From IMG/VR virus record IMGVR_UViG_3300046170_000519, positions 124,001 to 188,000 of that record: a DNA stretch of 64,000 nucleotides; one strand, given 5' to 3'. Positions 1 to 64,000 of the stretch are shown here, piece after piece. The position numbers were made by a program, and so were the translations under genes. Each line of letters begins with the position of its first letter. The stretch's first letter is position 1. The notes beneath the pieces are model-generated. The model did no database searches. It was given only the letters and a program-made list of their open reading frames with translations, and was not told the origin of the DNA.

Positions 1-2794
1 TGAAAGTCGGAGTAGCAGAGCAAAGATTGCTGTCACAATTAGATATTTTTTTTCCGAAACTATTGTTATGACCTGCATGTCCTGCAGCAATCCAAGGTCC
101 AGAATCAACATAACGATCTGTATCAGGTGAGCAAATTGAATCAAGCAAAGTATAGCAAAAATGATATCCGTCGTTATGATAATAAATGAAGGTATCTCCA
201 ATAGAGGAAACTAAGTCACTGTAAACACTTTGAGAGAAAGAATCTTCAGAAGGGCAAATTTTAAATGTTTCATTTAAATTAATTGAACCACCAGAACCAT
301 TATGAGCCCTAATTAAGGAATCTGCGTCACACACTTCTTTCTTAAAACAATGGCAAGAGGGTGTATTTGTGGGCGTTATTGTATGAGTCTCAGTTTGAGT
401 TTTTGTACCCGTGGGTGCAGTTTTTGTATTTGTCGGAAATGGAGTGGGGGTTGTGCAATTACCGTCCCCTTTACATTCTGGACAACAACATGGGCATCCA
501 GGACTTCTTCCACAATAATATGGCCCGCTTGCATTGAACGTAGGGTCTGAATGATAACATAAAGAACCGCATAAACCGTTACTAATTGGAGCTCCATATT
601 CATTTAAACAAGTTTCGGTATATGTAGAAGTTGGGGTTGGAGTGTGATTTGTGAAAGTAAAAGAAGGGCTAGGTGTTTCACTGGGGCTTGGTGTCTCAGT
701 GGGAGTTGCAGGACAATTTTGAATTTCAATTCCTTGACAGTCATCTGGAGAATTACGACACAAAAAGCAAGCGTCTCCCGTTTGCTTATCTAAATTATTA
801 GGATCATTAAGCCTAAATCCCAAAAGCTGAATTTGAATATCAGATAAATTTTGGTTAGTAACGAACGCTAATAATAATTGATCATACGTACAAGGCTCGA
901 AAACACCACCAGAGTACGAAGAGCAAAACATATCTTTTAAGTCAGCTAGAGAAGTTGAAGGGTTATTGACTGTAATTTGACCCGCAAGAGTTGATTGGCT
1001 ATAACTTAAAACAATTTGCTTGTAAATATTATGAGGTATAATATCTGCTAAATCATATTCGCTGTACGTGGAACCATTACAAGAACCACCTTTTTCTATT
1101 GATTTAACACAATCTCCGTCAAAACAATGCACTTCTTCGTCAAAGTTTGGAGCACAGCTATCATCTAGCCATAAAGGACCAAAAAGCCTAAAAGAGTGTT
1201 GAGCTCCACTAACCATTGTTATGGTGTGACACGTTGTGCAGTTTTGTTCTATTTCGTACGATAAATTTTGCTCCGATAAACAATCACCTTCTAAATCTGG
1301 AGGAAAAGGTATGTCGGGAACTACCGTTGGATCTTCTGGTAGTGGTGGAGCATCAGCTGGAGGTAAATCTTCTGATTTAGAATATGGTCCGACAAGAAAG
1401 GCGCATCCTGGAGACTCATCAGAAAATTGACCTTTATAGCTTCCATCTGTATAATCGCTAGAATTTGCTCCTTCTGGAAGTTTATAGTAAGTATCATACT
1501 CAAAACCATATATTTCAGGTCTTTCAATAGATCCATCACAGGCAGTAGCATCCCCACAAGAATCTAGTAAATAATAGTCAGCGTCTGTTAGTGTGTGAGT
1601 GGGGGTTGGCGTTTCAGTAGAAATAGCAGAGCCAGTTTCTGTTGGTGAAAATTTTGTATTAGTTGTTGTTGGAGTCGGATTTTCACAACTACAAGGTAAA
1701 TAACTAAAAAATAAATTTGAGGGAATATTTAATGTTGTAGTGGGGTTTCCAGCAGAACAGCATACATATGAAATACTAACACAAAGATCTCCACTCTTGT
1801 AAGTGCCTTCTGTTAAATTATTGGAATTAAAATAAATTCCTTCGTAGGCTTTATGCGATTGATCGCTAGAGCTACATACAGTATAGTATACACAGCTAGA
1901 ACATGCCGTGCATTGTTGTGAAGTTGAATTAATTCCAAATGTATTATTTTGACAAATATCAAAAGGCTTTTCACAAGGTGGGCACGTTACTGTTTCTGTA
2001 AATGTTTGAGTTGAAGGTAGTGTTTGAGACGATGTTTCGGTTCGAGGCGGTGTTTCGGTTCGAGGCGGTGTTTCGGTTCGAGGCGGTGTTTCAGTTCGAG
2101 GCGGTGTTTCAGTTCGAGGCGGTGTTTCAGTTCGAGGCGATGTTTCGGTTCGAGGCGGTGTTTGACTTTTTGGAGGATCAGTTTCAGCAGGAGTTTGAGT
2201 GGGCGGTTTAGTTTGAACTGGTGTTTCAGTTCGAGGCGATGTTTCGGTTCGAGGCGGTGTTTCGGTTTGAGGAGGTGTTTCAGTTAGAGTTTGAGCTGTA
2301 GGAGTGAGAGGAATAGTATAGCTTCCTGTAGCAGTTTTTGGAAGTGAGGAGGTAAATGTGTTAGTTGCTGAAGTATCTGTCGGTAATGGGGTCTTATTAC
2401 CACCTCCACCTCCACCTGGGCCTCCAGGATCTGTTGGCTCAGGCGGTTCAGTTACAGGTGGAGTATCTGTTCTACAGCTTTCATATTCGCAGAGAGAATT
2501 ATCAACGCAATCACAATTACCACAAAGGTTGCATGCCGATGGATCTGCACAACCAGGATTTGAGGCACAAAGACAAGGATTTGCCGCTAAAGCTTTTTGT
2601 TTAGCTTCATCTCCATAACAGCCATTATAAAGACATGTTTCATTGTCTACAACAATACTAACACTCGTACCATCACTTAAAGATACTGAACCGCTAGGGC
2701 AAGCAGGGTCATAGTTGTCCGCACAAACATCGTTACAACAATGCCCGTGCCAATCTATGGAAAATTCTAGCAGATCATCTTGTATGGGGAGCAT
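1..2794 (-). CDS. Cys-rich / Thr-Pro-rich repeat protein, 3'-truncated by the window edge (>931 aa; missing from the ORF track)
   Basis: Manually translated: ATG at 2792-2794 (MLPIQDDLLEFSIDWHGHCCNDVCADNYDPAC...). No stop was found in the lines translated down to position 1. Contains GCADPSACN-type Cys motifs, (TETPPR)n and TPT-rich linkers like the 4048-aa protein. Confidence 0.9.
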   Translation of the reverse strand, partial: MLPIQDDLLEFSIDWHGHCCNDVCADNYDPACPSGSVSLSDGTSVSIVVDNETCLYNGCYGDEAKQKALAANPCLCASNPGCADPSACNLCGNCDCVDNSLCEYESCRTDTPPVTEPPEPTDPGGPGGGGGGNKTPLPTDTSATNTFTSSLPKTATGSYTIPLTPTAQTLTETPPQTETPPRTETSPRTETPVQTKPPTQTPAETDPPKSQTPPRTETSPRTETPPRTETPPRTETPPRTETPPRTETPPRTETSSQTLPSTQTFTETVTCPPCEKPFDICQNNTFGINSTSQQCTACSSCVYYTVCSSSDQSHKAYEGIYFNSNNLTEGTYKSGDLCVSISYVCCSAGNPTTTLNIPSNLFFSYLPCSCENPTPTTTNTKFSPTETGSAISTETPTPTHTLTDADYYLLDSCGDATACDGSIERPEIYGFEYDTYYKLPEGANSSDYTDGSYKGQFSDESPGCAFLVGPYSKSEDLPPADAPPLPEDPTVVPDIPFPPDLEGDCLSEQNLSYEIEQNCTTCHTITMVSGAQHSFRLFGPLWLDDSCAPNFDEEVHCFDGDCVKSIEKGGSCNGSTYSEYDLADIIPHNIYKQIVLSYSQSTLAGQITVNNPSTSLADLKDMFCSSYSGGVFEPCTYDQLLLAFVTNQNLSDIQIQLLGFRLNDPNNLDKQTGDACFLCRNSPDDCQGIEIQNCPATPTETPSPSETPSPSFTFTNHTPTPTSTYTETCLNEYGAPISNGLCGSLCYHSDPTFNASGPYYCGRSPGCPCCCPECKGDGNCTTPTPFPTNTKTAPTGTKTQTETHTITPTNTPSCHCFKKEVCDADSLIRAHNGSGGSINLNETFKICPSEDSFSQSVYSDLVSSIGDTFIYYHNDGYHFCYTLLDSICSPDTDRYVDSGPWIAAGHAGHNNSFGKKISNCDSNLCSATPTF
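2020..2290 (-). repeat. 18-bp tandem repeat encoding (TETPPR/TETSPR)n
   Basis: ttcgaggcggtgtttcgg-type units in tandem, in frame within the 1-2794 ORF. Confidence 0.9.
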
Positions 2795-2804
2795 AAACAA
2801 TATT

Positions 2805-2809
2805 TACAC
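2805..2809 (-). promoter_or_regulatory. GTGTA motif (putative late promoter)
   Basis: Minus strand TTTTTGTGTGTAAATATTGTTTATG, immediately upstream of the 2794 ATG. Confidence 0.5.
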
Positions 2810-2850
2810 ACAAAAAGAAGTAAAATTTAAAATTAAATTTTATTTATTAT

Positions 2851-2949
2851 TTACTTCTGACTAGATTGTAATGAAGATGATTTTTTTAAATTAATAGATC
2901 TAATTAATGTAGTAGATTTTTCTAAAAAATTTTTAATTATAGATGACAT
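2851..2949 (-). CDS. possible 32-aa micro-ORF
   Basis: MSSIIKNFLEKSTTLIRSINLKKSSSLQSSQK*; fills the gap and has GTGTATA just upstream (2959-2963). Confidence 0.3.
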   Translation of the reverse strand: MSSIIKNFLEKSTTLIRSINLKKSSSLQSSQK

Positions 2950-2971
2950 ATTTATGTATACACAAAATATA

Positions 2972-3217
2972 TCACACTCTTTTAAAAAGCTTAAAACTAA
3001 AAGATGTAAGCAAAACAATTAATAAAATAATCAAAAAATAAAAAATGGGATCAGAATAGTTTGGGAAAGAATTATTATTTAAAGCTTCAAGCTCAGATGA
3101 ACCTAAAGGAGCATTTGGAGTCTCTTGAGGAATGTTTGATTTTAATTTTGCTTTATTTAAAAAAGAATTGGTTTTAGCGCAACCTAAAAATAAAAAAGAT
3201 AAAAATATAAACCTCAT
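2972..3217 (-). CDS. small lipoprotein with C-terminal transmembrane helix (u-spanin-like topology)
   Basis: MRFIFLSFLFLGC lipobox-like signal; C-terminal hydrophobic FYFLIILLIVLLTSFSF followed by a basic tail; overlaps the stop of the upstream membrane gene. Confidence 0.55.
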   Translation of the reverse strand: MRFIFLSFLFLGCAKTNSFLNKAKLKSNIPQETPNAPLGSSELEALNNNSFPNYSDPIFYFLIILLIVLLTSFSFKLFKRV

Positions 3218-3651
3218 TACCTTCTTTTACTAGGAATGGCATAAAAACCAACAACCATGAAGCAAAGATCCATAAAAGATGCTAGCATTAAACCACCAGT
3301 CATTTTCACAATCTCCCAATCTTTAGCTCCAAAAATCCAGCCAAAAAAACCTAAACGAGAACTCTCTCCTTTGGGGACAATTAAATTGTATTCAATTTGA
3401 GGGTTAAAAGCATAATATATCATCAAAAAACACATTGTAAATGTGATTGACATAAACAAAATCCTTCTAGTAATTTTTACAAAAGGATCTTTAGCTTGTT
3501 CTGATTGACTCAAGATTAAAGCTTGCATCATTTTTTCATCTTTAATAGCTAACATCATTTGATCTTGACGCTTTTGTTCGAGCCAAGAGTTTAATAAATT
3601 GCATGCTAACTTAATCCCAGCTCCAACAATTGTATTTAAAACAGGTCCCAT
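3217..3651 (-). CDS. membrane protein, holin-like (3TM-holin-like layout)
   Basis: Amphipathic N-terminus, charged linker, then hydrophobic segments ILFMSITFTMCFLMIYYAF and GGLMLASFMDLCFMVVGFYAI, basic C-terminus SKRR. Confidence 0.5.
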   Translation of the reverse strand: MGPVLNTIVGAGIKLACNLLNSWLEQKRQDQMMLAIKDEKMMQALILSQSEQAKDPFVKITRRILFMSITFTMCFLMIYYAFNPQIEYNLIVPKGESSRLGFFGWIFGAKDWEIVKMTGGLMLASFMDLCFMVVGFYAIPSKRR

Positions 3652-3661
3652 ATATTATATA

Positions 3662-3666
3662 TACAC
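3662..3666 (-). promoter_or_regulatory. GTGTA motif (putative late promoter)
   Basis: Minus strand CCTGTGTATATATAATATATG upstream of the 3651 ATG. Confidence 0.45.
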
Positions 3667-3680
3667 AGGAAAAAGCTTTA

Positions 3681-4058
3681 TTAAGCATTATGTTTTTCAA
3701 AAACTTTTATACTTTTTGTGCTAGACCCTATAAATCTAATACAGGAATATTTAAAATTCCAAAAATCACAATAAGCTAAATTTTCACCACCTGAAATAGC
3801 ATGATCACTAATTAAACTCCAATGGTTTTGAAAGTCTGAACTAGCCGAATTTGTCGCAGGATCTGTATAATTAGAGCCTAAAATCTGAAATTGAACAGAC
3901 CCATTCCCTGCTTCGCTATGAACTTGATAGCTATGTAAGGTATATAATCTAACATCAATAATTGAGCTATAGTTTTTTGATGGGTCAGCATCAGTAATTT
4001 TATCCCAAGATGTGAAAGCTTCTGGACCTAAGTTACTCGTTAATTCTACTCTAGACAT
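3681..4058 (-). CDS. hypothetical beta-rich protein; paralog of the N-terminal domain of 46162-48831
   Basis: ORF 125 aa, coupled to neighbours; shares DxxxxxxHS(Y/F), SN...WxxI, LxYxxx(W/F)NF and HN motifs with the 889-aa protein N-terminus. Confidence 0.75.
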   Translation of the reverse strand: MSRVELTSNLGPEAFTSWDKITDADPSKNYSSIIDVRLYTLHSYQVHSEAGNGSVQFQILGSNYTDPATNSASSDFQNHWSLISDHAISGGENLAYCDFWNFKYSCIRFIGSSTKSIKVFEKHNA

Positions 4059-4059
4059 T

Positions 4060-4533
4060 TTATTTTAAAAATTCATCAAAATTTACAAAACTAAAGTCTT
4101 CGACACTACAAAGACCTGAAGTTTCTGAGTCTAATTTAGCTTCAAGAATTTGCTCGTAAGTGAAATAAAGATCATCTTCAATTCCGTCATGAATAAAAAA
4201 AGACTGATCGTTCGTAACATCTCTGTCTAATTTTATATATTCATTTGACACAAAAGCTCCTTTGGCGAGCTTACAGAACATATTAATTCGAGCTAAAGCC
4301 CACAAAGCTTTTGGCTTTTCTAGCCTGGTGGCATCATGAATACCTCTTTTAAAAATTTCTTTTAACTGACTTAATGAAATTTTGCAAGATGGATGATTAT
4401 TATTATGAGAAAAAACTTTTTTACTTAAATAATCGATAACTTTTTCAGAAGAGTTTGATAAATTAACTTCTTGAGATAAATGAGATAATTCATTTTCAAT
4501 CTTTTTTGAAACATCTATCCCTAATTTTTTCAT
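4060..4533 (-). CDS. hypothetical protein, DUF5824-like motif
   Basis: LKEIFKRGIHDA...WALARINMF resembles the recalled viral consensus LKxVYxRGxxA...WAxARVNxF. Confidence 0.55.
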   Translation of the reverse strand: MKKLGIDVSKKIENELSHLSQEVNLSNSSEKVIDYLSKKVFSHNNNHPSCKISLSQLKEIFKRGIHDATRLEKPKALWALARINMFCKLAKGAFVSNEYIKLDRDVTNDQSFFIHDGIEDDLYFTYEQILEAKLDSETSGLCSVEDFSFVNFDEFLK

Positions 4534-4728
4534 TTAATTAAGTTGTTCAAAAGTTTCTTTATTGCAAAACTTATTTAGTTTTGTGCCATCACTATCAATA
4601 GCTTTTAATACATAGCGAACTCTAGTAGATCCATCTTTGTTAGTTTTCTCTAACTTAGAAGCTTGCACTTCTTCAGATGGAATTTTTACTTTAGATTTTT
4701 TTTTAACATTATAAAATTCTATATGCAT
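4534..4728 (-). CDS. small basic protein, CC1/DUF5679-like putative DNA-binding protein
   Basis: 64 aa, Lys-rich; IEFYNVKKK...TxKDG...RYVLKA..DGTKLxKF pattern. Confidence 0.55.
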   Translation of the reverse strand: MHIEFYNVKKKSKVKIPSEEVQASKLEKTNKDGSTRVRYVLKAIDSDGTKLNKFCNKETFEQLN

Positions 4729-4737
4729 GATTAATAA

Positions 4738-4742
4738 TACAC
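4738..4742 (-). promoter_or_regulatory. GTGTA motif (putative late promoter)
   Basis: Minus strand TTTTTTTGTGTATTATTAATCATG upstream of the 4728 ATG. Confidence 0.45.
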
Positions 4743-4765
4743 AAAAAAATAGAAAAATAGAAATT

Positions 4766-5185
4766 TTAAATGTCTGAACTTCCGAAACCTTTTTCTCCTC
4801 GAACTGTATGTGTTAAATCATTTGTTTCACATAGAGTGACATGAGGAACTGGCATAAAGATTATTTGACAAATTCGATCCCCGATATTGTATCTTCTCGA
4901 AAGACTATTAGGCACACTCATTCTAACTTTTATCTCTCCTCTATAATTTGAATCAATAACACCTACAGAGTTTCTTAAATAGTGCTCAGTTTTAGAAACA
5001 CTAGAACGAGGAAATAATAAACCAACATAACCTTCGGGAATTTCAAAAGATAAGCCTGTGCCATACTCAAAGTATAAATCAGTTTCATCTAAAGAAATAG
5101 CCGTAAGGTCTAAACCTGCATCCCCTATTCTAGAATATTTTGGAGTGACGGCTTGAATCGAAAGTTTTTTAAAATTTATTTTCAT
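4766..5185 (-). CDS. dut: trimeric dUTPase
   Basis: Motifs GDAGLDL, PRSS, GVIDSNYRGEI, GDRICQ, RGEKGFGSS. Confidence 0.97.
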   Translation of the reverse strand: MKINFKKLSIQAVTPKYSRIGDAGLDLTAISLDETDLYFEYGTGLSFEIPEGYVGLLFPRSSVSKTEHYLRNSVGVIDSNYRGEIKVRMSVPNSLSRRYNIGDRICQIIFMPVPHVTLCETNDLTHTVRGEKGFGSSDI

Positions 5186-5191
5186 AAGCTA

Positions 5192-6205
5192 TTAAAAATC
5201 ATCTTCTAGAGATCCTGATTGTTGATACTCCCTAACTCTTCTTTCGAAAAAATTACCCATAGCTTGAACATCAACGACTTCCCCTAGCCAAGGAAATGGA
5301 TTATGATCGCTGGGAAAACGATAATCTAAACCTATAGCTTCTAATCTTCTGTTACCTATATAATGCATATAATCAACAAACATTTCAGCATTTAGACCCA
5401 AAATTCCTGTTGGTAAAACATCATGAGCATAAGATATTTCTAGCTCGACAGCTTTTTTTATGTGATCGATAAATTCTTGCTGAATATCTTTGGTCCAAAT
5501 AGAAGGATTTTGTTCGATTAATGTATTAATTAAATATGTACCAAAAGCTATATGAGAACTTTCATCCCTTAAAGTATACTTTATCTGATCAGAAATTCCT
5601 TGGAGTTTATTTTGACGACCAAGAGCTAAAAGCATGGCAAAGCCACTAAAGAAAAAAGTTCCTTCGCAAACAATCCAATATGTTAAAAAATTTCTTAATA
5701 TTTCTTGCTTCCCTTCTTTGTTGTGAGGGTTGAAGTCTTGACGACTAATGTCGTTAGTTATGCTCATTAAGAAATCATCTTTTGCTTTAATACTTGGAAT
5801 GTTTTCATAAGCAGCAAACACTTCTTCAATATTAAGATCAAGGCTATCACATATATATACTACCGTAAGATTGTGAAGACTTTCTTCAAAAGCTTGACGC
5901 AAAATGTACTGACGACACTCAGCATCAGTAATAAATCTAAAAGCCGAAAGAAGAAGGTTATTACCAACCAAAGACTCTGATCCAGCAAAAAACCCCAAAC
6001 AGCGTTTAACGAGCAATTTTTCATCATCTGTAATTTCATTATTTTTCCATTGTTTTATGTCGTTCTGCATGCTAATTTCAGTAGGCATCCAGTTATTAGC
6101 ACAACTTTTTAAAAATAAATCCCAAGCATATTTATGTTTGTGGGGTAAAATTCTATTAACTCCTGCTATATTTTTTGTTAAAAGTTCTCCTGTTTTATTA
6201 TCCAT
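5192..6205 (-). CDS. nrdB: ribonucleotide reductase beta subunit (R2), class Ic-like
   Basis: NNWMPTEI, FFAGSES, QAFEESLH, CEGTFFFSGF, RDESSH, NFFERRVREYQ; Glu as first ligand and Val at the radical-Tyr position. Confidence 0.96.
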   Translation of the reverse strand: MDNKTGELLTKNIAGVNRILPHKHKYAWDLFLKSCANNWMPTEISMQNDIKQWKNNEITDDEKLLVKRCLGFFAGSESLVGNNLLLSAFRFITDAECRQYILRQAFEESLHNLTVVYICDSLDLNIEEVFAAYENIPSIKAKDDFLMSITNDISRQDFNPHNKEGKQEILRNFLTYWIVCEGTFFFSGFAMLLALGRQNKLQGISDQIKYTLRDESSHIAFGTYLINTLIEQNPSIWTKDIQQEFIDHIKKAVELEISYAHDVLPTGILGLNAEMFVDYMHYIGNRRLEAIGLDYRFPSDHNPFPWLGEVVDVQAMGNFFERRVREYQQSGSLEDDF

Positions 6206-6230
6206 ATATTATATATTCGTTTGAAAATGT

Positions 6231-6259
6231 ATTATAGATTATTTTTTTATTAAAGTCAA
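6231..6259 (-). promoter_or_regulatory. sigma70-type promoter for nrdB-dut
   Basis: TTGACT (6259-6254), 17-nt spacer, TATAAT (6236-6231). Confidence 0.8.
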
Positions 6260-6262
6260 CAA

Positions 6263-9200
6263 TTATTTATATGTTTTTCCACATATATCTATAAATCCAT
6301 TTTTTGAATATTCTTCATGCTCTGGAGTTCCATATAATATATTTAATTCTCCATTCCATACTGTTAAATCTAAAGAATTGAAAACATTTCCAATTTTATT
6401 TGCAAGTCCATGACTATAAACTCCATCATTAAAGCCAGCAAAATGCAAACCACAACCTTTTAAGGAGTCGCCGTCTTTTTTCATTAATAGTGAGCCTGAG
6501 TCACCAGAATCTGAAAAATAAATATTTTCCCCCTTGCCTCTATAGTATAAACAATCAGTGAAAATAGCTTTATGTTGCATAGATGGAACAACTTTAATGG
6601 AGCCCGTAGAGGGATCTAGAATTCTATCACTACAATAGTAAACATAACCCATCCAAGAGTCAGAAATTATTGAAGGATGTTCAGTAAAAGAGTTTTCAGT
6701 GGTAGAGCCCGTCGTCCTACCGCTTTTAAACACAAAATCTCCAACTTTTGCATCTGAGAATGATGGGGTATTATTAGTTAAATCAATAATCGAACTAGAG
6801 GGGAAAACACTTGCGCCAAAATTTATTGATGCAGCATCTACTGTATTAATTGGTTGAAAGCCATGGTTTCCATAGGAAGTTTTATTAAAAGGATGTGGAA
6901 AAAACAAAGGTTCGATATAATTTGTAGATCCAATATTTACCGATCCTGCTCCAAGGACAGTGTTTTGATCTAGAAAAGACGGACTAGAGATTTCTAAATC
7001 TAAAAGATTTTTATGAAAATCAGAAAGAGTGCCAGAATGATATTCAGAGTCTCCATTACCTCGTTCATCCGTAGAGCAACAAAAAGGGACTCCAAAAAAT
7101 AAAACATTTAAAGGTTGATTACTTGGCTTGGAACTCCAAGAAGTGTAATATATTTTTTTAAAAGTTTCATCAGAGGTTTGATAAGAAAATTCCATATACT
7201 CATCAGACATTAATATTGGATAAAAGCGAAAACTATTATTTTTAGATTTGCCATTTTTATATATGAGTGTGCCGTCATTTTTAAAAATAGAAACATTCGT
7301 CTCGACCTTGGAATATATAGAAGTTAAATTGCTTAAATCACTGTAAGTTAAACAAAAAGGTGAAGAATCTAGATTTAAACCCTTAAAAATATACTTCCTA
7401 CCAGCTTCAATAAAAGCAAAATCAGAATTGTCAAAAGCTGGATTTTTAAAAGAATCTCCAGAAATATCTTCAAAAATAAACCCGTTTTCATAAGATACAT
7501 TATAAGATATAGGAGGTTCTGTTTTTGGATCATAAACTTGAGAGCCGATAACATGGTTGTTAGTAACACAAACAAGCTCTTGGTCTTTATTGAGAGCGGA
7601 AAAACCTAAAGTTCCTGCAGAATAATCATTCGCCACCCCAATTGATACTCCTCCAGGAATGCACTTGTAGGGTTTTTTGTCAGAGTCGTAGGAATTTTGA
7701 GGGCAGCCATGAATTGATTTTTTTGAGGGAGATAGGCCATTAACTTTTTCGCCGCATGCGCCAAAAGCAAACATCTTAGGGACTTCTACGACATCTGTTT
7801 TAAAACCCTCTATCGAAGAGGGTATCAAATCTTCCTTCTTCAGTAAACTTTTTCCAACTTTTTTTGAAACCCCTACAGCAATACATTCTTGATGAGAATC
7901 TACACCATCTATAATTTTTGTAGAGACAAAAACACTTTCTACATTATTTTTTTGTAAAAGAAATTGAGTTGACGAAAAATTCATAGCTTGAGAGATATTT
8001 TTAAAATTATTTGAAGAGTTGAAATCGGAACTTGATGAAGATTCTAAAAGAAAAGAATTGCAGGATTCACAATCAATAAAGCCATCATAATAAGAAAGAT
8101 CGAAAGAATCTTGACATAGCTGGGCATAAGTTAAACGTTTGAGTCCACCCATGTAGCCATGGTTAAAACAATTATAGCTAACTGTATCAATGTCACCTTT
8201 TACATTTAAAGTAATATTTCCATAAAAATGTTCAATATTTAACCCGTCCACAACTTTGGTTCCCGCACTGTTTGAGCCAGTGACTTCAAGCACACTCGAA
8301 TCAGCCACAAATCCTAGAGCATGGATTTGGGGGACATTTTCAATTATATAAGTGCCTAAACCAATTCCAATAAATGAATGATTGTCATAATCAACTCCAT
8401 TAAATATAATTCGACTTGAACCATCAATACTAAAAGTATTGTTACCTTTCGATGATGGAATCAAGCATTGGACATATTGACCAGTAGATCTAAAACATTT
8501 ATCATTGTAGATAATAGAATCAGAAGATTCTGGTATCACAATTTTCTCTAAAGTTTTTCCTGTCGGTCTGGGAGGGCAGAGAGAACAATCATCAAAATTT
8601 TCGAAATCGCAATTTTCACCAGAAGATGTTGGAGTAATTGATAGAGTTGGGGGGATGCAATGATTGCAATTAATCGTATCGTCAAGAGAAGTTTGTGAAG
8701 GAGTTATAGGGATAATTAAACCAAAACTAGGAGTTATAGTTGGGAGAGGTAAAAAGTAAGGGCTTTTTGTTTTTGTATGAGTGAATGATCCTGTTTCAGT
8801 TTGCGTATAGGTTGCTGATTGAGTTTTAGTGAATGAACCTGTTTCGGTTATAGTATAAGAACCTGTTTCGGTTTGAGTTTCGGTCTCAGTCTGAGTCTGA
8901 GTCTCTGTTTGAGTCTGAGTACCAGTTTCTGTTTGGGTCTGAGTACCAGTTTCTGTTTGGGTCTGAGTACCAGTTTCTGTTTGAGTCTCCGTAGGTGTCG
9001 GATTCTCTATTATCGTTGCTGTAGGGGGCTGTGTGTTAGTTAAACTCGGAACTGGCTGTGTGTTAGTTGAACTCGGAACTGTTTGAGTGGGAGGAAGTTC
9101 TACCCTGTCAGTAAATGGAGCAGTCTCCGTAGGTGTCCCACGAAGAGGATTCTCTGTCTTTGTTCCTGTCTCAGTTCGAACTGTTAATGTCGGAGTATTC

Positions 9201-12200
9201 GTCTGAGTCTCTGTCTCAGTCTCCGTCTCCGTCTCGGTCTCAGTCTCGGTCCCCGTCTTTGTCGCACTAAAAGTATTTGTTTGAGAATTTGTTTGCGTTG
9301 GAGTATAAGCTGTATTCGAAGGGGTTGCATCAGGCGTTTCTGTTGGGCATAAACCATCTGGACAAGTCTCATGCCCACAACACAAGCCATCAACGGAAGA
9401 GCAACGATAATCACAAAAACCAGCACAATCTCCTAAGTCACAAAGAGATGTACTTGATCTAGATTCTCCCTGAGGAAGATTATAGTAACAAGTCCAAAAA
9501 TCCCCTGGATTATCATGCCATTTATATGGACCTTCGCTGCATGGATTAGTATCATTTCTCTCGTAGACACTTTGAGCATTGCATGGATCTTCCCCATTAG
9601 CTCGCCTTGGCAGTTGACTGTTGTCAAGACCTTGGTAATCCATGTAATAACAACCTTGAGGTGGACCTGAGCATGTATAATCCCCTTCTGGGTCAGAATC
9701 ATTTGGGCAAGTTAGACACTTGGTACGCATGCTTCCATAAGAGACATCACAAGGATCATCACAACATTGACTTCTAAAGCATTGATCTAAATGATAAAGA
9801 GTACATTTTCTACAACGATCTCTGTAATAACACTCAGTAATTTTTAATGTAACACCTGATCTGTTGGTATATTCTTCTAAAAGATCTGGAAAATCAGGAT
9901 CAATAACTTCTCCGTAATTACAAGCTCTACCAAAAGGTAATCCACCGTCTTCATTTGGAATTCCATTAGGAGCTGTATCCCAGCATCTTTTTGGGGTTTT
10001 TGTAGGAGTATCAGGAATTGTTTTTGTTTTTGTTTCTGTAAATGGACCTGTGATTGTCCCTGTAGTTGTCTGGCTATCTGTATCTGTATCAGTTTCTGTA
10101 TCAGTTTCTGTATCAGTTCCTGTGTTAGTTTTTGATGGGGTTTTAGTTTTTGTTGGGGTTTTTGGTTTTGTAGAAGTTCCTGAGTAAGTAAATGAATATG
10201 TTTCAGTATTTGTGGCAGTAGCAGTTTCAGAAAAAGTAGGAGTTGAGCTATCAGAAGCAGTATCACTTTCTGGAGCTGTTGCAGTTTCTGGAACACTATC
10301 ACTCGGTGGACTGTCAGTTGCACATTCGACTCCACAACAACTCTCTTCACAATCATAATGTAATTGTGGATGAGTTGAGCCTTTAGGCAATTCAGCACCA
10401 CATGGAATTTCAGGAGGCAAATTGAAGCATGAATCCCCTAATTTAGTACACCATTTTTCATTGTATATACAAGTATCTTTTGAGCATTCACAACCCGCTT
10501 CTTCTACAGTCGCATCTCTACACTCAGCAAGAAATAAACATTCAGGCTTGTAGTTAGAAGCGCAAGGGTCATTACAGCATTTAGTGGGTGATGCTGTGAT
10601 TGTGGGTGTTGATGTATGTGAACCCGTCTCTGTGATCGTATTAGAAAATGTATAAGTTTCCGAAGTTGTGATCGTATTAGAAAATGTATAAGTTTCCGAA
10701 GTCGTATCTGTATAGGTTTCTGTACCTGTTTCTGTGTACGTTACTGTTCCTGAGTAACTAGGTGTTGGGGTCGCTTCACAGTCATCACAATCACTATATG
10801 TATTTGATTCTTGTATCGCAGCTAATAATCCATCGGGTGGCGAATCTACTGGAGCACTACCACAAGTTAATGCATCGTTGTAGCTAACATATATACAGCA
10901 ATCTCCAAGTTTATAAACTCCCGTTTGAAGTATAGAAGGAAGGCAAAAATTAGAGCTTTCAATTATATAAGGATTGTCACAGCCGTAGTAACAAGGATAA
11001 AAATCATGAACATAACCAGTACTTGTTTCTGTGGGAGTAGATGTATGTGAGGCTGTGCTTGAGTAAGTTTTTGTATATGAAGCTGTATATGTTTGCGAAG
11101 ATGAACTCGTATGCGATGAAGTATAAGTATCAGTTGCCGAACCTGTTTCAGTAAAGGTAGATGTTGGGCATTTTGCATCATTTTCACATTTTTCACAACA
11201 ACATTCACAAGAATACGTGCCACAATTGTCAGCATCTGAATAAAGAGGTAAATTACTTCCAGGAGTATAAAGATAACAGCCCGAACAATTACATGTTTCA
11301 GTGTAGCTGGTAGTGATTGTAGCAGTTCTTGTTAAGGTGTTTGTTTGGGTCTGTGTCTGAGTTTGTGTCTGAGTCTGTGTCTTAGTTGGTGTCTGAGTTT
11401 TTGTCTTAGTTTGTGTTTTTGTACTAGTCTGGGTTTTGGTTTTAGTTGCTGTTTTTGACGGTGTTTCTGTTGGCGGTAAAGATGGAGTTCTGGTGGGGCA
11501 TACGCAATCACCATTATTTAAACCAGCTCCATTTGTTGCTCCAGAGTTATTAGTAGCACAATTTTGTTGATCTACACAAACCCAGTCCAGACATGTTGAT
11601 CCATCAGGAGCTAAACCTCCACCTTCTCTAGTGTAATCATCATTGTTGGATTTTATTTTATATCCAAGACTTTCTCCTGTGCAGCGATCAAAGAATTCAA
11701 GACATCCTGTCTCACATGGACAGCAATGATCGCAATGATGATTGTTGTTATCGCAATCTGTTTGAGTGCATTCCTGTAATGTAGCCGCAGAGCGACAGAA
11801 AGTATTTGTGTAGGTAGGAGTGAAACTTTGAGTTTTAGTAAATGAGCCTGTTTCTGTTTTGGTGTTTGTAAAGGATCCTGTTTCTGTTGTAGTCTGAGTC
11901 TGAGTTTCGGTTTGTGTTTTTGTGCGTGTTTGTGTGTCTGTTTCAGTAAAGGTAGATGTTGGGCATTTTGCATCATTTTCACATTTTTCACAACAACATT
12001 CACAAGAATACGTGCCACAATTGTCAGCATCTGAATAAAGAGGTAAATTACTTCCAGGAGTATAAAGATAACAGCCCGAACAATTACATGTTTCAGTGTA
12101 GCTGGTAGTGATTGTAGCAGTTTGTGTTAAGGTGTTTGTGCTTGTTAAAGTTTCGGTTCTCGTTTGTGTGAAAGATCCTGTTTCTGTTTGAGTAAAAGAA

Positions 12201-15200
12201 CCTGTTTCTGTTTGAGTTTGTGTTTTAGATGGGGTTTTAGTTCGAATCGTTTTCGTAGGTGATGGTGGCAACGATGGAGTTCTGGTGGGGCATACGCAAT
12301 CACCATTATTTAAACCAGCTCCATTTGTTGCTCCAGAGTTATTAGTAGCACAATTTTGTTGATCTACACAAACCCAGTCCAAGCATGTTGATCCATCAGG
12401 AGCTAAACCTCCACCTTCTATGGTATAGTCATCATTGTTGGATTTTATTTTATATCCAAGACTTTCTCCTGTGCAGCGATCAAAGAATTCAAGACATCCA
12501 CTCTCACATGGACAGCAATGATCGCAATGATGATTGTTGTTATCGCAATCCGTGGAGTTGCATTCTTGACCAGTAGAAGCATCAAGACAGCGAGTGTCTG
12601 TATAAGTGAATGTAGTTGTTTCAGTTTCTGTGTTTGTTTTTGTAGGAGTAAGCTTTGTTTTTGTTGTTGTACTTGTTTTTGTGGGTGTAAACTTTGTTTC
12701 TGTTTCTGTGTTTGTTTTTGTAGGAGTAAGCTTTGTTTCTGTAGGACTAAGCTTTGTTTCTGTAGGAGTAGGAGTAAACTTTGTTTCTGTTTCTGTGTTT
12801 GTTTTTGTAGGAGTAAGCTTTGTTTCTGTAGGAGTAGGAGTAAACTTTGTTTCTGTTTCTGTGTTTGTTTTTGTAGGAGTAAGCTTTGTTTCTGTAGGAG
12901 TAGGAGTAAACTTTGTTTCTGTTTCTGTGTTTGTTTTTGTAGGAGTAAGCTTTGTTTCTGTAGGAGTAGGAGTAAACTTTGTTTCAGTTTCTGTGTTTGT
13001 TTTTGTAGGAGTAAGCTTTGTTTCTGTAGGAGTAAGTTTTGTTCCTGTAGGAGTAGGAGTGAGTTTCGTTTTTGTTGCTGTGCTTGTTTTTGTAGGTGTA
13101 AGGATTGTTCCTGTAGGACTTGCTTTTGTCTGAGTTGGTGTCGCTACAGTAGGTGTTAAACAAACACCATTTATGTCAAGATGGCAATCGTCACTTATTA
13201 CTCCACCTGGGGCATTAGCTATATCATTGAAGGTACAACCTTCTGGAGGTATACAAACAGCTGGTTGATTAAATGTTCCAGCAAAACATGGGTGAGCTGA
13301 AATCGTAGGATCTGTATTACAAAATCCTGATACAGTACAAGGGCATTCACAACCACTATTAGGTTCGTCGCAATATATACAATCTATATACTCGCATGTT
13401 CCTGCATAATTTTGACCTGGATTACTAAAGTTACAAGCCATAGGATCATGGCAAACACCTGTTGGCGTAATTGTTTTTGTCGGAGTACCTTTTGTTTGTG
13501 TCGGACTTAGTTTTGTTTCAGTGGATGTTGAGGTTAATGGAGGTGTTGATGTTAGTGTTTTTGGCAACGATGGGGTTCTGGTGGGGCATACGCAATCACC
13601 GTTATTTAAACCAGCTCCATTTGTTACTCCAGAGTTATTAGTAGCACAATTTTGTTGATCTACACAAACCCAGTCCAAGCATGTTGATCCATCAGGAGCT
13701 AAACCTCCACCTTCTATGGTATAGTCATCATTGTTGGATTTTATTTTATATCCAAGACTTTCTCCTGTGCAGCGATCAAAGAATTCAAGACATCCACTCT
13801 CACATGGACAGCAATGATTGCAATGATGGTTATTATTCTGGCAATCTATGAAAGTGCATTCTTGCAATGTAGCAGCAGAACGACAGAAGGTATTTGTATA
13901 AGTGGGTGTTTTAGTCTCAGTATTTGTTTGAGTTTGTGTTGCTGTTTGCGTCTGAGTTTTTGTTGCTGTTTTTGTTTGTGTACTAGTTTGAGTTTTTGTA
14001 CTTGTTTTTGTTGGAGTTCTTTCTGTTTCAGTGAAGGTGGATGTTGGGCATTTTGCATCATTTTCACATTTTTGACAACAACATTGACAATCGTAGGAAC
14101 CGCAATTGTCGGCATCTGAGAAAAGAGGAAAGGCACTACCAGAACTAGAAAGGTAACAACCCGAACAATTACATGTTTCAGTGTAGCTGGTAGTAATTGT
14201 AGCAGTTCTTGTTAAGGTTTCTGTGTTAGTTAAAGTTTCTGTGTTAGTTAAAGTTTCTGTATTGCTCGGAGTTTCTGAAGGGGTTTTAGTAGGTGTTGAG
14301 GTTAATGGAGGTGTTAGTGTTGGTGTTTTTGGTAAAGATGGAGTATTGGTTGGACATGTGCAAGAGCCATTATTTAAACCAGCCCCATTTGTTGTTCCAG
14401 AGCTATTGGTAACACAATTTTGTTGATCTACACAAACCCAGTCCAAGCATGTTGATCCATCATTGCCTGAACCTCCACCTTCTATGGTATAGTCATCATT
14501 GTTGGATTTTATTTTATATCCAAGACTTTCTCCTGTGCAGCGATCAAAGAATTCAAGACATCCACTCTCACATGGACAGCAATGATCGCAATGATGGTTA
14601 TTATTCTGGCAATCTATGACAGTGCATGTTTGACCAGTAGAGGCATCAACACAAGGAGTCTCTGTTTTAGTTGGACTGCTCGTTTCAGTTTGCACGGTTT
14701 CTGTAGGAGCAGTATTACTTGAAGTAGGCTCAATAGTATTTGAAGGTGTAGCTACTGTAGCGGTTGGGCAGGGAAGATTGCAGTAAATCTCTACATGGCA
14801 TAGAGCGTCACGGTCATAATTACAATCCAATGGATCCATGCAAGCACCTTTGTTAATACAAAGATTGGTATCATGACACCATCCAGGTTGTGAACCAAAT
14901 ACGCTCGCTCTAGGATCATACTCACAATATTGAGCGTAACCACATGCATACTCACAACTAGGAGTTGGTGTTAAATCTGGAGTGTTTGTGTATGTATGAA
15001 CCGTATCTGTATGAACCGTATCTGTATGAACCGTATCTGTATGAACCGTATCTGTATGAACCGTATCTGTATGAACCGTATCTGTATAAGCTGTATTTGA
15101 AGGAGTCAACCTCGTTCCTGTGGGAGTAAGCTTTGTTCCTGTAGGAGTAGGAGTGAGCTTTGTTCCTGTAGCAGTTACAACCGTATCTGTATGAGCTGTA

Positions 15201-18200
15201 TCTGTATGAACCGTATCTGTATGAACCGTATCTGTATGAACCGTATCTGTATGAACCGTATCTGTATGAACCGTATCTGTATAAGCTGTATTTGAAGGAG
15301 TCAACCTCGTTCCTGTGGGAGTAAGCTTTGTTCCTGTAGGAGTAGGAGTGAGCTTTGTTCCTGTAGCAGTTACAACCGTATCTGTATGAGCTGTATCTGT
15401 ATGAGCGGTATCTGAATGCGGTGTATCTGAATGCGGTGTATCTGAATGCGGTGTATCTGATGGATTAGGGCTATATGTAGGAAGAGGACTATCGGTAGGA
15501 AGAGGGCTATCGGTTCGGCAGCTAATATATTCACAACTTCCATCGTCACAATTTGCCCAAGAGCTATAATTGCAAGCCGATTGATCTGTGCAACCTTTAT
15601 TTCTAAGACCGCTACAAAGATCTGGGTCATGGCAACCCGCATCTGGATCGAAGCTACAATCTGCAGCAGATTTACAACCAAAATTTCCTGAACAACAACC
15701 ATCACATTGACAATCAGCATCAGGATCATAATTACAATAGCCTGGATTTTGACAACCAATAACACCTTGACCGCAGTTACCCTGAGAATCTTTACAGCAA
15801 ATATTGTCTAAACGACCTCCAGAACAACATTCGCTTTCATCATGACAAACTCCTGTTGGATCTCCTGTATAAAAAAGGCAATCGTTTTGATTTAAACACG
15901 CGAATTGAATGCAGTAAGTTGGGGATAAAGTTGGAGTTTTGTCTGGAGAAGGTGAGCTTGTTAAAGTTAACGGAGGTGTGTTAGTGTTTGTTGGACAAAT
16001 AGTACCAATGCAGAGATTTTCTAAATGACATATCGCAGATCTATCATAATTGCAATCCCCTAATGTTTGGCATCCCCCGCTATGACCGCTACATAAAGTA
16101 TTGTCAGCGCATTTTGTTGGGTCATCATCATAATAGCAATCGGTCGCTATCTTACAAACATAACCTTCGCAACAAGGAGCTTCAGCAGGACCAGTTCTGT
16201 GTTTACAGCATGTTGTAAGATCATCACAATCTGAACCATCAAAAGCTGGATCAAAAGGATCTGGGCAGCCGTAAAGATAACATGTTTCAGTATTTGTTAC
16301 TGGCGGAGTCTCTGTTTCTGTAGCAGGTGGGGTTTGTGTTGGAATAGTCGCTGTAGGAACAGGGACAGTATCTGTTGGGCAAGGTTGACAACCCCCAGTT
16401 AAGCAAGCTACATTACTATTTCCAAGATGATTTAAACACTCATTGCTAGGCGAAATGACATCATTGCATGCAAACTGTGGATGCCTAGCAGCTAAGGCAC
16501 CATTAGGACACCAACAGTATTCGTTAGTCTTGGCACAATCTTTTGGTGGGGTAGCTCCGTAATTAACATCACAAGGGTCATCACAACTGCAGGTAGAATC
16601 ATTTCTTTTAAATTCTGGATCCCCTATTTCTCGACATACACCGCAAGCATCAATGTAGTAGCATTTATCGTTTTGAACCCCTGTAGAGGTAAAACTACAA
16701 CTATGAGATGTATCTGGACAAGGCTGAAAAGTAGCTTCAACGCCAGTACCCGCTCCATAAACATAAGGGTCATCACAATCAGGAACACATGTTCTTGATG
16801 GAGTAACAGGTGGAGATGGAGTGTCTGCAGTAGGGCTGATTGTGTTTGTAACAGCAGGTGTGTCTGTTGGGCAAAGCTCTGGTTGAGGTGGACATCTACC
16901 CTCGCAATCAGGCTCTCCTTCGCATTTATCAGCATCCATTTTACACGCTGTTGGGTCGTAGTTACAATCACCTTGCAATAAACATCCCCCTTCCCTACCT
17001 GAGCAAAGGGAATCAGTGTCGCAACCTCTGTTCGGATCGAAATTACAATCTTTAGGATCTGGGCAACCTCTGTAAGTTCCTGAACATTTACTTGGATCAC
17101 TGCAAGGAGCATTAGGGTTAAAGTTACAATCATTAGCGTCTTTACAATCGCATTGATTTGGGCAATCCGAGCAAGATAAACTATATCCAGCTTGATAATT
17201 ATCAAAATTAGGTGGACCATAATTTTGGCCTGTCCATCGAGTTTCACAAAAACAACCCACATATGAAACAGCAAGTTCACAAGTTCCGTCTCCTAGAGCT
17301 GTAATTCCAGTAACTCCAGTAGTATAAATTCTTGGACCCGTAGACTGTCCTGTAATCGTATCGCAAGTGTAAACCGCTATACAAGGACCTGCTGTACATG
17401 TCTGAGTTTCTGTTCCACTATTTGTAGAGGTATCTGTATGAGCCGTATCTGTATGAGCCGTATCTGTATGAGCCGTATCTGTATGAGCCGTATCTGTATG
17501 AGCCGTATCTGTATGAGCCGTATCTGTATGAGCCGTATCTGTATGAGCCGTATCTGTATGAGCCGTATCTGTATGAGCCGTATCTGTATGAGCCGTATCT
17601 GTATGAGCCGTATCTGTATGAGCCGTATCTGTATGAGCCGTATCTGTATGAGCCGTATCTGTATGAGCCGTATCTGTATGAGCTGTATCTGTATGAGCTG
17701 TATCTGTATGAGCCGTATCTGTATGAGCCGTATCTGTATGAGCCGTATCTGTATGAGCCGTATCTGTATGAGCCGTATCTGTATGAGCCGTATCTGTATG
17801 AGCCGTATCTGTATGAGCTGTATCTGTATGAGCTGTATCTGTATGAGCCGTATCTGTGTAAACTAATGTTGGTGTAAGTGGAGGAGAATAGGTAGAAGTA
17901 TTACAATCGTATTCACATCCATCGACGCAGCTCGCTGATAAAGACATATCTTTATTAGTTTCATAATTGCAAGCATTAGGATCATTACACACGTCATTTT
18001 GACTACAAAGAGCGAGATTAACACAAGCTGGAGCTATTCCATCTTGAAAATCTGCAGAGCAGTAAGAAGTACTACCCGAAAGGTCATCGCCGCATGCATA
18101 ATCTTCACAACTACATTGAAATCCGTCATCGATTGTAGCATCAGGGTCATAATTTCCATAAGACCCATCATATAAAACATCCATGCAACCTAGTATTCCT

Positions 18201-18409
18201 GTAGGCGTCGGTTGAGGAGATGTAGTGTTACTAGGAGTGGGATTAACTGAAGCAGAAGATTGTTCTGTAAAATAAATTTTCGCCCCTTGTTTTAAATTAG
18301 AATCAAAAATATTATTATAAACTAATAATTTATTAATAGATATTCCATAGCTATCAGAAATACTCTTTAAAGTATCTGATTTTGAAACAATATGGAATTT
18401 ATTATTCAT
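6263..18409 (-). CDS. giant 4048-aa modular protein: LysM - Cys-rich repeats - Thr-rich stalks - cupredoxin-like domain - trypsin-like (S1) serine protease
   Basis: N-terminal HIVSKSDTLKSISDSYGISINKLLVYN (LysM); GCxDxxxCNYDxxA repeats; C-terminal TNNHV / VDAA / GDSGS triad; uninterrupted ORF. Confidence 0.9.
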   Translation of the reverse strand: MNNKFHIVSKSDTLKSISDSYGISINKLLVYNNIFDSNLKQGAKIYFTEQSSASVNPTPSNTTSPQPTPTGILGCMDVLYDGSYGNYDPDATIDDGFQCSCEDYACGDDLSGSTSYCSADFQDGIAPACVNLALCSQNDVCNDPNACNYETNKDMSLSASCVDGCEYDCNTSTYSPPLTPTLVYTDTAHTDTAHTDTAHTDTAHTDTAHTDTAHTDTAHTDTAHTDTAHTDTAHTDTAHTDTAHTDTAHTDTAHTDTAHTDTAHTDTAHTDTAHTDTAHTDTAHTDTAHTDTAHTDTAHTDTAHTDTAHTDTAHTDTAHTDTAHTDTSTNSGTETQTCTAGPCIAVYTCDTITGQSTGPRIYTTGVTGITALGDGTCELAVSYVGCFCETRWTGQNYGPPNFDNYQAGYSLSCSDCPNQCDCKDANDCNFNPNAPCSDPSKCSGTYRGCPDPKDCNFDPNRGCDTDSLCSGREGGCLLQGDCNYDPTACKMDADKCEGEPDCEGRCPPQPELCPTDTPAVTNTISPTADTPSPPVTPSRTCVPDCDDPYVYGAGTGVEATFQPCPDTSHSCSFTSTGVQNDKCYYIDACGVCREIGDPEFKRNDSTCSCDDPCDVNYGATPPKDCAKTNEYCWCPNGALAARHPQFACNDVISPSNECLNHLGNSNVACLTGGCQPCPTDTVPVPTATIPTQTPPATETETPPVTNTETCYLYGCPDPFDPAFDGSDCDDLTTCCKHRTGPAEAPCCEGYVCKIATDCYYDDDPTKCADNTLCSGHSGGCQTLGDCNYDRSAICHLENLCIGTICPTNTNTPPLTLTSSPSPDKTPTLSPTYCIQFACLNQNDCLFYTGDPTGVCHDESECCSGGRLDNICCKDSQGNCGQGVIGCQNPGYCNYDPDADCQCDGCCSGNFGCKSAADCSFDPDAGCHDPDLCSGLRNKGCTDQSACNYSSWANCDDGSCEYISCRTDSPLPTDSPLPTYSPNPSDTPHSDTPHSDTPHSDTAHTDTAHTDTVVTATGTKLTPTPTGTKLTPTGTRLTPSNTAYTDTVHTDTVHTDTVHTDTVHTDTVHTDTAHTDTVVTATGTKLTPTPTGTKLTPTGTRLTPSNTAYTDTVHTDTVHTDTVHTDTVHTDTVHTDTVHTYTNTPDLTPTPSCEYACGYAQYCEYDPRASVFGSQPGWCHDTNLCINKGACMDPLDCNYDRDALCHVEIYCNLPCPTATVATPSNTIEPTSSNTAPTETVQTETSSPTKTETPCVDASTGQTCTVIDCQNNNHHCDHCCPCESGCLEFFDRCTGESLGYKIKSNNDDYTIEGGGSGNDGSTCLDWVCVDQQNCVTNSSGTTNGAGLNNGSCTCPTNTPSLPKTPTLTPPLTSTPTKTPSETPSNTETLTNTETLTNTETLTRTATITTSYTETCNCSGCYLSSSGSAFPLFSDADNCGSYDCQCCCQKCENDAKCPTSTFTETERTPTKTSTKTQTSTQTKTATKTQTQTATQTQTNTETKTPTYTNTFCRSAATLQECTFIDCQNNNHHCNHCCPCESGCLEFFDRCTGESLGYKIKSNNDDYTIEGGGLAPDGSTCLDWVCVDQQNCATNNSGVTNGAGLNNGDCVCPTRTPSLPKTLTSTPPLTSTSTETKLSPTQTKGTPTKTITPTGVCHDPMACNFSNPGQNYAGTCEYIDCIYCDEPNSGCECPCTVSGFCNTDPTISAHPCFAGTFNQPAVCIPPEGCTFNDIANAPGGVISDDCHLDINGVCLTPTVATPTQTKASPTGTILTPTKTSTATKTKLTPTPTGTKLTPTETKLTPTKTNTETETKFTPTPTETKLTPTKTNTETETKFTPTPTETKLTPTKTNTETETKFTPTPTETKLTPTKTNTETETKFTPTPTETKLSPTETKLTPTKTNTETETKFTPTKTSTTTKTKLTPTKTNTETETTTFTYTDTRCLDASTGQECNSTDCDNNNHHCDHCCPCESGCLEFFDRCTGESLGYKIKSNNDDYTIEGGGLAPDGSTCLDWVCVDQQNCATNNSGATNGAGLNNGDCVCPTRTPSLPPSPTKTIRTKTPSKTQTQTETGSFTQTETGSFTQTRTETLTSTNTLTQTATITTSYTETCNCSGCYLYTPGSNLPLYSDADNCGTYSCECCCEKCENDAKCPTSTFTETDTQTRTKTQTETQTQTTTETGSFTNTKTETGSFTKTQSFTPTYTNTFCRSAATLQECTQTDCDNNNHHCDHCCPCETGCLEFFDRCTGESLGYKIKSNNDDYTREGGGLAPDGSTCLDWVCVDQQNCATNNSGATNGAGLNNGDCVCPTRTPSLPPTETPSKTATKTKTQTSTKTQTKTKTQTPTKTQTQTQTQTQTQTNTLTRTATITTSYTETCNCSGCYLYTPGSNLPLYSDADNCGTYSCECCCEKCENDAKCPTSTFTETGSATDTYTSSHTSSSSQTYTASYTKTYSSTASHTSTPTETSTGYVHDFYPCYYGCDNPYIIESSNFCLPSILQTGVYKLGDCCIYVSYNDALTCGSAPVDSPPDGLLAAIQESNTYSDCDDCEATPTPSYSGTVTYTETGTETYTDTTSETYTFSNTITTSETYTFSNTITETGSHTSTPTITASPTKCCNDPCASNYKPECLFLAECRDATVEEAGCECSKDTCIYNEKWCTKLGDSCFNLPPEIPCGAELPKGSTHPQLHYDCEESCCGVECATDSPPSDSVPETATAPESDTASDSSTPTFSETATATNTETYSFTYSGTSTKPKTPTKTKTPSKTNTGTDTETDTETDTDTDSQTTTGTITGPFTETKTKTIPDTPTKTPKRCWDTAPNGIPNEDGGLPFGRACNYGEVIDPDFPDLLEEYTNRSGVTLKITECYYRDRCRKCTLYHLDQCFRSQCCDDPCDVSYGSMRTKCLTCPNDSDPEGDYTCSGPPQGCYYMDYQGLDNSQLPRRANGEDPCNAQSVYERNDTNPCSEGPYKWHDNPGDFWTCYYNLPQGESRSSTSLCDLGDCAGFCDYRCSSVDGLCCGHETCPDGLCPTETPDATPSNTAYTPTQTNSQTNTFSATKTGTETETETETETETETQTNTPTLTVRTETGTKTENPLRGTPTETAPFTDRVELPPTQTVPSSTNTQPVPSLTNTQPPTATIIENPTPTETQTETGTQTQTETGTQTQTETGTQTQTETQTQTETETQTETGSYTITETGSFTKTQSATYTQTETGSFTHTKTKSPYFLPLPTITPSFGLIIPITPSQTSLDDTINCNHCIPPTLSITPTSSGENCDFENFDDCSLCPPRPTGKTLEKIVIPESSDSIIYNDKCFRSTGQYVQCLIPSSKGNNTFSIDGSSRIIFNGVDYDNHSFIGIGLGTYIIENVPQIHALGFVADSSVLEVTGSNSAGTKVVDGLNIEHFYGNITLNVKGDIDTVSYNCFNHGYMGGLKRLTYAQLCQDSFDLSYYDGFIDCESCNSFLLESSSSSDFNSSNNFKNISQAMNFSSTQFLLQKNNVESVFVSTKIIDGVDSHQECIAVGVSKKVGKSLLKKEDLIPSSIEGFKTDVVEVPKMFAFGACGEKVNGLSPSKKSIHGCPQNSYDSDKKPYKCIPGGVSIGVANDYSAGTLGFSALNKDQELVCVTNNHVIGSQVYDPKTEPPISYNVSYENGFIFEDISGDSFKNPAFDNSDFAFIEAGRKYIFKGLNLDSSPFCLTYSDLSNLTSIYSKVETNVSIFKNDGTLIYKNGKSKNNSFRFYPILMSDEYMEFSYQTSDETFKKIYYTSWSSKPSNQPLNVLFFGVPFCCSTDERGNGDSEYHSGTLSDFHKNLLDLEISSPSFLDQNTVLGAGSVNIGSTNYIEPLFFPHPFNKTSYGNHGFQPINTVDAASINFGASVFPSSSIIDLTNNTPSFSDAKVGDFVFKSGRTTGSTTENSFTEHPSIISDSWMGYVYYCSDRILDPSTGSIKVVPSMQHKAIFTDCLYYRGKGENIYFSDSGDSGSLLMKKDGDSLKGCGLHFAGFNDGVYSHGLANKIGNVFNSLDLTVWNGELNILYGTPEHEEYSKNGFIDICGKTYK
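11155..14640 (-). repeat. interspersed Cys/His-rich modules: module A x4 (~95 aa), module B x3 (~50 aa)
   Basis: NNNHHCxHCCPCExGCLEFFDRC...CPT at ~14350-14640, 13575-13870, 12275-12570, 11485-11780; TCNCSGCYL...CCCxKCENDAKCP at ~14040-14190, 11950-12110, 11155-11310. Confidence 0.9.
12705..13060 (-). repeat. 66-bp tandem repeat encoding TPTPTETKLTPTKTNTETETKF
   Basis: About 4-5 near-identical in-frame units. Confidence 0.85.
14995..15450 (-). repeat. 15-bp (HTDTV/HSDTP)n repeats within a 195-bp tandem duplication
   Basis: gtatctgtatgaacc units; block ataagctgtatttgaaggagtcaac recurs at 15086 and 15281. Confidence 0.85.
17430..17857 (-). repeat. 15-bp tandem repeat encoding (HTDTA)28
   Basis: gtatctgtatgagcc repeated 28 times with only synonymous gcc/gct changes. 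Confidence 0.95.
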
Positions 18410-18412
18410 TAA

Positions 18413-20053
18413 TTAAAAAAGTCTATCGATTAATCCATGTTTAAACATTAAATTAGGAGGAAATTTCGGAAAAGTTTTATCAATAGCAAATTCAGGTAAA
18501 ACCTTTTGGTTTTGGCTATTAAATTGCCCAGAAAAAGGGTTTAAATGAAAAGACATTTTTTCAGTTCTTTTTATAGAAGTAAAAGATTCATAACCACTTG
18601 ATATAAATCGAACATCTGGCTCAAATATATAAGACAAAGAGATATGTAGAACTGGAGATCCTACATAAATTTTAGATTTATAAATTGGATCATCAACATA
18701 CCTTCTCCAAAAATAAGAACCATCATTAAAATTAAAATTAAATGGGTAACTTTTTAATATTAAAAAATTATCATCAGAATTATAATTTAAAGCTGTTGAA
18801 TATAATTCTAATTCTCCAGAAGAAAAAGAATAATCTCCTTCATTGTAAGTTATATCTTGATTAATTACAAAATGAGGAAGATTGCTATAATCTAAAGTAG
18901 TAAGCCAGTCATCTATAGAGTATAAAGCTGAAGGAAGTTCATTAAACCAATATTGTGTATTTAAGGAACATAAATTAAAGTTTACATCTTCAACATTTAT
19001 GGTATTTTTAGTAAATAATTTTTTAAATAAAGATTCGTCTTTAATAAGCTGTTCAGAGTTTTGTGTTATTGTCGGTGTTTCGCTAGTATAACAAAGCACT
19101 GAAGCAAAATTACGAGGAGTATAATCTCCCAGAAGCGCTCTAAAAACAGATCCACTGTAAGCATAATCACTTTTATAACAAGAAGTTGGGTCATGAGTTA
19201 AAGTTTCGGTTGGTTCGGTTTTTAAATAAAAATCGTTAGACGCATTAATAGCCCCTTCTTCTACATTACTGTCGCTAGAGATTAATTCGCCGTATTGATT
19301 TTCGTTAATAAATGTAGCTAAATGTTCATAAAAACAATCATAATCTCCGCAACTTTTATAAAAAACTCTATAATCCGAATCGGTTGAATTAACTTTTTCT
19401 GTTACTTCTGAAACTCCATGAAAGACAGACTCATGAGAAAAATGAGGTTTATCTCCGCATAATAAAACAGTGTCAGTATTAATAGCTTCAAATAGTTCAA
19501 TATTAGTTATTGTTTCAGTATGAGTTGGGGTAAAGGGTGAATGAGTTTCAGTGAAAGTTGGGGTTGAGCATATTGAGCTACTAATAAGTGGAGGTGTAGT
19601 AAAAAAACTAGCATTTATATTTTTACTAAAACAGCCTTGATTGCAGTAAAAGACTGGACGATAATAATAAGCAGTTGATTTATCATTGCTGTACCAATAT
19701 TCCCAGTTTTGAATAATATCAACACTTTCATCTATATTGCTGTCGACAAATGAATCCATAAATAATGCTGCACAAGTTACTTCAGGAGAAGAATAGGTTT
19801 CAGTAGAACAATCGTAAGTCCAGGAGACAGCACACATTGAAGAATCTATTGATAATGACTCTTCGCAACAGTAAGAAACTGTATAAAGATTATTGCCATC
19901 TTTAGTTACTCCGTTTACGCTAAGAATATTTAAAGATAAAGTTGAACTGGTGCAGTCATTAATATAAGGCAGTACGTCAGCAAAACTACTAAGCTTATCT
20001 GCTGTCGAAATAGTAATTTCAGAATTTTCAGGACATTTTTTATTTGAAGACAT
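18413..20053 (-). CDS. hypothetical 546-aa protein, Cys-containing N-terminus, short TPT linkers; probable structural accessory protein
   Basis: Long ORF, 3 nt from the 4048-aa start, GTGTA motif upstream. Confidence 0.8.
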   Translation of the reverse strand: MSSNKKCPENSEITISTADKLSSFADVLPYINDCTSSTLSLNILSVNGVTKDGNNLYTVSYCCEESLSIDSSMCAVSWTYDCSTETYSSPEVTCAALFMDSFVDSNIDESVDIIQNWEYWYSNDKSTAYYYRPVFYCNQGCFSKNINASFFTTPPLISSSICSTPTFTETHSPFTPTHTETITNIELFEAINTDTVLLCGDKPHFSHESVFHGVSEVTEKVNSTDSDYRVFYKSCGDYDCFYEHLATFINENQYGELISSDSNVEEGAINASNDFYLKTEPTETLTHDPTSCYKSDYAYSGSVFRALLGDYTPRNFASVLCYTSETPTITQNSEQLIKDESLFKKLFTKNTINVEDVNFNLCSLNTQYWFNELPSALYSIDDWLTTLDYSNLPHFVINQDITYNEGDYSFSSGELELYSTALNYNSDDNFLILKSYPFNFNFNDGSYFWRRYVDDPIYKSKIYVGSPVLHISLSYIFEPDVRFISSGYESFTSIKRTEKMSFHLNPFSGQFNSQNQKVLPEFAIDKTFPKFPPNLMFKHGLIDRLF

Positions 20054-20068
20054 GGCGGGGAATAATTT

Positions 20069-20073
20069 TACAC
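20069..20073 (-). promoter_or_regulatory. GTGTA motif (putative late promoter)
   Basis: Minus strand ATTTATGTGTAAAATTATTCCCGCCATG upstream of 20053. Confidence 0.5.
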
Positions 20074-20078
20074 ATAAA

Positions 20079-23000
20079 TTAGTTCGTACAGTTGTATAAA
20101 ATTTCGTAATTAAAAGTTGTGGAATAAATAGTCGTTAAACCATTTGTTGTAGTTATGGTATTTTCGCTGTAAGAAATAGAGGTTTCAATCAAATAAGATT
20201 CGATACCATCTCTAGATCCACATAAGTTTATAACATCTTTTTCTGTTGGAGCCCTAGGATCTAAGCTGGGATGTTGAGAAGAACTCTGTTGTGTATTGCT
20301 GATTTCGAATGTACTATAATTAGAGGAAGATGGATCTAATACAGGAATAGCTTTAGGAACATTAAGAACATTATGGTGGCAAGGAGAATCTTGAACGCAA
20401 TCACTACATTTCGAATCATTCAAGCAAGCTGTAATTGAAACTTTATGATAACCATCTTTTTCAAAATCTATAGTATAATACTCTAAATTGAAATCAGAAG
20501 TTGATGTTGGCGTTGATTCATGATGCGGTAATTCTATATTAAAATTATATTTTTCATAATTATTAGATTTTACTTCTTTTATTAAATTAGATGTATTATT
20601 TTCATATACTTTTATATCCGCTTCATCAATGGCATTTAAATCTCCATCATGAAATAATCCGTAGTAGTAACTTTTATCTTCTACGTCCATAGTTCCATCA
20701 CAAATACTGCAAGCTTCGGAATTAGAAAGGATTGGTAATAAATCAGTAAAGTGATATTGATTATTATAATCTTTTCCAAAAAATCTTACATGTAAAGAAG
20801 CTTGAGAATAAGGTATAAATGCTGCAGCTCCTCGATTCGCCGCAACTTTTAATAGTCGAGGATATGATATATCAGTTGAAGTATGCTGTAATACTCCGTT
20901 AAAAGCTGGCGAACCATACACTCTAAATGGATTTGAATTATTAACAAAAACGATTAAACCTGGATTTCCTCCAGCATTAATGCATATAACATTACTGATT
21001 GAGACTCCTTGAAGAGGAGAATCACACTCAACATACATTTCTAAAGGTAATTCTTCTGATGGAGTTGGGGTATGAGTGTCTGTGTCTGTTAATGTAGTAG
21101 TCGGAGTTTCACAAGAAACACAGCATTGATCGCAAGAATCTTGTGGGTAAACATCATTAGCTTTAGGAGTATCAGTTGAATCTGCAGGAATAACTTTATT
21201 AATTAATAAATTATTGTTAAATTCCTGAGAATTTTTGAATTGACCTGCAGAACCTCCACAAGAAGAAGCTGAAACCGCATTACAGAAAGAAACATCAACT
21301 TGAGAGTCAAATACATAACATTTAGAGGTTGAGAAATCTTTAATAACACTTGGGAAATCAGCATAAGATTCAACTCCTATATAAGCTGGTAATGTAGCAG
21401 AAAGGCAGTTGCTAGGCTCAGAACCATCTCCACAGGTGTATGAGCAACTAATATACTTACCGCAGAGTCCAAAGCCACAAGTCTCAGTTTCAGTTTGAGT
21501 CTGAGTTTCTGTCTCTGTTGCTGTTTGAGTCTGAGTTTCTGTCTCTGTTGCTGTTTGAGTCTGAGTTTCTGTCTCTGTTGCTGTCTGAGTCTGAGTTCTT
21601 GTTTGAGTGTTTGTAGCTGTCTGGGTCTCAACCTCTGTTTCTGTCTCTGTCTCGGTTTGAGTGTTTGTTGATGTCTCGGTCTGAGTTCGTGTTTGAGTCT
21701 TTGTTACTGTCTGGGTCTCAGTCTCTGTTTCAGTCTCTGTCTCGGTCTGAGTTTGTGTTTGAGTCTTTGTTGCTGTCTGGGTCTCAGTCTCTGTTTCAGT
21801 CTCTGTCTCGGTCTGAGTTTGTGTTTTAGTCTGAGTCTGAGTTTCTGTCTCGGTCTGAGTTTGTGTTTGAGTCTTTGTTGCTGTCTGGGTCTCAGTCTCT
21901 GTTTCAGTCTCTGTCTCGGTCTGAGTTTGTGTTTCAGTCTGAGTCTGAGTTTCTGTCTCGGTCTGAGTTCGTGTTTGAGTCTTTGTTGCTGTCTGGGTCT
22001 CAGTCTCTGTTTCAGTCTCTGCCTCGGTCTGAGTTTGTGTTTCAGTCTGAGTTTGTGTTTCAGTCTGAGTCTGAGTTTCTGTCTCGGTCTGAGTTCGTGT
22101 TTGAGTCTTTGTTGCTGTCTGGGTCTCAGTCTCTGTTTCAGTCTCTGTCTCGGTCTGAGTTTGTGTTTCAGTCTGAGTCTGAGTTTCTGTCTCGGTCTGA
22201 GTTCGTGTTTGAGTCTTTGTTGCTGTCTGGGTCTCAGTCTCTGTTTCAGTCTCTGTCTCGGTCTGAGTTTGTGTTTCAGTCTGAGTCTGAGTTTCTGTCT
22301 CGGTCTGAGTCTGAGTTTCTGTCTCGGTCTGAGTCTGAGTTTCTGTCTCGGTCTGAGTCTGAGTTTGTGTTTCTGTCTCGGTCTGAGTCTGAGTTTGTGT
22401 TTCTGTCTCGGTCTGAGTCTGAGTTTCTGTCTCGGTCTGAGTCTGAGTTTGTGTTTCAGTCTGAGTTTGTGTTTCTGTCTCGGTCTGAGTTTGTGTTTCT
22501 GTCTCGGTCTGAGTCTGAGTTTCTGTCTCGGTCTGAGTCTGAGTTTGTGTTTCAGTCTGAGTCTGAGTTTGTGTTTCAGTCTGAGTCTGAGTTTGTGTTT
22601 CAGTCTGAGTCTGAGTTTGTGTTTCAGTCTGAGTCTGAGTTTCAGTAAAGGTATTTGTTTCAGTCTGAGTCTCTGTTTCAGTCTCTGTCTCGGTCTGAGT
22701 TTGTGTTTCAGTAAAGGTATTTGTTTCAGTCTGAGTCTGAGTTTCTGTCTCGGTCTGAGTCTGGGTTTCTGTCTCGGTCTGAGTCTGAGTTTCTGTTTCA
22801 GTCTGAGTCTGAGTTTGTGTTTCAGTCTGAGTCTGAGTTTCTGTTTCAGTCTGAGTCTGAGTTTCTGTTTCAGTCTGAGTCTGAGTTTCAGTAAAGGTAT
22901 TTGTTTCAGTCTGAGTCTGAGTTTCTGTCTCGGTCTGAGTCTGAGTTTGTGTTTCAGTCTGAGTCTGAGTTTCTGTCTCGGTCTGAGTCTGAGTTTGTGT

Positions 23001-26000
23001 TTCAGTCTGAGTCTGAGTCTCTGTTTCAGTCTGAGTCTGAGTTTCTGTCTCGGTCTGAGTCTGGGTTTCTGTCTCGGTCTGAGTCTGAGTCTCTGTTTCA
23101 GTCTGAGTCTGAGTTTCTGTCTCGGTCTGAGTCTGAGTTTGTGTTTCTGTCTCGGTCTGAGTCTGAGTTTCTGTCTCGGTCTGAGTCTGAGTTTCTGTTT
23201 CAGTCTGAGTCTGAGTTTCTGTTTCAGTCTGAGTCTGAGTCTGAGTTTGTGTTTCAGTAAAGGTATTTGTTTCAGTCTGAGTCTGAGTTTCTGTCTCGGT
23301 CTGAGTCTGAGTTTGTGTTTCTGTCTCGGTCTGAGTCTGAGTTTCTGTCTCGGTCTGAGTCTGAGTTTGTGTTTCTGTCTCGGTCTGAGTCTGAGTTTGT
23401 GTTTCTGTCTCGGTCTGAGTCTGAGTTTCTGTCTCGGTCTGAGTCTGAGTTTGTGTTTCTGTCTCGGTCTGAGTCTGAGTTTGTGTTTCTGTCTCGGTCT
23501 GAGTCTGAGTTTGTGTTTCTGTCTCGGTCTGAGTCTGAGTTTGTGTTTCTGTCTCGGTCTGAGTCTGAGTTTGTGTTTCTGTCTCGGTCTGAGTCTGAGT
23601 CTCTGTTTCAGTCTCTGTCTCGGTCTGAGTTTGTGTTTCAGTCTGAGTCTGAGTTTCTGTCTCGGTCTGAGTCTGAGTTTCTGTCTCGGTCTGAGTCTGA
23701 GTTTCTGTCTCGGTCTGAGTCTGAGTTTGTGTTTCTGTCTCGGTCTGAGTCTGAGTTTGTGTTTCTGTCTCGGTCTGAGTCTGAGTTTCTGTCTCGGTCT
23801 GAGTCTGAGTTTGTGTTTCAGTCTGAGTTTGTGTTTCTGTCTCGGTCTGAGTTTGTGTTTCTGTCTCGGTCTGAGTCTGAGTTTCTGTCTCGGTCTGAGT
23901 CTGAGTTTGTGTTTCAGTCTGAGTCTGAGTTTGTGTTTCAGTCTGAGTCTGAGTTTGTGTTTCAGTCTGAGTCTGAGTTTGTGTTTCAGTCTGAGTCTGA
24001 GTTTCAGTAAAGGTATTTGTTTCAGTCTGAGTCTCTGTTTCAGTCTCTGTCTCGGTCTGAGTTTGTGTTTCAGTAAAGGTATTTGTTTCAGTCTGAGTCT
24101 GAGTTTCTGTCTCGGTCTGAGTCTGGGTTTCTGTCTCGGTCTGAGTCTGAGTTTCTGTTTCAGTCTGAGTCTGAGTTTGTGTTTCAGTCTGAGTCTGAGT
24201 TTCTGTTTCAGTCTGAGTCTGAGTTTCTGTTTCAGTCTGAGTCTGAGTTTCAGTAAAGGTATTTGTTTCAGTCTGAGTCTGAGTTTCTGTCTCGGTCTGA
24301 GTCTGAGTTTGTGTTTGAGTCTGAGTCTGAGTTTCTGTCTCGGTCTGAGTCTGAGTTTGTGTTTCAGTCTGAGTCTGAGTCTCTGTTTCAGTCTGAGTCT
24401 GAGTTTCTGTCTCGGTCTGAGTCTGGGTTTCTGTCTCGGTCTGAGTCTGAGTCTCTGTTTCAGTCTGAGTCTGAGTTTCTGTCTCGGTCTGAGTCTGAGT
24501 CTGAGTTTCTGTCTCGGTCTGAGTCTGAGTTTCTGTCTCGGTCTGAGTCTGAGTTTCTGTCTCGGTCTGAGTCTGAGTTTCTGTTTCAGTCTGAGTCTGA
24601 GTTTCTGTTTCAGTCTGAGTCTGAGTCTGAGTTTGTGTTTCAGTAAAGGTATTTGTTTCAGTCTGAGTCTGAGTTTCTGTCTCGGTCTGAGTCTGAGTTT
24701 GTGTTTCTGTCTCGGTCTGAGTCTGAGTTTGTGTTTCTGTCTCGGTCTGAGTTTCTGTCTCGGTCTGAGTCTGAGTTTCTGTCTCGGTCTGAGTCTGAGT
24801 TTGTGTTTCTGTCTCGGTCTGAGTCTGAGTTTCTGTCTCGGTCTGAGTCTGAGTTTGTGTTTCTGTTTCAGTCTGAGTTTGTGTTTCTGTCTCGGTCTGA
24901 GTCTGAGTCTGAGTTTCTGTTTCAGTCTGAGTCTGAGTTTCTGTCTCGGTCTGAGTCTGAGTTTCTGTTTCAGTCTGAGTCTGAGTTTCTGTCTCGGTCT
25001 GAGTCTGAGTCTGAGTTTCTGTCTCGGTCTGAGTTTGTGTTTCTGTCTCGGTCTGAGTCTGAGTTTCTGTCTCGGTCTGAGTCTGAGTTTGTGTTTCAGT
25101 CTGAGTCTGAGTTTGTGTTTCAGTCTGAGTCTGAGTTTGTGTTTCAGTCTGAGTCTGAGTTTGTGTTTCAGTCTGAGTCTGAGTTTCAGTAAAGGTATTT
25201 GTTTCAGTCTGAGTCTCTGTTTCAGTCTCTGTCTCGGTCTGAGTTTGTGTTTCAGTAAAGGTATTTGTTTCAGTCTGAGTCTGAGTTTCTGTCTCGGTCT
25301 GAGTCTGGGTTTCTGTCTCGGTCTGAGTCTGAGTTTCTGTTTCAGTCTGAGTCTGAGTTTGTGTTTCAGTCTGAGTCTGAGTTTCTGTCTCGGTCTGAGT
25401 CTGAGTTTGTGTTTCAGTCTGAGTTTGTGTTTCTGTCTCGGTCTGAGTTTGTGTTTCTGTCTCGGTCTGAGTCTGAGTTTCTGAGTCTGAGTTTGTGTTT
25501 GAGTCTGAGTCTGAGTTTCTGTCTCGGTCTGAGTCTGAGTTTGTGTTTCAGTCTGAGTCTGAGTCTCTGTTTCAGTCTGAGTCTGAGTTTCTGTCTCGGT
25601 CTGAGTCTGGGTTTCTGTCTCGGTCTGAGTCTGAGTCTCTGTTTCAGTCTGAGTCTGAGTTTCTGTCTCGGTCTGAGTCTGAGTCTGAGTTTCTGTCTCG
25701 GTCTGAGTCTGAGTTTCTGTCTCGGTCTGAGTCTGAGTTTCTGTTTCAGTCTGAGTCTGAGTTTCTGTTTCAGTCTGAGTCTGAGTCTGAGTTTGTGTTT
25801 CAGTAAAGGTATTTGTTTCAGTCTGAGTCTGAGTTTCTGTCTCGGTCTGAGTCTGAGTTTGTGTTTCTGTCTCGGTCTGAGTCTGAGTTTGTGTTTCTGT
25901 CTCGGTCTGAGTTTCTGTCTCGGTCTGAGTCTGAGTTTCTGTCTCGGTCTGAGTCTGAGTTTGTGTTTCTGTCTCGGTCTGAGTCTGAGTTTCTGTCTCG

Positions 26001-29000
26001 GTCTGAGTCTGAGTTTGTGTTTCTGTTTCAGTCTGAGTTTGTGTTTCTGTCTCGGTCTGAGTCTGAGTCTGAGTTTCTGTTTCAGTCTGAGTCTGAGTTT
26101 CTGTCTCGGTCTGAGTCTGAGTTTCTGTTTCAGTCTGAGTCTGAGTTTCTGTCTCGGTCTGAGTCTGAGTCTGAGTTTCTGTCTCGGTCTGAGTCTGAGT
26201 CTGAGTTTCTGTTTCGGTCTGAGTCTGAGTTTCTGTCTCGGTCTGAGTCTGAGTCTGAGTTTGTGTTTCAGTAAAGGTATTTGTTTCAGTCTGAGTCTGA
26301 GTTTCTGTCTCGGTCTGAGTCTGAGTCTGAGTTTCTGTCTCGGTCTGAGTCTGAGTCTCTGTTTGAGTCTGAGTACCAGTTTCTGTTTCAGTCTGAGTCT
26401 GAGTTTGTGTTTCAGTCTGAGTCTGAGTCTGAGTTTCTGTTTCAGTCTGAGTCTGAGTTTCTGTCTCGGTCTGAGTCTGAGTCTGAGTTTGTGTTTCAGT
26501 AAAGGTATTTGTTTCAGTCTGAGTCTGAGTTTCTGTCTCGGTCTGAGTCTGAGTTTGTGTTTCTGTCTCGGTCTGAGTCTGAGTTTGTGTTTCTGTCTCG
26601 GTCTGAGTCTGAGTTTGTGTTTCTGTCTCGGTCTGAGTCTGAGTTTGTGTTTCTGTCTCGGTCTGAGTCTGAGTTTGTGTTTCTGTCTCGGTCTGAGTCT
26701 GAGTTTGTGTTTCTGTCTCGGTCTGAGTCTGAGTTTGTGTTTCTGTCTCGGTCTGAGTCTGAGTCTCTGTTTCAGTCTCTGTCTCGGTCTGAGTTTGTGT
26801 TTCAGTCTGAGTCTGAGTTTCTGTCTCGGTCTGAGTCTGAGTTTCTGTCTCGGTCTGAGTCTGAGTTTCTGTCTCGGTCTGAGTCTGAGTTTCTGTCTCG
26901 GTCTGAGTCTGAGTTTCTGTCTCGGTCTGAGTCTGAGTTTGTGTTTCTGTCTCGGTCTGAGTCTGAGTTTGTGTTTCTGTCTCGGTCTGAGTCTGAGTTT
27001 CTGTCTCGGTCTGAGTCTGAGTTTGTGTTTCAGTCTGAGTTTGTGTTTCTGTCTCGGTCTGAGTTTGTGTTTCTGTCTCGGTCTGAGTTTGTGTTTCTGT
27101 CTCGGTCTGAGTCTGAGTTTCTGTCTCGGTCTGAGTCTGAGTTTGTGTTTCAGTCTGAGTCTGAGTTTGTGTTTCAGTCTGAGTCTGAGTTTGTGTTTCA
27201 GTCTGAGTCTGAGTTTGTGTTTCAGTCTGAGTCTGAGTTTCAGTAAAGGTATTTGTTTCAGTCTGAGTCTCTGTTTCAGTCTCTGTCTCGGTCTGAGTTT
27301 GTGTTTCAGTAAAGGTATTTGTTTCAGTCTGAGTCTGAGTTTCTGTCTCGGTCTGAGTCTGGGTTTCTGTCTCGGTCTGAGTCTGAGTTTCTGTTTCAGT
27401 CTGAGTCTGAGTTTGTGTTTCAGTCTGAGTCTGAGTTTCTGTTTCAGTCTGAGTCTGAGTTTCTGTTTCAGTCTGAGTCTGAGTTTCAGTAAAGGTATTT
27501 GTTTCAGTCTGAGTCTGAGTTTCTGTCTCGGTCTGAGTCTGAGTTTGTGTTTCAGTCTGAGTCTGAGTTTCTGTCTCGGTCTGAGTCTGAGTTTGTGTTT
27601 CAGTCTGAGTCTGAGTCTCTGTTTCAGTCTGAGTCTGAGTTTCTGTCTCGGTCTGAGTCTGGGTTTCTGTCTCGGTCTGAGTCTGAGTCTCTGTTTCAGT
27701 CTGAGTCTGAGTTTCTGTCTCGGTCTGAGTCTGAGTTTGTGTTTCTGTCTCGGTCTGAGTCTGAGTTTCTGTCTCGGTCTGAGTCTGAGTTTCTGTTTCA
27801 GTCTGAGTCTGAGTTTCTGTTTCAGTCTGAGTCTGAGTCTGAGTTTGTGTTTCAGTAAAGGTATTTGTTTCAGTCTGAGTCTGAGTTTCTGTCTCGGTCT
27901 GAGTCTGAGTTTGTGTTTCTGTATCGGTCTGAGTCTGAGTTTCTGTCTCGGTCTGAGTCTGAGTTTGTGTTTCTGTCTCGGTCTGAGTCTGAGTTTGTGT
28001 TTCTGTCTCGGTCTGAGTCTGAGTTTCTGTCTCGGTCTGAGTCTGAGTCTGAGTTTGTGTTTCAGTAAAGGTATTTGTTTCAGTCTGAGTCTGAGTTTCT
28101 GTCTCGGTCTGAGTCTGAGTTTGTGTTTCTGTCTCGGTCTGAGTCTGAGTTTGTGTTTCTGTCTCGGTCTGAGTCTGAGTTTGTGTTTCTGTCTCGGTCT
28201 GAGTCTGAGTTTGTGTTTCTGTCTCGGTCTGAGTCTGAGTTTCTGTCTCGGTCTGAGTCTGAGTTTGTGTTTCAGTCTGAGTTTGTGTTTCTGTCTCGGT
28301 CTGAGTTTGTGTTTCTGTCTCGGTCTGAGTCTGAGTTTCTGTCTCGGTCTGAGTCTGAGTTTGTGTTTCAGTCTGAGTCTGAGTTTGTGTTTCAGTCTGA
28401 GTCTGAGTTTGTGTTTCAGTCTGAGTCTGAGTTTGTGTTTCAGTCTGAGTCTGAGTTTCAGTAAAGGTATTTGTTTCAGTCTGAGTCTCTGTTTCAGTCT
28501 CTGTCTCGGTCTGAGTTTGTGTTTCAGTAAAGGTATTTGTTTCAGTCTGAGTCTGAGTTTCTGTCTCGGTCTGAGTCTGGGTTTCTGTCTCGGTCTGAGT
28601 CTGAGTTTCTGTTTCAGTCTGAGTCTGAGTTTGTGTTTCAGTCTGAGTCTGAGTTTCTGTTTCAGTCTGAGTCTGAGTTTCTGTTTCAGTCTGAGTCTGA
28701 GTTTCAGTAAAGGTATTTGTTTCAGTCTGAGTCTGAGTTTCTGTCTCGGTCTGAGTCTGAGTTTGTGTTTGAGTCTGAGTCTGAGTTTCTGTCTCGGTCT
28801 GAGTCTGAGTTTGTGTTTCAGTCTGAGTCTGAGTCTCTGTTTCAGTCTGAGTCTGAGTTTCTGTCTCGGTCTGAGTCTGGGTTTCTGTCTCGGTCTGAGT
28901 CTGAGTCTCTGTTTCAGTCTGAGTCTGAGTTTCTGTCTCGGTCTGAGTCTGAGTCTGAGTTTCTGTCTCGGTCTGAGTCTGAGTTTCTGTCTCGGTCTGA

Positions 29001-32000
29001 GTCTGAGTTTCTGTTTCAGTCTGAGTCTGAGTTTCTGTTTCAGTCTGAGTCTGAGTCTGAGTTTGTGTTTCAGTAAAGGTATTTGTTTCAGTCTGAGTCT
29101 GAGTTTCTGTCTCGGTCTGAGTCTGAGTTTGTGTTTCTGTCTCGGTCTGAGTCTGAGTTTGTGTTTCTGTCTCGGTCTGAGTTTCTGTCTCGGTCTGAGT
29201 CTGAGTTTCTGTCTCGGTCTGAGTCTGAGTTTGTGTTTCTGTCTCGGTCTGAGTCTGAGTTTCTGTCTCGGTCTGAGTCTGAGTTTGTGTTTCTGTTTCA
29301 GTCTGAGTTTGTGTTTCTGTCTCGGTCTGAGTCTGAGTCTGAGTTTCTGTTTCAGTCTGAGTCTGAGTTTCTGTCTCGGTCTGAGTCTGAGTTTCTGTTT
29401 CAGTCTGAGTCTGAGTTTCTGTCTCGGTCTGAGTCTGAGTTTCTGTCTCGGTCTGAGTCTGAGTTTCTGTCTCGGTCTGAGTCTGAGTTTCTGTCTCGGT
29501 CTGAGTCTGAGTTTCTGTCTCGGTCTGAGTCTGAGTTTCTGTCTCGGTCTGAGTCTGAGTTTCTGTCTCGGTCTGAGTCTGAGTTTGTGTTTCTGTCTCG
29601 GTCTGAGTCTGAGTTTGTGTTTCTGTCTCGGTCTGAGTCTGAGTCTGAGTTTGTGTTTCAGTCTGAGTCTGAGTTTCTGTCTCGGTCTGAGTCTGAGTCT
29701 GAGTTTGTGTTTCAGTCTGAGTCTGAGTTTCTGTTTCAGTAAAGGTATTTGTTTCAGTCTGAGTCTGAGTTTCTGTCTCGGTCTGAGTCTGAGTTTGTGT
29801 TTCTGTCTCGGTCTGAGTCTGAGTTTGTGTTTCTGTCTCGGTCTGAGTCTGAGTTTGTGTCTCGGTCTGAGTCTGAGTTTGTGTTTCTGTTTCAGTCTGA
29901 GTTTGTGTTTCTGTCTCGGTCTGAGTTTGAGTTTGTGTTTCTGTCTCGGTCTGAGTCTGAGTCTGAGTTTCTGTTTCAGTCTGAGTCTGAGTTTGTGTTT
30001 CTGTCTCGGTCTGAGTCTGAGTTTCTGTCTCGGTCTGAGTCTGAGTTTGTGTTTCTGTCTCGGTCTGAGTCTGAGTTTGTGTTTCTGTTTCAGTCTGAGT
30101 CTGAGTTTCAGTAAAGGTGTTTGTTCAGTCTGAGTCTGAGTTTGTGTCTCAGTCTGAGTCGCTGTTCAGTCTCTGTTTCAGTCTGAGTCTGAGTCTGAGT
30201 TTGTGTTTCATGTCTCGGTCTGAGTCTGAGTTTCTGTCTCGGTCTGAGTCTGAGTTTGTGTTTCTGTTTCAGTCTGAGTTTGTGTTTCTGTCTCTGTCTG
30301 AGTCTGAGTTTGTGTTTCAGTCTGAGTCTGAGTTTCTGTCTCGGTCTGAGTCTGAGTTTCTGTCTCGGTCTGAGTCTGAGTTTGTGTTTCAGTCTGAGTT
30401 TGTGTTTCTGTCTCGGTCTGAGTCTGAGTTTGTGTTTCAGTCTGAGTCTGAGTTTCTGTTTCAGTCTGAGTCTGAGTTTCTGTCTCGGTCTGAGTCTGAG
30501 TTTCTGTCTCGGTCTGAGTCTGAGTTTCTGTCTCGGTCTGAGTCTGAGTCTGAGTCTGAGTTTCTGTCTCGGTCTGAGTCTGAGTTTGTGTTTCAGTAAA
30601 GGTATTTGTTTCAGTCTGAGTCTGAGTTTCTGTTTCAGTCTGAGTCTGAGTCTGAGTTTGTGTTTCAGTAAAGGTATTTGTTTCAGTCTGAGTCTGAGTT
30701 TCTGTCTCGGTCTGAGTCTGAGTTTGTGTTTCTGTCTCGGTCTGAGTCTGAGTTTCTGTCTCGGTCTGAGTCTGAGTTTCTGTCTCGGTCTGAGTCTGAG
30801 TTTCTGTTTCAGTCTGAGTCTGAGTTTCTGTCTCGGTCTGAGTCTGAGTTTCTGTTTCAGTCTGAGTCTGAGTTTCTGTCTCGGTCTGAGTCTGAGTCTG
30901 AGTTTCTGTCTCGGTCTGAGTCTGAGTCTGAGTTTCTGTCTCGGTCTGAGTCTGAGTTTGTGTTTCAGTCTGAGTCTGAGTTTGTGTCTCGGTCTGAGTC
31001 TGAGTCTGAGTTTCTGTTTCAGTCTGAGTCTGAGTCTGAGTTTGTGTTTCAGTCTGAGTCTGAGTTTCTGTTTCAGTCTGAGTCTGAGTTTCTGTCTCGG
31101 TCTGAGTCTGAGTTTCTGTCTCGGTCTGAGTCTGAGTTTCTGTCTCGGTCTGAGTCTGAGTTTCTGTTTCAGTCTGAGTCTGAGTTTCTGTCTCGGTCTG
31201 AGTCTGAGTTTGTGTTTCAGTCTGAGTCTGAGTTTGTGTTTCAGTCTGAGTCTGAGTCTGAGTTTGTGTTTCTGTTTCAGTCTGAGTTTCTGTCTCGGTC
31301 TGAGTCTGAGTTTCTGTCTCGGTCTGAGTCTGAGTTTCTGTCTCGGTCTGAGTCTGAGTTTCTGTCTCGGTCTGAGTCTGAGTTTGTGTTTCTGTTTCAG
31401 TCTGAGTTTGTGTTTCTGTCTCGGTCTGAGTCTGAGTTTCTGTCTCGGTCTGAGTCTGAGTCTGAGTTTCTGTTTCAGTCTGAGTCTGAGTTTCTGTTTC
31501 AGTCTGAGTCTGAGTTTGTGTTTCAGTAAAGGTATTTGTTTCAGTCTGAGTCTGAGTTTCTGTCTCGGTCTGAGTCTGAGTTTGTGTTTCTGTCTCGGTC
31601 TGAGTCTGAGTTTGTGTTTCTGTCTCGGTCTGAGTCTGAGTTTGTGTTTCTGTCTCGGTCTGAGTCTGAGTTTGTGTTTCTGTCTCGGTCTGAGTCCGAG
31701 TTTGTGTTTCTGTTTCAGTCTGAGTTTCTGTCTCGGTCTGAGTTTCTGTCTCGGTCTGAGTCTGAGTTTGTGTTTCTGTCTCGGTCTGAGTCTGAGTTTC
31801 TGTCTCGGTCTGAGTCTGAGTTTGTGTTTCTGTTTCAGTCTGAGTTTGTGTTTCAGTCTGAGTCTGAGTTTCTGTCTCGGTCTGAGTCTGAGTTTGTGTT
31901 TCTGTTTCAGTCTGAGTTTGTGTTTCTGTCTCGGTCTGAGTCTGAGTTTCTGTCTCGGTCTGAGTCTGAGTTTGTGTTTCTGTTTCAGTCTGAGTTTGTG

Positions 32001-35000
32001 TTTCTGTCTCGGTCTGAGTCTGAGTTTCTGTCTCGGTCTGAGTCTGAGTTTGTGTTTCTGTTTCAGTCTGAGTTTGTGTTTCTGTCTCGGTCTGAGTCTG
32101 AGTCTGAGTTTCTGTCTCGGTCTGAGTCTGAGTTTCTGTTTCAGTCTGAGTCTGAGTTTCTGTCTCGGTCTGAGTCTGAGTCTGAGTTTCTGTCTCGGTC
32201 TGAGTCTGAGTTTCTGTCTCGGTCTGAGTTTGTGTTTCAGTCTGAGTCTCTGTTTCAGTCTCTGTTTCAGTCTGAGTCTGAGTTTGTGTTTCTGTCTCGG
32301 TCTGAGTCTGAGTTTCTGTCTCGGTCTGAGTCTGAGTTTGTGTTTCTGTTTCAGTCTGAGTTTGTGTTTCTGTCTCGGTCTGAGTCTGAGTTTCAGTAAA
32401 GGTATTTGTTTCAGTCTGAGTCTGAGTTTGTGTTTCTGTCTCGGTCTGAGTCTGAGTTTCTGTCTCGGTCTGAGTCTCAGTTTGTGTTTCTGTCTCGGTC
32501 TGAGTCTGAGTTTCTGTCTCGGTCTGAGTCTGAGTTTCTGTCTCGGTCTGAGTCTGAGTTTGTGTTTCTGTCTCGGTCTGAGTCTGAGTCTGAGTTTCTG
32601 TTTCAGTCTGAGTCTGAGTTTGTGTTTCTGTCTCGGTCTGAGTCTGAGTTTCAGTAAAGGTATTTGTTTCAGTCTGAGTCTGAGTCTGAGTTTGTGTTTC
32701 AGTAAAGGTATTTGTTTCAGTCTGAGTCTGAGTTTCTGTCTCGGTCTGAGTCTGAGTTTGTGTTTCTGTCTCGGTCTGAGTCTGAGTTTGTGTTTCTGTC
32801 TCGGTCTGAGTCTGAGTTTCTGTCTCGGTCTGAGTCTGAGTTTGTGTTTCTGTTTCAGTCTGAGTTTGTGTTTCTGTCTCGGTCTGAGTCTGAGTTTGTG
32901 TTTCTGTCTCGGTCTGAGTCTGAGTTTGTGTTTCTGTCTCGGTCTGAGTCTGAGTTTGTGTTTCAGTCTGAGTCTGAGTTTCTGTCTCGGTCTGAGTCTG
33001 AGTTTCTGTCTCGGTCTGAGTCTGAGTTTGTGTTTCAGTCTGAGTTTGTGTTTCTGTCTCGGTCTGAGTCTGAGTTTGTGTTTCAGTCTGAGTCTGAGTT
33101 TCTGTTTCAGTCTGAGTCTGAGTTTCTGTTTCAGTCTGAGTCTGAGTTTCTGTCTCGGTCTGAGTCTGAGTTTCTGTCTCGGTCTGAGTCTGAGTTTCTG
33201 TCTCGGTCTGAGTCTGAGTCTGAGTCTGAGTTTCTGTCTCGGTCTGAGTCTGAGTTTGTGTTTCAGTAAAGGTATTTGTTTCAGTCTGAGTCTGAGTTTC
33301 TGTTTCAGTCTGAGTCTGAGTCTGAGTTTGTGTTTCAGTAAAGGTATTTGTTTCAGTCTGAGTCTGAGTTTGTGTTTCTGTCTCGGTCTGAGTCTGAGTT
33401 TCTGTCTCGGTCTGAGTCTGAGTTTCTGTTTCAGTCTGAGTCTGAGTTTCTGTCTCGGTCTGAGTCTGAGTTTCTGTTTCAGTCTGAGTCTGAGTTTCTG
33501 TCTCGGTCTGAGTCTGAGTCTGAGTTTCTGTCTCGGTCTGAGTCTGAGTCTGAGTTTCTGTCTCGGTCTGAGTCTGAGTTTGTGTTTCAGTCTGAGTCTG
33601 AGTTTGTGTCTCGGTCTGAGTCTGAGTCTGAGTTTCTGTTTCAGTCTGAGTCTGAGTTTGTGTTTCAGTCTGAGTCTGAGTTTCTGTTTCAGTCTGAGTC
33701 TGAGTTTCTGTCTCGGTCTGAGTCTGAGTTTCTGTCTCGGTCTGAGTCTGAGTTTCTGTCTCGGTCTGAGTCTGAGTCTGAGTTTGTGTTTCAGTAAAGG
33801 TATTTGTTTCAGTCTGAGTCTGAGTTTCTGTTTCAGTCTGAGTCTGAGTTTCAGTAAAGGTATTTGTTTCAGTCTGAGTCTCTGTTTCAGTCTCTGTCTC
33901 GGTCTGAGTTTGTGTTTCAGTCTGAGTCTGAGTTTCTGTTTCAGTCTGAGTCTGAGTTTCTGTTTCAGTCTGAGTCTGAGTTTCAGTAAAGGTATTTGTT
34001 TCAGTCTGAGTCTGAGTTTGTGTTTCTGTCTCGGTCTGAGTCTGAGTTTGTGTTTCTGTCTCGGTCTGAGTCTGAGTCTGAGTTTCTGTTTCAGTCTGAG
34101 TCTGAGTTTGTGTTTCTGTCTCGGTCTGAGTCTGAGTTTCAGTAACTGAGTTTCTGTCTCGGTCTGAGTCTGAGTCTGAGTTTGTGTTTCAGTAAAGGTA
34201 TTTGTTTCAGTCTGAGTCTGAGTTTCTGTCTCGGTCTGAGTCTGAGTTTGTGTTTCTGTCTCGGTCTGAGTCTGAGTTTGTGTTTCTGTCTCGGTCTGAG
34301 TCTGAGTTTGTGTTTCTGTCTCGGTCTGAGTCTGAGTTTGTGTTTCTGTCTCGGTCTGAGTCTGAGTTTGTGTTTCTGTCTCGGTCTGAGTCTGAGTTTC
34401 TGTCTCGGTCTGAGTCTGAGTTTGTGTTTCAGTCTGAGTTTGTGTTTCTGTCTCGGTCTGAGTTTGTGTTTCTGTCTCGGTCTGAGTCTGAGTTTCTGTC
34501 TCGGTCTGAGTCTGAGTTTGTGTTTCAGTCTGAGTCTGAGTTTGTGTTTCAGTCTGAGTCTGAGTTTGTGTTTCAGTCTGAGTCTGAGTTTGTGTTTCAG
34601 TCTGAGTCTGAGTTTCAGTAAAGGTATTTGTTTCAGTCTGAGTCTCTGTTTCAGTCTCTGTCTCGGTCTGAGTTTGTGTTTCAGTAAAGGTATTTGTTTC
34701 AGTCTGAGTCTGAGTTTCTGTCTCGGTCTGAGTCTGGGTTTCTGTCTCGGTCTGAGTCTGAGTTTCTGTTTCAGTCTGAGTCTGAGTTTGTGTTTCAGTC
34801 TGAGTCTGAGTTTCTGTTTCAGTCTGAGTCTGAGTTTCTGTTTCAGTCTGAGTCTGAGTTTCAGTAAAGGTATTTGTTTCAGTCTGAGTCTGAGTTTCTG
34901 TTTCAGTCTGAGTCTGAGTCTGAGTTTGTGTTTCAGTAAAGGTATTTGTTTCAGTCTGAGTCTGAGTTTGTGTTTCTGTCTCGGTCTGAGTCTGAGTTTC

Positions 35001-38000
35001 TGTCTCGGTCTGAGTCTGAGTTTCTGTTTCAGTCTGAGTCTGAGTTTCTGTCTCGGTCTGAGTCTGAGTTTCTGTTTCAGTCTGAGTCTGAGTTTCTGTC
35101 TCGGTCTGAGTCTGAGTCTGAGTTTCTGTCTCGGAGTCTGAGTCTGAGTTTCTGTCTCGGTCTGAGTCTGAGTTTGTGTTTCAGTCTGAGTCTGAGTTTG
35201 TGTCTCGGTCTGAGTCTGAGTCTGAGTTTCTGTTTCAGTCTGAGTCTGAGTTTGTGTTTCAGTCTGAGTCTGAGTTTCTGTTTCAGTCTGAGTCTGAGTT
35301 TCTGTCTCGGTCTGAGTCTGAGTTTCTGTCTCGGTCTGAGTCTGAGTTTCTGTCTCGGTCTGAGTCTGAGTCTGAGTTTGTGTTTCAGTAAAGGTATTTG
35401 TTTCAGTCTGAGTCTGAGTTTCTGTTTCAGTCTGAGTCTGAGTTTCAGTAAAGGTATTTGTTTCAGTCTGAGTCTCTGTTTCAGTCTCTGTCTCGGTCTG
35501 AGTTTGTGTTTCAGTAAAGGTATTTGTTTCAGTCTGAGTCTGAGTTTCTGTCTCGGTCTGAGTCTGGGTTTCTGTCTCGGTCTGAGTCTGAGTTTCTGTT
35601 TCAGTCTGAGTCTGAGTTTGTGTTTCAGTCTGAGTCTGAGTTTCTGTTTCAGTCTGAGTCTGAGTTTCTGTTTCAGTCTGAGTCTGAGTTTCAGTAAAGG
35701 TATTTGTTTCAGTCTGAGTCTGAGTTTGTGTTTCAGTCTGAGTCTGAGTTTGTGTTTCAGTCTGAGTCTGAGTTTGTGTTTCAGTCTGAGTCTGAGTTTC
35801 TGTCTCGGTCTGAGTCTGAGTTTCTGTCTCGGTCTGAGTCTGAGTTTCTGTCTCGGTCTGAGTCTGAGTCTGAGTTTCTGTCTCGGTCTGAGTCTGAGTC
35901 TCTGTTTCAGTCTGAGTCTGAGTTTGTGTTTCAGTCTGAGTCTGAGTTTCTGTTTCAGTCTGAGTCTGAGTTTCTGTCTCGGTCTGAGTCTGAGTTTCTG
36001 TCTCGGTCTGAGTCTGAGTTTCTGTCTCGGTCTGAGTCTGAGTCTGAGTTTGTGTTTCAGTAAAGGTATTTGTTTCAGTCTGAGTCTGAGTTTCTGTCTC
36101 GGTCTGAGTCTGAGTTTGTGTTTCTGTCTCGGTCTGAGTCTGAGTTTGTGTTTCTGTCTCGGTCTGAGTCTGAGTTTGTGTTTCTGTCTCGGTCTGAGTC
36201 TGAGTTTGTGTTTCTGTCTCGGTCTGAGTCTGAGTTTCTGTCTCGGTCTGAGTCTGAGTTTGTGTTTCAGTCTGAGTTTGTGTTTCTGTCTCGGTCTGAG
36301 TTTGTGTTTCTGTCTCGGTCTGAGTCTGAGTTTCTGTCTCGGTCTGAGTCTGAGTTTGTGTTTCAGTCTGAGTCTGAGTTTGTGTTTCAGTCTGAGTCTG
36401 AGTTTGTGTTTCAGTCTGAGTCTGAGTTTGTGTTTCAGTCTGAGTCTGAGTTTCAGTAAAGGTATTTGTTTCAGTCTGAGTCTCTGTTTCAGTCTCTGTC
36501 TCGGTCTGAGTTTGTGTTTCAGTAAAGGTATTTGTTTCAGTCTGAGTCTGAGTTTCTGTCTCGGTCTGAGTCTGGGTTTCTGTCTCGGTCTGAGTCTGAG
36601 TTTCTGTTTCAGTCTGAGTCTGAGTTTGTGTTTCAGTCTGAGTCTGAGTTTCTGTTTCAGTCTGAGTCTGAGTTTCTGTTTCAGTCTGAGTCTGAGTTTC
36701 AGTAAAGGTATTTGTTTCAGTCTGAGTCTGAGTTTCTGTCTCGGTCTGAGTCTGAGTTTGTGTTTGAGTCTGAGTCTGAGTTTCTGTCTCGGTCTGAGTC
36801 TGAGTTTGTGTTTCAGTCTGAGTCTGAGTCTCTGTTTCAGTCTGAGTCTGAGTTTCTGTCTCGGTCTGAGTCTGGGTTTCTGTCTCGGTCTGAGTCTGAG
36901 TCTCTGTTTCAGTCTGAGTCTGAGTTTCTGTCTCGGTCTGAGTCTGAGTTTGTGTTTCTGTCTCGGTCTGAGTCTGAGTTTGTGTTTCTGTCTCGGTCTG
37001 AGTCTGAGTTTGTGTTTCTGTTTCAGTCTGAGTTTCTGTCTCGGTCTGAGTCTGAGTTTCTGTCTCGGTCTGAGTCTGAGTTTCTGTCTCGGTCTGAGTC
37101 TGAGTTTCTGTCTCGGTCTGAGTTTCTGTCTCGGTCTGAGTCTGAGTTTGTGTTTCTGTCTCGGTCTGAGTCTGAGTTTGTGTTTCGGTCTGAGTCTGAG
37201 TTTGTGTTTCTGTTTCAGTCTGAGTTTGTGTTTCAGTCTGAGTCTGAGTTTCTGTCTCGGTCTGAGTCTGAGTTTGTGTTTCTGTTTCAGTCTGAGTTTG
37301 TGTTTCTGTCTCGGTCTGAGTCTGAGTTTGTGTTTCTGTCTCGGTCTGAGTCTGAGTTTGTGTTTCTGTCTCGGTCTGAGTCTGAGTTTGTGTTTCTGTC
37401 TCGGTCTGAGTCTGAGTTTGTGTTTCTGTCTCGGTCTGAGTCTGAGTTTGTGTTTCTGTCTCGGTCTGAGTCCGAGTTTGTGTTTCTGTTTCAGTCTGAG
37501 TTTCTGTCTCGGTCTGAGTTTCTGTCTCGGTCTGAGTCTGAGTTTGTGTTTCTGTCTCGGTCTGAGTCTGAGTTTCTGTCTCGGTCTGAGTCTGAGTTTG
37601 TGTTTCTGTTTCAGTCTGAGTTTGTGTTTCAGTCTGAGTCTGAGTTTCTGTCTCGGTCTGAGTCTGAGTTTGTGTTTCTGTTTCAGTCTGAGTTTGTGTT
37701 TCTGTCTCGGTCTGAGTCTGAGTTTCTGTCTCGGTCTGAGTCTGAGTTTGTGTTTCTGTTTCAGTCTGAGTTTGTGTTTCTGTCTCGGTCTGAGTCTGAG
37801 TTTCTGTCTCGGTCTGAGTCTGAGTTTGTGTTTCTGTTTCAGTCTGAGTTTGTGTTTCTGTCTCGGTCTGAGTCTGAGTCTGAGTTTCTGTCTCGGTCTG
37901 AGTCTGAGTTTCTGTTTCAGTCTGAGTCTGAGTTTCTGTCTCGGTCTGAGTCTGAGTCTGAGTTTCTGTCTCGGTCTGAGTCTGAGTTTCTGTCTCGGTC

Positions 38001-40744
38001 TGAGTTTGTGTTTCAGTCTGAGTCTCTGTTTCAGTCTCTGTTTCAGTCTGAGTCTGAGTTTGTGTTTCTGTCTCGGTCTGAGTCTGAGTTTCTGTCTCGG
38101 TCTGAGTCTGAGTTTGTGTTTCTGTTTCAGTCTGAGTTTGTGTTTCTGTCTCGGTCTGAGTCTGAGTTTCAGTAAAGGTATTTGTTTCAGTCTGAGTCTG
38201 AGTTTGTGTTTCTGTCTCGGTCTGAGTCTGAGTTTCTGTCTCGGTCTGAGTCTCAGTTTGTGTTTCTGTCTCGGTCTGAGTCTGAGTTTCTGTCTCGGTC
38301 TGAGTCTGAGTTTGTGTTTCTGTCTCGGTCTGAGTCTGAGTTTGTGTTTCTGTCTCGGTCTGAGTCTGAGTTTGTGTTTCAGTCTGAGTCTGAGTTTCTG
38401 TCTCGGTCTGAGTCTGAGTTTCTGTCTCGGTCTGAGTCTGAGTTTGTGTTTCAGTCTGAGTTTGTGTTTCTGTCTCGGTCTGAGTCTGAGTTTGTGTTTC
38501 AGTCTGAGTCTGAGTTTCTGTTTCAGTCTGAGTCTGAGTTTCTGTTTCAGTCTGAGTCTGAGTTTCTGTCTCGGTCTGAGTCTGAGTTTCTGTCTCGGTC
38601 TGAGTCTGAGTTTCTGTCTCGGTCTGAGTCTGAGTCTGAGTCTGAGTTTCTGTCTCGGTCTGAGTCTGAGTTTGTGTTTCAGTAAAGGTATTTGTTTCAG
38701 TCTGAGTCTGAGTTTCTGTTTCAGTCTGAGTCTGAGTCTGAGTTTGTGTTTCAGTAAAGGTATTTGTTTCAGTCTGAGTCTGAGTTTCTGTCTCGGTCTG
38801 AGTCTGAGTTTCTGTCTCGGTCTGAGTCTGAGTTTCTGTCTCGGTCTGAGTCTGAGTCTGAGTCTGAGTTTCTGTCTCGGTCTGAGTCTGAGTTTGTGTT
38901 TCAGTAAAGGTATTTGTTTCAGTCTGAGTCTGAGTTTCTGTTTCAGTCTGAGTCTGAGTCTGAGTTTGTGTTTCAGTAAAGGTATTTGTTTCAGTCTGAG
39001 TCTGAGTTTCTGTCTCGGTCTGAGTCTGAGTTTGTGTTTCTGTCTCGGTCTGAGTCTGAGTTTCTGTCTCGGTCTGAGTCTGAGTTTCTGTTTCAGTCTG
39101 AGTCTGAGTTTCTGTCTCGGTCTGAGTCTGAGTTTCTGTTTCAGTCTGAGTCTGAGTTTCTGTCTCGGTCTGAGTCTGAGTCTGAGTTTCTGTCTCGGTC
39201 TGAGTCTGAGTCTGAGTTTCTGTCTCGGTCTGAGTCTGAGTTTGTGTTTCAGTCTGAGTCTGAGTTTGTGTCTCGGTCTGAGTCTGAGTCTGAGTTTCTG
39301 TTTCAGTCTGAGTCTGAGTTTCTGTTTCAGTCTGAGTCTGAGTTTCTGTCTCGGTCTGAGTCTGAGTTTCTGTCTCGGTCTGAGTCTGAGTTTCTGTCTC
39401 GGTCTGAGTCTGAGTCTGAGTTTCTGTCTCGGTCTGAGTCTGAGTCTGAGTTTGTGTTTCAGTCTGAGTCTGAGTTTCTGTTTCAGTCTGAGTCTGAGTC
39501 TGAGTTTGTGTTTCAGTAAAGGTATTTGTTTCAGTCTGAGTCTGAGTTTCTGTTTCAGTCTGAGTCTGAGTCTGAGTTTGTGTTTCAGTAAAGGTATTTG
39601 TTTCAGTCTGAGTCTGAGTTTCTGTCTCGGTCTGAGTCTGAGTCTGAGTTTCTGTTTCAGTCTGAGTCTGAGTTTCTGTCTCGGTCTGAGTCTGAGTTTC
39701 TGTTTCAGTCTGAGTCTGAGTTTCTGTCTCGGTCTGAGTCTGAGTTTCTGTCTCGGTCTGAGTCTGAGTTTCTGTCTCGGTCTGAGTCTGAGTTTCTGTC
39801 TCGGTCTGAGTCTGAGTTTGTGTTTCTGTTTCAGTCTGAGTTTGTGTTTCTGTCTCGGTCTGAGTCTGAGTTTGTGTTTCAGTCTGAGTCTGAGTTTGTG
39901 TTTCAGTCTGAGTCTGAGTTTGTGTTTCAGTCTGAGTCTGAGTTTCTGTCTCGGTCTGAGTCTGAGTTTCTGTCTCGGTCTGAGTCTGAGTTTCTGTCTC
40001 GGTCTGAGTCTGAGTCTGAGTTTCTGTCTCGGTCTGAGTCTGAGTCTGAGTTTCTGTTTCAGTCTGAGTCTGAGTTTGTGTTTCAGTCTGAGTCTGAGTT
40101 TCTGTTTCAGTCTGAGTCTGAGTCTGAGTTTCTGTTTCAGTCTGAGTCTGAGTTTCTGTCTCGGTCTGAGTCTGAGTCTGAGTTTCTGTCTCGGTCTGAG
40201 TCTGAGTTTGTGTTTCAGTCTGAGTCTGAGTTTCTGTTTCAGTCTGAGTCTGAGTCTGAGTTTGTGTTTCAGTAAAGGTATTTGTTTCAGTCTGAGTCTG
40301 AGTTTCTGTCTCGGTCTGAGTCTGAGTTTCTGTCTCGGTCTGAGTCTGAGTTTGTGTTTCTGTCTCGGTCTGAGTCTGAGTTTCTGTTTCAGTCTGAGTC
40401 TGAGTTTCTGTCTCGGTCTGAGTCTGAGTTTCTGTTTCAGTCTGAGTTTGTGTTTCTGTTTCAGTCTGAGTCTCTGTTTGAGTCTGAGTACCAGTTTCTG
40501 TTTCAGTAAATGTGCTTGTCTGAGTCTCCGTTTCAGTATAAGTTACTGTAGGAGTATATGTATATGTTTGAGTCTGAGTCTCCGTTTCAGTATAAGTTAC
40601 TGTAGGAGTATATGTATATGTTTGAGTCTGAGTCTCCGTTTCAGTATAAGTTACTGTAGGAGTATATGTATATGTATCAGTATAAGTACTAGTTTCAGTC
40701 GGAGGAGACTGTATTAATTTTGAGCGTGCAAATACCGATAACAT
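20079..40744 (-). CDS. giant (Thr-Glu/Thr-Gln)n stalk protein, ~6,890 aa if restored, interrupted by about 6 indels as assembled; ~470-aa Cys-containing C-terminal region
   Basis: The 319-aa ORF frame continues upstream without a stop through 21039-21693 (...[21 protein letters not shown]...[15 protein letters not shown]). The Thr-X frame changes at ~25480, 30123, 30166, 30210, 34150 and 35134. Confidence 0.85.
21480..40510 (-). repeat. ~19-kb coding minisatellite built from 6-bp dipeptide units with kb-scale higher-order repeats
   Basis: Almost entirely ACTCAG, ACCGAG, ACAGAA, ACACAA, ACTGAA and ACAAATACCTTT units; identical blocks recur (e.g. 22901/27499, 28075/36070). Confidence 0.97.
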
Positions 40745-40755
40745 AGTACATAGCC

Positions 40756-41703
40756 CTAGCCTTTGACTTTGAATGTTGCAGTGTATCCAAGATTACCCGC
40801 TCCAAACTTAGGTGATTGAGATAAATATAAAGTAGCTCCCTCTACTAAAGTTAAAGGAGAGGTGAAATCAGATTTTGAGTTTTTTTCATCTAATGGGTGT
40901 GTCCATGATTTTTCTGATTTTGTTCCATCTGCAGCTGATTGATTTAATGTTATTGTTGATTCTGTATTAGAACCTCCTGTTGTAAATATAGAAGCTGTAA
41001 CACTTAAAACTTTTTTGTTATGCCAGGAGGAGGGGACAACTATGATTGCATCTTCAAAATTAAAATTATCAATAAGTTCAGAAGCTGGAACATTATTTAT
41101 TGCAAAATACTCTTCTTCATTGGGGTATTTTTTCCAATTAGCTTCATCACGAGTCCAGACTCCGCCGTTTCCGTTTGATTCACCTTCTACTTTATGATTA
41201 ATCCAAGCATTTATTAAAGCTTGTGAAGGAGCATTATCCCCAGAAACTTGAGCATTGTACTGAGTAACAGAGATATCTCCAACAGCTGCATTATATAAAG
41301 TTTCATAATCATCAATCATAAATTGATAAGACTGGTTTTTCTCTATTACATAGACTACCATGCCTAATTTTAAACGACCAGAACTCATTAAATCTCTGTT
41401 TAGCTCTAATAAAGCAGGAGTAGTTATTATTTCAACACAGGGAGGGACCTCATTCCTGTTACAGCTTCTTGGAACTTCTTCTGTTCCACCAGGTGTATAT
41501 ATTAATGGTATAAAATTAAGAGGATCATCAAGTGGAATGCCTGTGACTCCATTAGTAGTACTATAAGTAATATTGTTTAAATGATAATATTCTTGTAAAC
41601 CACCAATGAGAGATGTCCCAGAAGTTACTCCAGTTTGAGAACTCATGGAAAAAGAATCTGCAACTTGTTTTGCTGTTAAATGTATGTGATCTGAAAAACT
41701 CAT
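40756..41703 (-). CDS. hypothetical structural protein with tail-fibre-type RLKLGMVVYVIE motif
   Basis: 315 aa; LMSSGRLKLGMVVYVIEKNQSYQF resembles a motif recurrent in phage tail-fibre N-termini; operon with the stalk genes. Confidence 0.6.
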   Translation of the reverse strand: MSFSDHIHLTAKQVADSFSMSSQTGVTSGTSLIGGLQEYYHLNNITYSTTNGVTGIPLDDPLNFIPLIYTPGGTEEVPRSCNRNEVPPCVEIITTPALLELNRDLMSSGRLKLGMVVYVIEKNQSYQFMIDDYETLYNAAVGDISVTQYNAQVSGDNAPSQALINAWINHKVEGESNGNGGVWTRDEANWKKYPNEEEYFAINNVPASELIDNFNFEDAIIVVPSSWHNKKVLSVTASIFTTGGSNTESTITLNQSAADGTKSEKSWTHPLDEKNSKSDFTSPLTLVEGATLYLSQSPKFGAGNLGYTATFKVKG

Positions 41704-41712
41704 AGCTTTATA

Positions 41713-43239
41713 TTATTTTGAAACAGCTCTCCATTTTACTCTATCGTTGCCACTATTATCAAAAGCAAAAGAGTTAGTCGATCTGTTGCCGTAAGTAGAA
41801 TAAACTTTATAAATCGTTCCATTAAAACTTACGTTATGAGAAGAAAGCACTGAGTCTGGTGATAATGTTGTGTCAACACCATTGATCGTTTTGATTATAT
41901 CAAAATTTGGAGATACATGATCAATAGGCAACCAGAAGCTGTAAATATATTTATTACCAGTTCCTTGAAAACAACCAGCGTTATTTCCGTAAGTGTTTTC
42001 TGGGATTGTAATTTCATTAAACAAACCGTCACCACTGAATTGATCAACGGGTATTTCTTGGAAGAAGCAAGATCCATAGACACTTGTACACTGTCCTGCA
42101 TAAGTTTCTCCACTGTAGCAAGTATTTTGGTTGTCAACAACACTTGTTATGTAATCAGCTAATTCAGAAGGTGAGTCTACACCATTAATTATAGTAAAAG
42201 ATTTTGCTGGTGAGACACTATTCGCGTTAAATAATTCCGCCCAGTCAAATGTAGAATAATCTGTTCCGCTAGCAAGAGGTTGCTCTGCTACTTTGTGAGG
42301 TTCAGCTATTAAGTAGCCAACAGCACTAGGATTAGTGCCGCCAGCTTCTGTTGGAGTGTTTGTTTCTGTCATAGTTTCTGTATTAGTTTGAGTCTGAGTT
42401 TCAGTCTGAGTTTGAGTTTCAGTCTGAGTTTGAGTTTCGGTTTCAGTTTGGGTAAATGAACCTGTTTCGGTCTGAGTTTGAGTTTCGGTCTGAGTTTGAG
42501 TTTCGGTCTGAGTTTGAGTTTCGGTTTCAGTTTGAGTTTCTGTTTCAGTTTGGGTAAATGAACCTGTTTCAGTCTGGGTCTGAGTTTCGGTCTGAGTTTG
42601 AGTTTCGGTCTGAGTTTGAGTTTCGGTTTCAGTTTGAGTCTCTGTTTCAGTTTGGGTAAATGAACCTGTTTCAGTCTGAGTCTGAGTTTCAGTATAAGTT
42701 TGAGTTTCTGTTTGGGTCTGAGTTTCTGTTTCAGTTTGGGTAAATGAGCCTGTTTCAGTCTGAGTTTGAGTTTCTGTATAAGTTTGAGTTTCTGTTTCAG
42801 TCTGAGTTTCTGTTTCAGTCTGAGTTTCTGTTTCAGTCTGAGTAAATGAACCTGTTTCAGTCTGAGTAAACGAACCTGTTTCAGTCTGAGTAAATGTAGA
42901 TGTATCTGTTTCCGTGAATGTAGGAGTTATTCCACAATGAGAAATTCTTTGATCAGAGGAGGTTGAGTAAGGGCTAACAAAAGCATGATTAATAGTTATT
43001 GATTTACCTTGTTGTAATTCAATATAATAAACTTTTCCGCATTCTAATTCTGAAAAAGATTGAGATGAACTAGCTGCAGCAATCCAAGATTTTGCAGACC
43101 CAGAATCATCAATTTGCCAAACCGTATTTATTTCAGATTTATGAGAATTAAGAGGAAAATTAGTACAACTAGATAGGCTTTGAGTTCCTGGACAGAAACC
43201 ATACCATATGAAGTTATATTTTTTATTTAAGAGGGCCAT
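41713..43239 (-). CDS. 508-aa Thr-X stalk protein with WYGxCP...LECGK N-terminal domain
   Basis: N-terminal domain, ~180-aa TETQ/TGSF stalk, distinct C-terminal domain; intact frame. Confidence 0.88.
   Translation of the reverse strand: MALLNKKYNFIWYGFCPGTQSLSSCTNFPLNSHKSEINTVWQIDDSGSAKSWIAAASSSQSFSELECGKVYYIELQQGKSITINHAFVSPYSTSSDQRISHCGITPTFTETDTSTFTQTETGSFTQTETGSFTQTETETQTETETQTETETQTYTETQTQTETGSFTQTETETQTQTETQTYTETQTQTETGSFTQTETETQTETETQTQTETQTQTETQTQTETGSFTQTETETQTETETQTQTETQTQTETQTQTETGSFTQTETETQTQTETQTQTETQTQTNTETMTETNTPTEAGGTNPSAVGYLIAEPHKVAEQPLASGTDYSTFDWAELFNANSVSPAKSFTIINGVDSPSELADYITSVVDNQNTCYSGETYAGQCTSVYGSCFFQEIPVDQFSGDGLFNEITIPENTYGNNAGCFQGTGNKYIYSFWLPIDHVSPNFDIIKTINGVDTTLSPDSVLSSHNVSFNGTIYKVYSTYGNRSTNSFAFDNSGNDRVKWRAVSK
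42365..42915 (-). repeat. Thr-X coding repeat (TETGSFTQ / TETQ)
   Basis: Low-complexity in-frame repeat. Confidence 0.9.
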
Positions 43240-43264
43240 TTTTCGAATAAATACTAAAAAAGAA

Positions 43265-43284
43265 TGTGTAAATTGTTTTTACAC
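43265..43284. promoter_or_regulatory. inverted repeat TGTGTAAA-N5-TTTACACA carrying the GTGTA motif on both strands
   Basis: aatgtgtaaattgtttttacacaaa in the gap upstream of 43239. Confidence 0.5.
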
Positions 43285-43325
43285 AAAAAAATATAGTTTT
43301 GTTTATTTTTTGCTAAATACATAAT

Positions 43326-46160
43326 TTATAAAGTTAAAATACATTTCCCCTCAGATATATCACACTGATAACATTTATCATTATATGAAAGAATGATATT
43401 ATTGCTAGCAAATTCTCCAACAGATGTTGCCCCCATAATAAAACTCATTGAGCTATTATCTGATAGCCATATATCGATAGTAAAAGGAAGGCTGGTTGTT
43501 GATTTAGATATGTTTGGTAAACATACGCTTGAGTTTCCAACTAAACCTACATGAACTCCAGATAAAGTAATAACCTCTGAAGAAACTGGATCTATAATTT
43601 CTTGTATATTTGAGGAAATATCCACAGAATTTTGGCAGCAAGAAGTTGATGTATTGGTTGGGGTGCTTGGAAAAACAATAATATGAGTTAAAGTTCTTGT
43701 TTCAGTCTGAGTTTGGGTCTCTGTTTGAGTTTCAGTCTGAGTTTGTGTTTCTGTCTCCGTCTCTGTTTCAGTCTGAGTTTCAGTTTCTGTTTCGGTAAAT
43801 GTATTTGTCTGAGTTTGAGTCTCTGTTTCAGTTTGAGTCTCTGTCTCTGTTTGAGTCTGAGTACTAGTTTCTGTCTCTGTTTCGGTCTGAGTCTGGGTCT
43901 CTGTTTGAGTTTCAGTCTGAGTTTGTGTTTCTGTCTCTGTCTCTGTTTGAGTCTGAGTACCAGTTTCTGTCTCTGTCTCTGTTTGAGTCTGAGTACCAGT
44001 TTCTGTCTCTGTCTCTGTTTCAGTCTGAGTCTGGGTCTCTGTTTGAGTTTCAGTCTGAGTTTGTGTTTCTGTCTCTGTCTCTGTTTCAGTCTGAGTTTCA
44101 GTTTCTGTTTCGGTAAATGTATTTGTCTGAGTTTGAGTCTCTGTTTCAGTTTGAGTTTCTGTCTCTGTTTCAGTCTGAGTACCAGTTTCTGTCTCTGTCT
44201 CTGTTTCAGTCTGAGTCTGGGTCTCTGTTTGAGTTTCAGTCTGAGTTTGTGTTTCTGTCTCTGTCTCTGTTTCAGTCTGAGTTTCAGTTTCTGTTTCGGT
44301 AAATGTATTTGTCTGAGTTTGAGTTTCTGTCTCTGTTTCAGTCTGAGTACCAGTTTCTGTCTCTGTCTCTGTTTCAGTCTGAGTTTGTGTTTCTGTCTCT
44401 GTCTCTGTTTCAGTCTGAGTTTCAGTTTCTGTTTCAGTTTGGGTTTCTGTCTCTGTTTCAGTCTGAGTACCAGTTTGAGTCTCTGTTTCAGTTTGAGTCT
44501 GAGTCTGGGTCTCTGTTTGAGTTTCAGTCTGAGTTTCAGTTTCTGTTTCGGTAAATGTATTTGTCTGAGTTTGAGTCTCTGTTTCAGTTTGAGTCTCTGT
44601 TTCAGTTTGAGTCTCTGTTTCAGTTTGAGTTTCTGTCTCTGTTTGAGTCTGAGTACCAGTTTCTGTCTCTGTCTCTGTTTCAGTCTGAGTCTGGGTCTCT
44701 GTTTGAGTTTCAGTCTGAGTTTGTGTTTCTGTCTCTGTCTCTGTTTCAGTCTGAGTTTCAGTTTCTGTTTCGGTAAATGTATTTGTCTGAGTTTGAGTCT
44801 CTGTTTCAGTTTGAGTTTCTGTCTCTGTTTCAGTCTGAGTACCAGTTTCTGTCTCTGTCTCTGTTTCAGTCTGAGTTTGTGTTTCTGTCTCTGTCTCTGT
44901 TTCAGTCTGAGTTTCAGTTTCTGTTTCAGTTTGGGTTTCTGTCTCTGTTTCAGTCTGAGTACCAGTTTCTGTTTCTGTCTCTGTTTCAGTCTGAGTCTGG
45001 GTCTGTGTTTGAGTTTCAGTCTGAGTTTCAGTTTCTGTTTCGGTAAATGTATTTGTCTGAGTTTGAGTCTCTGTTTCAGTTTGAGTCTCTGTTTCAGTTT
45101 GAGTCTCTGTTTCAGTTTGAGTTTCTGTCTCTGTTTGAGTCTGAGTACCAGTTTCTGTCTCTGTCTCTGTTTCAGTCTGAGTCTGGGTCTCTGTTTGAGT
45201 TTCAGTCTGAGTTTGTGTTTCTGTCTCTGTCTCTGTTTCAGTCTGAGTTTCAGTTTCTGTTTCGGTAAATGTATTTGTCTGAGTTTGAGTCTCTGTTTCA
45301 GTTTGAGTTTCTGTCTCTGTTTCAGTCTGAGTACCAGTTTCTGTCTCTGTCTCTGTTTCAGTCTGAGTTTGTGTTTCTGTCTCTGTCTCTGTTTCAGTCT
45401 GAGTTTCAGTTTCTGTTTCAGTTTGGGTTTCTGTCTCTGTTTCAGTCTGAGTACCAGTTTCTGTTTCTGTCTCTGTTTCAGTCTGAGTCTGGGTCTCTGT
45501 TTGAGTTTCAGTCTGAGTTTCAGTTTCTGTTTCGGTAAATGTATTTGTCTGAGTTTGAGTCTCTGTTTCAGTCTGAGTACCAGTTTCTGTCTCTGTCTCT
45601 GTTTCAGTCTGAGTCTGGGTCTCTGTTTGAGTCTGAGTCTGGGTCTCTGTTTGGGTCTGAGTACCAGTTTCTGTTTGAGTCTCCGTCTCTGTTTCAGTGA
45701 ATGTATTTGTCTGGGTTTGAGTCTCTGTTTCTGTTTCTGTTTCTGTTTCAGAAATTGTTGGAGATACTGTCGGGGTTCCATCAGCACAACAACCTAAAGA
45801 TAGTCTATATATATCTGTAGAACTTGAATGAGAAAATTGAAATTCAGGAATATCAACAAATCCTTGCCCTGGTTTTAGAATAATTTTATAAGCTTTTCCG
45901 CACTCTAAGGATTTTATTCCAAGGAATGGAATTTGACTTTTAGTAGCTGAACTCGAATAAGAAGACTCTGAAACTAAATCTTCAAAAGGATGTATAGCAT
46001 AATAAATTTCTGGATGATTGTGATCGTTGTTATTAGAATCTCCCGCATCAATAGTTACTAAATCAAAAGGGATACATTTCGCAGCACTTTCTTCAGGACA
46101 AGTCCCATACCACCCATAGTAAATTAGGTAATTGGATTGATTTTGATCTAAGCGAGCCAT
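43326..46160 (-). CDS. 944-aa Thr-X stalk protein, paralog of the 508-aa protein N-terminus
   Basis: WYGTCP...LECGKAYKIIL N-terminal domain, ~690-aa TETQ/TGT/TNTF stalk, ~105-aa CC-initiated C-terminal domain. Confidence 0.9.
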   Translation of the reverse strand: MARLDQNQSNYLIYYGWYGTCPEESAAKCIPFDLVTIDAGDSNNNDHNHPEIYYAIHPFEDLVSESSYSSSATKSQIPFLGIKSLECGKAYKIILKPGQGFVDIPEFQFSHSSSTDIYRLSLGCCADGTPTVSPTISETETETETETQTQTNTFTETETETQTETGTQTQTETQTQTQTETQTQTETETETETGTQTETETQTQTNTFTETETETQTETQTETQTQTETETETETGTQTETETETQTETETETQTETETETETQTQTETETETETGTQTETETETQTETETQTQTNTFTETETETQTETETETETQTQTETQTETQTQTETETETETGTQTQTETETQTETETQTETETQTETETQTQTNTFTETETETQTETQTQTQTQTETETETETGTQTETETETQTETETETQTETETETETQTQTETETETETGTQTETETETQTETETQTQTNTFTETETETQTETETETETQTQTETQTETQTQTETETETETGTQTQTETETQTETETQTETETQTETETQTQTNTFTETETETQTETQTETQTQTQTETETQTGTQTETETETQTETETETQTETETETETQTQTETETETETGTQTETETETQTQTNTFTETETETQTETETETETQTQTETQTETQTQTETETETETGTQTETETETQTETETQTQTNTFTETETETQTETETETETQTQTETQTETQTQTETETETETGTQTQTETETETGTQTQTETETETQTQTETQTETQTQTETETETSTQTQTETETQTETETQTQTNTFTETETETQTETETETETQTQTETQTETQTQTETRTLTHIIVFPSTPTNTSTSCCQNSVDISSNIQEIIDPVSSEVITLSGVHVGLVGNSSVCLPNISKSTTSLPFTIDIWLSDNSSMSFIMGATSVGEFASNNIILSYNDKCYQCDISEGKCILTL
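43697..45750 (-). repeat. Thr-X coding repeat with 492-bp higher-order unit
   Basis: cggtaaatgtatttg marker at 44117, 44303, 44555, 44777, 45047, 45269, 45539 (spacing 186, 252, 222, 270, 222, 270). Confidence 0.9.
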
Positions 46161-46161
46161 G

Positions 46162-48831
46162 TTAACTTATTGTTATAGAATAAACACCTCCGTTAAGATT
46201 TACGGTTTGACCCTCTAGCATCTTTACCATGTCTTCTACACTGGTGAATTCTGGGTAATATGTATCTTTAGGTTGGAATGGGGAGTAATATGATTTGAGC
46301 ATCATACCTTCAACATACAAATGGTTTTCTACCGAAATAACCGTTTCTGCTTGTACGAATCTAGGGCCTGAAGAAAAGAAAGAATTCCATTGTCCAGGAT
46401 CGCTAGTCCATTCTAGTATAAAAGTCGAATCTGGTACAAGATAACGTACATATAAACCACCAGCATCTTCTTCAACAGTAAGACCTGATAGTTTTGTTAC
46501 CATGTCTTCTACACTAGCGAATTCTGAATAATATGTATCTTTAGGTTGGAATGGGGAATAATATGATTTGAGCATCATACCTTCAACATACAAATGGTTT
46601 TCTACCGAAATAACCGTTCCTGCTTGTACGAATCTAGGGCCTGAGGAAAAGAAAGAATTCCATTGTCCAGGATCGCTAGTCCATTCTAAATAAAACTTTT
46701 TCAATCTAGGAGCTGGCGTTTCAGTTTCTGTTTGAGTAAATGTTTCGGTAGTTGTTGGTGTTGGGATGATGCTGTTTACATTAACTAATATAATTGTGCT
46801 CTGATTAGGGCCTGTAAGCTCTCCTATCCAGCATTCTCCTCCATAAGTATATTTTATTGAACCATTAGAAACACCAAATGAAAGAGTTACATATCCTGTA
46901 AAGGTTGGATTTTGAACAGAGTCTTGAATGAAATAAGATCTATTCGTTGTATCTGATACATCTAAATGGTAAAAGCAAAGAGTGCCTCCATTATCAAAAC
47001 CATTTACATTAAAACCTGTATCCGCCGAAAATTGTGATCCCGTAGTTCTTGCTTGAATATCCCCAAACCCATCACAGCAATTAGGCTCAGAAGTTTGTGT
47101 TTCTGTTTCAGTCCCTGTTTGGGTTAAAGTAAATGAGCCTGTCTCTGTTTGTGTTTCTGTATCAGTCTGAGTTTGCGTTTCTGTCTCAGTTTGGGTTTGT
47201 GTTTCTGTTTCGGTCTGAGTCTGAGTATGAGTTTCTGTTTCAGTCTGAGTCTGAGTGCCAGTTTCTGTTTCAGTCTCTGTATCAGTCTGAGTTTGCGTTT
47301 CTGTCTCAGTTTGGGTTTGTGTTTCTGTTTCGGTCTGAGTGTGAGTATGAGTTTTTGTTTCAGTCTGAGTCTGAGTGCCAGTTTCTGTTTCAGTCTCTGT
47401 AGTCGTCTGAGTTTCTGTCTCTGTCTCAGTCTGGGTTTGCGTTTCTGTCTCAGTTTGAGTTTGCGTTTCTGTTTCTGTCTCAGTTTGAGTTTGTGTTTCT
47501 GTCTCGGTCTGAGTCTGAGTTTGTGTTTCAGTCTGAGTCTGAGTTTCTGTTTCTGTTTGGGTAAATGTATTTGTCTGAGTTTGAGTATCTGTTTGGGTCT
47601 GAGTGCCAGTTTCTGTTTCAGTCTCTGTAGTCGTCTGAGTTTCTGTCCCTGTCTCAGTCTGAGTTTGCGTTTCTGTCTCAGTTTGGGTTTGTGTTTCTGT
47701 TTCAGTCTGAGTCTGAGTTTGTGTTTCTGTATCTGTATGGGTCTGAGTTTCTGTCTCGGTCTGAGTCTGAGTCTCTGTTTGAGTCTGAGTACCAGTTTCT
47801 GTTTCAGTAAATGTGTTTGTCTGAGTTTCTGTCTCGGTTTGAGTTTGCGTTTCTGTTTCTGTCTCGGTTTGAGTTTGCGTTTCTGTTTCAGTCTGAGTCT
47901 GAGTTTGTGTTTCTGTTTCAGTCTGAGTCTGAGTTTCTGTTTCTGTTTGGGTAAATGTATTTGTCTGAGTTTGAGTATCTGTTTGGGTCTGAGTGCCAGT
48001 TTCTGTCTCTGTTTCTGTTTCGGTCTGAGTCTGAGTTTCTGTATCTGTTTCCGTAAATGTATTTGTCTGAGTTTGAGTTTCTGTCTCTGTTTGGGTTTGG
48101 GTTTCGGTTTGGGTAAAAGAACCTGTTTCAGTTTTTGTTTCTGTTCTTGTATTAGTAAATGTATTAGTATAAGTTTGGCTGTTTGTCGCAGTTTCGGTTT
48201 GGGTATCTGTATTTGTTTTAGTATGAGTTTGAGTCTCTGTTTCTGTATTAGTATCAGTTATTGTTGAAGTTTGAGTTGTTGTGTAAGACCCTGTTTCGGT
48301 TTGAGTTGGTGTTTCAGTTTCTGTTCTGGTTTGAGTTTGCGTGAATGAACCTGTTTCGGTTTGAGTCTCTGTAAATGAACCTGTTTCGGTTTCAGTTTCT
48401 GTATTTGAGGGAGTTTCCGTCGGGTTTGTTTCTGTTATAGTTGGTGATTTAGGTATTGAGTCTATTAGGAAATCAGGTTTATATATAGGATTATGGCAAT
48501 GAGAAACAGTAAAATCACAACTAGAACTATTTACTTGAATTTTTAAAAAATTAAAATTAAAAATTTGTTGATAATTTAATGTGTCTGAAGATTTTGAAGA
48601 AACCTCAAGGCTATAAATCTTTACCCAAGATTTTAAATTGATATCATTTGATACATATATCGATATATCACTAGGAGAATCAGATTTATTATTTAAAAAA
48701 AGTGTAAAAGAATGAGTTAAATGCTTAGATATATCATAGTTTATAGACTCCGAAGAGCCTGAATCAGTAGGAAGCAATGAACCCGAAAATTCATAGCTAA
48801 CTGATAGTGTTTTATTTAACTCAGACCTCAT
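46162..48831 (-). CDS. 889-aa Thr-X stalk protein with beta-rich N-domain, CC domain and duplicated C-terminal domain
   Basis: Intact ORF; stalk at ~47095-48420; two 91-aa C-terminal repeats. Confidence 0.9.
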   Translation of the reverse strand: MRSELNKTLSVSYEFSGSLLPTDSGSSESINYDISKHLTHSFTLFLNNKSDSPSDISIYVSNDINLKSWVKIYSLEVSSKSSDTLNYQQIFNFNFLKIQVNSSSCDFTVSHCHNPIYKPDFLIDSIPKSPTITETNPTETPSNTETETETGSFTETQTETGSFTQTQTRTETETPTQTETGSYTTTQTSTITDTNTETETQTHTKTNTDTQTETATNSQTYTNTFTNTRTETKTETGSFTQTETQTQTETETQTQTNTFTETDTETQTQTETETETETGTQTQTDTQTQTNTFTQTETETQTQTETETQTQTQTETETQTQTETETETQTQTETETQTNTFTETETGTQTQTETQTQTETETQTHTDTETQTQTQTETETQTQTETETQTQTETGTETQTTTETETETGTQTQTDTQTQTNTFTQTETETQTQTETQTQTQTETETQTQTETETETQTQTETETQTQTETETETQTTTETETETGTQTQTETKTHTHTQTETETQTQTETETQTQTDTETETETGTQTQTETETHTQTQTETETQTQTETETQTQTDTETQTETGSFTLTQTGTETETQTSEPNCCDGFGDIQARTTGSQFSADTGFNVNGFDNGGTLCFYHLDVSDTTNRSYFIQDSVQNPTFTGYVTLSFGVSNGSIKYTYGGECWIGELTGPNQSTIILVNVNSIIPTPTTTETFTQTETETPAPRLKKFYLEWTSDPGQWNSFFSSGPRFVQAGTVISVENHLYVEGMMLKSYYSPFQPKDTYYSEFASVEDMVTKLSGLTVEEDAGGLYVRYLVPDSTFILEWTSDPGQWNSFFSSGPRFVQAETVISVENHLYVEGMMLKSYYSPFQPKDTYYPEFTSVEDMVKMLEGQTVNLNGGVYSITIS
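46226..46688 (-). repeat. direct repeat, ~190 bp, offset 273 bp (LEWTSDPGQW...VEDMV twice)
   Basis: 46228-46415 versus 46501-46688 differ at 7 positions, all transitions. Confidence 0.92.
47095..48420 (-). repeat. Thr-X coding repeat
   Basis: Low-complexity in-frame repeat including a 120-bp duplication at 47161/47281. Confidence 0.9.
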
Positions 48832-48841
48832 AATAAACTAA

Positions 48842-48870
48842 TAAAAGTATTTTACACGAAAATACTTTTA
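48842..48870 (-). terminator. 12-bp perfect hairpin with the GTGT(A) motif in its loop; candidate terminator and/or late promoter
   Basis: TAAAAGTATTTT-CGTGT-AAAATACTTTTA followed by TTAGTTT on the minus strand, between the fcl-like stop and the 48831 ATG. Confidence 0.45.
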
Positions 48871-48906
48871 GAAGCCGATTTTATATAAAAAAAGTTACAT
48901 TTTAGA

Positions 48907-49839
48907 TTACTCTCTAAGGTCTGCTGATGATTTATTACTCAAATACCAGTTTATTGTTTGCTCAAGACCTTCCTCAAAAGAAATGGGATGAAAGTCTGGG
49001 AAAATAATTTTCATTTTTGAGACATCTAACACTTTTCTTTGTACTCCATTTGGTTTTGATGTATCCCATTTCAAATCTCCTTTGTATTTTATAAATTTAG
49101 CAGTTAAATCAGCAAGTTCTTTGATTGATGTCCCAATACCTGTCCCGATGTTTACAGGATCTAGATCGTGATCAACATTTACAGACATAGAAATAACCTT
49201 GGCAGCATCCTTAACGTGTAAAAATTCTCTAACAGGACTTCCATCACCCCAATTAGTAATTTCGGGTTCATTTATTTGATCAGAAAACCTTTTTATTAAA
49301 GCTGATACTACATGAGCTCGATATTCTTGAAATACATCGTGTTCTCCGTATAAGTTAGTAAGCACTAGGTGGTTTCCTAATAATCCATATTGTTGATAAT
49401 AAGATTTTTGAGCTATTAATTGAATTTTTTTTGAAGAGCCGTAGCCGATAACAGAATCGTGCATGGGGCCATTCCAAAAATCTTTTTCTTTCATATCTCC
49501 TTCGACGTGACCTGGGTAAGCACAGGCAGAACCTACAGCAACAACTTTATTAACATCGTTTTTTGCCGCAGCCTCATAAATATTAGCTGTCATTAAAGTG
49601 TTATTCCTGAAGAGGTTAGCGGGCTCTTCGACATTAATGTTTAATCCGCCATAATATGCAGCCGAATGAATTATGACTTCTGGCTTATGTTTTTTAATAT
49701 AATTAAAAGTTGAATTATAATCATAAAGATTAAACTCAGAGCTTCTTGGAGCAAGGACTTCGAATTTTTTTTCGCACTCGCTAACGATTTGCCTCCCCAG
49801 AAAACCTGAACCGCCTGTAACTAATATTTTTTTATACAT
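48907..49839 (-). CDS. fcl: GDP-L-fucose synthase-like extended SDR
   Basis: TGGSGFLG, HSAAYYGGL, GSACAYP, YGSSK, NLYG, WGDGSPVREFLHVKD, DTSKPNG. Confidence 0.85.
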   Translation of the reverse strand: MYKKILVTGGSGFLGRQIVSECEKKFEVLAPRSSEFNLYDYNSTFNYIKKHKPEVIIHSAAYYGGLNINVEEPANLFRNNTLMTANIYEAAAKNDVNKVVAVGSACAYPGHVEGDMKEKDFWNGPMHDSVIGYGSSKKIQLIAQKSYYQQYGLLGNHLVLTNLYGEHDVFQEYRAHVVSALIKRFSDQINEPEITNWGDGSPVREFLHVKDAAKVISMSVNVDHDLDPVNIGTGIGTSIKELADLTAKFIKYKGDLKWDTSKPNGVQRKVLDVSKMKIIFPDFHPISFEEGLEQTINWYLSNKSSADLRE

Positions 49840-50764
49840 TTTTATATTTACTCCTACTATCTAAAGCTGGAACAGCTTGAATTAATTCGTTAATACCTTC
49901 TTCTATAGTTTTTTTAATATTAAATCCTATATTATTTATTTTCTTATAAGACACTTCATAATTCCTTTTATCTTCATCTTCTCCAAACTCCGCAAAATGA
50001 AGATAGTAATCTACTTTGTCTTTTATCATCAAAGCTATTTCTTCTTTACTAAAGTTATTAAAATCTCCCCCAACATTATAAGTATTATTCTTCATAATAT
50101 CATAATTCTCTATAGCATAAACTATACTATCAGCCATATCATCTACATGAATAAAAGTTCTTTTGAAGCTTTTTTCAAACATAACAAGAGTTTTGTTATT
50201 AATAGCCTGATAGACAAAATCATTAATAAGAAGATCTAATCTCATCCTTGGAGACAAACCAAAAGCTGTGGCAAAACGATAAGCTACGGCACCATTTTCA
50301 TTTAAAAAAATATTTTCAGCTTCAGTTTTAGTTGTTCCATATAAACTTATAGGGTTTAAAGGAGTTTCTTCAGTGCAAATTTCATTTTCAATAACTCCAT
50401 AGTTAGACCCTGTTGAAGCATATACAGTTCCTTGATCTTTGGATAATAAGGACGATATTAATTTAGAAGAGTCTACGTTAACTGTTTTTGCTAAATCTGG
50501 ATTCTTTCTGCAAGCTGGAAACCCAACAATAGCCGCCAAATGTATAACAAATTCAAAGTTATGAACTAAGTTTTTCATTAAAGTTTCATCTCTAGCATCT
50601 CCTTTGATGAATTTAAACTTTTTATTTTTAAAAAAGGGGATAATTGTATGACCATTGTCGTACATCAAATTATCGACAACACAGACCTTAAACCCTTTTT
50701 CTAATAATTTGGGAACTAAAACAGAACCCACGTATCCAGCACCTCCAGTAACTAAAATTTTCAT
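49832..50764 (-). CDS. NAD-dependent epimerase/dehydratase (extended SDR)
   Basis: TGGAGYVGS, HLAAIVG, YGTTK catalytic motif. Confidence 0.9.
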   Translation of the reverse strand: MKILVTGGAGYVGSVLVPKLLEKGFKVCVVDNLMYDNGHTIIPFFKNKKFKFIKGDARDETLMKNLVHNFEFVIHLAAIVGFPACRKNPDLAKTVNVDSSKLISSLLSKDQGTVYASTGSNYGVIENEICTEETPLNPISLYGTTKTEAENIFLNENGAVAYRFATAFGLSPRMRLDLLINDFVYQAINNKTLVMFEKSFKRTFIHVDDMADSIVYAIENYDIMKNNTYNVGGDFNNFSKEEIALMIKDKVDYYLHFAEFGEDEDKRNYEVSYKKINNIGFNIKKTIEEGINELIQAVPALDSRSKYKNV

Positions 50765-50810
50765 AATATGTTTATTATGAATAGTAAATTACTTTTACTA
50801 AAAATCTAAA

Positions 50811-51587
50811 CTAATAATTAAAAAAATTACTTTTATAAAGAGGTGAATTTAGTTTTTCATCTAAATTAGAGCTATGATACTGGTGGTAGAAGTCGAAATT
50901 TAACTTTAGACCTAAATTGTAAACAGGGTTATGAGCGCATAAAGAATTTATAAAATTGATATCAATGTATTTTTTAAATATTAAATCTTCATTCAAAAAA
51001 CTTCTTTGATTGATAAGAGATTTATTGAAAATAAATATTCCTCTAGCTGAACCAAAGAAAGGGCAAATATTATTTCTATAAAAACAATTATAGGCATAGT
51101 GAGGTTGATTAATTACAAACTCATTTATGTCGTCACTTAAAACATGTTTTATTGGATCTTTCGATTGTAATTCGTCTAAAGATCTAGATTGGGAATAAGC
51201 GAGATTAGGTAGCTTGCTCGAAGAAAAAAACCAGTCAAAGAAAGATATTCCAGGAATTGTGTCTTGGTCAATTTTTAATATAAAATTAAAAGAGCAGTGA
51301 TCTATGCAAAAGTTTAATGCATGTGGTATTGAAAAAACTGACTCTTTACAAAATTTTTTTGAAGGAGTTAATATTTTAATAAAATCTTTTTTTTTGTATA
51401 GATTAATTGATTCAATAATAGGAGTTTCTGAGAAGTAGTCACAAACTATAATCTCTACTCGATTGATTAAATTTAATTTTTCTATAAAAAAAGTAATACA
51501 ATTTAATGTATTTGTTAATCTTTTAAGCGAAGATCCTTTATAGAAATCATTTCTTGAGCAAAGAATAATGCTTAATTTTTCGTTCAT
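50811..51587 (-). CDS. glycosyltransferase family 2-like protein
   Basis: LSIILCSRND, EIIVCDY, LKIDQDTI (DxD) GT-A pattern. Confidence 0.65.
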   Translation of the reverse strand: MNEKLSIILCSRNDFYKGSSLKRLTNTLNCITFFIEKLNLINRVEIIVCDYFSETPIIESINLYKKKDFIKILTPSKKFCKESVFSIPHALNFCIDHCSFNFILKIDQDTIPGISFFDWFFSSSKLPNLAYSQSRSLDELQSKDPIKHVLSDDINEFVINQPHYAYNCFYRNNICPFFGSARGIFIFNKSLINQRSFLNEDLIFKKYIDINFINSLCAHNPVYNLGLKLNFDFYHQYHSSNLDEKLNSPLYKSNFFNY

Positions 51588-51589
51588 GA

Positions 51590-51949
51590 TTAAATAAAGT
51601 TTGATATATGATCACTACTAAAAGAAAAATAAAAAGAATCTTCATTTAAATAGTAAGTATTTTTGAAATTAAATGGCAAACTTTTATCACTTTTATAAAT
51701 TATAACATGATTCAGGAGATTAACAGGTAATTCATAATCTTTAGATGATCTTATATTTTTAAAAATTTTTTTTAAAAAAACCTCATGATCAGAACTTAAA
51801 CTTATTAAATAAAAAATAGAATTATTTAATAGCAAGCTACATTTGTTCATTTGAGCTACTAAAGTATTAGTTAAATGAATAGGTAATTGAGGTGCATAAA
51901 TACCCACACAAAATTTATTGTTTTTTTTAATTGAATTATATACGCTCAA
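51590..51949 (-). CDS. hypothetical protein
   Basis: 119-aa ORF overlapping its neighbours in the sugar operon. Confidence 0.65.
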   Translation of the reverse strand: MSVYNSIKKNNKFCVGIYAPQLPIHLTNTLVAQMNKCSLLLNNSIFYLISLSSDHEVFLKKIFKNIRSSKDYELPVNLLNHVIIYKSDKSLPFNFKNTYYLNEDSFYFSFSSDHISNFI

Positions 51950-52632
51950 GATTTTTTATGAAGAATTTTTGTATTGGGATATAAACTAATAACCTCATCT
52001 AAAGTTTTTTTTGAATCAATAGGGTCGCTTATGTTGACGATAAAGTCTGTATTAATAAAATTATTATAATAATCTTTATCATTTTTGCAAGATTCATAAA
52101 TCGCAACATCAAAACTTAAATAACTTAATCCATGAGAGACTTTTCTAAGTAAAAATTTTTCAGATTTATCTAATATTTTTTTTAATTGTTTAGAGTTTTT
52201 ATAAATAGCAACTCCATTTAAATGCTCTCGATAACTTAAGTTTTTATGATATACATTATCGCCTTTATATTTTGATCCTGCTATAATAAAATTATTATTA
52301 TTTACAAAAATTAAAAAAGTAGAGATCCACCCGTCTATTAACTCAACATCTGTTTCTAATAGTAGAAAACTTTTGTATTTTATTGGGTAATCAATTAAGT
52401 AGTTTAATGATTCAAAGAAAAGAATATTAGGGCCAGATGTTAAACTATAAGGAGTTATTTCCGTCGGATTAAAAGGGTGAAAACTTTTATCATAAACATC
52501 TTCCGAGCTATTTAAATTTAAATTTACAAAATATATATTAAAATTATACTTTAACTTTTTTTCTTTTATATATTTCTCAAAGCTTTTGCTTGAAGCATTT
52601 ACAAAAATAAAAAAATCAAATACATCACGCAA
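51946..52632 (-). CDS. hypothetical protein, possible GT-A fold glycosyltransferase
   Basis: FLLLETDV (DxD-like ETD), HLNGVAIY, SFDV; operon context. Confidence 0.5.
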   Translation of the reverse strand: MRDVFDFFIFVNASSKSFEKYIKEKKLKYNFNIYFVNLNLNSSEDVYDKSFHPFNPTEITPYSLTSGPNILFFESLNYLIDYPIKYKSFLLLETDVELIDGWISTFLIFVNNNNFIIAGSKYKGDNVYHKNLSYREHLNGVAIYKNSKQLKKILDKSEKFLLRKVSHGLSYLSFDVAIYESCKNDKDYYNNFINTDFIVNISDPIDSKKTLDEVISLYPNTKILHKKS

Positions 52633-52752
52633 ATTATTATTTATATTTTTTTTAAAAAAATTTTCTAAACTTCCATTTTTATACTCTTTTAAAGTGCAAA
52701 GTAAAAAAATGCAGTTATATATTTTATTTTTTTTTTATATTTTTTCAATATA

Positions 52753-55206
52753 TTACTGGCAGCTTTCACAAGATTCTCCTTTAGCTCTAGCCTCTAGGCT
52801 ACAAGATTTAGGTTCAGATTTAGATTCACCTGTGGATTTTTCTACTTTACTAGCAGCTCTATTGCGTAAATAATATGTAGTTTTAAGTCCTAACTGCCAA
52901 CACTTAAAGTAAATATCATTTAAATATTTTAAGGATGTTGTTTTGTTATAAAGGTTAAAACTTATAGCTTGATCAACCCACTTTTGACGAACAGAATTGA
53001 TTTCTATTAATTTTAACATGTCTCTATCAAATGCAGTTTTATACTTATTTTTTAAATCTTCTGGAATATTTTCGTTAGTTAGAGATAAATCACCATCAAT
53101 GCTTTTTATGAATGAAGCTATTTCTGGATTCCAGAGACCTCTATCTTTCATATCATTGACAAAATGAGGATTAGTGATGTAGAAATTACCACTTTTATTT
53201 TCATAAACAAAAAGAACAGAAAAATTAGGTTCAATACTTTGCTCCACACCATTTATATATCCTATGGTTGCGGTTGGAGCTATAGCCATTACATTTGAAT
53301 TTCTCATACCATGCTTAGAAATATGACTCCTAACTTTTTCCCAATCTTTTAGATTTTCTGTAGATTTGTTTTTTTCTCCCCTGTATGACATTAAATTATT
53401 GAAAGAGTCAATAGGTAGAATATTTTTACTCCACAGTGATCCATTATAACTACTATAAGATCCTTTTTCTCTAGCTAAAAGGGAGCTGGCATAAATTGCA
53501 TGACAGGAATAAAACTCAAAAAGTTTGTCGTTAAAACTCTTAGCTTCATCGCTGTCAATTTGAATATTCATTTTATGTAAAACATCGTGTATTGACATCA
53601 TTCCTAGGCCAATTGGTCTATGCTTTAAGTTGCTATTTTCAGCTTCTTTTGTTGGGTAGAAATTTAGATCAATTACATTATCAAGTATTCTAATAGCTGT
53701 ATGTATTGTTGATTTTAATTTATTAAAATCGATGCAATAACCAGTTTTGCCATGAGTTGTTTTTTCTTTTAAATGATTTAATATATTGATAGAACCTAAA
53801 TTGCAAACAGCTGTTTCTCCTATTTCTGTTTTTTCTCCCTGATTGTATTTTGATGGTTTTGTGTGTAGAGTAATTTCCGTGCAAAGATTTGAGCTATTGA
53901 CCGCACCCTTATGTTGATTAGTGTATCGAATATTACAGGGGTCTTTAAATGTATTCCATGGGTGAGATGTTTCAAAGAGAACTTTAAGCATTTTTTTCCA
54001 AAGATCTTTTGCGGGGATTATCCGATAATTTTTAATTAAACCTGCATCTGCCGCTTTGCATAACTCATCGTATCGAGTGTCAAACTGATCTCCGAAAAGA
54101 TCATGCAAGGTTTTTCCGTCATCACCTTCTGTATCTTTTGGGTCAAAGAAATACCAAACATCTTCTTTTTGGACCCTACGCATAAATTCATCAGGAATCC
54201 ATGCTGCGGTATTCATGTCGTGACAGCGTAAGCGGTCGTCTCCTGTATTTCTCCTTAAGTTTAAAAAATCTTCAAAATCTAAATGCCATGGCTCTAAATA
54301 AGCACATCCAGCACCTGGGCGCTTCCCTCCTTGATTGACAGCAACTAAAAGGTCGTTGTATATTTTCAACCAAGGAACTAAACCGCTAGAAATACCATTA
54401 GTCCCTTCAATATGAGAACCTGTAGAACGAAATGGTGTTACATCAAGACCTAAGCCTCCAGCATATTTTGATTTGCGAGCTTCTTGCCAAGCACCGTCAA
54501 ATATCCCATCAATACTATCATCAAAAGTATTTAAGTAGCAGGAACTAAGTTGAGAGTGAGTGGTTCCGCTATTAAAAAGAGTTGGGGTTGAGGGAGTGTA
54601 CAAGAATTGACTAAACAAATTGTAAAATTCTATAGCTTTTTCGTTTTTATTTTTTTCGTTGATTGCTAGTCCCATTGCGACTCGCATCCAAAAACTTTGG
54701 GGAGCCTCCATGCATTTTTCATCCACCCTAATAAAATATCTGTCTGTTAAAATCTGTATACCTAAATATTTAAAATCTAAATCTCTTCTAATTTTAATAG
54801 ATTCAGCAAGCTTTTGTAAGTCGAAGTTTAGTAATTTTTCATCAAGCCTGTTTTCTTTTACTAGCTTTTTTGTATTTTGAATGAAACTTTTTCTATATTG
54901 TAATTTAAAAGTGTCTGAATCCACACCTTCTTTAAAAACTTCTTTATATAGATTATTTAATAATAATCTAGCCGCAGCAAAAGAGTAATTAGGCTCTTTT
55001 TCTATTTTTTCTCTAGCTGATAAAATCAAAGCTTGATCGATCTCTTTTGTTGTTATTTTGTCAAAAAGCTGTAATTGTGCATCTAGAACTATTTCGCTGG
55101 CAGATACATCGGTAATTCCTTCACAAGCTCTTTGCGAGCTTGCATTAATTTTATCTACATGAAATTTTTCAAGCCTTCCGTTTCTTTTCTTTACTTTTAT
55201 ATTCAT
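52753..55206 (-). CDS. nrdA: ribonucleotide reductase alpha subunit with N-terminal ATP cone
   Basis: VKKRNG ATP cone, TPTLFNSG, SSCY, SNLCTEI, APTAT, KTTYYLR, C-terminal CESCQ. Confidence 0.97.
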   Translation of the reverse strand: MNIKVKKRNGRLEKFHVDKINASSQRACEGITDVSASEIVLDAQLQLFDKITTKEIDQALILSAREKIEKEPNYSFAAARLLLNNLYKEVFKEGVDSDTFKLQYRKSFIQNTKKLVKENRLDEKLLNFDLQKLAESIKIRRDLDFKYLGIQILTDRYFIRVDEKCMEAPQSFWMRVAMGLAINEKNKNEKAIEFYNLFSQFLYTPSTPTLFNSGTTHSQLSSCYLNTFDDSIDGIFDGAWQEARKSKYAGGLGLDVTPFRSTGSHIEGTNGISSGLVPWLKIYNDLLVAVNQGGKRPGAGCAYLEPWHLDFEDFLNLRRNTGDDRLRCHDMNTAAWIPDEFMRRVQKEDVWYFFDPKDTEGDDGKTLHDLFGDQFDTRYDELCKAADAGLIKNYRIIPAKDLWKKMLKVLFETSHPWNTFKDPCNIRYTNQHKGAVNSSNLCTEITLHTKPSKYNQGEKTEIGETAVCNLGSINILNHLKEKTTHGKTGYCIDFNKLKSTIHTAIRILDNVIDLNFYPTKEAENSNLKHRPIGLGMMSIHDVLHKMNIQIDSDEAKSFNDKLFEFYSCHAIYASSLLAREKGSYSSYNGSLWSKNILPIDSFNNLMSYRGEKNKSTENLKDWEKVRSHISKHGMRNSNVMAIAPTATIGYINGVEQSIEPNFSVLFVYENKSGNFYITNPHFVNDMKDRGLWNPEIASFIKSIDGDLSLTNENIPEDLKNKYKTAFDRDMLKLIEINSVRQKWVDQAISFNLYNKTTSLKYLNDIYFKCWQLGLKTTYYLRNRAASKVEKSTGESKSEPKSCSLEARAKGESCESCQ

Positions 55207-55238
55207 ATAATTTTAGATATTTTGCAATGATAACACAT

Positions 55239-55243
55239 TACAC
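55239..55243 (-). promoter_or_regulatory. GTGTA motif upstream of nrdA
   Basis: Minus strand TTAGTGTAATGTGTT, 33 nt before the ATG. Confidence 0.35.
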
Positions 55244-55287
55244 TAATATAATCAAGACGAAACAGAAAAAAAGATATTAACAAAAAA

Positions 55288-56148
55288 TTAATTATCAAAT
55301 ACTGCGGACTTAAATTCTCCCCAGTCTAACTTATCTCTGACATTAAGATTTACCTCCCATGCAGCTTTAAGAACTGTTGGTTGTAGATCATTTTTTTCAA
55401 AAGTATCTATCAATGAGTTAATATCTTTAGGGAAGCATGTACCCCCAAAACCTTTTTGTCCATCATGCCCTGGGACTTGATAATGAGATTGCCCTATTCT
55501 TTTATCTGATAAAACTCCGTTTATAATAGGGTTCCAATCTAACCCAAGTTTTTCAATCAAGGTATAAATTTCATTAAAGAAACTAACTTTACAAGCAAAA
55601 AAACAATTAGCTATATATTTGACCGACTCAGATTCGTCGCTCTTCATTAACATTGTTTTAATGTTAGGAAAAGCTGATTGTAATAATTTTTCAACAAGAT
55701 GTCCTGTTCTTTTATTATTAGTAAATCCGACGATATGTCTGTCAGCATTAAGGAAATCTTCTTTAGCAAATTTAGCAGTTAAGAATTCTGGACTATGAAC
55801 AATATTTAGATTTGGATATTTGTCTTGCAGGTCTTTTGTTGTGCCGATTGGAACCGTAGATTTTATAATTAAAATAGGATTAGACTTCACCTTTTCTGAA
55901 ACCTCTTTAAGGCAGGAATTTATAATTGATAAATTACATTCGCCACCTCTTAGGGATCTCATTGGGGTTGGAACGCAAATAAAAACAAAATCTTGCGAAA
56001 CAACTTCTTCAAGCGAATTTTTTGATAATTTTTTATTTTTGTCAAAAATTTTTACATTAAATTTTTGGAAACCATTGGCGATAGCGGAGCCAACAAAACC
56101 ATTGCCGATTACGCCAATGTTTAATTTACTGAGATTGATTTTTTTCAA
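55288..56148 (-). CDS. UDP-glucose/GDP-mannose dehydrogenase family protein (short form)
   Basis: IGNGFVG, FICVPTP, IKSTVP, SPEFL, KYIAN, GFGGTCFPKD. Confidence 0.9.
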   Translation of the reverse strand: MKKINLSKLNIGVIGNGFVGSAIANGFQKFNVKIFDKNKKLSKNSLEEVVSQDFVFICVPTPMRSLRGGECNLSIINSCLKEVSEKVKSNPILIIKSTVPIGTTKDLQDKYPNLNIVHSPEFLTAKFAKEDFLNADRHIVGFTNNKRTGHLVEKLLQSAFPNIKTMLMKSDESESVKYIANCFFACKVSFFNEIYTLIEKLGLDWNPIINGVLSDKRIGQSHYQVPGHDGQKGFGGTCFPKDINSLIDTFEKNDLQPTVLKAAWEVNLNVRDKLDWGEFKSAVFDN

Positions 56149-57040
56149 TCCAATCCTCCAGTTTTTGTTTGGGAATCCAGTTCAATAACTCTCTGGCTTT
56201 ATTGTTATTAGCTTGAGTTTCTTTAGCTTCTCCAAGTCTAGCTGGAATATGAGTAAATTCACCCCCTATTAAATCTTTAATTTCATTAACGGAATGATTT
56301 AAACCTGTCCCAAGATTTATAAGTTCACCCACAGGCTTTTTGTTGTCGAGATTAGCTGCTAAAATATTTGCTTTAGCAATATCTTTTACATAAGTGAAAT
56401 CTCTTCTCTGTGTTCCATCTCCTACAATTGTCATTAGTTCTTTGTTTGATTTTTGTCTAAGAAAAATTCCTATGACGGGAGCATATTGACCTTTCAGGGG
56501 CTGTCTTTCGCCATAGACATTGAAATATCTAAAACAAACTGTTTCTATATTAAATAGATTTGTATACATAAAGCACAGATCTTCTCCAGCGGTTTTTGTT
56601 ACAGAATAAGGATTCAAGCAATCCTTGGGCATATCTTCTCTTTGGGGAGGAGTATTTTTTAAACCATAAGCTGCTGATGTAGAGCTGTAAATGACTCTTT
56701 TAACATTATTTATTTTTGCAGCCTGTAGTACAGAACAGGTTCCTACAACGTTTGTTTTAGCTGCTAATATTGGGTTTTCTAAAGTTGGCTGAATGCGAGC
56801 TTCCGCTGCAAGGTGGAAAATAACATCAACACCTTTACATAATGGAGAAAAGTGATCGAAGTCGCAAACATCAACTTTAAAATTTTTTGTTTCTTTATTC
56901 CAGAAGAATTCACTATTGGCATCAGAAGACTCATTGTCGACCACAGTGACTTCATTTCCTAAAGATAGTAGTTGATCAACAACATGAGAGCCTATAAAAC
57001 CAGCTCCTCCAGTGACTAAACATTTTTTATTTTTAATCAT
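56126..57040 (-). CDS. NAD-dependent epimerase (UDP-glucose/GlcNAc 4-epimerase-like)
   Basis: TGGAGFIGSH, FHLAA, SSTSAAYG, PYSVTK, RYFNVYG, RDFTYVKD. Confidence 0.92.
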   Translation of the reverse strand: MIKNKKCLVTGGAGFIGSHVVDQLLSLGNEVTVVDNESSDANSEFFWNKETKNFKVDVCDFDHFSPLCKGVDVIFHLAAEARIQPTLENPILAAKTNVVGTCSVLQAAKINNVKRVIYSSTSAAYGLKNTPPQREDMPKDCLNPYSVTKTAGEDLCFMYTNLFNIETVCFRYFNVYGERQPLKGQYAPVIGIFLRQKSNKELMTIVGDGTQRRDFTYVKDIAKANILAANLDNKKPVGELINLGTGLNHSVNEIKDLIGGEFTHIPARLGEAKETQANNNKARELLNWIPKQKLEDWIEKNQSQ

Positions 57041-57051
57041 AATAAATATTT

Positions 57052-57079
57052 ATTATAACTCAAGTATTTGAGAAATCAA
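57052..57079 (-). promoter_or_regulatory. sigma70-type promoter for the epimerase/dehydrogenase operon
   Basis: TTGATT, 16-nt spacer, TATAAT; 12 nt upstream of the 57040 ATG. Confidence 0.55.
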
Positions 57080-57186
57080 TTTTTTTTCTATATAATATAT
57101 ATAATATATAATATATATAATATTAAAAGATATATATATTTCTATAGATAATATAGAAAAAATTAAAAGATATATAAAATATATGA
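57080..57186. other. extremely AT-rich divergent intergenic region, candidate unwinding element/origin
   Basis: TATAATATA runs and two copies of attaaaagatatata; lies where gene orientation switches. Confidence 0.35.
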
Positions 57187-57215
57187 TTGACTTTTCGTCA
57201 ACATAATGATATTAT
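57187..57215 (+). promoter_or_regulatory. sigma70-type promoter
   Basis: TTGACT, 17-nt spacer, TATTAT; contains the inverted repeat TTGAC-N5-GTCAA. Confidence 0.75.
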
Positions 57216-57226
57216 TTTAGGCTTTA

Positions 57227-57529
57227 ATGAAAAATATGTTTAGAATAATTAAGGAAGATTACTTAAATCAATATTTTGTGACATCTTCAAACTGGGAAAA
57301 TACAATCCTAGCATCATCTAGTTCGGAGGCTGTATCCAGAAGTCTTGAAATAGCTTTTGATCAGCAAGGAGATAGATTATTATTATCACCAGCGATAATT
57401 GTTGTTGATATGACTAATTTTTGCTTGAATTTTTCCGAAGATCACACTAAAGTATACTCTACTGAATTAATACTTCACGATATAGGTAGACACGATTTAG
57501 CAAAAAAATTTAAAAAAATTATAAAATGA
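57227..57529 (+). CDS. hypothetical protein
   Basis: 100-aa ORF after a promoter, ATGA overlap with the next gene. Confidence 0.75.
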   Translation: MKNMFRIIKEDYLNQYFVTSSNWENTILASSSSEAVSRSLEIAFDQQGDRLLLSPAIIVVDMTNFCLNFSEDHTKVYSTELILHDIGRHDLAKKFKKIIK

Positions 57530-58062
57530 TTATCGGGGTTTCAGGTAATGCGAGGGCAGGAAAAGATACTTTTTGCAATCTATATAAAGAAAATAAAGAT
57601 AAGAACACCAAGCGTGTAGCTTTTGCAGATGCAATTAAGGAAGAGTTAAAAAATCTTCTACTTACTAATTTTAACATAAATCCTTTAAATTGCTCAGATG
57701 AAGAAAAGGAAATCATTAGACCCCTACTAGTATCATACGGCACTGATGTAGCTAGAAAATTGAATAAAAATCATTGGATTGATAAAATCAAAGATCAACT
57801 TATATTAAATGAATCAAAGCGAATTACAACAATAATTACTGACGTAAGATATAAAAATGAGCAAGATTATATTAGAAGTTTTAAAAATTCACTACTGATA
57901 CACATTAATCGAGAAGGCTTTCCTCCAATGAATATTGAAGAATCCAAAAACTCTCCAATATTAGAAAAAAATTCTGATTTTGTATTTAATTGGAAAACAT
58001 TTGTTAACAACGAAGATCCACATATATATTTTAATAAATTCCTAAATGAATCAAAATTATAA
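57526..58062 (+). CDS. deoxynucleoside monophosphate kinase (phage dNMP kinase)
   Basis: GVSGNARAGKDT P-loop, FADAIK, IITDVRYKNE. Confidence 0.85.
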   Translation: MIIGVSGNARAGKDTFCNLYKENKDKNTKRVAFADAIKEELKNLLLTNFNINPLNCSDEEKEIIRPLLVSYGTDVARKLNKNHWIDKIKDQLILNESKRITTIITDVRYKNEQDYIRSFKNSLLIHINREGFPPMNIEESKNSPILEKNSDFVFNWKTFVNNEDPHIYFNKFLNESKL

Positions 58063-58654
58063 CAACGAAGAAGATAACAAATTAATTAATGAAATAAAAA
58101 AAGGAATTAATGCAAGTTTAAATTTCAATTTTTTACTTCAAAAACATTCTCCATTATTTTTCAAGATAAGTAGGTTTTACTTAAATTCTCAAAAGAAAAA
58201 TGTAATTTATGATTTTAATAAAGATAAAAATTTTTACTTTTATAAATTTATTTTAGATTATGATCAGACTAAAGGAACTAAATTCAGTACATATGTTGGT
58301 AATAGAGTAAAGTGGCTTTGTCTTAATATAGTTAACTCAATAAAAAAGAAGTCTACATTAGAGTCCAGCGACTGCCCAGAAGATCTTGACTTCGTAACTG
58401 AAGGCTTAATACCTAATTCAAATATTTCAAGCCAAGATATAACTGATGTAATACAAGTATTAAAAAATGACCCAGATAGAAGAGTTTATGAAATTTTTAA
58501 GTACAGATACTTACAAGGAAAAGAAAATAATGTTATGCCATGGAAAGAGGTCTGTAAAAAAAGTGAATTAAACTTAAGTATTCAGGGTTGTATAAATATA
58601 CATAATAAATTTATAAAAAAAATAAAAAATAAACAAAAAACAAAACAATACTAA
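58046..58654 (+). CDS. phage sigma70-family RNA polymerase sigma factor
   Basis: YDQTKGTKFSTYV region-2 motif; C-terminal helix-turn-helix-like segment. Confidence 0.75.
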   Translation: MNQNYNNEEDNKLINEIKKGINASLNFNFLLQKHSPLFFKISRFYLNSQKKNVIYDFNKDKNFYFYKFILDYDQTKGTKFSTYVGNRVKWLCLNIVNSIKKKSTLESSDCPEDLDFVTEGLIPNSNISSQDITDVIQVLKNDPDRRVYEIFKYRYLQGKENNVMPWKEVCKKSELNLSIQGCINIHNKFIKKIKNKQKTKQY

Positions 58655-58656
58655 TC

Positions 58657-59106
58657 ATGGCTTTTTATTTAAATCAATTCCATTGCATAGGAAATTTAGT
58701 TGCCGATCCTGAAATTAAAAATGCTGGATCTACAAAAGTCTGTAAATTCAGAATTGCAGTTAATAATCCTCATAATGAATCTGCGTTATTTTTTTATGTG
58801 GATGTTTGGGGTAAAGAGGGAGAAAAATGTATGCTTCTCAAGAAAGGAGCTCAAGTCTTTATATCTAATGCTTCAATTATACCTAAGCAATACCAAAAAG
58901 ACTGTAACGGAACTCCAGTCTCTTGCACAACATTCACCGTAAATGTGGACGGTTATTGCGGTAAGGTTCAATTTGGTCCAAAAACTGAGATCCCAAGCTC
59001 CAATAAAATATCAAAAAATAAAACTAATAAAATTAACAACCCAGCAGAAACAAAAGAAAGCGATGAAGAAGATTATTCCGATTTCGAGCAAGAATTTGAG
59101 TTTTAA
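58657..59106 (+). CDS. ssb: single-stranded DNA-binding protein
   Basis: LNQFHCIGNLVADPE, FRIAVN, VDVWGKEGE, KKGAQV; acidic C-terminus ending EFEF. Confidence 0.9.
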   Translation: MAFYLNQFHCIGNLVADPEIKNAGSTKVCKFRIAVNNPHNESALFFYVDVWGKEGEKCMLLKKGAQVFISNASIIPKQYQKDCNGTPVSCTTFTVNVDGYCGKVQFGPKTEIPSSNKISKNKTNKINNPAETKESDEEDYSDFEQEFEF

Positions 59107-60359
59107 TCTTTATTCGAGGTTTTTCTCCAGTCCATAATCTCTTCTATTCTTTGAGGAAAAACTTTCTTTTTTTTCTCTTTTTTGTTTTCTTTTGAAAGAT
59201 TTAAAACATCCAATTTATTCTCTGGGTTTTTAATGTCTGTAGTTCCAGCAGTTTCTTCGTTTATTTTATTCTTTAATTTTTTGTATGTTTTATTGACTCT
59301 TTCCTTGCTATTAATAAAAGATATTTGAGCCGCTAAAACTAATAAAATAGCCAAAGGATCAAACACTAACATAATAATAATTATTATTACACGAACAGCT
59401 TGATCGGGAGATAGAGAAACAAATCCAGAATCATTTAAAGCTTCTAGAAAATATTTCAATGGCCCTATTTCGGTTTCCATTCGCCTAATGGTTTCCCCTA
59501 AATTGTTTTTTTCTTTTTTAAGTGAATCTATTCTTTCGAAGCTTGATCTTATATATTCATTGCATTCTTCTATTTCTTTTTGTTTTATATCTAAATTATT
59601 GTCTTTCAGTCGGATATTTTCTATAAATTGATTTATCCTAGAATACTCTTTGTTATAATTTTCTCTATAGATTTTTATATTTTCATTATAAATATTTATT
59701 TTATTTTTAATTTCTTGTCTCTGTCCCTCTTGCTTTACTCTTAACTCCTCCAATAACTTTTTTTTGTTAGAAAATAATCCGACCTTTTTACTTTCCAACT
59801 CTTTTATTTCAATGTCTAAAACTTCTTTAGATTTCTCTAGTCTGTTAATTCTTTCAATTTCTATCTCAATATCATCTTTTAATTTTTTTGAAAGAGCATC
59901 TATTCTTGATTGTTCCCTATCTATCTCTTTTTGCTGAATATCTATTCCCACAACTTCCTTTTTTTCTAATTTTTCTATTTGATTTTTGTATTGATTTATT
60001 GAATTTTGCTCGTATTCAATTTGAACATTTAAGTTATCAATTAATGATAATTCTTGATTAGCTTGACTTTTGTGTTCTATATGCGATTTACTTAAAAATC
60101 CAAATATACCTAAGCTGGTTATGCTCATTAAAACAAAAACAGCAAAACTGAAATACAATTTCATTAAAAATTTTGTTTTTGCCCAATTCTTATGCAACCA
60201 TAACACGGTTACCAACTTACCAACCTCAAGGGCTGCTCCCATTATAATTACCGAATATTTAGAGCCTGGAAATATTGTCGATAAACCAAGTATACTAAAA
60301 TAGCCACCTATAATAGATATAGATAATGCAGATAAAATAGTTAAAAAAAATATTTTCAT
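59103..60359 (-). CDS. membrane-anchored coiled-coil protein of a type common in large phages
   Basis: Three N-terminal TM segments (LEVGKLV...W), long coiled coil, GPLKY, TM segment IIIIMLVFDPLAILLVLAA. Confidence 0.8.
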   Translation of the reverse strand: MKIFFLTILSALSISIIGGYFSILGLSTIFPGSKYSVIIMGAALEVGKLVTVLWLHKNWAKTKFLMKLYFSFAVFVLMSITSLGIFGFLSKSHIEHKSQANQELSLIDNLNVQIEYEQNSINQYKNQIEKLEKKEVVGIDIQQKEIDREQSRIDALSKKLKDDIEIEIERINRLEKSKEVLDIEIKELESKKVGLFSNKKKLLEELRVKQEGQRQEIKNKINIYNENIKIYRENYNKEYSRINQFIENIRLKDNNLDIKQKEIEECNEYIRSSFERIDSLKKEKNNLGETIRRMETEIGPLKYFLEALNDSGFVSLSPDQAVRVIIIIIMLVFDPLAILLVLAAQISFINSKERVNKTYKKLKNKINEETAGTTDIKNPENKLDVLNLSKENKKEKKKKVFPQRIEEIMDWRKTSNKD

Positions 60360-60369
60360 ACTCTGTTGT

Positions 60370-60374
60370 TACAC
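60370..60374 (-). promoter_or_regulatory. GTGTA motif upstream of the coiled-coil gene
   Basis: Minus strand AAAAAGTGTAACAACAGAGTATG. Confidence 0.45.
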
Positions 60375-60380
60375 TTTTTC

Positions 60381-60409
60381 TTGATTTTTATATGTTTATA
60401 TGTTACTAT
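60381..60409 (+). promoter_or_regulatory. sigma70-type promoter, probably leaderless transcript
   Basis: TTGATT, 17-nt spacer, TACTAT (overlapping TATAAT at 60407); ATG at 60417. Confidence 0.6.
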
Positions 60410-60416
60410 AATTCTA

Positions 60417-60806
60417 ATGCCTTCTTATATATATAAACATCCTGAAGAAGAAAAATATGTTGAAGTAATTCAATCAATGAACGAAGAGCATATATATTTT
60501 GACGAATCTGGCTTGCAATGGCAAAGAGTTTGGACCAATCCTCAGTTAAACACCGAATCAAATATAGATCCTTTTAGTAATGTAGGTTTTATAGAAAAGA
60601 CTGGAAAAATGAAAGGGTCCTATGGCGACATGATGGACTATTCAAAAGAGCTTTCTGAAAAAAGAAAATCTATACACGGAGGCATTGATCCTGTTCAGCA
60701 AAAATATTTTAAAGATTACTCCGCCAAAAGAAATGGAGCAAAACATGTCCACGAACTAAAGCAAGGAAAGTTTGAAAATAAAAATTTTAAAATATCATAT
60801 GACTAA
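60417..60806 (+). CDS. FmdB-like small protein (MPxYxY start, Cys-less)
   Basis: MPSYIYKHPEEEKYVEVIQSM; the start is re-placed at 60417 because the upstream extension overlaps the promoters. Confidence 0.7.
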   Translation: MPSYIYKHPEEEKYVEVIQSMNEEHIYFDESGLQWQRVWTNPQLNTESNIDPFSNVGFIEKTGKMKGSYGDMMDYSKELSEKRKSIHGGIDPVQQKYFKDYSAKRNGAKHVHELKQGKFENKNFKISYD

Positions 60807-61339
60807 TGAGTATATCAATATACAAACCTAATTCAAAAAATACAGGGTGCGCTTTTAGTTTTCGTTATGGAATTCAAAAAAATGGCGAACCTTGTTTATT
60901 TGTTAATTCTATAAAGCAGTATAGCTGGGATGATTCATCAAAGACTGGAAACTTTTCATCGAATGCTAATGACCCATCCAAAAACTTATCTTTAAAGTTT
61001 AATGAATTTGAATGTGGTTCAATTATCAGTGCTTTAGTAAATCGTTATGAGTATAACACATTCCATAACTACGAACAAAACAAAACCACCATAAAATTTT
61101 CGCCATGGGATAAAGAAATAAAAGTAAGTTCCTTAGACTCAAAAACTAAAAAGTTCATAGAGAAAAAACAAATACTACCTGCTTTTGGCATATCTATTAC
61201 CCGTAACGGCTCTGATACTTTTAAAATTCCTATAGAACCTGGTGAAGTTGAAGTTATTCGCTGTTTTATAGAGTCTATTATAAATAAAATAATTAATTTC
61301 AGAATTAAATCTCAAATAGATAATTTAAAAAAAGCTTGA
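60806..61339 (+). CDS. hypothetical protein (possible PC4/Whirly-like nucleic-acid-binding fold)
   Basis: 177-aa ORF coupled to the previous gene; the fold is a guess from its beta-beta-alpha pattern. Confidence 0.6.
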   Translation: MSISIYKPNSKNTGCAFSFRYGIQKNGEPCLFVNSIKQYSWDDSSKTGNFSSNANDPSKNLSLKFNEFECGSIISALVNRYEYNTFHNYEQNKTTIKFSPWDKEIKVSSLDSKTKKFIEKKQILPAFGISITRNGSDTFKIPIEPGEVEVIRCFIESIINKIINFRIKSQIDNLKKA

Positions 61340-61364
61340 CTTTCTTTAGATTTTTTTCTATAAT
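61336..61364 (+). promoter_or_regulatory. sigma70-type promoter, leaderless
   Basis: TTGACT, 17-nt spacer, TATAAT; ATG 7 nt downstream at 61371. Confidence 0.8.
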
Positions 61365-61370
61365 CACTGC

Positions 61371-62144
61371 ATGACTAAATCAAAAGCTTCCCTGCCTGAT
61401 AACTCCTTTGGCCCTAAAAGCTTCGAAAGAGATGAAAATGGGCTTTTAAAAAATGTTCAATATACATTCAATGAAGACGGCTCTATCGACTGGAGAGCCA
61501 TGGTAAGAGAAGAGCATTTATTTCCAAACAAAGCTTGGTTTGAAAGATTTAATAAACCAATGCCAAAATCTATTAATGGATTAAAAGATCATCAATTATT
61601 AATAAAACTTTCTGGGATAAAAGAGTTAGCTAGATTAAGAGGTTTTAATTCTGTTTCCTATGAAACGGTTGCGTGCAATCATGACCATGTAGCAGTTAAA
61701 TGTAAGATATCATTTATTGAAAACTACGAGACAAAAGAAATTGTTACATACGAAGACATGGCAAATGCAACAATAAATAACTGTAGTAGTTTTGCTGTAA
61801 AGTTTTTAGAAACTATTGCATGTAACAGAGCTTTTGTTAGAGCTGTTAGAAATTTTTTAAATGTCCATATTGTAGGTTTAGATGAAATGGATACATCTGA
61901 ATCCAGCCAACAAAACAAAGCAGACCAACCCTCTTCACTTAATTCTTTCTCCATACATTCAACTCTTGAAAAAGCAGCTAAAACCTCTTTAAACTGTAAT
62001 GATTTTGATTGCTTTAAAGAATTTTTAGTTGATCTTAAAAATTCTAACGAATATATTAATAGCGATGCTCCAAATTGGAAAAGCTATACAGATATACCAT
62101 CAAAAGAAGCTAGAATACTTTTGAAAATTTTAAAAAGTAATTAA
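61371..62144 (+). CDS. putative single-strand annealing recombinase (Rad52/ERF-like)
   Basis: VAVKCKISF...EDMANAT...ETIACNRAFVRAVRNFLNV...DEM resembles the SSAP core. Confidence 0.5.
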   Translation: MTKSKASLPDNSFGPKSFERDENGLLKNVQYTFNEDGSIDWRAMVREEHLFPNKAWFERFNKPMPKSINGLKDHQLLIKLSGIKELARLRGFNSVSYETVACNHDHVAVKCKISFIENYETKEIVTYEDMANATINNCSSFAVKFLETIACNRAFVRAVRNFLNVHIVGLDEMDTSESSQQNKADQPSSLNSFSIHSTLEKAAKTSLNCNDFDCFKEFLVDLKNSNEYINSDAPNWKSYTDIPSKEARILLKILKSN

Positions 62145-62491
62145 ATATATTTTTTGATTAAGAAATATACTAAAACAGGATATGTAAAAAAAGAAACTAT
62201 TGGTAAATAAACTGGACCGTTTAAATAATAACATAAAATTCCAGAAAAAATAGCTCCAACCCAATGACAAAAGCAAATAGGGCAAGTTAGCAACTCTCCT
62301 AAAATTCCCCAATTTTTATATACATATTCCTCAAAATCTGTCGGGGTATATATCATTACTTTTCTTCTTCTCAAGCATAACCAAATCTTTAAAAATTTAC
62401 ATTTCAATGTCGTTGTTTGCCATGTGAAAATCCAATTTAAGGTTGCTATAAAACCTAATATGTATATTTCTATAAATAATAAATTAATCAT
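62141..62491 (-). CDS. DUF1360-like membrane protein
   Basis: GELLTCPICFCHWVG between hydrophobic segments. Confidence 0.65.
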   Translation of the reverse strand: MINLLFIEIYILGFIATLNWIFTWQTTTLKCKFLKIWLCLRRRKVMIYTPTDFEEYVYKNWGILGELLTCPICFCHWVGAIFSGILCYYLNGPVYLPIVSFFTYPVLVYFLIKKYI

Positions 62492-62523
62492 AATAATATT
62501 ATGTATTATAAATGTATTCTTTT

Positions 62524-64000
62524 TTATTTCCAGTGTAATATTCCAGAGAATATACCGTAACCTTTATGTAAAACTCCTTTAGTCATTGCGTTTGGAGTTT
62601 TTGATAACATTGGATTATAATATCCAGGCCCCTTACCTGCTAAATTAAACTGAACAGAGTCTGCTACGAATGTTTGACCACAACCAACAGCTACTGGACC
62701 ACAAGCTAATGTATACTCTGGATTAATATCGAAATCTGCACTTCCACCAATTCTAGGCTTCCAAGATTTACAATCTAATTCCTGATTAAAAATATTAGTT
62801 ATTTCCCACTGATCTGCGCCGCTTAAAGTCAAACCTACTACCCCCGCATTCCATAAACTAACAACTATCCCCCCTTCTCCAGCACCAACTCCAGTAGGAA
62901 AAGCTCCTATAGTTTCTGTTGAAAAACTTCTATTAACTGAACAAGTTTGATCTACAGCTCTAGTAGCTGGATTCACAAGATTAACTTGCTTTGCAGCATA
63001 TGCCCCGCTATAAAATGTAAAATTAGTGAAATCGAAACAAGAAACAGAATCATCTATGCAAAAATTTTGAGAAGTGTTGAATGTTTTAATTGATGATGAA
63101 TTTTTAAATAGCGATCCGCTATACCCATTGGTTGCAGTAGTAAAATAACAATCATCTTTATAAAAATCTATTGCAGTGCAGACCCCACCTCCAAAATCTT
63201 CTTTAGAAAAATTTACTTGACCTGATGAATTTTCCTGAACTTCTATTTTGAATGCTCCTGAGTCTGTAGCTACATAACAAATATAATTTTCTCTATCACT
63301 TGCCATATCTGTAACATTTCCGCACGGTATAGTCTTTACTAGGCTCGAATTTAAATCTGATCCTTGACTTATTTTCACCATATCATAAATTAACACTCCT
63401 TTTCCAGTCTTTGAGCCAGGAAAATTTGTTCCCAATTCAGGCTGATATAGTTCTTTTTCAAAATCATTAGCTGGTTCGGGTGGCGGAGTGTATCCGCATG
63501 TACCAACTAATATATATTGACCAATTACTCCAACCCTGTAAGCTATTGCTCCAACATTTTGAAGTAATGTACTATCATCTCCAGTTATTATATCATAAAA
63601 CCCTACTCCCGCTTCCCCCATAGCATAAACAATAGTTTCTTGATGAAAAAATTCTGCCCCATAAATTCCATTAAAATCATCAAACCCATACCTCATGCCT
63701 TTTTCGTCCCCTCCCCAAAATTGCCCTAAACTTTTTAAAGCTCCGTCAAAAATCTGATCTTCACCTGATCCATGTCCTCCACCAATGGTTGCTTTATGAC
63801 TCATCGATCCTTCTTCTATTTTGTACAAAAAACCTCCAGATGATCCGCATGAAGCTATTAAATGTTTTCCGTCCGATTTTAGGTCGTAAATAAAATTAGC
63901 ATTTAAACTGCCTGAAGACTGTAAATCGTCATTCACCCTACTAGCGAAACTTGGTGAATTTAAATAAGGTTGTGTTGAGGAAGCTGGGCTACCTAAATAA
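62524..64000 (-). CDS. Gly-rich beta-propeller-like protein, 5'-truncated by the window edge
   Basis: The frame stays open upstream of the GTG at 63936 to the window end (YLGSPASSTQPYLNSPSFASRV); repeated short strands such as LIASCGSSGGFLY, YILVGT, CYVATDSG. Confidence 0.75.
   Translation of the reverse strand, partial: YLGSPASSTQPYLNSPSFASRVNDDLQSSGSLNANFIYDLKSDGKHLIASCGSSGGFLYKIEEGSMSHKATIGGGHGSGEDQIFDGALKSLGQFWGGDEKGMRYGFDDFNGIYGAEFFHQETIVYAMGEAGVGFYDIITGDDSTLLQNVGAIAYRVGVIGQYILVGTCGYTPPPEPANDFEKELYQPELGTNFPGSKTGKGVLIYDMVKISQGSDLNSSLVKTIPCGNVTDMASDRENYICYVATDSGAFKIEVQENSSGQVNFSKEDFGGGVCTAIDFYKDDCYFTTATNGYSGSLFKNSSSIKTFNTSQNFCIDDSVSCFDFTNFTFYSGAYAAKQVNLVNPATRAVDQTCSVNRSFSTETIGAFPTGVGAGEGGIVVSLWNAGVVGLTLSGADQWEITNIFNQELDCKSWKPRIGGSADFDINPEYTLACGPVAVGCGQTFVADSVQFNLAGKGPGYYNPMLSKTPNAMTKGVLHKGYGIFSGILHWK

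Follow-up and report, generated by a model that had tools for sequence, protein, structure and literature searches.

Thr-X stalk proteins encoded next to nucleotide-sugar genes in an uncultured marine jumbo phage: candidate virion-borne fibres

An accessory island of about 46 kb, located between the nrdA and nrdB genes of what its gene content indicates to be an uncultured marine tailed jumbo phage, encodes modular proteins in which globular domains are spaced by linkers carrying a threonine at every second residue. These proteins are probably long and flexible fibres that could be coated with sugars, since the block that encodes them adjoins sugar-making genes of the phage and a glycosyltransferase gene. 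The more complete reading, in which these signal-peptide-less proteins would be borne by the virion as tethers or fibres and their Thr-X stalks plausibly O-glycosylated by a GT-A enzyme, comes close to an even chance while staying somewhat below it.

The window, i.e., the whole stretch of 64,000 nucleotides analysed here, belongs to the IMG/VR UViG 3300046170_000519 (205,857 bp). A contig collinear with it encodes a large terminase (L179:27-1883, 618 aa) that matches phrog_2 (1.1e-23) and four further terminase PHROGs. The terminase, the tape measure and the tail block all lie upstream of the window. The tape measure (3,497 aa) matches PF10145 (1.5e-27, 97 bits for a cut-off of 33) and shares 26% identity (tblastn, 2e-16) with annotated tape measures of Lactococcus 949-group phages. 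Among the ORFs found from the terminase to the tape measure, only a weak match was obtained for a portal (phrog_16240, 0.0039) and none for a major capsid protein. The first-pass annotation had assumed a phage, had suggested a search for terminase genes and had named a cellular contig as fatal to its reading; the terminase and the tape measure support the former origin and contradict the latter. It is thus extremely improbable that the contig is cellular or derives from a giant eukaryotic virus. Giant viruses also make nucleotide sugars and possess GT2 enzymes whose fold is like that of the 258-aa protein described below, and the window carries no tRNA gene. However, terminase, weak portal match, tape measure and tail block are arranged canonically on collinear contigs, genes for a dNMP kinase of T4 type and for an SSB are present, genes are densely packed in one direction and no cellular housekeeping genes were found.

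The island is surrounded by nucleotide-metabolism genes and lies outside the head and tail modules. From the left edge of the window to the last stalk gene, the following features were recognized:

2..2803, minus strand: mosaic protein rich in Cys, with T/P-rich linkers; its N-terminal 934 codons are in the window, and the full contig gives 2980 aa
5192..6205, minus strand: nrdB, ribonucleotide reductase small subunit (Pfam, 9.1e-76), far border of the island
6263..18409, minus strand: 4,048-aa mosaic protein with LysM, (HTDTA)n array, Cys-rich modules, short Thr-X/Pro linkers and C-terminal protease
18413..20053, minus strand: 546-aa ORF with 16 Cys (ORF call), function unassigned
20079..40744, minus strand: giant Thr-X gene; 15 residues at the N-terminus are followed by a (T-E/Q)n array (21481-40507, about 19 kb) and by about 470 aa of Cys-rich C-terminal region
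40756..41703, minus strand: 315-aa repeat-free ORF, ending 11 nt ahead of the giant gene
41713..43239, minus strand: 508-aa stalk protein, with N-domain (1-105), stalk (133-298; window 42346-42843) and tip of about 205 aa
43326..46160, minus strand: 944-aa stalk protein, with N-domain (1-124), stalk (139-826; window 43683-45746) and tip of about 130 aa
46162..48831, minus strand: 889-aa stalk protein, with N-domain (1-134), stalk (164-581; window 47089-48342) and C-terminal region

Long minus-strand ORFs are indeed present where they had been announced (46162-48831, 43326-46160, 41713-43239, 6263-18409 and from 2803 to the window edge). The 315-aa ORF matches no family and has no tblastn match in 50,697 phage records; the 546-aa ORF has neither a family match nor a phage match.

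The 889-, 944- and 508-aa proteins share one plan, an N-domain followed by a (Thr-Glu/Gln)n stalk and a tip. As previously described, threonine occupies every second residue: runs of (T-x) of five or more cover 48%, 73% and 35% of these proteins, respectively, X being mostly E or Q. The C-terminal region of the 889-aa protein contains two tandem copies of a domain of about 95 aa. The N-domains of the 508- and 944-aa proteins are homologous (E 3e-7), and the similarity of the 889-aa N-domain to them is marginal (E 0.014). The single family proposed initially therefore shrinks to these proteins, the membership of the 889-aa one being marginal, whereas the other proteins share only a linker style. 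In the same way, the common plan of head, Thr-X stalk and tip holds for these three proteins but neither for the 4,048- and 2,980-aa proteins, which are Cys-rich mosaics, nor for the giant gene, which has no globular head because only about 15 residues precede its stalk.

The four orthologues of the 508-aa protein (P0001-P0004) share 49-51% identity with its N-domain and 29-49% with its tip; their linkers differ and extra domains are inserted between the two. The stalk of the 944-aa protein is polymorphic in length, since its orthologue in another sample has 672 aa. An N-domain more conserved than the tip and a stalk varying between samples (944 versus 672 aa) form a fibre-like pattern. AlphaFold2 modelled the 508-aa protein poorly (mean pLDDT 40.6, about 25-30 in the stalk) and no fold match was found for the model; the stalk is predicted to be disordered, with neither beta-helix nor coiled coil. 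No known virion, fibre or decoration family was found for the domains of the stalk proteins in Pfam, PHROGs, PDB sequences, BFVD or, by tblastn, 50,697 phage genomes, and no trimerisation motif is recognisable in these proteins.

The giant gene contains one tandem array (21481-40507) with a period of 24 nt and about 756 copies according to Tandem Repeats Finder. It had been presented as a single gene of ~6890 aa. In the window, its frame changes at least four times (near 35133, near 34145, within 30110-30210 by several indels and at 25484), so it is not one ORF here; a 319-aa ORF (20079-21038) corresponds to its C-terminal end. The contig L016 matches the window without any difference as far as 35133 and then remains in frame, giving 4,897 aa open from the start, and the contig L169 is identical back to 25484 and then in frame, giving 2,306 aa open to the stop. 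These independent assemblies bridge the first and last breaks and indicate a giant protein of at least 4,897 aa from its start. Beyond 34145, assemblies diverge through insertions of 398 and 84 nt, and most short-read contigs stop within arrays. The length of the giant array is uncertain in the present assembly. The frame changes, the position of both testable breaks exactly where independent assemblies cease to match the window, the two insertions and the arrest of most short-read contigs would be expected if the extreme arrays were partly an artefact or a product of decay, the 19-kb array being mis-assembled or the giant gene being a pseudogene with selfish slippage repeats. Such an explanation nevertheless appears improbable in view of the frame open in both independent assemblies, of the smaller stalk genes, which are intact and identical across many samples, and of the unique sequence that borders the array on both sides in a single contig.

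The single-stalk plan attributed to the 4,048- and 2,980-aa proteins does not apply: both are strings of Cys-rich modules with many short linkers, Thr-X runs covering only 10% and 6% of their residues, and they have one similar module (38% identity, 5e-7). The 4,048-aa protein contains 274 Cys and an (HTDTA)n array at 17430-17857. The LysM assigned to it is recovered at residues 6-45 (window 18275-18394) with Pfam PF01476 (1.6e-5, 25.2 bits for a cut-off of 20.9). The protease tip also stands, with NAL1-like homology and an invariant triad at the C-terminus (about residues 3500-4048; window 6266-7912). This piece has stand-alone homologues of 556-694 aa (33-49% identity) and distant homologues carrying PF25608, PF25819 and PF13365. 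In an alignment of 16 sequences including Trypsin_2 and NAL1-type proteins, His, Asp and Ser (GDSGS) are invariant and in order; on this sequence evidence, it is a serine protease of the PA clan with a predicted trypsin fold and an intact catalytic triad. Although it aligns with NAL1-like proteases (PF25608, PF25819, PF13365), the phage type differs from them by a His-Asp insertion of about 190 residues and, here, by the LysM, Cys-rich and linker modules, about 3,500 residues in all, to which it is fused. L062 and L063 encode the protease separately, in a gene immediately upstream of nrdB.

The absence of signal peptides noticed in the first-pass annotation is corroborated by the hydropathy of the N-termini (maximum over 12 aa of 1.35 or less versus 2.5 in a membrane-protein control), and no LPxTG motif occurs in the island proteins. 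Domains of extracellular type (LysM, protease, Cys-rich modules) are thus found here without export signals. It could be proposed that these proteins do not belong to the virion but are late proteins, released at lysis or intracellular, that bind or digest wall debris through LysM and protease and thereby spare the progeny, or that form a matrix round the lysed cell. The location of the island among metabolic genes, the lack of similarity to known structural proteins, the free-standing protease of about 600 aa beside nrdB in relatives and a disordered stalk of several thousand residues, ill-suited to ordered assembly, agree with this proposal. We consider it rather unlikely, however, since N-domains that are conserved, together with tips that vary and lengths that are polymorphic, usually mark attached host-interaction fibres, and since it would make little sense for a freely diffusing enzyme to carry LysM and protease on about 3,500 residues of spacer modules.

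The possible sugar coat of these candidate fibres would depend on the genes found between the stalk genes and position 57040:

48907..49839, minus strand: Fcl-like NDP-4-keto-6-deoxyhexose epimerase/reductase, 310 aa (NCBIfam GDP-L-fucose synthase, 1.2e-65, 222 bits)
49832..50764, minus strand: SDR epimerase/dehydratase, 310 aa (Pfam Epimerase, 3.6e-32)
50811..51587, minus strand: predicted GT-A fold glycosyltransferase, 258 aa (GT258; profile, model and Foldseek)
51946..52632, minus strand: 228-aa ORF, function unassigned, fused to larger proteins in relatives
52753..55206, minus strand: nrdA, class I ribonucleotide reductase large subunit, 817 aa (Pfam Ribonuc_red_lgC, 2.8e-173, plus ATP-cone and lgN domains)
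55288..56148, minus strand: nucleotide-sugar dehydrogenase-like protein, 286 aa, TTG start (UGD286; N-terminal and central domains only of Pfam UDPG_MGDP_dh)
56126..57040, minus strand: SDR nucleotide-sugar epimerase/dehydratase, 304 aa, GalE/LegB/TviC-like (SDR304; Pfam Epimerase, 8.9e-57)

The sugar cassette initially delimited at 48907-57040 therefore does include an Fcl-like gene, two SDR genes and a true glycosyltransferase gene, but its largest gene is nrdA, about 47% identical to annotated phage nrdA genes, and its dehydrogenase has no C-terminal domain. Furthermore, it is interleaved with nrdA, dNMP kinase, SSB and dUTPase genes. UGD286 was considered as a full UDP-glucose/NDP-sugar 6-dehydrogenase, an assignment rejected since the C-terminal UDP-binding domain is absent and the score is below the cut-off (NCBIfam NDP-sugDHase, 178.8 bits versus 189.8, profile positions 72-298 of 413). 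The top NCBIfam match of SDR304 is galE (154 bits, under the equivalog cut-off), and a homologue 58-61% identical adjoins nrdA in many relatives. The 310-aa SDR reaches no NCBIfam equivalog and has orthologues with 85-90% identity in L098, L117, L124 and L148. The next gene, which overlaps it by 8 nt, is only termed Fcl-like because it scores 222 bits for a cut-off of 500 bits. No GMD gene was found in the window; L148 has one (342 bits). The 228-aa ORF has no match in Pfam, NCBIfam, PHROGs or PDB, and homologues with 34-42% identity occur in L110, L117, L124 and L146.

GT258 can be confidently predicted to be a GT-A glycosyltransferase. A profile search retrieved 870 homologues; among 60 aligned homologues, 28 match the Pfam GT2 family PF00535, 24 PF10111 and 16 PF02709. 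Compared with PDB sequences, the profile matches the K4CP chondroitin synthase (2e-13). The AlphaFold2 model (pLDDT 89.6, pTM 0.89) retrieves K4CP (5e-9), TarP, TarS, RmlT and WrtF from PDB with Foldseek, with a probability of 1.0 for K4CP, TarP and TarS, and GT2 proteins of giant viruses and marine phages from BFVD. D50 and D109 never vary and D107 hardly does (IDQD motif). The closest structures belong to enzymes working on polysaccharides or teichoic acid, and the fold does not tell the acceptor. GT258 and the SDR and Fcl-like genes lie on the strand of the stalk genes and directly upstream of them, the gaps being small, and no terminator-like site was detected between the sugar genes and the stalk genes.

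The relatives examined are 80 loci fetched by nrdA (72-84% identity), in 54 of which nrdB lies about 2.5-11 kb from nrdA. An SDR304 homologue is found near nrdA/nrdB in 39 of the 80, a dehydrogenase in 21 and a GT258 homologue in 16. Homologues of Fcl-like, SDR304, UGD286 and GT258 are all present beside nrdA, and mostly also nrdB, in 11 relatives, none of which has a Thr-X run within 10 kb (L092, L096, L097, L101, L106 and L107 are examples of sugar-gene loci without such a run). In only four of the 16 loci with a GT258 homologue is there a Thr-X run within 10 kb, one pair of these four being the same phage and the other pair one close lineage. The order SDR, Fcl-like gene, 889-type gene is kept in two other lineages (L117, L124, L148), where orthologues of the 889-aa N-domain directly follow the Fcl-like gene; in L148, this N-domain is a stand-alone stalkless protein of 149 aa within a sugar cluster. 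GT genes also occur near Thr-X proteins in the more distant relatives L014, L015 and L063. The glycosylation cassette dedicated to the stalks, for which a comparison of related genomes had been advised, is thus favoured by the order kept in two other lineages and disfavoured by the 11 relatives. Adjacency is weak evidence for stalk glycosylation because many relatives have these sugar genes around nrdA/nrdB but lack a stalk gene within 10 kb.

It is therefore a serious possibility, although below an even chance, that the sugar genes have no specific connection with the stalks. They would form a conserved nucleotide/sugar auxiliary block serving host envelope glycans or possibly phage DNA, the island being inserted alongside and its stalks being bare spacers. 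Besides the distribution of these genes among relatives and their interleaving with nucleotide-metabolism genes, two further points are consistent with this. The enzymes of the nearest GT structures, among them TarP from a prophage, act on polysaccharides or teichoic acids, and (Thr-X)n and (Pro-Thr)n linkers are common among ordinary bacterial secreted proteins without a dedicated glycosyltransferase. However, three lineages share a contiguous, co-directional and syntenic set of GT, SDR, Fcl-like and 889-type genes, no base-modifying enzyme of the hydroxymethylase type was seen in the window, and Thr is conserved across divergent linkers. The periodic Thr is kept while X varies, from E/Q in the window to A/E/V/I/P in L124, Q/P in L014, D/L/V/E in L015 and P in L062. 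This conservation of Thr, rather than of overall composition, suggests a selection on the hydroxyl residue. It is proposed that, in the present lineage, the linkers grew by tandem duplication to stalks of about 80 to several thousand dipeptides.

Serine-rich repeat proteins (SRRPs) such as GspB, Fap1, PsrP and those of Lactobacillus are glycosylated in the cytoplasm by glycosyltransferases encoded in their neighbourhood before their exit (PMC5578698, PMC6973325, PMC7661464). They provide the best functional analogy for what the first-pass annotation proposed, being also very long, with a hydroxyl residue at alternate positions of a low-complexity stalk associated with a binding region. This is an analogy and not a membership, as the residue is Thr instead of Ser, special signal peptide and LPxTG are lacking, the adjacent enzyme is of GT-A type and the genes are those of a phage. 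Pfam scans of all window ORFs from 48.9 to 64 kb revealed neither secA2/secY2 nor gtfA/gtfB. Membership among SRRPs was thus rejected on the Thr-X repeats and on the absence of hydrophobic N-terminus, LPxTG and accessory genes.

Dipeptide-repeat spacers between globular modules are also known in enzymes secreted by bacteria (Pro-Thr boxes, Thr-rich linkers) and in staphylococcal Clf/Sdr proteins (Ser-Asp repeat stalks). Such proteins are exported by Sec and their linkers have tens of residues (hundreds for SD repeats), whereas in the window an intact gene encodes a stalk of 688 residues and the giant gene one of thousands. The protein search drew many bacterial secreted proteins (SH3, NlpC/P60, cellulase, CBM, T9SS-tagged) by their Thr-X linkers alone. 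On balance, we regard the window proteins as a variant form of surface proteins with low-complexity stalks.

The SDR and Fcl-like genes, as a pair, resemble viral 6-deoxyhexose pathways. Some viruses decorate particle proteins by means of nucleotide-sugar enzymes and glycosyltransferases that they encode themselves, as for Mimivirus fibrils and the chlorovirus capsid (PMC9614988). No gene homologous to the fibril or capsid substrates already known was found here. Mycobacteriophages are described as glycosylated on the C-termini of capsid and tail-tube proteins (Freeman et al. 2023, as cited in PMC12619734); their acceptor is a short C-terminal extension of these subunits, whereas the candidate of the window is a separate giant protein. 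As for phage tail fibres, whiskers and decoration proteins, a conserved N-terminal part, exchangeable distal tips with enzymatic or binding functions and length variation between strains are found, but there is neither sequence or fold match nor trimerisation motif, and the stalk is predicted to be disordered. The lack of known-family match, the location outside the tail module, the poor 508-aa model and the stalkless N-domain of L148 are points against a fibre.

The proteins of the island would most likely be flexible tethers or fibres borne by the virion. Their globular modules (beta-rich heads and tips, Cys-rich modules, LysM, trypsin-fold protease) are spaced by the linkers with alternate Thr. 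The conserved N-terminal part would fix the protein to the particle, and the acidic, hydrated Thr-Glu/Gln stalk would keep binding or enzymatic tips far from it. Such a reach could enlarge the capture radius and bring a protease and a peptidoglycan-binding module up to the host surface. As the weakest step, the Thr stalks would be plausible substrates for O-glycosylation in the cytoplasm, before assembly, by the GT-A enzyme of the phage using nucleotide sugars made by the phage.

A bolder proposal, which we regard as unlikely, is a mucin-like coat in a widespread clade of marine jumbo phages, where proteins of up to about 5,000-7,000 residues, consisting almost entirely of Thr-X dipeptides, would be O-glycosylated by phage glycosyltransferases in the host cytoplasm and form micrometre-scale threads on the virion. 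If true, these threads would bear 6-deoxyhexose and uronate-derived sugars made by the phage and carry LysM, protease and other tips. They would then constitute a viral analogue of the bacterial serine-rich-repeat fibrils and of the Mimivirus fibrils.

Exact-protein matches place the window at about 124,001-188,000 of contig 3300046170 Ga0494229_00544 (IMGVR_UViG_3300046170_000519; 205,857 bp). Other samples yielded at least 24 contigs carrying the same genes, often with 100% identity. On collinear contigs, the gene order upstream, relative to transcription, is:

Large terminase, 618 aa (phrog_2, 1.1e-23)
Protein of 689 aa after the terminase, whose match to portal proteins is weak
About 15 ORFs without detectable relatives, between the 689-aa protein and the tape measure
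Tape measure, 3,497 aa, L026:9416-19909, just past window position 64000 (PF10145, 1.5e-27)
Large tail genes of 1067, 546 and 815/837 aa, after the tape measure

This ordered set of terminase, tape measure and tail genes identifies the contig, from its gene content, as that of a tailed phage. The search for capsid and terminase genes thus agrees with the phage origin assumed in the first-pass annotation, although no capsid gene was recognised among the ORFs upstream on the collinear contigs and two ORFs of the head region had no tblastn match in 50,697 phage records. The tape measure shares 26% identity with the annotated tape measures of Lactococcus 949-group phages. Tape measure proteins correspond to about 1.5 Å of tail length per residue; by this rule, and provided that the protein does not largely serve other functions, the tail would be about half a micrometre long.

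All large genes of the window lie on the minus strand and no tRNA gene was found in it. A 202-aa ORF (58046-58654), which adjoins the dNMP kinase and SSB genes on the plus strand, weakly resembles a family of transcriptional regulators in PHROGs (phrog_36, 1.4e-4). A 418-aa protein (59103-60359), 42-48% identical in close relatives, has hydrophobic N- and C-terminal segments, a long Lys/Glu-rich coiled-coil-like middle and a sub-threshold Tetraspanin match (1e-06, 29.0 bits for a cut-off of 32.1).

The nrdB of a relative (L063) belongs to a 90%-identity cluster of 448 members that includes Tara Oceans sequences, and the clade appears to be marine and common in marine metagenomes. Concerning the host, the protease profile retrieved only distant cellular proteases from species-representative genomes, and cluster look-up gave a marine origin and no reliable host. 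The aquatic jumbo phages named 'Moraphage' have predicted Flavobacteriia hosts and several core glycosyltransferases, and no tape measure was reported for them (PMC12619734). Membership of the same lineage could not be established.

The stalks with threonine at every second residue, proposed in the first-pass annotation, are real and extreme in three minus-strand genes, as indicated by the statistics of Thr-X runs:

46162-48831, minus strand, 889-aa protein: stalk residues 164-581, 48% of the protein in Thr-X runs
43326-46160, minus strand, 944-aa protein: stalk residues 139-826, 73% in Thr-X runs
41713-43239, minus strand, 508-aa protein: stalk residues 133-298, 35% in Thr-X runs

In these stalks, X is mostly Glu or Gln. 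The underlying DNA consists of hierarchical tandem repeats, e.g., a 492-nt unit with 93% identity in the 944-aa gene or a 15-nt unit with 99% identity in the gene of a 4,048-aa mosaic protein (6263-18409), where one array holds 28.5 copies. Such high identity of the units points to a recent expansion. Furthermore, the 944-aa protein has only 672 aa in another sample, which reveals a polymorphism of stalk length. The possibility that TxT marks an ice-binding protein or a beta-solenoid was dropped, since turn-forming positions do not recur regularly in the stalks and their structure is not confidently predicted.

The largest array belongs to a giant gene (40744-20079, minus strand, from ATG to stop), initially described as a stalk gene of about 6890 aa. 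The array itself is real; in the window, small indels within the repeat shift its Thr-X frame near 35133 and 34145, at 30110-30210 and at 25484. The N-terminal head is reduced to 15 residues before the stalk, and the protein ends with a Cys-rich region of about 470 residues, of which the 319-aa ORF noted earlier is the tail. These breaks could suggest that the array is an artefact or a pseudogene. However, over the first 5,611 nt of the gene, a contig of a sibling sample (L016) does not differ from the window; it then has 4 extra nt, and its frame remains open for 4,897 codons, to the contig end. In the same way, L169 (207,177 bp, third sample) shows no difference from the window over the last 5,405 nt of the gene, between the stop and precisely 25484, with a frame open over 2,306 codons. 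The agreement with both contigs ends at frame breaks of the window, which therefore sit where assemblies disagree. The simplest explanation for them would be an error of consensus or assembly, or a minor variant. Over the parts covered by L016 and L169 at least, the giant gene exists in intact copies, the array length being uncertain; an artefact or a pseudogene is improbable. Due to the frame breaks and to the openness of all frames of the repeat, public gene calls for the contig of the window include spurious opposite-strand ORFs of 1,263 and 1,568 aa over 21-34 kb.

Outside the repeats, a homologous N-domain of about 100 residues occurs in the 508-aa and the 944-aa protein (29% identity, E 3e-7); the 889-aa protein has only marginal similarity to it. 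Among orthologues of the 508-aa protein in other contigs, the N-domain is kept (49-51% identity) and the tip is more variable (29-49%), while linkers differ and extra globular domains are inserted. The AlphaFold2 model of the full-length 508-aa protein with four homologues has a mean pLDDT of 40.6; only its N-domain forms a moderately confident all-beta unit, the stalk is at about 25-30, and a BFVD search found no match at E <=0.001. In the C-terminal region of the 889-aa protein (46165-46980), a domain of about 95 residues occurs twice in tandem, with a sub-threshold Pfam match (Polyketide_cyc, 5e-4).

The 4,048-aa protein carries, from N- to C-terminus, a LysM domain, about 60 HTDTA/HTDTV copies, many Cys-rich modules (274 Cys in total) and a trypsin-fold, NAL1-like serine protease in which His, Asp and Ser are invariant and about 190 residues are inserted. 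In two relatives, the homologue of this protease (window 6266-7912) is encoded on its own, as a protein of 613-692 aa, immediately upstream of nrdB (L062:10001-11842 and L063:2285-4363); in this phage, it is fused to the mosaic protein. The HTDTA/HTDTV copies lie at 17430-17857 and about 14993-15418. The O-glycosylation sequon of Bacteroidota is D-(S/T)-(A/I/L/V/M/T). D-T-A and D-T-V fit it, a lead only, since this sequon may not be that of the host and the protein has no signal peptide.

Comparison with Pfam, PHROGs and NCBIfam covered all heads, tips and Cys-rich modules outside the repeats, as well as the ORFs of 315 and 546 aa, and identified LysM only. The heads and tips of the stalk proteins matched no known family, solved structure (PDB) or sequenced phage. 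The protease piece had no match in a single-sequence PDB search, and neither it nor the 315- and 546-aa ORFs had a tblastn match in the 50,697 phage records.

As initially noted, no signal-peptide-like N-terminus occurs in any of the proteins checked; LPxTG motifs are absent too. The presence of extracellular-type domains without export signals, the conserved N-terminal part with variable tips, the length polymorphism between samples and the co-directional packing downstream of structural genes (40.6-57.6 kb is devoid of terminator-like sites) all argue for flexible tethers borne by the virion, a reading that has only slightly less than an even chance of being correct. The acidic Thr-Glu/Gln stalk would be a hydrated, largely disordered spacer, which is consistent with its low pLDDT. 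Release of these proteins at lysis, rather than incorporation into the virion, is less likely; it should be emphasized that the alternatives considered here are not all mutually exclusive with virion-borne tethers.

The interval described as a glycosylation cassette (48907-57040) actually includes two groups of sugar genes split by nrdA (52753-55206):

Upstream of nrdA: SDR enzyme, GalE/LegB/TviC-like
Upstream of nrdA: nucleotide-sugar dehydrogenase without its C-terminal domain
Downstream of nrdA: two ORFs of 228 aa (51946-52632) and 119 aa, with no assigned function
Downstream of nrdA: 258-aa ORF (50811-51587), then an SDR enzyme
Downstream of nrdA: Fcl-like epimerase/reductase (222 bits for a cut-off of 500 bits)

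The SDR, Fcl-like and glycosyltransferase genes of the proposed cassette are thus present, with nrdA among them and an incomplete dehydrogenase. The glycosyltransferase is the 258-aa ORF: a profile search found 870 homologues, nearly half of the 60 aligned matching Pfam GT2 families, and its profile matches the chondroitin synthase K4CP (2e-13). Its confident AlphaFold2 model (pLDDT 89.6) superposes on K4CP, TarP, TarS, RmlT and GT2 enzymes of giant viruses and marine phages. Together, these data identify it as a GT-A glycosyltransferase, whose acceptor cannot be inferred. Single-sequence PDB searches with the 258- and 228-aa ORFs gave no match. Members of the 228-aa family are fused to one or two extra domains in L110:14740-17622, L124:12458-14254 and L146:17191-19224. 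Motifs of these domains ('FHIPK.aG', 'RDP..R..S.Y') are suggestive of PAPS-binding loops; a sulfotransferase was not retained, Pfam and a PDB profile search giving no support.

Window genes and all Thr-X runs were mapped on 80 IMG/VR relatives fetched by nrdA (72-84% identity; L088-L167). The nrdA-nrdB spacing is about 2.5-11 kb in 54 of them and 46.5 kb in the window (nrdB at 5192-6205), so that the whole stalk cluster looks like an island inserted into a block of nucleotide and sugar metabolism. Homologues of the sugar genes commonly flank nrdA/nrdB (SDR in 39 loci, Fcl-like in 36, dehydrogenase in 21, glycosyltransferase in 16), usually with no Thr-X run within 10 kb. The close lineage L117/L124 retains the gene order GT, SDR, Fcl-like, 889-type, and its stalk keeps Thr at alternate positions with A, E, V, I or P as partner. 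In L148 (IMGVR_UViG_3300046532_004322), the 889-type N-domain makes up a 149-aa ORF by itself and lacks a stalk (16151-16600), among GT, GDP-mannose dehydratase, SDR, Fcl-like, HAD and nucleotidyltransferase genes. When IMG/VR was scanned with profiles of the glycosyltransferase and of this N-domain, the same three lineages only were retrieved, too few for a statistical test of association.

More distant jumbo relatives (L014, L015 and L062) encode several large proteins in which Thr-X linkers span 5-75 dipeptides, with Q/P, D/L/V/E or P as partners, and GT genes lie within about 10 kb in L014 and L015. Thr periodicity is thus a clade-wide linker style, of which the phage of the window is the extreme case. 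From gene order and Thr conservation, it is plausible that the phage GT-A enzyme would O-glycosylate the stalks in the cytoplasm, by analogy with serine-rich-repeat glycoproteins (PMC5578698, PMC6973325) and with virus-encoded glycosylation (PMC9614988). A general auxiliary role of the sugar genes agrees just as well with the comparative data; it is a serious possibility that falls somewhat short of an even chance.

The closest functional parallels of the stalk proteins would be SRRP fibrils, SD-repeat stalks or Pro-Thr linkers, but the proteins differ from these families in the defining residue type, export signals, anchors and partner genes, and they match none of the phage fibre families. 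The literature searched contained no account of phage proteins based on Thr-X dipeptide arrays this large. The stalk proteins are best described as putative surface proteins with low-complexity stalks, possibly glycosylated, and not as categorically new, because function and location are deduced from sequence only.

If they are virion fibres, they would rank, to our knowledge, among the largest phage proteins. They would represent an unusual viral means of extending reach in dilute sea water, and a phage use of the stalk design with a hydroxyl residue at alternate positions seen in bacterial glycosylated adhesins. Since such arrays break assemblies and mislead gene callers, genes of this type are probably under-reported. 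As the clade is apparently common in marine metagenomes, these fibres could affect adsorption kinetics, particle stickiness and host range of an abundant group of uncultured phages.

What the first reader, a model, noticed from the sequence alone, without database searches (positions are those of the whole stretch)
5192..6205. Phage NrdB has the class Ic (Mn/Fe, no tyrosyl radical) signature
Seen: the first metal ligand is Glu (GSESLV, codon 5975-5977). The residue four after the ligand His in EESLHNLTV is Val (5861-5863), not Tyr. The C-terminal relay Tyr (RRVREYQ) is kept. Known: E. coli class Ia has D84 and Y122 (ETIHSRSY), whereas Chlamydia class Ic R2 has Glu and Phe at these positions and uses a Mn(IV)/Fe(III) cofactor that tolerates H2O2/NO. 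Inference: a phage-borne radical-less, oxidant-resistant RNR, pointing to a PVC-type (e.g. Verrucomicrobia) host or gene donor.
Basis: partly seen in the sequence, partly recalled or inferred. Interest (0 to 1): 0.7.

Follow-up and report, generated by a model that had tools for sequence, protein, structure and literature searches.

The report
Tyrosine-less phage ribonucleotide reductase subunit
A large marine phage carries a working-looking small subunit of ribonucleotide reductase that has no radical tyrosine (valine instead); it belongs to a mostly viral sister group of the chlamydial Mn/Fe enzymes that a 2026 preprint has already flagged, and it does not come from chlamydia-like bacteria.

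Summary
The ORF at 5192..6205 (-) is a 337-aa NrdB. It has Glu77 as first metal ligand, Val115 at the E. coli Y122 / Chlamydia F127 position, all six ligands, and the relay residues W39 and Y327. Its best solved relatives are C. trachomatis Mn/Fe R2c structures (E 2.6e-111; model TM 0.86-0.90).

The gene is under strong purifying selection (dN/dS about 0.03). It is the only beta subunit in a 206-kb tailed-phage genome, which also has one intact NrdA and a thioredoxin.

- The protein is not in the chlamydial/PVC R2c clade. It sits in a separate, well-supported clade with the signature E77-N112-[V/I]115-T211.
- T211 replaces the pocket isoleucine (E. coli I234).
- The clade is mostly marine viral. 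It also includes the chromosomes of eight small-genome alphaproteobacterial species.
- An AU test rejects joining it to the PVC clade (p 0.018).

A February 2026 preprint already describes this viral "subclass Ic-like" group with Ile/Val.

The most likely mechanism is a metal-centred oxidant with no tyrosyl radical, probably Mn(IV)/Fe(III). The metal is untested.

The parts
5192..6205 (-). nrdB, class I ribonucleotide reductase beta subunit, 337 aa, with no tyrosine at the radical site
   Evidence: AF2 model with pLDDT 84.8 matches C. trachomatis NrdB at TM 0.86-0.90 and rmsd 1.4 A
5975..5977 (-). codon 77, Glu, first metal ligand (E. coli D84, Chlamydia E89)
5873..5884 (-). codons 108-111, E-S-L-H: ligands Glu108 and His111 (E. 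coli E115/H118)
5870..5872 (-). codon 112, Asn. It is present in essentially all members of the V/I clade examined here, where chlamydial-type R2c and NrdBz class Ia have Thr
5861..5863 (-). codon 115, Val (GTA), at the radical-tyrosine position (E. coli Y122, Chlamydia F127)
   Evidence: Val or Ile in all close relatives
5663..5665 (-). codon 181, Glu ligand (E. coli E204). F185 and F189 follow, equivalent to pocket residues F208 and F212
5573..5575 (-). codon 211, Thr, at the position of E. coli I234, the third residue of the hydrophobic pocket around Y122
   Evidence: the pocket is described in PMC7615503
5552..5563 (-). codons 215-218, E-S-S-H: ligands Glu215 and His218 (E. coli E238/H241)
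6089..6091 (-). codon 39, Trp of the electron-transfer path (E. coli W48, Chlamydia W51)
5225..5227 (-). codon 327, C-terminal relay Tyr (E. coli Y356, Chlamydia Y338)
52753..55206 (-). nrdA, the only alpha subunit in the genome, 817 aa. It has one ATP-cone, the NLCTE catalytic motif, the TTYYLR tyrosine pair and a C-terminal CESC
4766..5185 (-). dUTPase, directly downstream of nrdB (nucleotide-metabolism neighbour)

Best explanation
The gene encodes the working beta subunit of the phage's only ribonucleotide reductase. It has the full six-residue dimetal site with Glu as first ligand, but Val where class Ia/Ib enzymes keep the radical tyrosine. The oxidising equivalent therefore cannot be stored on that residue. 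It must be held on the metal cluster, as in class Ic, where Mn(IV)/Fe(III) has Mn in site 1 next to this position. From the cluster the hole would travel by way of W39 and the C-terminal Y327 to the Tyr-Tyr pair and catalytic Cys of the phage NrdA, with a phage thioredoxin available for re-reduction. Shown: the residues, the fold, selection, a single alpha and a single beta, and clade membership. Inferred: the metal-centred oxidant (strongly) and its Mn/Fe identity (by analogy only). The protein belongs to a distinct, mostly viral 'Ic-like' lineage with signature E77-N112-[V/I]115-T211. This lineage is not the chlamydial R2c lineage.
For: The first and second metal spheres, E/E/H/E/E/H plus E107 and D214, equal the NrdBzc (Ic) pattern in Table 4 of PMC6370689. 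The best solved relatives are chlamydial Mn/Fe NrdB and S. erythraea R2c, by sequence (E 2.6e-111) and by fold. No conserved new Tyr or Trp appears in the clade that could serve as another radical site. dN/dS is about 0.03 against 56 related viral genes. The genome holds one PF00268 match and one PF02867 match. NrdA is intact. A thioredoxin is present and NrdI is absent. V/I clade monophyly is supported at 100/95* and 99/91*. The same type is the sole NrdB found in alphaproteobacterial genomes G001 and G002, so it evidently supports cellular DNA synthesis. PMC12918982 reports the same Ile/Val viral clade and finds its abundance anti-correlated with modelled iron.
Against: No member of the V/I clade has been characterised biochemically. 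The clade is phylogenetically separate from the only enzymes proven to use Mn/Fe. The pocket differs from them at three positions: V/I for F, T for I, and N for T. Glu as first ligand also occurs in dimanganese class Id and in Glu+Tyr relatives. C. trachomatis R2c is itself prone to mismetallation (PMC8463856). No known sequence feature fixes the choice of metal.
Confidence: 0.65

Rival explanations
1. The scaffold is the same but the cofactor is different. It could be a homodinuclear cluster, either Mn(IV)/Mn(III) as in class Id or a high-valent diiron form, or some other arrangement made possible by the remodelled pocket (V/I115, T211, N112).
For: Class Id also has Glu as first ligand and a metal-centred oxidant. 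The V/I clade is separate from proven Mn/Fe enzymes. The preprint found no clear single-metal pattern and leaves the cofactor open.
Against: Similarity to class Id structures is weak (E about 1e-9, against 1e-111 to R2c). The second-sphere residues E107/D214 match the Ic pattern, not the Id pattern (C/S at that position). No NrdI is present.
Confidence: 0.2
2. This is a canonical class Ic gene captured from a PVC bacterium (Chlamydiae, Verrucomicrobia or Planctomycetes), and so marks a PVC host.
For: PVC genomes are prominent among cellular hits at 46-51% identity. The best solved structures are chlamydial.
Against: All those PVC proteins have Phe, Thr and Ile where the phage has Val, Asn and Thr. 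They form their own clade (100/99*) nested among Asp+Tyr NrdBz sequences, across a 98/95* branch from the phage clade. The AU test gives p 0.018. Asp+Tyr class Ia proteins of Legionella and others are just as similar (46-48%). Alphaproteobacterial genomes hold closer relatives for both beta (55-60%) and alpha (55%).
Confidence: 0.05
3. The oxidant is stored on another residue or on a post-translationally made group, for example a modified residue as in class Ie, rather than on the metals.
For: Class Ie shows that R2 scaffolds can do this. Y117 and Y210 (Chlamydia Y129 and Y222) are conserved near the site.
Against: All six metal ligands are retained, unlike class Ie. Y117 and Y210 are equally conserved in Phe-type and Tyr-type relatives, so they are not a clade-specific replacement. 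No gained Tyr or Trp is conserved in the clade. No NrdI is present.
Confidence: 0.05
4. The protein is not a catalytic RNR subunit. It could be an R2lox-like oxidase or a degenerate or regulatory R2.
For: Ferritin-like R2 homologues without the Tyr include R2lox. There are weak NCBIfam R2lox hits.
Against: The R2lox models score far below their cut-offs (72 bits against 194), while the NrdB model passes (447 against 309). F185, which blocks the R2lox ligand channel, is kept. The C-terminal relay Tyr and tail are conserved. This is the only beta subunit to pair with an intact alpha. dN/dS is 0.03.
Confidence: 0.03

Closest known systems
Class Ic RNR beta subunit (R2c, RNRdb NrdBzc): C. trachomatis NrdB (1SYY, 4D8F, 4M1I) and S. 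erythraea R2c (6Y2N)
   Same: It has the same fold (TM 0.86-0.90, rmsd 1.4 A). Sequence identity is about 50%. The ligand set E/E/H/E/E/H with second-sphere E and D is identical. There is no Tyr at the radical site. W51, Y222 and Y338 equivalents are kept, as is F197.
   Different: It has Val/Ile instead of Phe at the radical site, Thr instead of Ile at the pocket position (E. coli I234), and Asn instead of Thr after the ligand His. There are further clade-wide changes: A132 for M, L307 for M, and D335 for W in the alpha-binding tail. It forms a separate clade. The alpha subunit has one ATP-cone and 817 aa.
'Subclass Ic-like' viral RNR clade of GOV 2.0 (bioRxiv/PMC12918982, February 2026)
   Same: The viruses are marine. 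The alpha subunit is nearest to NrdAz but outside the reference clades. The beta subunit lacks the Tyr and has Ile or Val. None is biochemically characterised. The window's alpha also matches P. aeruginosa NrdA (NrdAz type) best.
   Different: Identity of this particular contig with that dataset could not be checked. The preprint reports alpha and beta as usually adjacent, whereas here they are 46.5 kb apart. In the passages read, the preprint mentions neither the Thr/Asn co-substitutions nor cellular (alphaproteobacterial) members.
Class Ia NrdBz (NrdBza) of Pseudomonas, Legionella and P. putida phages such as vB_PpuM-Peetri
   Same: They belong to the same NrdBz superfamily, at 42-48% identity. 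They share the alpha type, and these are the nearest hits among cultured phages.
   Different: They have Asp as first ligand and Tyr at the radical site, so they are ordinary diiron-tyrosyl enzymes.
Cyano SP / class O ferritin-like subunits of cyanopodoviruses
   Same: [quoted passage not shown]
   Different: They are a different, minimal lineage with a short C-terminus and a different second sphere (D, D). They are not close in sequence to this protein.

Membership tests
Class I RNR beta subunit (PF00268, ferritin-like R2) | R2 fold and family profile above the curated cut-off | tested here: met
   PF00268 at 255 bits against 33.6, and NF005550 at 447 against 309. The AF2 model matches R2 structures.
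Class I RNR beta subunit (PF00268, ferritin-like R2) | Radical-transfer residues (Trp near site 1, C-terminal Tyr) and a cognate alpha subunit with the Tyr-Tyr pair and catalytic Cys | tested here: met
   W39 and Y327. NrdA has NLCTE, TTYYLR and a C-terminal CESC.
Class Ic (R2c / NrdBzc) | Glu instead of Asp as first metal ligand, with the other five ligands kept and second-sphere E and D | tested here: met
   E77, E108, H111, E181, E215, H218, E107 and D214, compared with Table 4 of PMC6370689.
Class Ic (R2c / NrdBzc) | Non-oxidisable residue at the radical-Tyr site (the RNRdb rule is Phe, Leu or Val) | tested here: met
   V115; the rule is quoted. A later preprint treats Ile/Val as atypical.
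Class Ic (R2c / NrdBzc) | Phylogenetic membership of the clade that holds the characterised Mn/Fe enzymes | tested here: not met
   It is a separate clade (99/91*) across a 98/95* branch. AU p is 0.018 against union with the chlamydial/PVC clade. Caveats: the root is at the midpoint, long branches are present, and the test group was named after the tree was seen.
Class Ic (R2c / NrdBzc) | Active Mn(IV)/Fe(III) cofactor with no tyrosyl radical | not testable with these tools
   This needs reconstitution, EPR/Mossbauer and an activity assay.
Viral 'subclass Ic-like' clade (PMC12918982) | Marine viral origin, alpha subunit near NrdAz, beta subunit with Ile or Val at the Tyr site | tested here: met
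   It is an IMG/VR phage record, with Tara and other marine homologues. The best solved match for alpha is P. aeruginosa NrdA. Val or Ile is present in all 200 close homologues.
Class Ia (NrdBza) | Asp as first ligand and Tyr at the radical site | tested here: not met
   E77 and V115.
Class Id (NrdBi) | Close sequence relationship to NrdBi, Tyr retained, Cys/Ser at second-sphere position 7 | tested here: not met
   Class Id structures match only at E about 1e-9. The query has V115 and E107.
[quoted passage not shown] | R2lox profile above cut-off and an open ligand channel (Ala in place of R2c F197) | tested here: not met
   The R2lox models score 37-72 bits against cut-offs of 194-346. F185 is retained, and its role in the channel is described in PMC4118035.

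The most novel reading that the evidence does not exclude
The E77-N112-[V/I]115-T211 clade is a separate class I subclass rather than a cosmetic variant of Ic. Replacing the aromatic residue with a small aliphatic one, together with Ile-to-Thr in the radical pocket, would create a polar or hydrated cavity next to metal site 1. That change could alter the cofactor (metal make-up, assembly oxidant or redox tuning). Large marine phages and a small-genome alphaproteobacterial lineage would use it as an iron-sparing or oxidant-tolerant way to make dNTPs.
Probability: 0.2. Interest if true: 0.7.

Novelty: new variant of a known kind. Interest (0 to 1): 0.45.

Why it matters
Class Ic chemistry rests almost entirely on one chlamydial enzyme. 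This study examined several hundred sequences of a second lineage of tyrosine-less R2 proteins, abundant in marine phage genomes of about 200 kb and also chromosomal in some Alphaproteobacteria. The lineage has a differently built radical pocket. If it uses Mn/Fe, that would widen the known reach of that cofactor into ocean viruses and bear on iron economy during infection. If it uses something else, it would be a new subclass. Either outcome can be tested directly with recombinant protein. The finding also warns against reading host or donor taxonomy from an active-site signature alone.

Tried and rejected
1. Complex prediction of NrdA with the NrdB C-terminal 40 residues returned 'no answer' (score 0.02). 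It is not evidence either way.
2. A 14-sequence alignment was too diverse for the genome scan. A 4-sequence alignment worked.
3. I tried to name the alphaproteobacterial order that carries the I/V type. Only 'Alphaproteobacteria bacterium' appears in two record titles.
4. Host inference from cultured phages failed. DNA polymerase, TerL and NrdA have no close cultured relative (under 33%, under 27% and under 48% identity).
5. Related phage contigs are binned in Cellvibrionales, Pseudomonadales and Woesebacteria MAGs. I treated this as mis-binning or at most a weak hint, not as host evidence.
6. 'Acinetobacter phage MD-2021a', the top phage-database hit, lies in bacterial-looking context and is Asp+Tyr.
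7. I looked for a compensating conserved Tyr or Trp in the clade and found none.
8. Merging HMM domains of intein-bearing homologues gave wrong residues at position 115. I therefore left proteins over 450 aa out of the trees and checked them by motif.
9. dS is near saturation (median 1.8), so the dN/dS value is rough, though clearly far below 1.

Full report
**The gene and its active-site residues**

The ORF at 5192..6205 on the minus strand encodes 337 aa. It is a class I ribonucleotide reductase small subunit. It matches Pfam PF00268 at E 9e-76 and NCBIfam NF005550 at 447 bits against a cut-off of 309. R2lox models score far below their cut-offs.

- GAG at 5975-5977 is Glu77.
- CAC at 5873-5875 is His111.
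- GTA at 5861-5863 is Val115, four residues after His111.

The HMMER alignment to C. trachomatis R2c (1SYY, 2ANI, 4D8F; E 2.6e-111) has no gap across the site. It gives E77=E89, E108/H111=E120/H123, V115=F127, E181=E193, E215/H218=E227/H230, W39=W51 and Y327=Y338.

I fetched E. coli K-12 nrdB and aligned it. Every textbook residue fell on the expected column:

| E. coli | Query |
|---|---|
| W48 | W39 |
| D84 | E77 |
| E115 / H118 | E108 / H111 |
| Y122 | V115 |
| E204 | E181 |
| F208 / F212 | F185 / F189 |
| I234 | T211 |
| E238 / H241 | E215 / H218 |
| Y356 | Y327 |

An AlphaFold2 model (pLDDT 84.8) matches chlamydial Mn/Fe NrdB structures best (TM 0.86-0.90, rmsd 1.4 A), then S. erythraea R2c.

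**Genome context**

The window is bases 124001-188000 of a 205,857-bp IMG/VR virus record. GC is 33.9%. It is a tailed phage, with a large terminase, RIIA, a DnaB-type helicase, a DnaE-type polymerase and a Clp/Lon-like ATPase. No cultured phage is a close relative.

The genome holds one beta and one alpha subunit. NrdA lies at 52753..55206 (-). It has one ATP-cone, the all-alpha and barrel domains, NLCTE, the TTYYLR tyrosine pair and a C-terminal CESC. Its best solved match is P. aeruginosa NrdA. A thioredoxin is present. No glutaredoxin or NrdI was found. A dUTPase follows nrdB directly.

**The gene is functional and the substitution is fixed**

The protein database holds 120 clusters at 79-96% identity, from marine metagenomes including Tara, on contigs of up to about 206 kb. 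IMG/VR holds 225 related loci.

At position 115 these have Val (75) or Ile (44) in the protein set, and Val (75) or Ile (5) in the viral loci. Glu77 and the other ligands are retained in essentially all; one row has a gap at ligand 108 and one has Ser at W39. The codons are GTA, GTT or GTG for Val and ATA or ATT for Ile. Pairwise dN/dS against 56 related genes has a median of 0.03, with dS near saturation.

**Phylogeny**

A genome scan returned 80 loci. A few phage contigs binned into MAGs came first. After them, every Glu-type cellular relative at 46-51% identity has Phe at the site. These come from Planctomycetota, Chlamydiota, Verrucomicrobiota, Lentisphaerota, Bdellovibrionota, Actinomycetota, Chloroflexota and some Gammaproteobacteria. 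Asp+Tyr class Ia proteins (Legionella, Allochromatium and others) are equally similar at 46-48%.

In an 82-row tree, made with positions 77 and 115 removed, the Val/Ile sequences form one clade (100/95*). The chlamydial/PVC Phe clade (100/99*) nests among Asp+Tyr sequences elsewhere. The Glu+Phe state needs at least four changes on starred branches.

A focused 53-row tree gives the same picture: the Val/Ile clade has 99/91* support, across a 98/95* branch from the rest. An AU test rejects a single clade of Val/Ile plus PVC-type sequences (p 0.018).

These trees carry caveats. The test group was named after the tree was seen. The root is at the midpoint. Several branches are long.

**Cellular members of the clade**

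Two Alphaproteobacteria MAG contigs (57-58% identity) carry cellular genes around nrdA-nrdB: yaaA, a deaminase, DinB, carbonic anhydrase and a SulP permease. Their GC is 51-56%.

I searched 121 genomes of the same GTDB order and found the type in eight species genomes of 1.3-2.2 Mb. One copy lies at 1.175 Mb on a large contig. Another lies in a 1.65-Mb chromosome flanked by ahpC, dsbD, uvrB and uvrC. It is the only NrdB found in G001 and G002.

This alphaproteobacterial group is a tight clade (100/100*) nested among viral and metagenomic sequences. The direction of transfer is unresolved. The phage NrdA is 55% identical to the alphaproteobacterial NrdA, so alpha and beta tell the same story.

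Searching with the alphaproteobacterial protein revealed a second large subclade, mostly Ile, 57-63% identical to the query. It lies on contigs of up to about 240 kb. One example has T4-like replication genes and fatty-acid oxidation genes. A deeper member, P0121, also lies in a phage-like nucleotide-metabolism module.

I compared 213 Val/Ile sequences with 53 cellular Glu+Phe and 22 Asp+Tyr sequences. The Val/Ile clade has clade-wide changes that also hold in its deep members (with single exceptions at 211):
- N112, where the others have Thr.
- A132, where the others have Met.
- T211, where the others have Ile.
- L307, where the others have Met.
- D335, where the others have Trp; this is in the alpha-binding tail.

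T211 is the equivalent of E. coli I234. Together with F208 and F212, I234 forms the conserved hydrophobic pocket around the tyrosyl oxygen (PMC7615503).

Across all sequences gathered, 342 carry E/[V or I]/N/T. Phe or Tyr at the site goes with Ile at position 211 in the main groups. A separate Glu+Leu lineage also has Thr there. The radical pocket has therefore been remodelled as a unit. No new conserved Tyr or Trp appears.

**Mechanism**

Without a tyrosine at the site, and with no substitute, the oxidant must be metal-centred. That is how class Ic works: Mn(IV)/Fe(III) with Mn in site 1 next to this position, able to assemble with O2 or H2O2 (PMC8463856).

The first- and second-sphere pattern matches NrdBzc exactly, and RNRdb's rule counts Val as Ic (PMC6370689). 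I therefore favour a Mn/Fe or closely related metal-centred oxidant, with radical transfer through W39 and Y327 to NrdA.

The choice of metal is an inference. No clade member has been characterised, and the pocket differs at three positions from the proven enzymes. Oxidant tolerance is a hypothesis even for Chlamydia. For ocean phages, iron sparing is at least as plausible, because the preprint finds the group anti-correlated with modelled iron.

**Prior art and novelty**

A February 2026 preprint (PMC12918982) reports 269 GOV 2.0 viral populations with an alpha clade next to NrdAz. Their beta subunits lack the Tyr and carry Ile or Val. The authors call this 'subclass Ic-like' and note that it is uncharacterised. 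The core observation is therefore already published.

What this analysis adds:
- Formal separation from the chlamydial clade.
- The N112/T211 co-substitutions.
- The chromosomal alphaproteobacterial members.
- The second viral subclade.

No cultured phage in the INPHARED set carries this type. The nearest ones, P. putida phages, are Asp+Tyr.

I rate it as a variant of a known kind, of moderate interest.

Noticed in passing
window 21,481-40,485: A tandem array of about 19 kb (periods 6/12/24/30/66) whose minus strand encodes (Thr-Glu / Thr-Gln)n. The ORF 40744->34139 (2201 aa) ends in a frame-shifted reading of the repeat, and other frames stay open for more than 1300 codons beyond it. This looks like one giant repeat-protein gene broken by frame shifts, which may be real or assembly errors. 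The long '+ strand ORFs' listed there are artefacts of a repeat without stop codons.
   Followed up: partly
window 6263-18409 (-): A 4048-aa ORF directly upstream of nrdB. It has an N-terminal LysM domain, about 40 TDTAH repeats, several repeated Cys-rich modules, Thr-rich linkers and a C-terminal GDSGS motif like that of trypsin-type proteases. Pfam finds no other match. Further giant ORFs (2980, 3302 and 1067 aa) lie outside the window.
   Followed up: partly
window 5192-55206; loci L026-L030, L076: nrdA and nrdB are 46.5 kb apart here, separated by the giant repeat genes and sugar-nucleotide enzymes. In 56 of 83 related loci nrdA lies about 2.4 kb upstream on the same strand. At DNA level mainly nrdB itself is conserved with those loci; a few also match the ORF at 3217..3651.
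   Followed up: partly
L181 (G001:C18), L182 (G002:C68), G013 chromosome: In the alphaproteobacterial genomes that carry the Ile/Val-type NrdB, the peroxide-stress gene yaaA sits one to three genes upstream of nrdA-nrdB. In G013, ahpC and dsbD follow. This may be a link to oxidative stress or iron handling.
   Followed up: no
proteins P0122, P0123, P0128, P0132, P0135, P0144, P0166, P0192: Many deeper relatives of the Val-type NrdB are about 580-680 aa and align as two stretches, so they appear to carry inteins inserted close to the E-x-x-H metal motif. The NrdA next to P0121 also carries an intein.
   Followed up: partly
L213 (context of P0356): This second marine phage group has an E/N/I/T-type NrdB. 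Beside gp32, UvsX-like and DnaB-like genes it carries a run of fatty-acid beta-oxidation genes (thiolase, enoyl-CoA hydratase/3-hydroxyacyl-CoA dehydrogenase, acyl-CoA dehydrogenase).
   Followed up: no
L089, L090, L091 (genome contigs): Whole or partial genomes of this phage group are binned inside MAGs labelled Cellvibrionales (a 210.8-kb contig), Pseudomonadales and Candidatus Woesebacteria. This is likely mis-binning, and at most a weak hint of a gammaproteobacterial host.
   Followed up: partly
window 48907-50764 and 55288-57040: A cluster of sugar-nucleotide enzymes flanks nrdA: two epimerase/dehydratase genes, a UDP-glucose/GDP-mannose dehydrogenase and another NAD-dependent epimerase. 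This suggests that the phage encodes glycan modification.
   Followed up: no

What the first reader, a model, noticed from the sequence alone, without database searches (positions are those of the whole stretch)
6263..18409. 4048-aa LysM-to-protease protein: glycan anchor at one end, serine protease at the other
Seen: N-terminal LysM; dozens of Cys-rich modules separated by Thr/Pro spacers; a C-terminal S1 protease with His (7553), Asp (6836) and GDSGS Ser (6497), preceded by a KKV...LIPSSIEGFKTDVVEV pro-region-like segment; no signal peptide. Inference: a virion fibre that binds peptidoglycan/GlcNAc and cuts proteinaceous surface layers, or self-processes fibre precursors.
Basis: partly seen in the sequence, partly recalled or inferred. 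Interest (0 to 1): 0.78.

Follow-up and report, generated by a model that had tools for sequence, protein, structure and literature searches.

The report
Giant phage fibre gene fused to protease
A real 4048-residue gene of an abundant uncultured marine phage joins a sugar-binding LysM head, about twenty cysteine-rich knots on threonine-rich spacers, a copper-protein-like domain and a plant-NAL1-like serine protease; the protease is a separate neighbouring gene in related phages.

Summary
Window 6263-18409 (-) is one intact 4048-codon ORF. It has a canonical N-terminal LysM, 274 Cys in about 20 blocks, 18 Thr-rich spacers and no signal peptide or membrane segment.

The tools add four points.
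- The protease is NAL1-like (VIA Z 26 to rice NARROW LEAF 1). Its core resembles alpha-lytic proteases (Z 19.7, 2.2 A). The supposed pro-region matches NAL1's ATP-binding-domain region.
- About 165 all-beta residues sit between His and Asp. They look cupredoxin-derived.
- A second, cupredoxin-like domain with an H/C/H/M ligand set precedes the protease.
- In related phages the protease is its own ~580-aa gene, between a giant Thr/Cys-rich gene and RNR-small. Here stop, spacer and start are gone. Two independent assemblies confirm the in-frame junction.

The genome is a 206-kb seawater tailed phage with a 3302-aa tape measure protein.

Most likely it is a long, flexible virion appendage carrying a protease. 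That role, and the protease's substrate, are inferred, not shown. It is a new variant of a known kind.

The parts
6263..18409 (-). Whole ORF, 4048 codons plus stop; predicted 435 kDa, pI 4.5, 17.9% Thr, 6.8% Cys
18275..18394 (-). LysM domain, aa 6-45
   Evidence: Pfam PF01476 above cut-off; phrog_1274; PDB 4uz2 E 5e-6
17903..18187 (-). First Cys-rich block, aa 75-169 (12 Cys, one CNY knot)
17430..17857 (-). (T-D-T-A-H) x30 spacer: 15-nt perfect tandem repeat, 28.5 copies
8576..17398 (-). Modular body, aa 338-3278: about 18 Cys-rich blocks alternating with Thr-rich spacers
11168..14653 (-). Internally duplicated stretch, aa 1253-2414: 4 copies of the ~100-aa NNNHHC...CCPCE module and 3 copies of the CNCSGCY...CCC module (68-76% identical copies)
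   Evidence: self-BLAST; motif counts
8105..8476 (-). Cupredoxin-like beta-sandwich, aa 3312-3435, with type-1-copper-like ligand set H3363, C3414, H3417, M3420 (C-x2-H-x2-M)
   Evidence: alignment A2; model pLDDT 84.5; all top-50 PDB matches are cupredoxin-fold copper proteins but weak; Atlas fold matches in Uroviricota proteins incl. crAss_MUZ_C, TM 0.66-0.75; no Pfam hit
7967..8071 (-). Fusion junction and Ser/Asn-rich linker, aa 3447-3481; relatives have the stop of the giant gene, a 22-39 nt spacer and the protease start here; internal Met3476 lies near the start used by the P0002-type relative
   Evidence: junction confirmed by independent contigs
7766..7966 (-).
   Evidence: profile match to the NAL1 region holding ABD plus first barrel; NAL1 domain limits from PMC12012508; weak Pfam NAL1_N
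7535..7666 (-). First part of beta-barrel 1 with catalytic His3619 (TNNHV; codon 7553-7555)
7040..7534 (-). Nested all-beta insertion, aa 3626-3790, between His and Asp; cupredoxin-derived by motif (HPF...YYQCxxHxxMG kept in 4 of 12 relatives, lost here)
6266..7039 (-). Rest of the protease: Asp3858 (6836-6838), KSGRTTG, barrel 2 with GDSGS Ser3971 (6497-6499), C-terminal helices

Best explanation
Shown: this is one intact gene of an abundant, uncultured, roughly 206-kb marine tailed phage. It arose by an in-frame fusion of two neighbouring genes. Gene (a) is a giant acidic, mucin-like gene: a LysM head, about 20 Cys-rich knots on Thr-rich spacers, and a cupredoxin-like beta-sandwich of a type common in phage tail proteins. 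Gene (b) is a conserved ~580-aa serine protease of the NAL1-like / alpha-lytic-like chymotrypsin fold, with an invariant His-Asp-Ser triad and a nested cupredoxin-derived domain. Inferred: the product is a very long, flexible virion appendage that carries an active endoprotease on a leash at its C-terminal, probably distal, end. The protease would act outside the cytoplasm, either on proteins of the host surface or on the phage's own Thr-rich fibre proteins. LysM would supply a glycan or baseplate anchor. The Thr-rich spacers may be O-glycosylated by the phage's own sugar enzymes.
For: Gene is real: intact ORF. An independent contig from another sample (run X12) covers 7295-8700 with 0 differences, and an RNA-library contig covers 8026-8244. 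A separate JGI contig, L028, is 98% identical and also fused. At least 15 seawater runs hold the sequence. Phage context: PHROG DNA polymerase, DnaB, UvsX; 3302-aa tape measure protein; distant large terminase. All lie on the same strand, with the giant ORFs between the tail and replication genes. Protease: NAL1 E 1e-10 by profile; Foldseek E 8e-15; VIA Z 26.3 to NAL1 and 19.7 to L5 protease; phrog_20754 'protease' E 2.8e-16; invariant triad. Fusion: the protease is a separate gene directly upstream of RNR-small in relatives, and the upstream giant gene ends ...DCExCNF... plus a stop 22 nt before the ATG. Functional link: in L030 and L032 the same protease is N-terminally fused to Thr-rich spacers plus a cupredoxin or Cys-rich modules. 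Other phage homologues carry (TP)n or Ser-rich linkers and binding-type modules, among giant ORFs and an RCC1 tail protein. The penultimate domain's fold matches Uroviricota proteins, including crAss_MUZ_C. Glycosylation potential: 3 epimerase/dehydratases plus UDP-glucose dehydrogenase and 2 GT2 glycosyltransferases.
Against: There is no proteomic or structural evidence that the protein is in virions. The gene lies 53 kb from the tape measure gene and next to nucleotide-metabolism genes (RNR-small, dUTPase). The nearest characterised relative, NAL1, is an intracellular cage protease. 274 Cys made in a reducing cytoplasm is awkward for a disulfide-knotted fibre. Protease activity, substrate, copper binding, LysM ligand and glycosylation are all untested. 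Triad geometry could not be measured because model coordinates are not exposed. An internal start at Met3476, or cleavage at the linker, could still give two proteins.
Confidence: 0.5

Rival explanations
1. Maturation or self-processing protease. The C-terminal module cleaves itself off at the Ser/Asn-rich junction, or after the ABD-like domain, and trims the phage's giant Thr-rich precursors during assembly. The fused ORF would then be a polyprotein, not a fibre that carries a working enzyme.
For: Relatives make the protease as a free protein next to the giant gene. Both fused and unfused states are tolerated. The junction is a low-complexity linker, and a low-confidence loop (model residues 69-78) separates the ABD-like domain from the core. 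Alpha-lytic-type proteases, the closest core fold, are known from the literature to be made with a cleaved N-terminal folding domain.
Against: No cleavage site is known. NAL1 keeps its N-terminal domains. Known phage fibre self-processing uses S74 Ser-Lys chaperone domains, which are absent here.
Confidence: 0.22
2. Virion-associated cell-wall endopeptidase. LysM docks on peptidoglycan, and the alpha-lytic / L5-like protease cuts peptide stems or cross-bridges to help genome delivery.
For: LysM is closest to peptidoglycan-binding LysMs. The protease core superposes best on Lysobacter L5 and alpha-lytic-type enzymes (Z 17-20). From my own knowledge, these include bacteriolytic enzymes.
Against: LysM and protease are about 3,400 residues apart, and in relatives they are on different proteins. 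Whether relatives' giant genes carry a LysM is unknown (one search found none). Fold similarity does not give substrate.
Confidence: 0.13
3. Intracellular, non-virion protease working like NAL1 (an oligomeric cage degrading selected host or phage proteins). The fusion would be incidental, and the protease would be made mainly from the internal start at Met3476.
For: NAL1 is the best overall structural and sequence match, including the ABD-like domain. There is conserved synteny with RNR-small, dUTPase and NUDIX genes. The phage uses no Shine-Dalgarno sites, and the AT-rich sequence before Met3476 resembles ordinary starts. The P0002-type relative starts at the equivalent position.
Against: There are repeated, independent fusions of this protease family to Thr/Pro/Ser-rich linkers and binding-type modules. 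The cupredoxin-like modules have folds seen in phage tail proteins.
Confidence: 0.12
4. Assembly artefact: two genes joined, or the repeat region mis-assembled, so the 4048-aa ORF does not exist.
For: It is a metagenome assembly with perfect tandem repeats. A neighbouring 19-kb repeat gene shows frame switches.
Against: The junction is reproduced with 0 differences in a contig from another sample and in a separate JGI assembly. There is no stop in 12.1 kb.
Confidence: 0.03

Closest known systems
Rice NARROW LEAF 1 (NAL1) serine protease (PDB 7y77, 8pn2, 8hat; PMC12012508)
   Same: Chymotrypsin-fold protease domain preceded by a small beta-rich domain equivalent to the region of NAL1's ATP-binding domain. 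The His (TNxHV) and GDSGS Ser motifs align. Profile E 1e-10, Foldseek E 8e-15, VIA Z 26.3 over 298 residues.
   Different: 13-19% identity. About 165 residues are nested between His and Asp, with no counterpart in NAL1. It is attached to a 3,480-aa modular protein and is phage-encoded. Hexameric cage formation and ATP binding were not tested. Pfam NAL1_N and Nal1_C score below cut-off.
Alpha-lytic-protease-type S1E enzymes (Lysobacter L5 protease 5mrt, NAPase 2oua, 6xhz)
   Same: The two-barrel catalytic core superposes at rmsd 2.2-2.8 A over 183-187 of about 190 residues, Z 17-20. The His-Asp-Ser order is the same. NCBI names one family member 'S1 family peptidase'.
   Different: No sequence-level match (E 0.3-0.9). 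It carries a nested domain and an ABD-like N-terminal domain, is not a secreted bacterial enzyme, and has no recognisable alpha-lytic pro-region.
Free-standing phage proteases of phrog_20754 and the ~580-690-aa marine family (P0001-P0010)
   Same: These are direct homologues at 33-49% identity over the whole module, including the insertion, with the same synteny with RNR-small.
   Different: They are separate genes, or carry C-terminal extensions (L030, L032). Only this phage, and its 98% twin L028, has the module at the C-terminus of the giant gene. Some relatives keep the H/C/H/M motif in the insertion; this one has lost it.
Cupredoxins (amicyanin, rusticyanin, T1-copper domain of laccases, CueO, CotA)
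   Same: H...C-x2-H-x2-M ligand pattern with amicyanin-like spacing at the C-terminal end of an all-beta domain. Every one of the top 50 PDB fold matches is a cupredoxin-fold copper protein, aligned to the T1-copper domains.
   Different: The matches are weak (Z at most 5.4, TM about 0.4). There are no Pfam or PDB sequence hits. The domain occurs as a module or tandem repeat in giant viral and surface proteins. Copper binding is untested.
Peptidase S74 intramolecular-chaperone domains of phage tailspikes and fibres
   Same: A protease located at the C-terminus of a phage fibre-like protein.
   Different: S74 has a different fold and catalytic type (Ser-Lys dyad), and there is no sequence hit here. 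This module is a His-Asp-Ser chymotrypsin fold.

Membership tests
LysM domain (PF01476) | Match to the family HMM above the curated cut-off | tested here: met
   25.2 and 28.5 bits against a cut-off of 20.9, aa 6-45; PDB LysMs 4uz2 E 5e-6
LysM domain (PF01476) | Binding of GlcNAc-containing glycans (peptidoglycan, chitin) | not testable with these tools
   Needs a pull-down with sacculi or chitin
PA-clan / family S1 serine protease | Double beta-barrel chymotrypsin fold | tested here: met
   Model pLDDT 84.8; VIA Z 19.7, rmsd 2.2 A, 187 of 193 residues of L5 protease; 115 chains with Z of 8 or more
PA-clan / family S1 serine protease | His, Asp, Ser in that order, conserved, with Ser in GDSG | tested here: met
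   H3619, D3858, S3971 invariant in 14 sequences; His and Ser motifs align with NAL1's
PA-clan / family S1 serine protease | Triad side chains within hydrogen-bonding distance | not tested
   Model coordinates are not exposed by the tools; only whole-domain superposition is available
PA-clan / family S1 serine protease | Match to Pfam Trypsin (PF00089) or Trypsin_2 (PF13365) | tested here: not met
   No hit at E up to 1 for this protein; Trypsin hit in 2 of 14 relatives
NAL1-like protease | Sequence and fold match covering both the N-terminal (ABD-region) domain and the protease domain | tested here: met
   Profile E 1e-10 in two stretches; Foldseek top 34 hits all NAL1; Z 26.3 over 298 residues
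NAL1-like protease | Pfam NAL1_N / Nal1_C above gathering score | tested here: not met
   NAL1_N 13.8-15.3 bits against a cut-off of 27; among relatives, NAL1_N in 7 of 14 and Nal1_C in 5 of 14 at E below 0.05
NAL1-like protease | Hexameric cage and ATP binding | not tested
   Three or more copies of the module exceed the size limit of the complex predictor
Cupredoxin (type-1 copper) | Greek-key beta-sandwich fold | tested here: inconclusive
   All top-50 hits are cupredoxin-fold proteins, but Foldseek E is 9e-4 to 7e-2 and VIA Z is at most 5.4
Cupredoxin (type-1 copper) | His...Cys-x(2-4)-His-x(2-4)-Met ligand set | tested here: met
   H3363, C3414, H3417, M3420. Cys and the second His are nearly invariant and Met is invariant across 16 sequences; most rows have the first His in an HP motif
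Cupredoxin (type-1 copper) | Match to Pfam Copper-bind or another cupredoxin HMM | tested here: not met
   No hit in 16 members; PDB profile search empty
Phage tail fibre / virion appendage | Homology or fold match to proven virion proteins, or a position in the tail module | tested here: inconclusive
   Same strand as, and downstream of, the tape measure gene but 53 kb away; one domain matches Uroviricota clusters including crAss_MUZ_C, TM 0.75; no PHROG tail hit
Peptidase S74 fibre chaperone | S74 HMM match / Ser-Lys dyad domain | tested here: not met
   No Pfam hit; the fold is chymotrypsin-like

The most novel reading that the evidence does not exclude
The phage displays half-micrometre, O-glycosylated, disulfide- or metal-knotted 'tentacles' that end in a serine protease. 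A blue-copper-type domain is nested inside the protease's catalytic core and a second one sits beside it. This would be a copper- or redox-sensing virion enzyme that is switched on only in oxic seawater or at the host surface. Such a class of phage appendage has not been described.
Probability: 0.1. Interest if true: 0.85.

Novelty: new variant of a known kind. Interest (0 to 1): 0.6.

Why it matters
NAL1 is an agronomically important plant protease with poorly characterised relatives. This finding shows a large, unannotated branch of the same fold in marine phages and bacteria, and a natural fusion that ties it physically to giant mucin-like phage proteins. If the protein is a virion appendage, it would be among the largest phage structural proteins. 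It would also be an example of an enzyme on a long leash used in host recognition or surface degradation, in a phage that occurs in many seawater samples. The nested cupredoxin-like domain, with an intact copper-ligand motif in some relatives, gives a directly testable question: can copper or redox state control a chymotrypsin-fold protease?

Tried and rejected
- Giant virus origin: no NCLDV capsid, although nothing rang in that search's control genomes either, so the miss proves nothing. PHROG replication genes and a tape measure protein show a tailed phage.
- Whole-protein Pfam found only LysM. NCBIfam gave nothing beyond LysM-containing enzymes.
- A single-sequence PDB search of the protease found nothing. 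Only the family profile reached NAL1.
- The weak HisK_sensor hit in the insertion was dismissed as below cut-off.
- A search for giant proteins (2,226-7,084 aa) with a similar N-terminus found none.
- The Atlas feature search of the Cys-rich body gave only weak Haptophyta and Binary_toxB leads, with scores of 0.79 or less and low recognition. The fold of these modules remains unknown.
- Profile comparisons of the two cupredoxin-like domains with each other, and with a clear cupredoxin from L030, aligned little more than the ligand motifs. The PDB profile search of the insertion gave only noise.
- PHROG annotation of neighbours, here and in related loci, was mostly empty.
- HK97 capsid and Terminase_6C Pfam models found nothing in the genome. 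Terminase was found by tblastn instead. A capsid candidate had no phage match.
- No close cultured phage relative exists.
- Literature searches for phage NAL1-like proteases and for cupredoxin tail fibres found nothing relevant.
Full report
1. The observation.
Window 6263-18409 on the minus strand is one uninterrupted ORF of 4048 codons. Its ATG lies 3 nt after the stop of the upstream ORF. The product is predicted at 435 kDa, pI 4.5, 17.9% Thr and 6.8% Cys. Pfam finds a LysM at aa 6-45, above the curated cut-off. Its nearest solved relatives are peptidoglycan- or chitin-binding LysMs.

The 274 cysteines fall into about 20 blocks separated by 18 Thr-rich, Cys-free spacers totalling 1,506 residues. 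The spacers include a perfect (TDTAH)x30 array. Recognisable sub-modules are:
- ten CN[YF]-type knots;
- four copies of a ~100-aa NNNHHC module;
- three copies of a CNCSGCY module.

There is no signal peptide or membrane segment. The only caveat is that repeat copy numbers from short reads are uncertain.

2. Where it sits.
The window is bases 124001-188000 of a 205,857-bp IMG/VR virus record, rated 100% complete by CheckV, with 34% GC. It is a tailed phage, not a giant virus. The evidence:
- PHROG DnaE-like polymerase, DnaB and UvsX;
- a 3302-aa tape measure protein;
- a distant large terminase.

It has no close cultured relatives. Near-identical sequence is present in at least 15 seawater runs. 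Genes lack Shine-Dalgarno sites. Several giant ORFs lie between the tail genes and the replication genes on one strand: 2980 aa, this one, and a ~19-kb (TETQ)n region.

3. The C-terminal module.
An exhaustive HMMER search with aa 3286-4048 found 808 proteins. They fall into two unrelated sets.

Set one covers aa ~3482-4047. It consists of free-standing proteins of 556-692 aa, 33-49% identical. In a 14-sequence alignment His3619, Asp3858 and Ser3971 are invariant. The family profile hits only rice NARROW LEAF 1 convincingly in the PDB (E 1e-10). It does so in two stretches: the region of NAL1's ATP-binding domain plus barrel 1 up to the catalytic His, and barrel 2 with GDSGS.

The AlphaFold model (pLDDT 84.8, pTM 0.86) gives three results:
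- NAL1 as the top 34 Foldseek hits (E 8e-15);
- VIA Z 26.3 to NAL1;
- Z 19.7, at rmsd 2.2 A over 187 of 193 residues, to the S1E L5 protease, followed by NAPase, an alpha-lytic homologue and HtrA/Deg enzymes.

PHROG calls the family 'protease' (phrog_20754, E 2.8e-16), and NCBI names one member 'S1 family peptidase'. Pfam Trypsin models do not hit this protein, and NAL1_N scores below cut-off.

The module is therefore a chymotrypsin-fold serine protease of a NAL1-like branch. The 'pro-region-like' segment is the counterpart of a domain that NAL1 retains.

4. A domain nested in the protease.
His and Asp are 239 residues apart, against 57 in NAL1 (H234 and D291). The extra ~165 residues (aa 3626-3790) are all-beta and confidently modelled. 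They are conserved in the 556-692-aa family.

Four of 12 relatives keep HPF...YYQCxxHxxMG, which is the type-1 copper ligand pattern. This protein has lost it. A pairwise profile alignment to a clear cupredoxin at the C-terminus of the L030 protein spans both motifs (72 columns, 33% identity, E 0.004). That L030 domain itself matches amicyanin weakly. The cupredoxin origin of the insertion is therefore an inference, not a demonstrated fold match.

5. The domain before the protease.
Set two of the search matches aa 3312-3435. This ~120-aa domain is found alone or in up to 14 tandem copies in giant proteins that also carry RCC1, DUF4347 or HYR domains. It has a nearly invariant C-x2-H-x2-M-G-G motif and, in most sequences, an upstream HP motif. 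Here the residues are H3363, C3414, H3417 and M3420.

Neither Pfam nor PDB sequence searches recognise the domain. Its model (pLDDT 84.5) matches only cupredoxin-fold copper proteins among the top 50 PDB hits, aligned to their T1-copper domains. The scores are weak, with Z at most 5.4. Much better fold matches (TM 0.66-0.75, rmsd 1.9-2.9 A) are to unannotated Uroviricota proteins. These include a cluster carrying the crAss muzzle C-terminal domain.

6. The ORF is a gene fusion.
In relatives the protease is its own gene, immediately upstream of RNR-small, as here, and immediately downstream of another gene. In the P0002-type phage that upstream gene is Thr- and Cys-rich. It ends ...DCE(K/E)CNF... 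plus a few residues and a stop, 22 nt before the protease ATG. In this phage the text runs ...DCESCNSF directly into LLESSSS..., which matches the N-terminus (MLESSS...) of the closest relative, P0001.

So the last codons, the stop, the spacer and the start have been lost in frame. The junction (8030-8071) is reproduced as follows:
- without a difference in a contig from another sample;
- in an RNA-library contig;
- in a separate JGI assembly, L028, which is 98% identical and also fused.

An internal Met3476, preceded by ordinary AT-rich sequence, lies close to the start used by P0002. Separate initiation therefore cannot be excluded.

7. Evidence for a functional link.
- In L030 the protease is the N-terminus of a 970-aa protein that continues into Thr-rich spacers and a cupredoxin.
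- In L032 it heads a protein of at least 1377 aa with long Thr-rich spacers and Cys-rich modules.
- In L033 and L073 it stands alone.
- More distant phage homologues are fused to (TP)n or Ser-rich linkers and binding-type modules. They sit among giant ORFs and next to an RCC1 tail protein.

Repeated fusion in different orientations argues that the protease works physically together with these mucin-like proteins.

8. Interpretation.
Shown: gene integrity, domain identities, the fusion, and abundance in seawater.

Inferred: a long, flexible virion appendage carrying an active protease. It might be glycosylated, since the phage encodes three epimerase/dehydratases, a UDP-glucose dehydrogenase and two GT2 transferases.

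Rival explanations are a self-processing polyprotein, a LysM-guided cell-wall endopeptidase, and an intracellular NAL1-like protease made from the internal start. None is excluded. An assembly artefact is nearly excluded.

9. Verdict.
The object is a new architectural variant of a known protease kind, with two unexpected cupredoxin-like modules. Interest is moderate to high.

Noticed in passing
window 21700-40744, minus strand: About 19 kb of (T-E-T-Q)n coding repeat. The Thr-rich reading phase switches frame at least four times, so this is either one ~6,500-aa gene broken by assembly errors or several ORFs. The listed 2201-aa ORF (34139-40744) ends in an out-of-phase Lys/Arg/Leu-rich tail.
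   Followed up: partly
window 1-2794 (ORF continues upstream to genome 117852-126794): A second giant ORF of 2980 aa with Cys-rich modules (163 Cys) and Thr/Pro-rich spacers. A 96% identical copy is on L028 and a 28-52% relative is on L029. In phages L073 and L075 its place is taken by two ORFs of about 700-800 aa.
   Followed up: partly
genome 195713-205621 (L008:7713-17621): Tape measure protein of 3302 aa (phrog_4211, E 9.5e-32), which implies an exceptionally long tail. The large terminase is at genome 16875-18731.
   Followed up: partly
window 48907-57040; genome 75826-76269 and 67541-67882: Three NAD-dependent epimerase/dehydratases and a UDP-glucose dehydrogenase lie in the window, and two GT2 glycosyltransferases elsewhere. 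The phage could make and attach its own sugars, perhaps to the Thr-rich spacers.
   Followed up: partly
window 52753-55206 and 5192-6205: The ribonucleotide reductase large and small subunit genes are 47 kb apart, separated by the giant ORFs. The RNR-small gene is the conserved right-hand neighbour of the protease in all relatives seen.
   Followed up: yes
window 59103-60359: A 418-aa ORF with a below-cut-off Tetraspanin match (29 bits against a cut-off of 32.1) and a DUF4834 match; an odd membrane-protein-like gene in a phage.
   Followed up: no
whole genome: Only 18 of 125 long ORFs have a Shine-Dalgarno-like 4-mer upstream. Start regions are simply AT-rich, as in hosts that do not use SD sites (for example Bacteroidota).
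   Followed up: partly
L030:12085-12474: The 970-aa protease protein of a related phage ends in a textbook cupredoxin motif (HPF...YYYQCTIHSSMIG; amicyanin E 0.04).
   Followed up: partly
window 18413-20053: The 546-aa upstream neighbour has no family hit but is conserved (26-30% identity) in the related phages L030, L033, L073 and L075. In L075 it is fused behind a copy of the cupredoxin-like domain.
   Followed up: partly
L025:1493-3712, L020:9971-13000, L023:9941-12412: Other phage NAL1-like proteases carry different large insertions or extensions: a CBM-like insert, an extension whose sequence looks (by eye) like a formylglycine-generating-enzyme domain, and (TP)n linkers. This protease scaffold appears to tolerate domain grafting.
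   Followed up: no

What the first reader, a model, noticed from the sequence alone, without database searches (positions are those of the whole stretch)
20079..40744. Hidden ~20.7-kb gene: ~6,300 residues of (Thr-Glu/Thr-Gln)n ending in a Cys-containing head
Seen: the ORF track lists only a 2201-aa N-terminal piece and a 319-aa ORF. Manual translation shows the 319-aa frame runs uninterrupted up into the array (21039-21693), so both are ends of one gene. The middle was missed because the Thr-X frame contains no ATG/GTG/TTG. The array is about half Thr, with the rest nearly all Glu/Gln and no Pro, Gly-turn or hydrophobic core. At ~0.35 nm per residue a fully extended chain would be ~2.2 micrometres, longer than a typical host cell. 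Inference: a polyanionic tether that increases host encounter or binds cations/particles.
Basis: partly seen in the sequence, partly recalled or inferred. Interest (0 to 1): 0.88.

Follow-up and report, generated by a model that had tools for sequence, protein, structure and literature searches.

The report
Giant phage Thr-X repeat fibre gene
A 206-kb uncultivated phage spends a tenth of its genome on one gene made of about 3,190 perfect threonine-glutamate/glutamine pairs ending in a cysteine-rich head; in this assembly the gene is cut by frameshifts that two sister assemblies lack, and it is most likely a very long, possibly sugar-coated, flexible stalk carrying a binding head.

Summary
The repeat is real. 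On the minus strand, 40744 to about 21480, there are 3,187 strictly alternating Thr-X dipeptides (X = Gln 53%, Glu 42%), followed by a 469-residue Cys-rich domain. The Thr-X phase changes four times through six frame-breaking indels (35133; 34145; 30206, 30165 and 30127; 25483), and 20,666 nt is not a multiple of 3.

Two sister long-read assemblies of the same phage match the window exactly up to three of these four places. There they carry in-frame sequence. One has the gene open for 4,897 codons to its contig end.

Orthologues in four related phages share the start MLSVF(A/T)RS, a Thr-X array and, where the 3' end was read as one ORF (two of them), the TCG(F/Y)G head. Their arrays range from about 25 to more than 2,900 residues.

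So this is most likely one gene of about 6,900-7,050 codons, an extreme expansion of a length-variable spacer, with assembly errors in this contig.

The function is inferred, not shown. The best reading is a long polyanionic stalk, possibly O-glycosylated, presenting a binding head within a cluster of fibre-like genes. The "2.2 µm" length holds only for a fully extended chain.

The parts
40700..40744 (-). Start codon and 15-residue N-terminal peptide ([15 protein letters not shown]). The first eight residues are conserved in all orthologues found.
   Evidence: The spacer to the upstream gene (TAGGGCTATGTAYYATG) is also conserved.
35135..40699 (-). Array block 1: 928 consecutive Thr-X dipeptides in the frame of the ATG. 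It opens with three perfect 54-nt units.
   Evidence: It is 100% identical to sister assembly L016 over the first 5,611 nt of the gene.
35130..35134 (-). Frame break 1: the window lacks 4 nt (CAGA) that L016 and the paralogous copies within the array have.
34139..35132 (-). Off-frame tail of the listed 2201-aa ORF: 331 codons of Leu/Arg/Lys/Gln text ending in TGA. The same DNA holds block 2 (164 dipeptides, 34149-35129) in another frame.
34144..34145 (-). Frame break 2: 2 extra nt (TT). Just downstream is a stretch (34140-33921) where L016 has 276 more nt, all in multiples of 6.
30211..34143 (-). Array block 3: 656 dipeptides.
30127..30206 (-). Frame break 3: a cluster of three single-base indels (+T, -A, -A) and two substitutions within 80 nt. 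It could not be compared directly with a sister assembly.
   Evidence: Indirect evidence: the L016 gene is open for 4,897 codons.
25484..30124 (-). Array block 4: 774 dipeptides.
25483..25484 (-). Frame break 4: the window lacks a 142-nt block (23x6+4) that is present in sister assembly L007, which stays in frame.
21480..25478 (-). Array block 5: 576 + 64 + 25 dipeptides, in the frame of the C-terminal domain. It becomes more degenerate (A, K, R, V at X) towards the head.
20079..21479 (-). C-terminal head and stop codon. It has a Cys-rich module of about 130 aa starting [10 protein letters not shown], a short Pro/Thr linker and a module of about 320 aa. The listed 319-aa ORF (20079-21038) is only the part after the first ATG.
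40756..41703 (-). Conserved upstream partner gene (315 aa). Its C-terminal half is predicted as a C1q/TNF-like jelly roll, as in the heads of collagen-like phage fibres.
41713..48831 (-). Three intact paralog-like genes (508, 944 and 889 aa). Each has a related N-terminal domain, a Thr-(Glu/Gln) array with TNTF punctuation and its own unrelated C-terminal domain.
21693..40717 (+). Antisense ORFs (1263, 1622, 1297 and 1923 aa; Leu/Ser/Cys/Phe text). The public annotation called ORFs of this kind (1263, 1568 and 1297 aa) as genes. They are by-products of the repeat.

Best explanation
This is one very large gene of an uncultivated phage of about 206 kb. It encodes a short conserved N-terminal peptide, about 3,190-3,260 strictly alternating Thr-(Gln/Glu) dipeptides and a two-module Cys-rich C-terminal head of about 470 residues. 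The six frame-breaking indels in this window are most likely consensus or assembly errors of a long-read assembly inside a repeat with exact internal copies up to 982 bp. They are probably not features of the phage. The array is an extreme expansion of a spacer whose length is free to vary between related phages, from about 25 to about 6,400 residues. Inferred mechanism: the array has no hydrophobic core and about 1,330 negative charges, so it forms a long, flexible, hydrated stalk. The stalk may be stiffened by O-linked sugars on the threonines, made with the nucleotide-sugar enzymes encoded next to the cluster. It holds the disulfide-rich head far from its anchoring point, enlarging the capture radius for host cells or particles. 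Shown: the array, its phase structure, the in-frame sister sequences, the orthologue architecture and the protein-level conservation of the Thr-X pattern. Inferred: location on the virion, glycosylation, and binding by the head.
For: Sister assemblies. L016 (sample 3300046168) is identical to the window over the 889, 944, 508 and 315-aa genes and over the first 5,611 nt of this gene. It differs first exactly at break 1, where it has the missing 4 nt. The only other difference that is not a multiple of 3 is the 2 extra nt at break 2; the rest are 12, 42, 24, 18, 66, 114 and 30 nt. L016 keeps strict Thr alternation for all 1,657 dipeptides held, and its gene is called as 4,897 aa up to the contig end. 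L007 (sample 3300046171) is identical from the stop codon to break 4, has the 142 nt the window lacks, and is open for 2,306 codons to its contig end.

Orthologues. P0003/L026 (909 aa) and L031 (381 aa) carry the MLSVFAR start, a Thr-X array and the TCG(F/Y)G head in one ORF, in the same gene order. Two other noisy long-read contigs (L029, L033) show the same kind of frame flipping inside their arrays.

Protein-level selection. Four genes in the cluster encode the same Thr-(E/Q) pattern with TNTF punctuation, yet share at most 68 nt of exact DNA and use different codon mixes.

Fibre context. The partner gene has a C1q-like fibre-head fold. The paralogs combine a related N-terminal domain with unrelated C-terminal domains.

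Sugar context. Three epimerase/dehydratase genes and a UDP-glucose dehydrogenase-like gene lie 8-16 kb upstream. In a related phage the cluster is flanked by genes with weak or faint glycosyltransferase family hits, a sulfotransferase-family gene and a methyltransferase-family gene.

Precedent. [quoted passage not shown]
Against: As assembled, the gene is broken. The longest real product would be 1,870 in-frame residues plus an off-frame tail. Break 3 could not be checked against another assembly. An ORF that stays open does not by itself prove the Thr-X phase, because one other frame of the repeat is also free of stops. No raw reads were available. No glycosyltransferase was recognised in the window. 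There are no PHROG, Pfam or PDB matches for the head, and its structure prediction failed (pLDDT 34). The cluster sits between the two ribonucleotide reductase genes, among metabolic genes, and not in a recognised structural module. This gene lacks the N-terminal domain that the three paralogs share. No capsid, tail or terminase gene was seen in the sequence examined.
Confidence: 0.6

Rival explanations
1. The frameshifts are real in this strain. The gene is a decaying pseudogene or a knocked-out variant that makes only a 2,201-residue truncated product without the head, and the rest of the array is untranslated DNA.
For: The sequence as given has six frame-breaking indels. Two of them (the 4-nt and 142-nt deficits) lie at CAGA microhomologies, which out-of-register replication slippage could also produce. 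The large variation in array length among relatives suggests weak constraint on the spacer.
Against: All the lesions that could be tested are private to this assembly, while the flanks are 100% identical to the sister samples. About 13.6 kb downstream of the first break there is still not a single broken Thr codon within the blocks. Three indels and two substitutions are packed into 80 nt, which looks like a local consensus failure. Other long-read contigs of relatives show the same frame flipping.
Confidence: 0.15
2. The array is over-expanded or mis-joined by the assembler, and the true gene is much shorter.
For: Exact internal repeats reach 982 bp. About 20 short-read assemblies break 0.4-1 kb into the array on each side. 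The assemblies differ by repeat-unit blocks. The 944-aa paralog is 816 nt shorter in a short-read assembly.
Against: The array is not a stack of identical units. The TNTF punctuation is irregular and there are 1,289 unique 40-mers. An independent assembly has at least 14.7 kb of the gene before its contig ends. Contigs from two samples are 205,857 and 207,177 bp long and start about 56 kb apart on the same map. That fits two complete circular maps with arrays of similar length, though this is an inference.
Confidence: 0.1
3. The protein is real and full length but is not part of the virion. It would be an accessory product released at lysis or acting inside the infected cell, for example a polyanionic cation- or particle-binding polymer, a matrix or decoy material, or a modifier of the host surface.
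For: The cluster lies among nucleotide-metabolism and sugar genes, not in a recognised structural module. The neighbouring 4,048-aa protein starts with a LysM domain and has only sub-threshold hints of a serine protease at its end (a GDSGS motif, and NAL1_N hits below the Pfam cut-off). Such a protein need not be structural. There is no recognisable virion-anchoring domain.
Against: There is no signal peptide or membrane anchor at the N-terminus. The partner gene has a fibre-head fold whose best matches are phage fibre and virion proteins. The pattern of a related N-terminal domain with a variable C-terminal domain in the paralogs is typical of virion fibres.
Confidence: 0.15

Closest known systems
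Ser-Asp dipeptide-repeat stalks of staphylococcal Clf/Sdr adhesins (from general knowledge)
   Same: A long run of a hydroxy-amino-acid/acidic dipeptide, encoded by short degenerate DNA repeats. Its length varies between strains. It acts as a stalk that projects a binding domain, and the hydroxy residues are glycosylated by dedicated enzymes.
   Different: Here the pair is Thr-Glu/Gln, not Ser-Asp. There is no signal peptide, no LPXTG anchor, and the binding domain is at the C-terminal rather than the N-terminal end. The gene is phage-encoded and 10-40 times longer.
Serine-rich repeat glycoproteins (Fap1, GspB) of Gram-positive cocci (from general knowledge)
   Same: Thousands of residues of alternating Ser-X dipeptides, O-glycosylated in the cytoplasm, forming surface fibrils.
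   Different: No accessory Sec system, no special signal peptide and no cell-wall anchor. Thr replaces Ser. No glycosyltransferase was found in the window.
CryoSeek freshwater glycofibrils TLP-2 and TLP-4 (bioRxiv 10.1101/2025.09.30.679562; PMC11725842)
   Same: A single linear peptide chain of very short repeats (dipeptide in TLP-2, rise 6.2 A per repeat) with a hydroxy residue in every repeat carrying a glycan. The encoding genes were not found for the di- and tripeptide fibrils, which the authors link partly to the difficulty of sequencing such repeats. At 6.2 A per dipeptide this array would be about 2.0 micrometres long.
   Different: TLP-2 was tentatively modelled as Ala-(phospho)Ser, not Thr-Glu/Gln. 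Nothing here shows glycosylation. The source samples were not identified as the same kind of water.
Phage fibres with collagen-like or other repeat shafts and C1q-like heads, and the head filament of Caulobacter phage phiCbK (from general knowledge; fold matches)
   Same: A low-complexity shaft of variable length with a globular binding end, thought to raise the chance of host contact. The neighbouring 315-aa protein has the C1q-like head fold.
   Different: There are no Gly-X-Y repeats, no predicted trimerisation element, and no sequence or profile match to any tail-fibre family. The shaft is one to two orders of magnitude longer.
Mucin PTS domains
   Same: About half the residues are Thr. 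The region is extended and hydrated and is a possible dense O-glycan carrier.
   Different: Pro is 0.1% and Ser 0.1% at the X positions. The strict two-residue period and the high Glu/Gln content are unlike PTS domains.

Membership tests
Orthologue family 'MLSVFAR - Thr-X array - TCG(F/Y)G head' of this phage clade | Conserved N-terminal peptide MLSVF(A/T)RS directly after the 315-aa-family gene, with an intergenic spacer of 9-12 nt | tested here: met
   Window, L026, L029, L031 and L033.
Orthologue family 'MLSVFAR - Thr-X array - TCG(F/Y)G head' of this phage clade | Thr-X array and Cys-rich C-terminal domain in the same reading frame as the start codon | tested here: not met
   Not met in the window as assembled, which has four phase changes. 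Met in the 909-aa and 381-aa orthologues. Met at three of the four break points in the sister assemblies.
Orthologue family 'MLSVFAR - Thr-X array - TCG(F/Y)G head' of this phage clade | Homologous head domain with a conserved cysteine pattern | tested here: met
   phmmer E = 7.5e-9 to P0003 over residues 1-467. Cysteines are conserved in alignment A3.
Phage tail-fibre / receptor-binding proteins | Match to a known fibre family or fold, or a recognisable virion-attachment domain | tested here: inconclusive
   No PHROG, Pfam or PDB sequence match for the head, and no GenBank phage match. The structure model is unusable. Only the neighbouring gene shows a fibre-head fold.
Phage tail-fibre / receptor-binding proteins | Presence in the virion | not testable with these tools
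   Needs proteomics or microscopy.
Serine-rich repeat / Ser-Asp repeat surface adhesins | N-terminal secretion signal and C-terminal LPXTG cell-wall anchor | tested here: not met
   The N-terminus is [15 protein letters not shown] followed directly by the array. The C-terminus ends ...EILYNCTN with no LPXTG.
Serine-rich repeat / Ser-Asp repeat surface adhesins | Ser at the repeating hydroxy position | tested here: not met
   All 3,187 repeat positions are Thr.
Glycofibrils with a linear short-repeat peptide core (CryoSeek TLP-2/TLP-4 type) | Single chain of di- to tetrapeptide repeats with a hydroxy residue in every repeat | tested here: met
   Strict Thr-X period over 3,187 repeats.
Glycofibrils with a linear short-repeat peptide core (CryoSeek TLP-2/TLP-4 type) | Dense glycan shell attached to each repeat | not testable with these tools
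   The evidence is only circumstantial: nucleotide-sugar genes nearby, and weak or faint glycosyltransferase hits plus a sulfotransferase hit in relative L033.
Mucin-type PTS domain | Pro/Thr/Ser-rich composition | tested here: not met
   Thr is 50%, but Pro and Ser are each about 0.1% of the X positions.

The most novel reading that the evidence does not exclude
This gene family is the genetic source of a class of environmental glycofibrils. The (Thr-X)n chain would be coated with glycans, using the phage's own sugar-nucleotide pathway, to give a semi-rigid filament of about 2 micrometres, longer than the host cell. The phage would carry or release it to catch hosts or particles. That would make it the longest single-polypeptide appendage known for a virus, and the first dipeptide-repeat glycofibril traced to a gene.
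Probability: 0.15. Interest if true: 0.85.

Novelty: new variant of a known kind. Interest (0 to 1): 0.66.

Why it matters
If the gene is intact in nature, a phage commits about 10% of its genome (20.7 of 205.9 kb) and about 3,200 Thr, 1,700 Gln and 1,300 Glu per molecule to one low-complexity polypeptide. At roughly 6,900-7,050 residues it exceeds the 5,002-residue tape measure protein of phage P23-45, which its authors call giant (bioRxiv 10.1101/2022.12.01.518664).

The orthologue series, with arrays of about 25, 260, more than 2,900 and 6,400 residues, is a natural experiment on how spacer length evolves in a host-contact protein.

It is also a practical warning. Public gene calling turned this locus into three antisense "proteins". 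Short-read assemblies break at both ends of the array. Long-read consensus introduces frameshifts. Genes of this kind are therefore systematically missing from protein databases, and trypsin-based proteomics would not detect the array either.

Finally, it offers a concrete candidate gene type for the dipeptide-repeat glycofibrils seen by cryo-EM in fresh water, whose origin is unknown.

Tried and rejected
- **Alternative genetic code (TGA read as sense):** rejected. The interruptions are changes of repeat phase, not in-frame stops. Frame 0 meets 75 TGA codons only after the phase has moved.
- **Programmed ribosomal frameshifting:** rejected. The six sites differ from one another, have no slippery heptamer, and are absent from the sister assemblies.
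- **The 319-aa ORF as an independent gene:** rejected. Its ATG lies inside the conserved head. About 150 conserved residues, including the TCGFG Cys module, lie upstream of it in the same frame, and the orthologues have them in one ORF.
- **Plus-strand ORFs of 1,263-1,923 aa:** rejected as Leu/Ser/Cys/Phe mirror text of the repeat.
- **Beta-solenoid or ice-binding TxT array:** considered and set aside. There are no regularly spaced turn residues; the TNTF punctuation is irregular, at 48-1,470 nt.
- **Searches that led nowhere:**
  - Structure prediction of the head from a single sequence (pLDDT 34).
  - PDB sequence searches with the head and the 315-aa protein.
  - GenBank phage tblastn with both.
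  - IMG/VR scans, which returned only the source contig.
  - Two metagenome-contig scans meant to reach break 3 in a sister assembly.
  - A word-index homologue search with the paralogs' N-terminal domain.
  - PHROG scans of unknown neighbours in the window and in related loci.
  - tRNA scan: none in the window.
  - One blastn self-comparison gave nonsense and was replaced by k-mer counting.
  - A first greedy comparison with L016 suggested a 398-nt insertion at break 2. A proper alignment showed 2 extra nt plus in-register unit differences.
Full report
**Source of the window**

The window is positions 124001-188000 of a 205,857-bp contig. It is held in IMG/VR as UViG_3300046170_000519 and at JGI as 3300046170 Ga0494229_00544. 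The genes around the finding are phage-like and tightly packed on the minus strand:
- both ribonucleotide reductase subunits;
- dUTPase;
- a T4-type dNMP kinase and an SSB;
- a RecA/UvsX-like gene just outside the window.

No capsid, tail or terminase gene was seen in the sequence I could reach. Calling it a phage therefore rests on these genes, on its filing as a viral contig and on its size.

**What is in the sequence**

Tandem Repeats Finder reports one array from about 21.5 to 40.5 kb. On the minus strand every second codon is ACN. The unbroken runs are 928, 164, 656, 774, 576, 64 and 25 dipeptides, 3,187 in total. The other codon is CAG, GAA, GAG or CAA in 95% of cases, giving Gln 53% and Glu 42%. 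Asn and Phe are 1.8% each and occur as 56 TNTF motifs at irregular spacing. No ATG, GTG or TTG occurs in this frame.

The array starts 15 codons after the ATG at 40744. It ends in a 469-residue Cys-rich domain that stops at 20079.

**What is not as described**

The locus is not one open frame:
- 20,666 nt is not a multiple of 3.
- The longest open stretches on the minus strand overlap in different frames.
- The Thr-X phase moves from frame 0 to 2, then 1, then 0, then 2.

Reading the junctions and comparing each with its best internal copy shows the following:

| Position | Change in the window |
|---|---|
| 35133 | 4-nt deficit |
| 34145 | 2 extra nt |
| 30206 / 30165 / 30127 | +1, -1, -1, with two substitutions, all within 80 nt |
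| 25483 | deletion (142 nt, see below) |

The listed 2201-aa ORF is 1,870 residues of true frame plus 331 residues of Leu/Arg/Lys text, read in a second frame of the repeat that happens to be free of stops. The 319-aa ORF is only the part of the head after the first ATG. The public annotation of this contig instead called three antisense ORFs inside the array. These encode Leu/Ser/Cys/Phe mirror text.

**Are the frameshifts real?**

The same phage occurs in many samples. The 546-aa and 315-aa flanking proteins are found with identical sequence on about 20 contigs each. The short-read contigs match the window and end 0.4-1 kb into the array on either side.

Two contigs come from sister samples and carry much more of the array:

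- **L016 (3300046168).** It is identical to the window across the 889, 944, 508 and 315-aa genes and across the first 5,611 nt of this gene. The first difference is exactly break 1, where it has the four bases the window lacks. A full alignment shows only one further difference that is not a multiple of 3, the two extra bases at break 2. All other differences are 12, 42, 24, 18, 66, 114 and 30 nt, which are whole repeat units. L016 keeps strict Thr alternation over all 1,657 dipeptides I could read. Its gene is called as 4,897 codons running off the contig end.
- **L007 (3300046171).** It is identical from the stop codon up to break 4. There it has a 142-nt block missing from the window, and it stays open for 2,306 codons to its contig end.

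So three of the four break places are private to this assembly, with perfect identity on both sides. Break 3 could not be reached. A packed cluster of three indels and two substitutions looks like a local consensus failure. Two other long-read contigs of related phages also flip in and out of the Thr-X frame. I conclude, at about 80% confidence, that the breaks are assembly errors.

All searches used single in-frame pieces.

**Is the length real?**

- The array has exact internal copies of up to 982 bp, so only long reads can resolve it.
- It is not a stack of identical units: it contains 1,289 unique 40-mers and irregular punctuation.
- L016 holds at least 14.7 kb of the gene.
- The contigs from 3300046170 and 3300046171 are 205,857 and 207,177 bp long and start about 56 kb apart on the same gene order (coordinates). 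This is what two complete circular maps with similar arrays would give. It is an inference, not a measurement.

**Relatives**

The head is nearly an orphan, with four hits among 1.84 billion representative proteins. The informative one, P0003 (909 aa), begins MLSVFAR. It has a Thr-X array of about 260 residues with His, Ser and Leu at X, and then TPTCGFGYC... aligned to the whole head. Its locus has the same gene order.

The 315-aa partner defines a clade of 36 protein clusters at 39-91% identity. Downstream of it, every orthologue I read begins MLSVF(A/T)RS after a conserved spacer. Array lengths are:
- about 25 residues in L031;
- about 260 in L026;
- more than 2,900 in L029 (917 aa called, plus about 6 kb more array in shifting frames);
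- about 6,400 here.

Threonine at every second position is constant across these, while X changes between phages.

Within the window, the 508, 944 and 889-aa genes have related N-terminal domains, the same Thr-(Glu/Gln) pattern with TNTF punctuation, and unrelated C-terminal domains. Their arrays share at most 68 nt of exact sequence with the giant array and use different codon mixes. The pattern is therefore maintained at the protein level, not only by DNA amplification.

The giant array itself looks recently amplified. Gln is 81% CAG there, against 19% CAG in other genes of the window.

**How it probably works**

The array has no hydrophobic residues apart from one Phe per roughly 110 residues, almost no Pro or Gly, and about 1,330 Glu. 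It cannot form a globular core. It should behave as a hydrated polyanionic chain.

| Assumption | Length |
|---|---|
| Fully extended chain | about 2.2 micrometres |
| 6.2 A per dipeptide, as measured for the dipeptide-repeat glycofibril TLP-2 | about 2.0 micrometres |
| Unmodified flexible chain, r.m.s. end-to-end | about 50 nm |
| Mucin-like stiffened chain, r.m.s. end-to-end | about 130-180 nm |

These figures come and bioRxiv 10.1101/2025.09.30.679562.

The head has a conserved module with 10-12 cysteines, followed by a second module. This suggests a disulfide-stabilised extracellular binding domain.

The partner protein, modelled from a 33-sequence alignment (mean pLDDT 66.8; the C-terminal 125 residues at 80-95), has a C1q/TNF-like jelly roll. 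Its best matches are the C1q head, a phage cement protein, and collagen-repeat, tail-fibre and virion proteins of uncultured phages. TM-scores are modest (0.45-0.6 on the target).

Nucleotide-sugar enzymes lie beside the cluster. In one relative the cluster is next to genes with glycosyltransferase-like (weak or faint), sulfotransferase and methyltransferase family hits.

Taken together, the best reading is a stalk of variable length, possibly O-glycosylated on Thr, that presents a binding head. It belongs to a cluster of fibre-like proteins with interchangeable heads. Location on the virion, glycosylation and binding are all inferred.

**Comparison with known systems**

In function it most resembles three things: the Ser-Asp repeat stalks of staphylococcal adhesins, the Ser-X repeats of serine-rich repeat glycoproteins, and the repeat shafts of phage fibres. 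It is a member of none of them. It has no signal peptide, no LPXTG, no Ser, no Gly-X-Y, and no profile match.

It fits the peptide-core definition of the CryoSeek glycofibrils, but the glycan shell cannot be tested here.

I rate it a new variant of a known kind: a repeat stalk carrying a binding head. It is remarkable for its size, the perfection of its period and its phage origin.

Noticed in passing
window 6263-18409 (-): A 4,048-aa ORF with an N-terminal LysM domain. It has many Cys-rich modules (274 Cys; recurring C-x-NYDP / DCNFDP motifs and a thrice-repeated block of about 130 aa) joined by Thr-X linkers, including about 30 copies of TDTAH. Its C-terminal region contains NNHV...GDSGS, which suggests a trypsin-like serine protease, but Pfam gives only sub-threshold NAL1_N hits. 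In relative L031 this C-terminal part is a separate 620-aa gene.
   Followed up: partly
window 41713-48831 (-): Three intact genes (508, 944 and 889 aa) with related N-terminal domains, Thr-(Glu/Gln) arrays and unrelated C-terminal domains. The 889-aa protein ends in two copies of a unit of about 90 aa. The 944-aa gene is 816 nt (136 x 6) shorter in short-read contig L017. This could be real length variation or repeat collapse.
   Followed up: partly
window 21693-40717 (+); loci L002 and L006: The public gene calls for this contig are antisense ORFs of 1,263, 1,568 and 1,297 aa inside the array. Protein databases therefore hold mirror-text 'proteins' in place of the real product.
   Followed up: yes
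window 5192-6205 and 52753-55206 (-): The small and large ribonucleotide reductase subunit genes are separated by about 46 kb. That interval holds the whole repeat-protein cluster and the sugar-nucleotide genes, as if the cluster were inserted between them.
   Followed up: no
window 55288-56148 (-): A UDP-glucose dehydrogenase-like ORF of only 286 aa. It has the N-terminal and central domains but no room for the C-terminal domain before the next gene, so it may be truncated or a short form.
   Followed up: no
window 21480-40699 (-): Codon usage in the array is the reverse of the rest of the window for Gln (81% CAG against 19%) and is shifted for Glu (35% GAG against 19%). This raises G+C from about 33% to 45% and gives the array a strong AT skew.
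   Followed up: yes
window 40745-40760 (-); L026, L029, L031, L033: The short spacer between the 315-aa gene and the giant gene (TAGGGCTATGTAYYATG) is conserved at the nucleotide level in phages whose proteins are only about 50% identical. It may be a translational coupling or initiation element.
   Followed up: partly
window about 8130-8200 (-), residues about 3400-3425 of the 4,048-aa ORF; C-terminus of P0003 (L026): A shared motif Y-x-C-x-x-HGYMGG, reminiscent of the Cys-His-Met ligand spacing of cupredoxins. It occurs in the 4,048-aa protein and at the end of the 909-aa orthologue of the giant gene. This comes from memory only and was not tested.
   Followed up: no
window 40518-40675 (-): Three perfect 54-nt units ([18 protein letters not shown]) open the array. 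They are 100% identical to one another, unlike the rest of the array.
   Followed up: no
locus L033, 487-2765: In a related phage the fibre cluster is next to genes with family hits to a sulfotransferase, a GT47/exostosin-like protein (faint), a Gly_transf_sug glycosyltransferase (weak) and a methyltransferase. This suggests the clade builds modified glycans.
   Followed up: no
window 59103-60359 (-): A 418-aa ORF with a sub-threshold tetraspanin match and a DUF4834 match. It may be a membrane protein.
   Followed up: no
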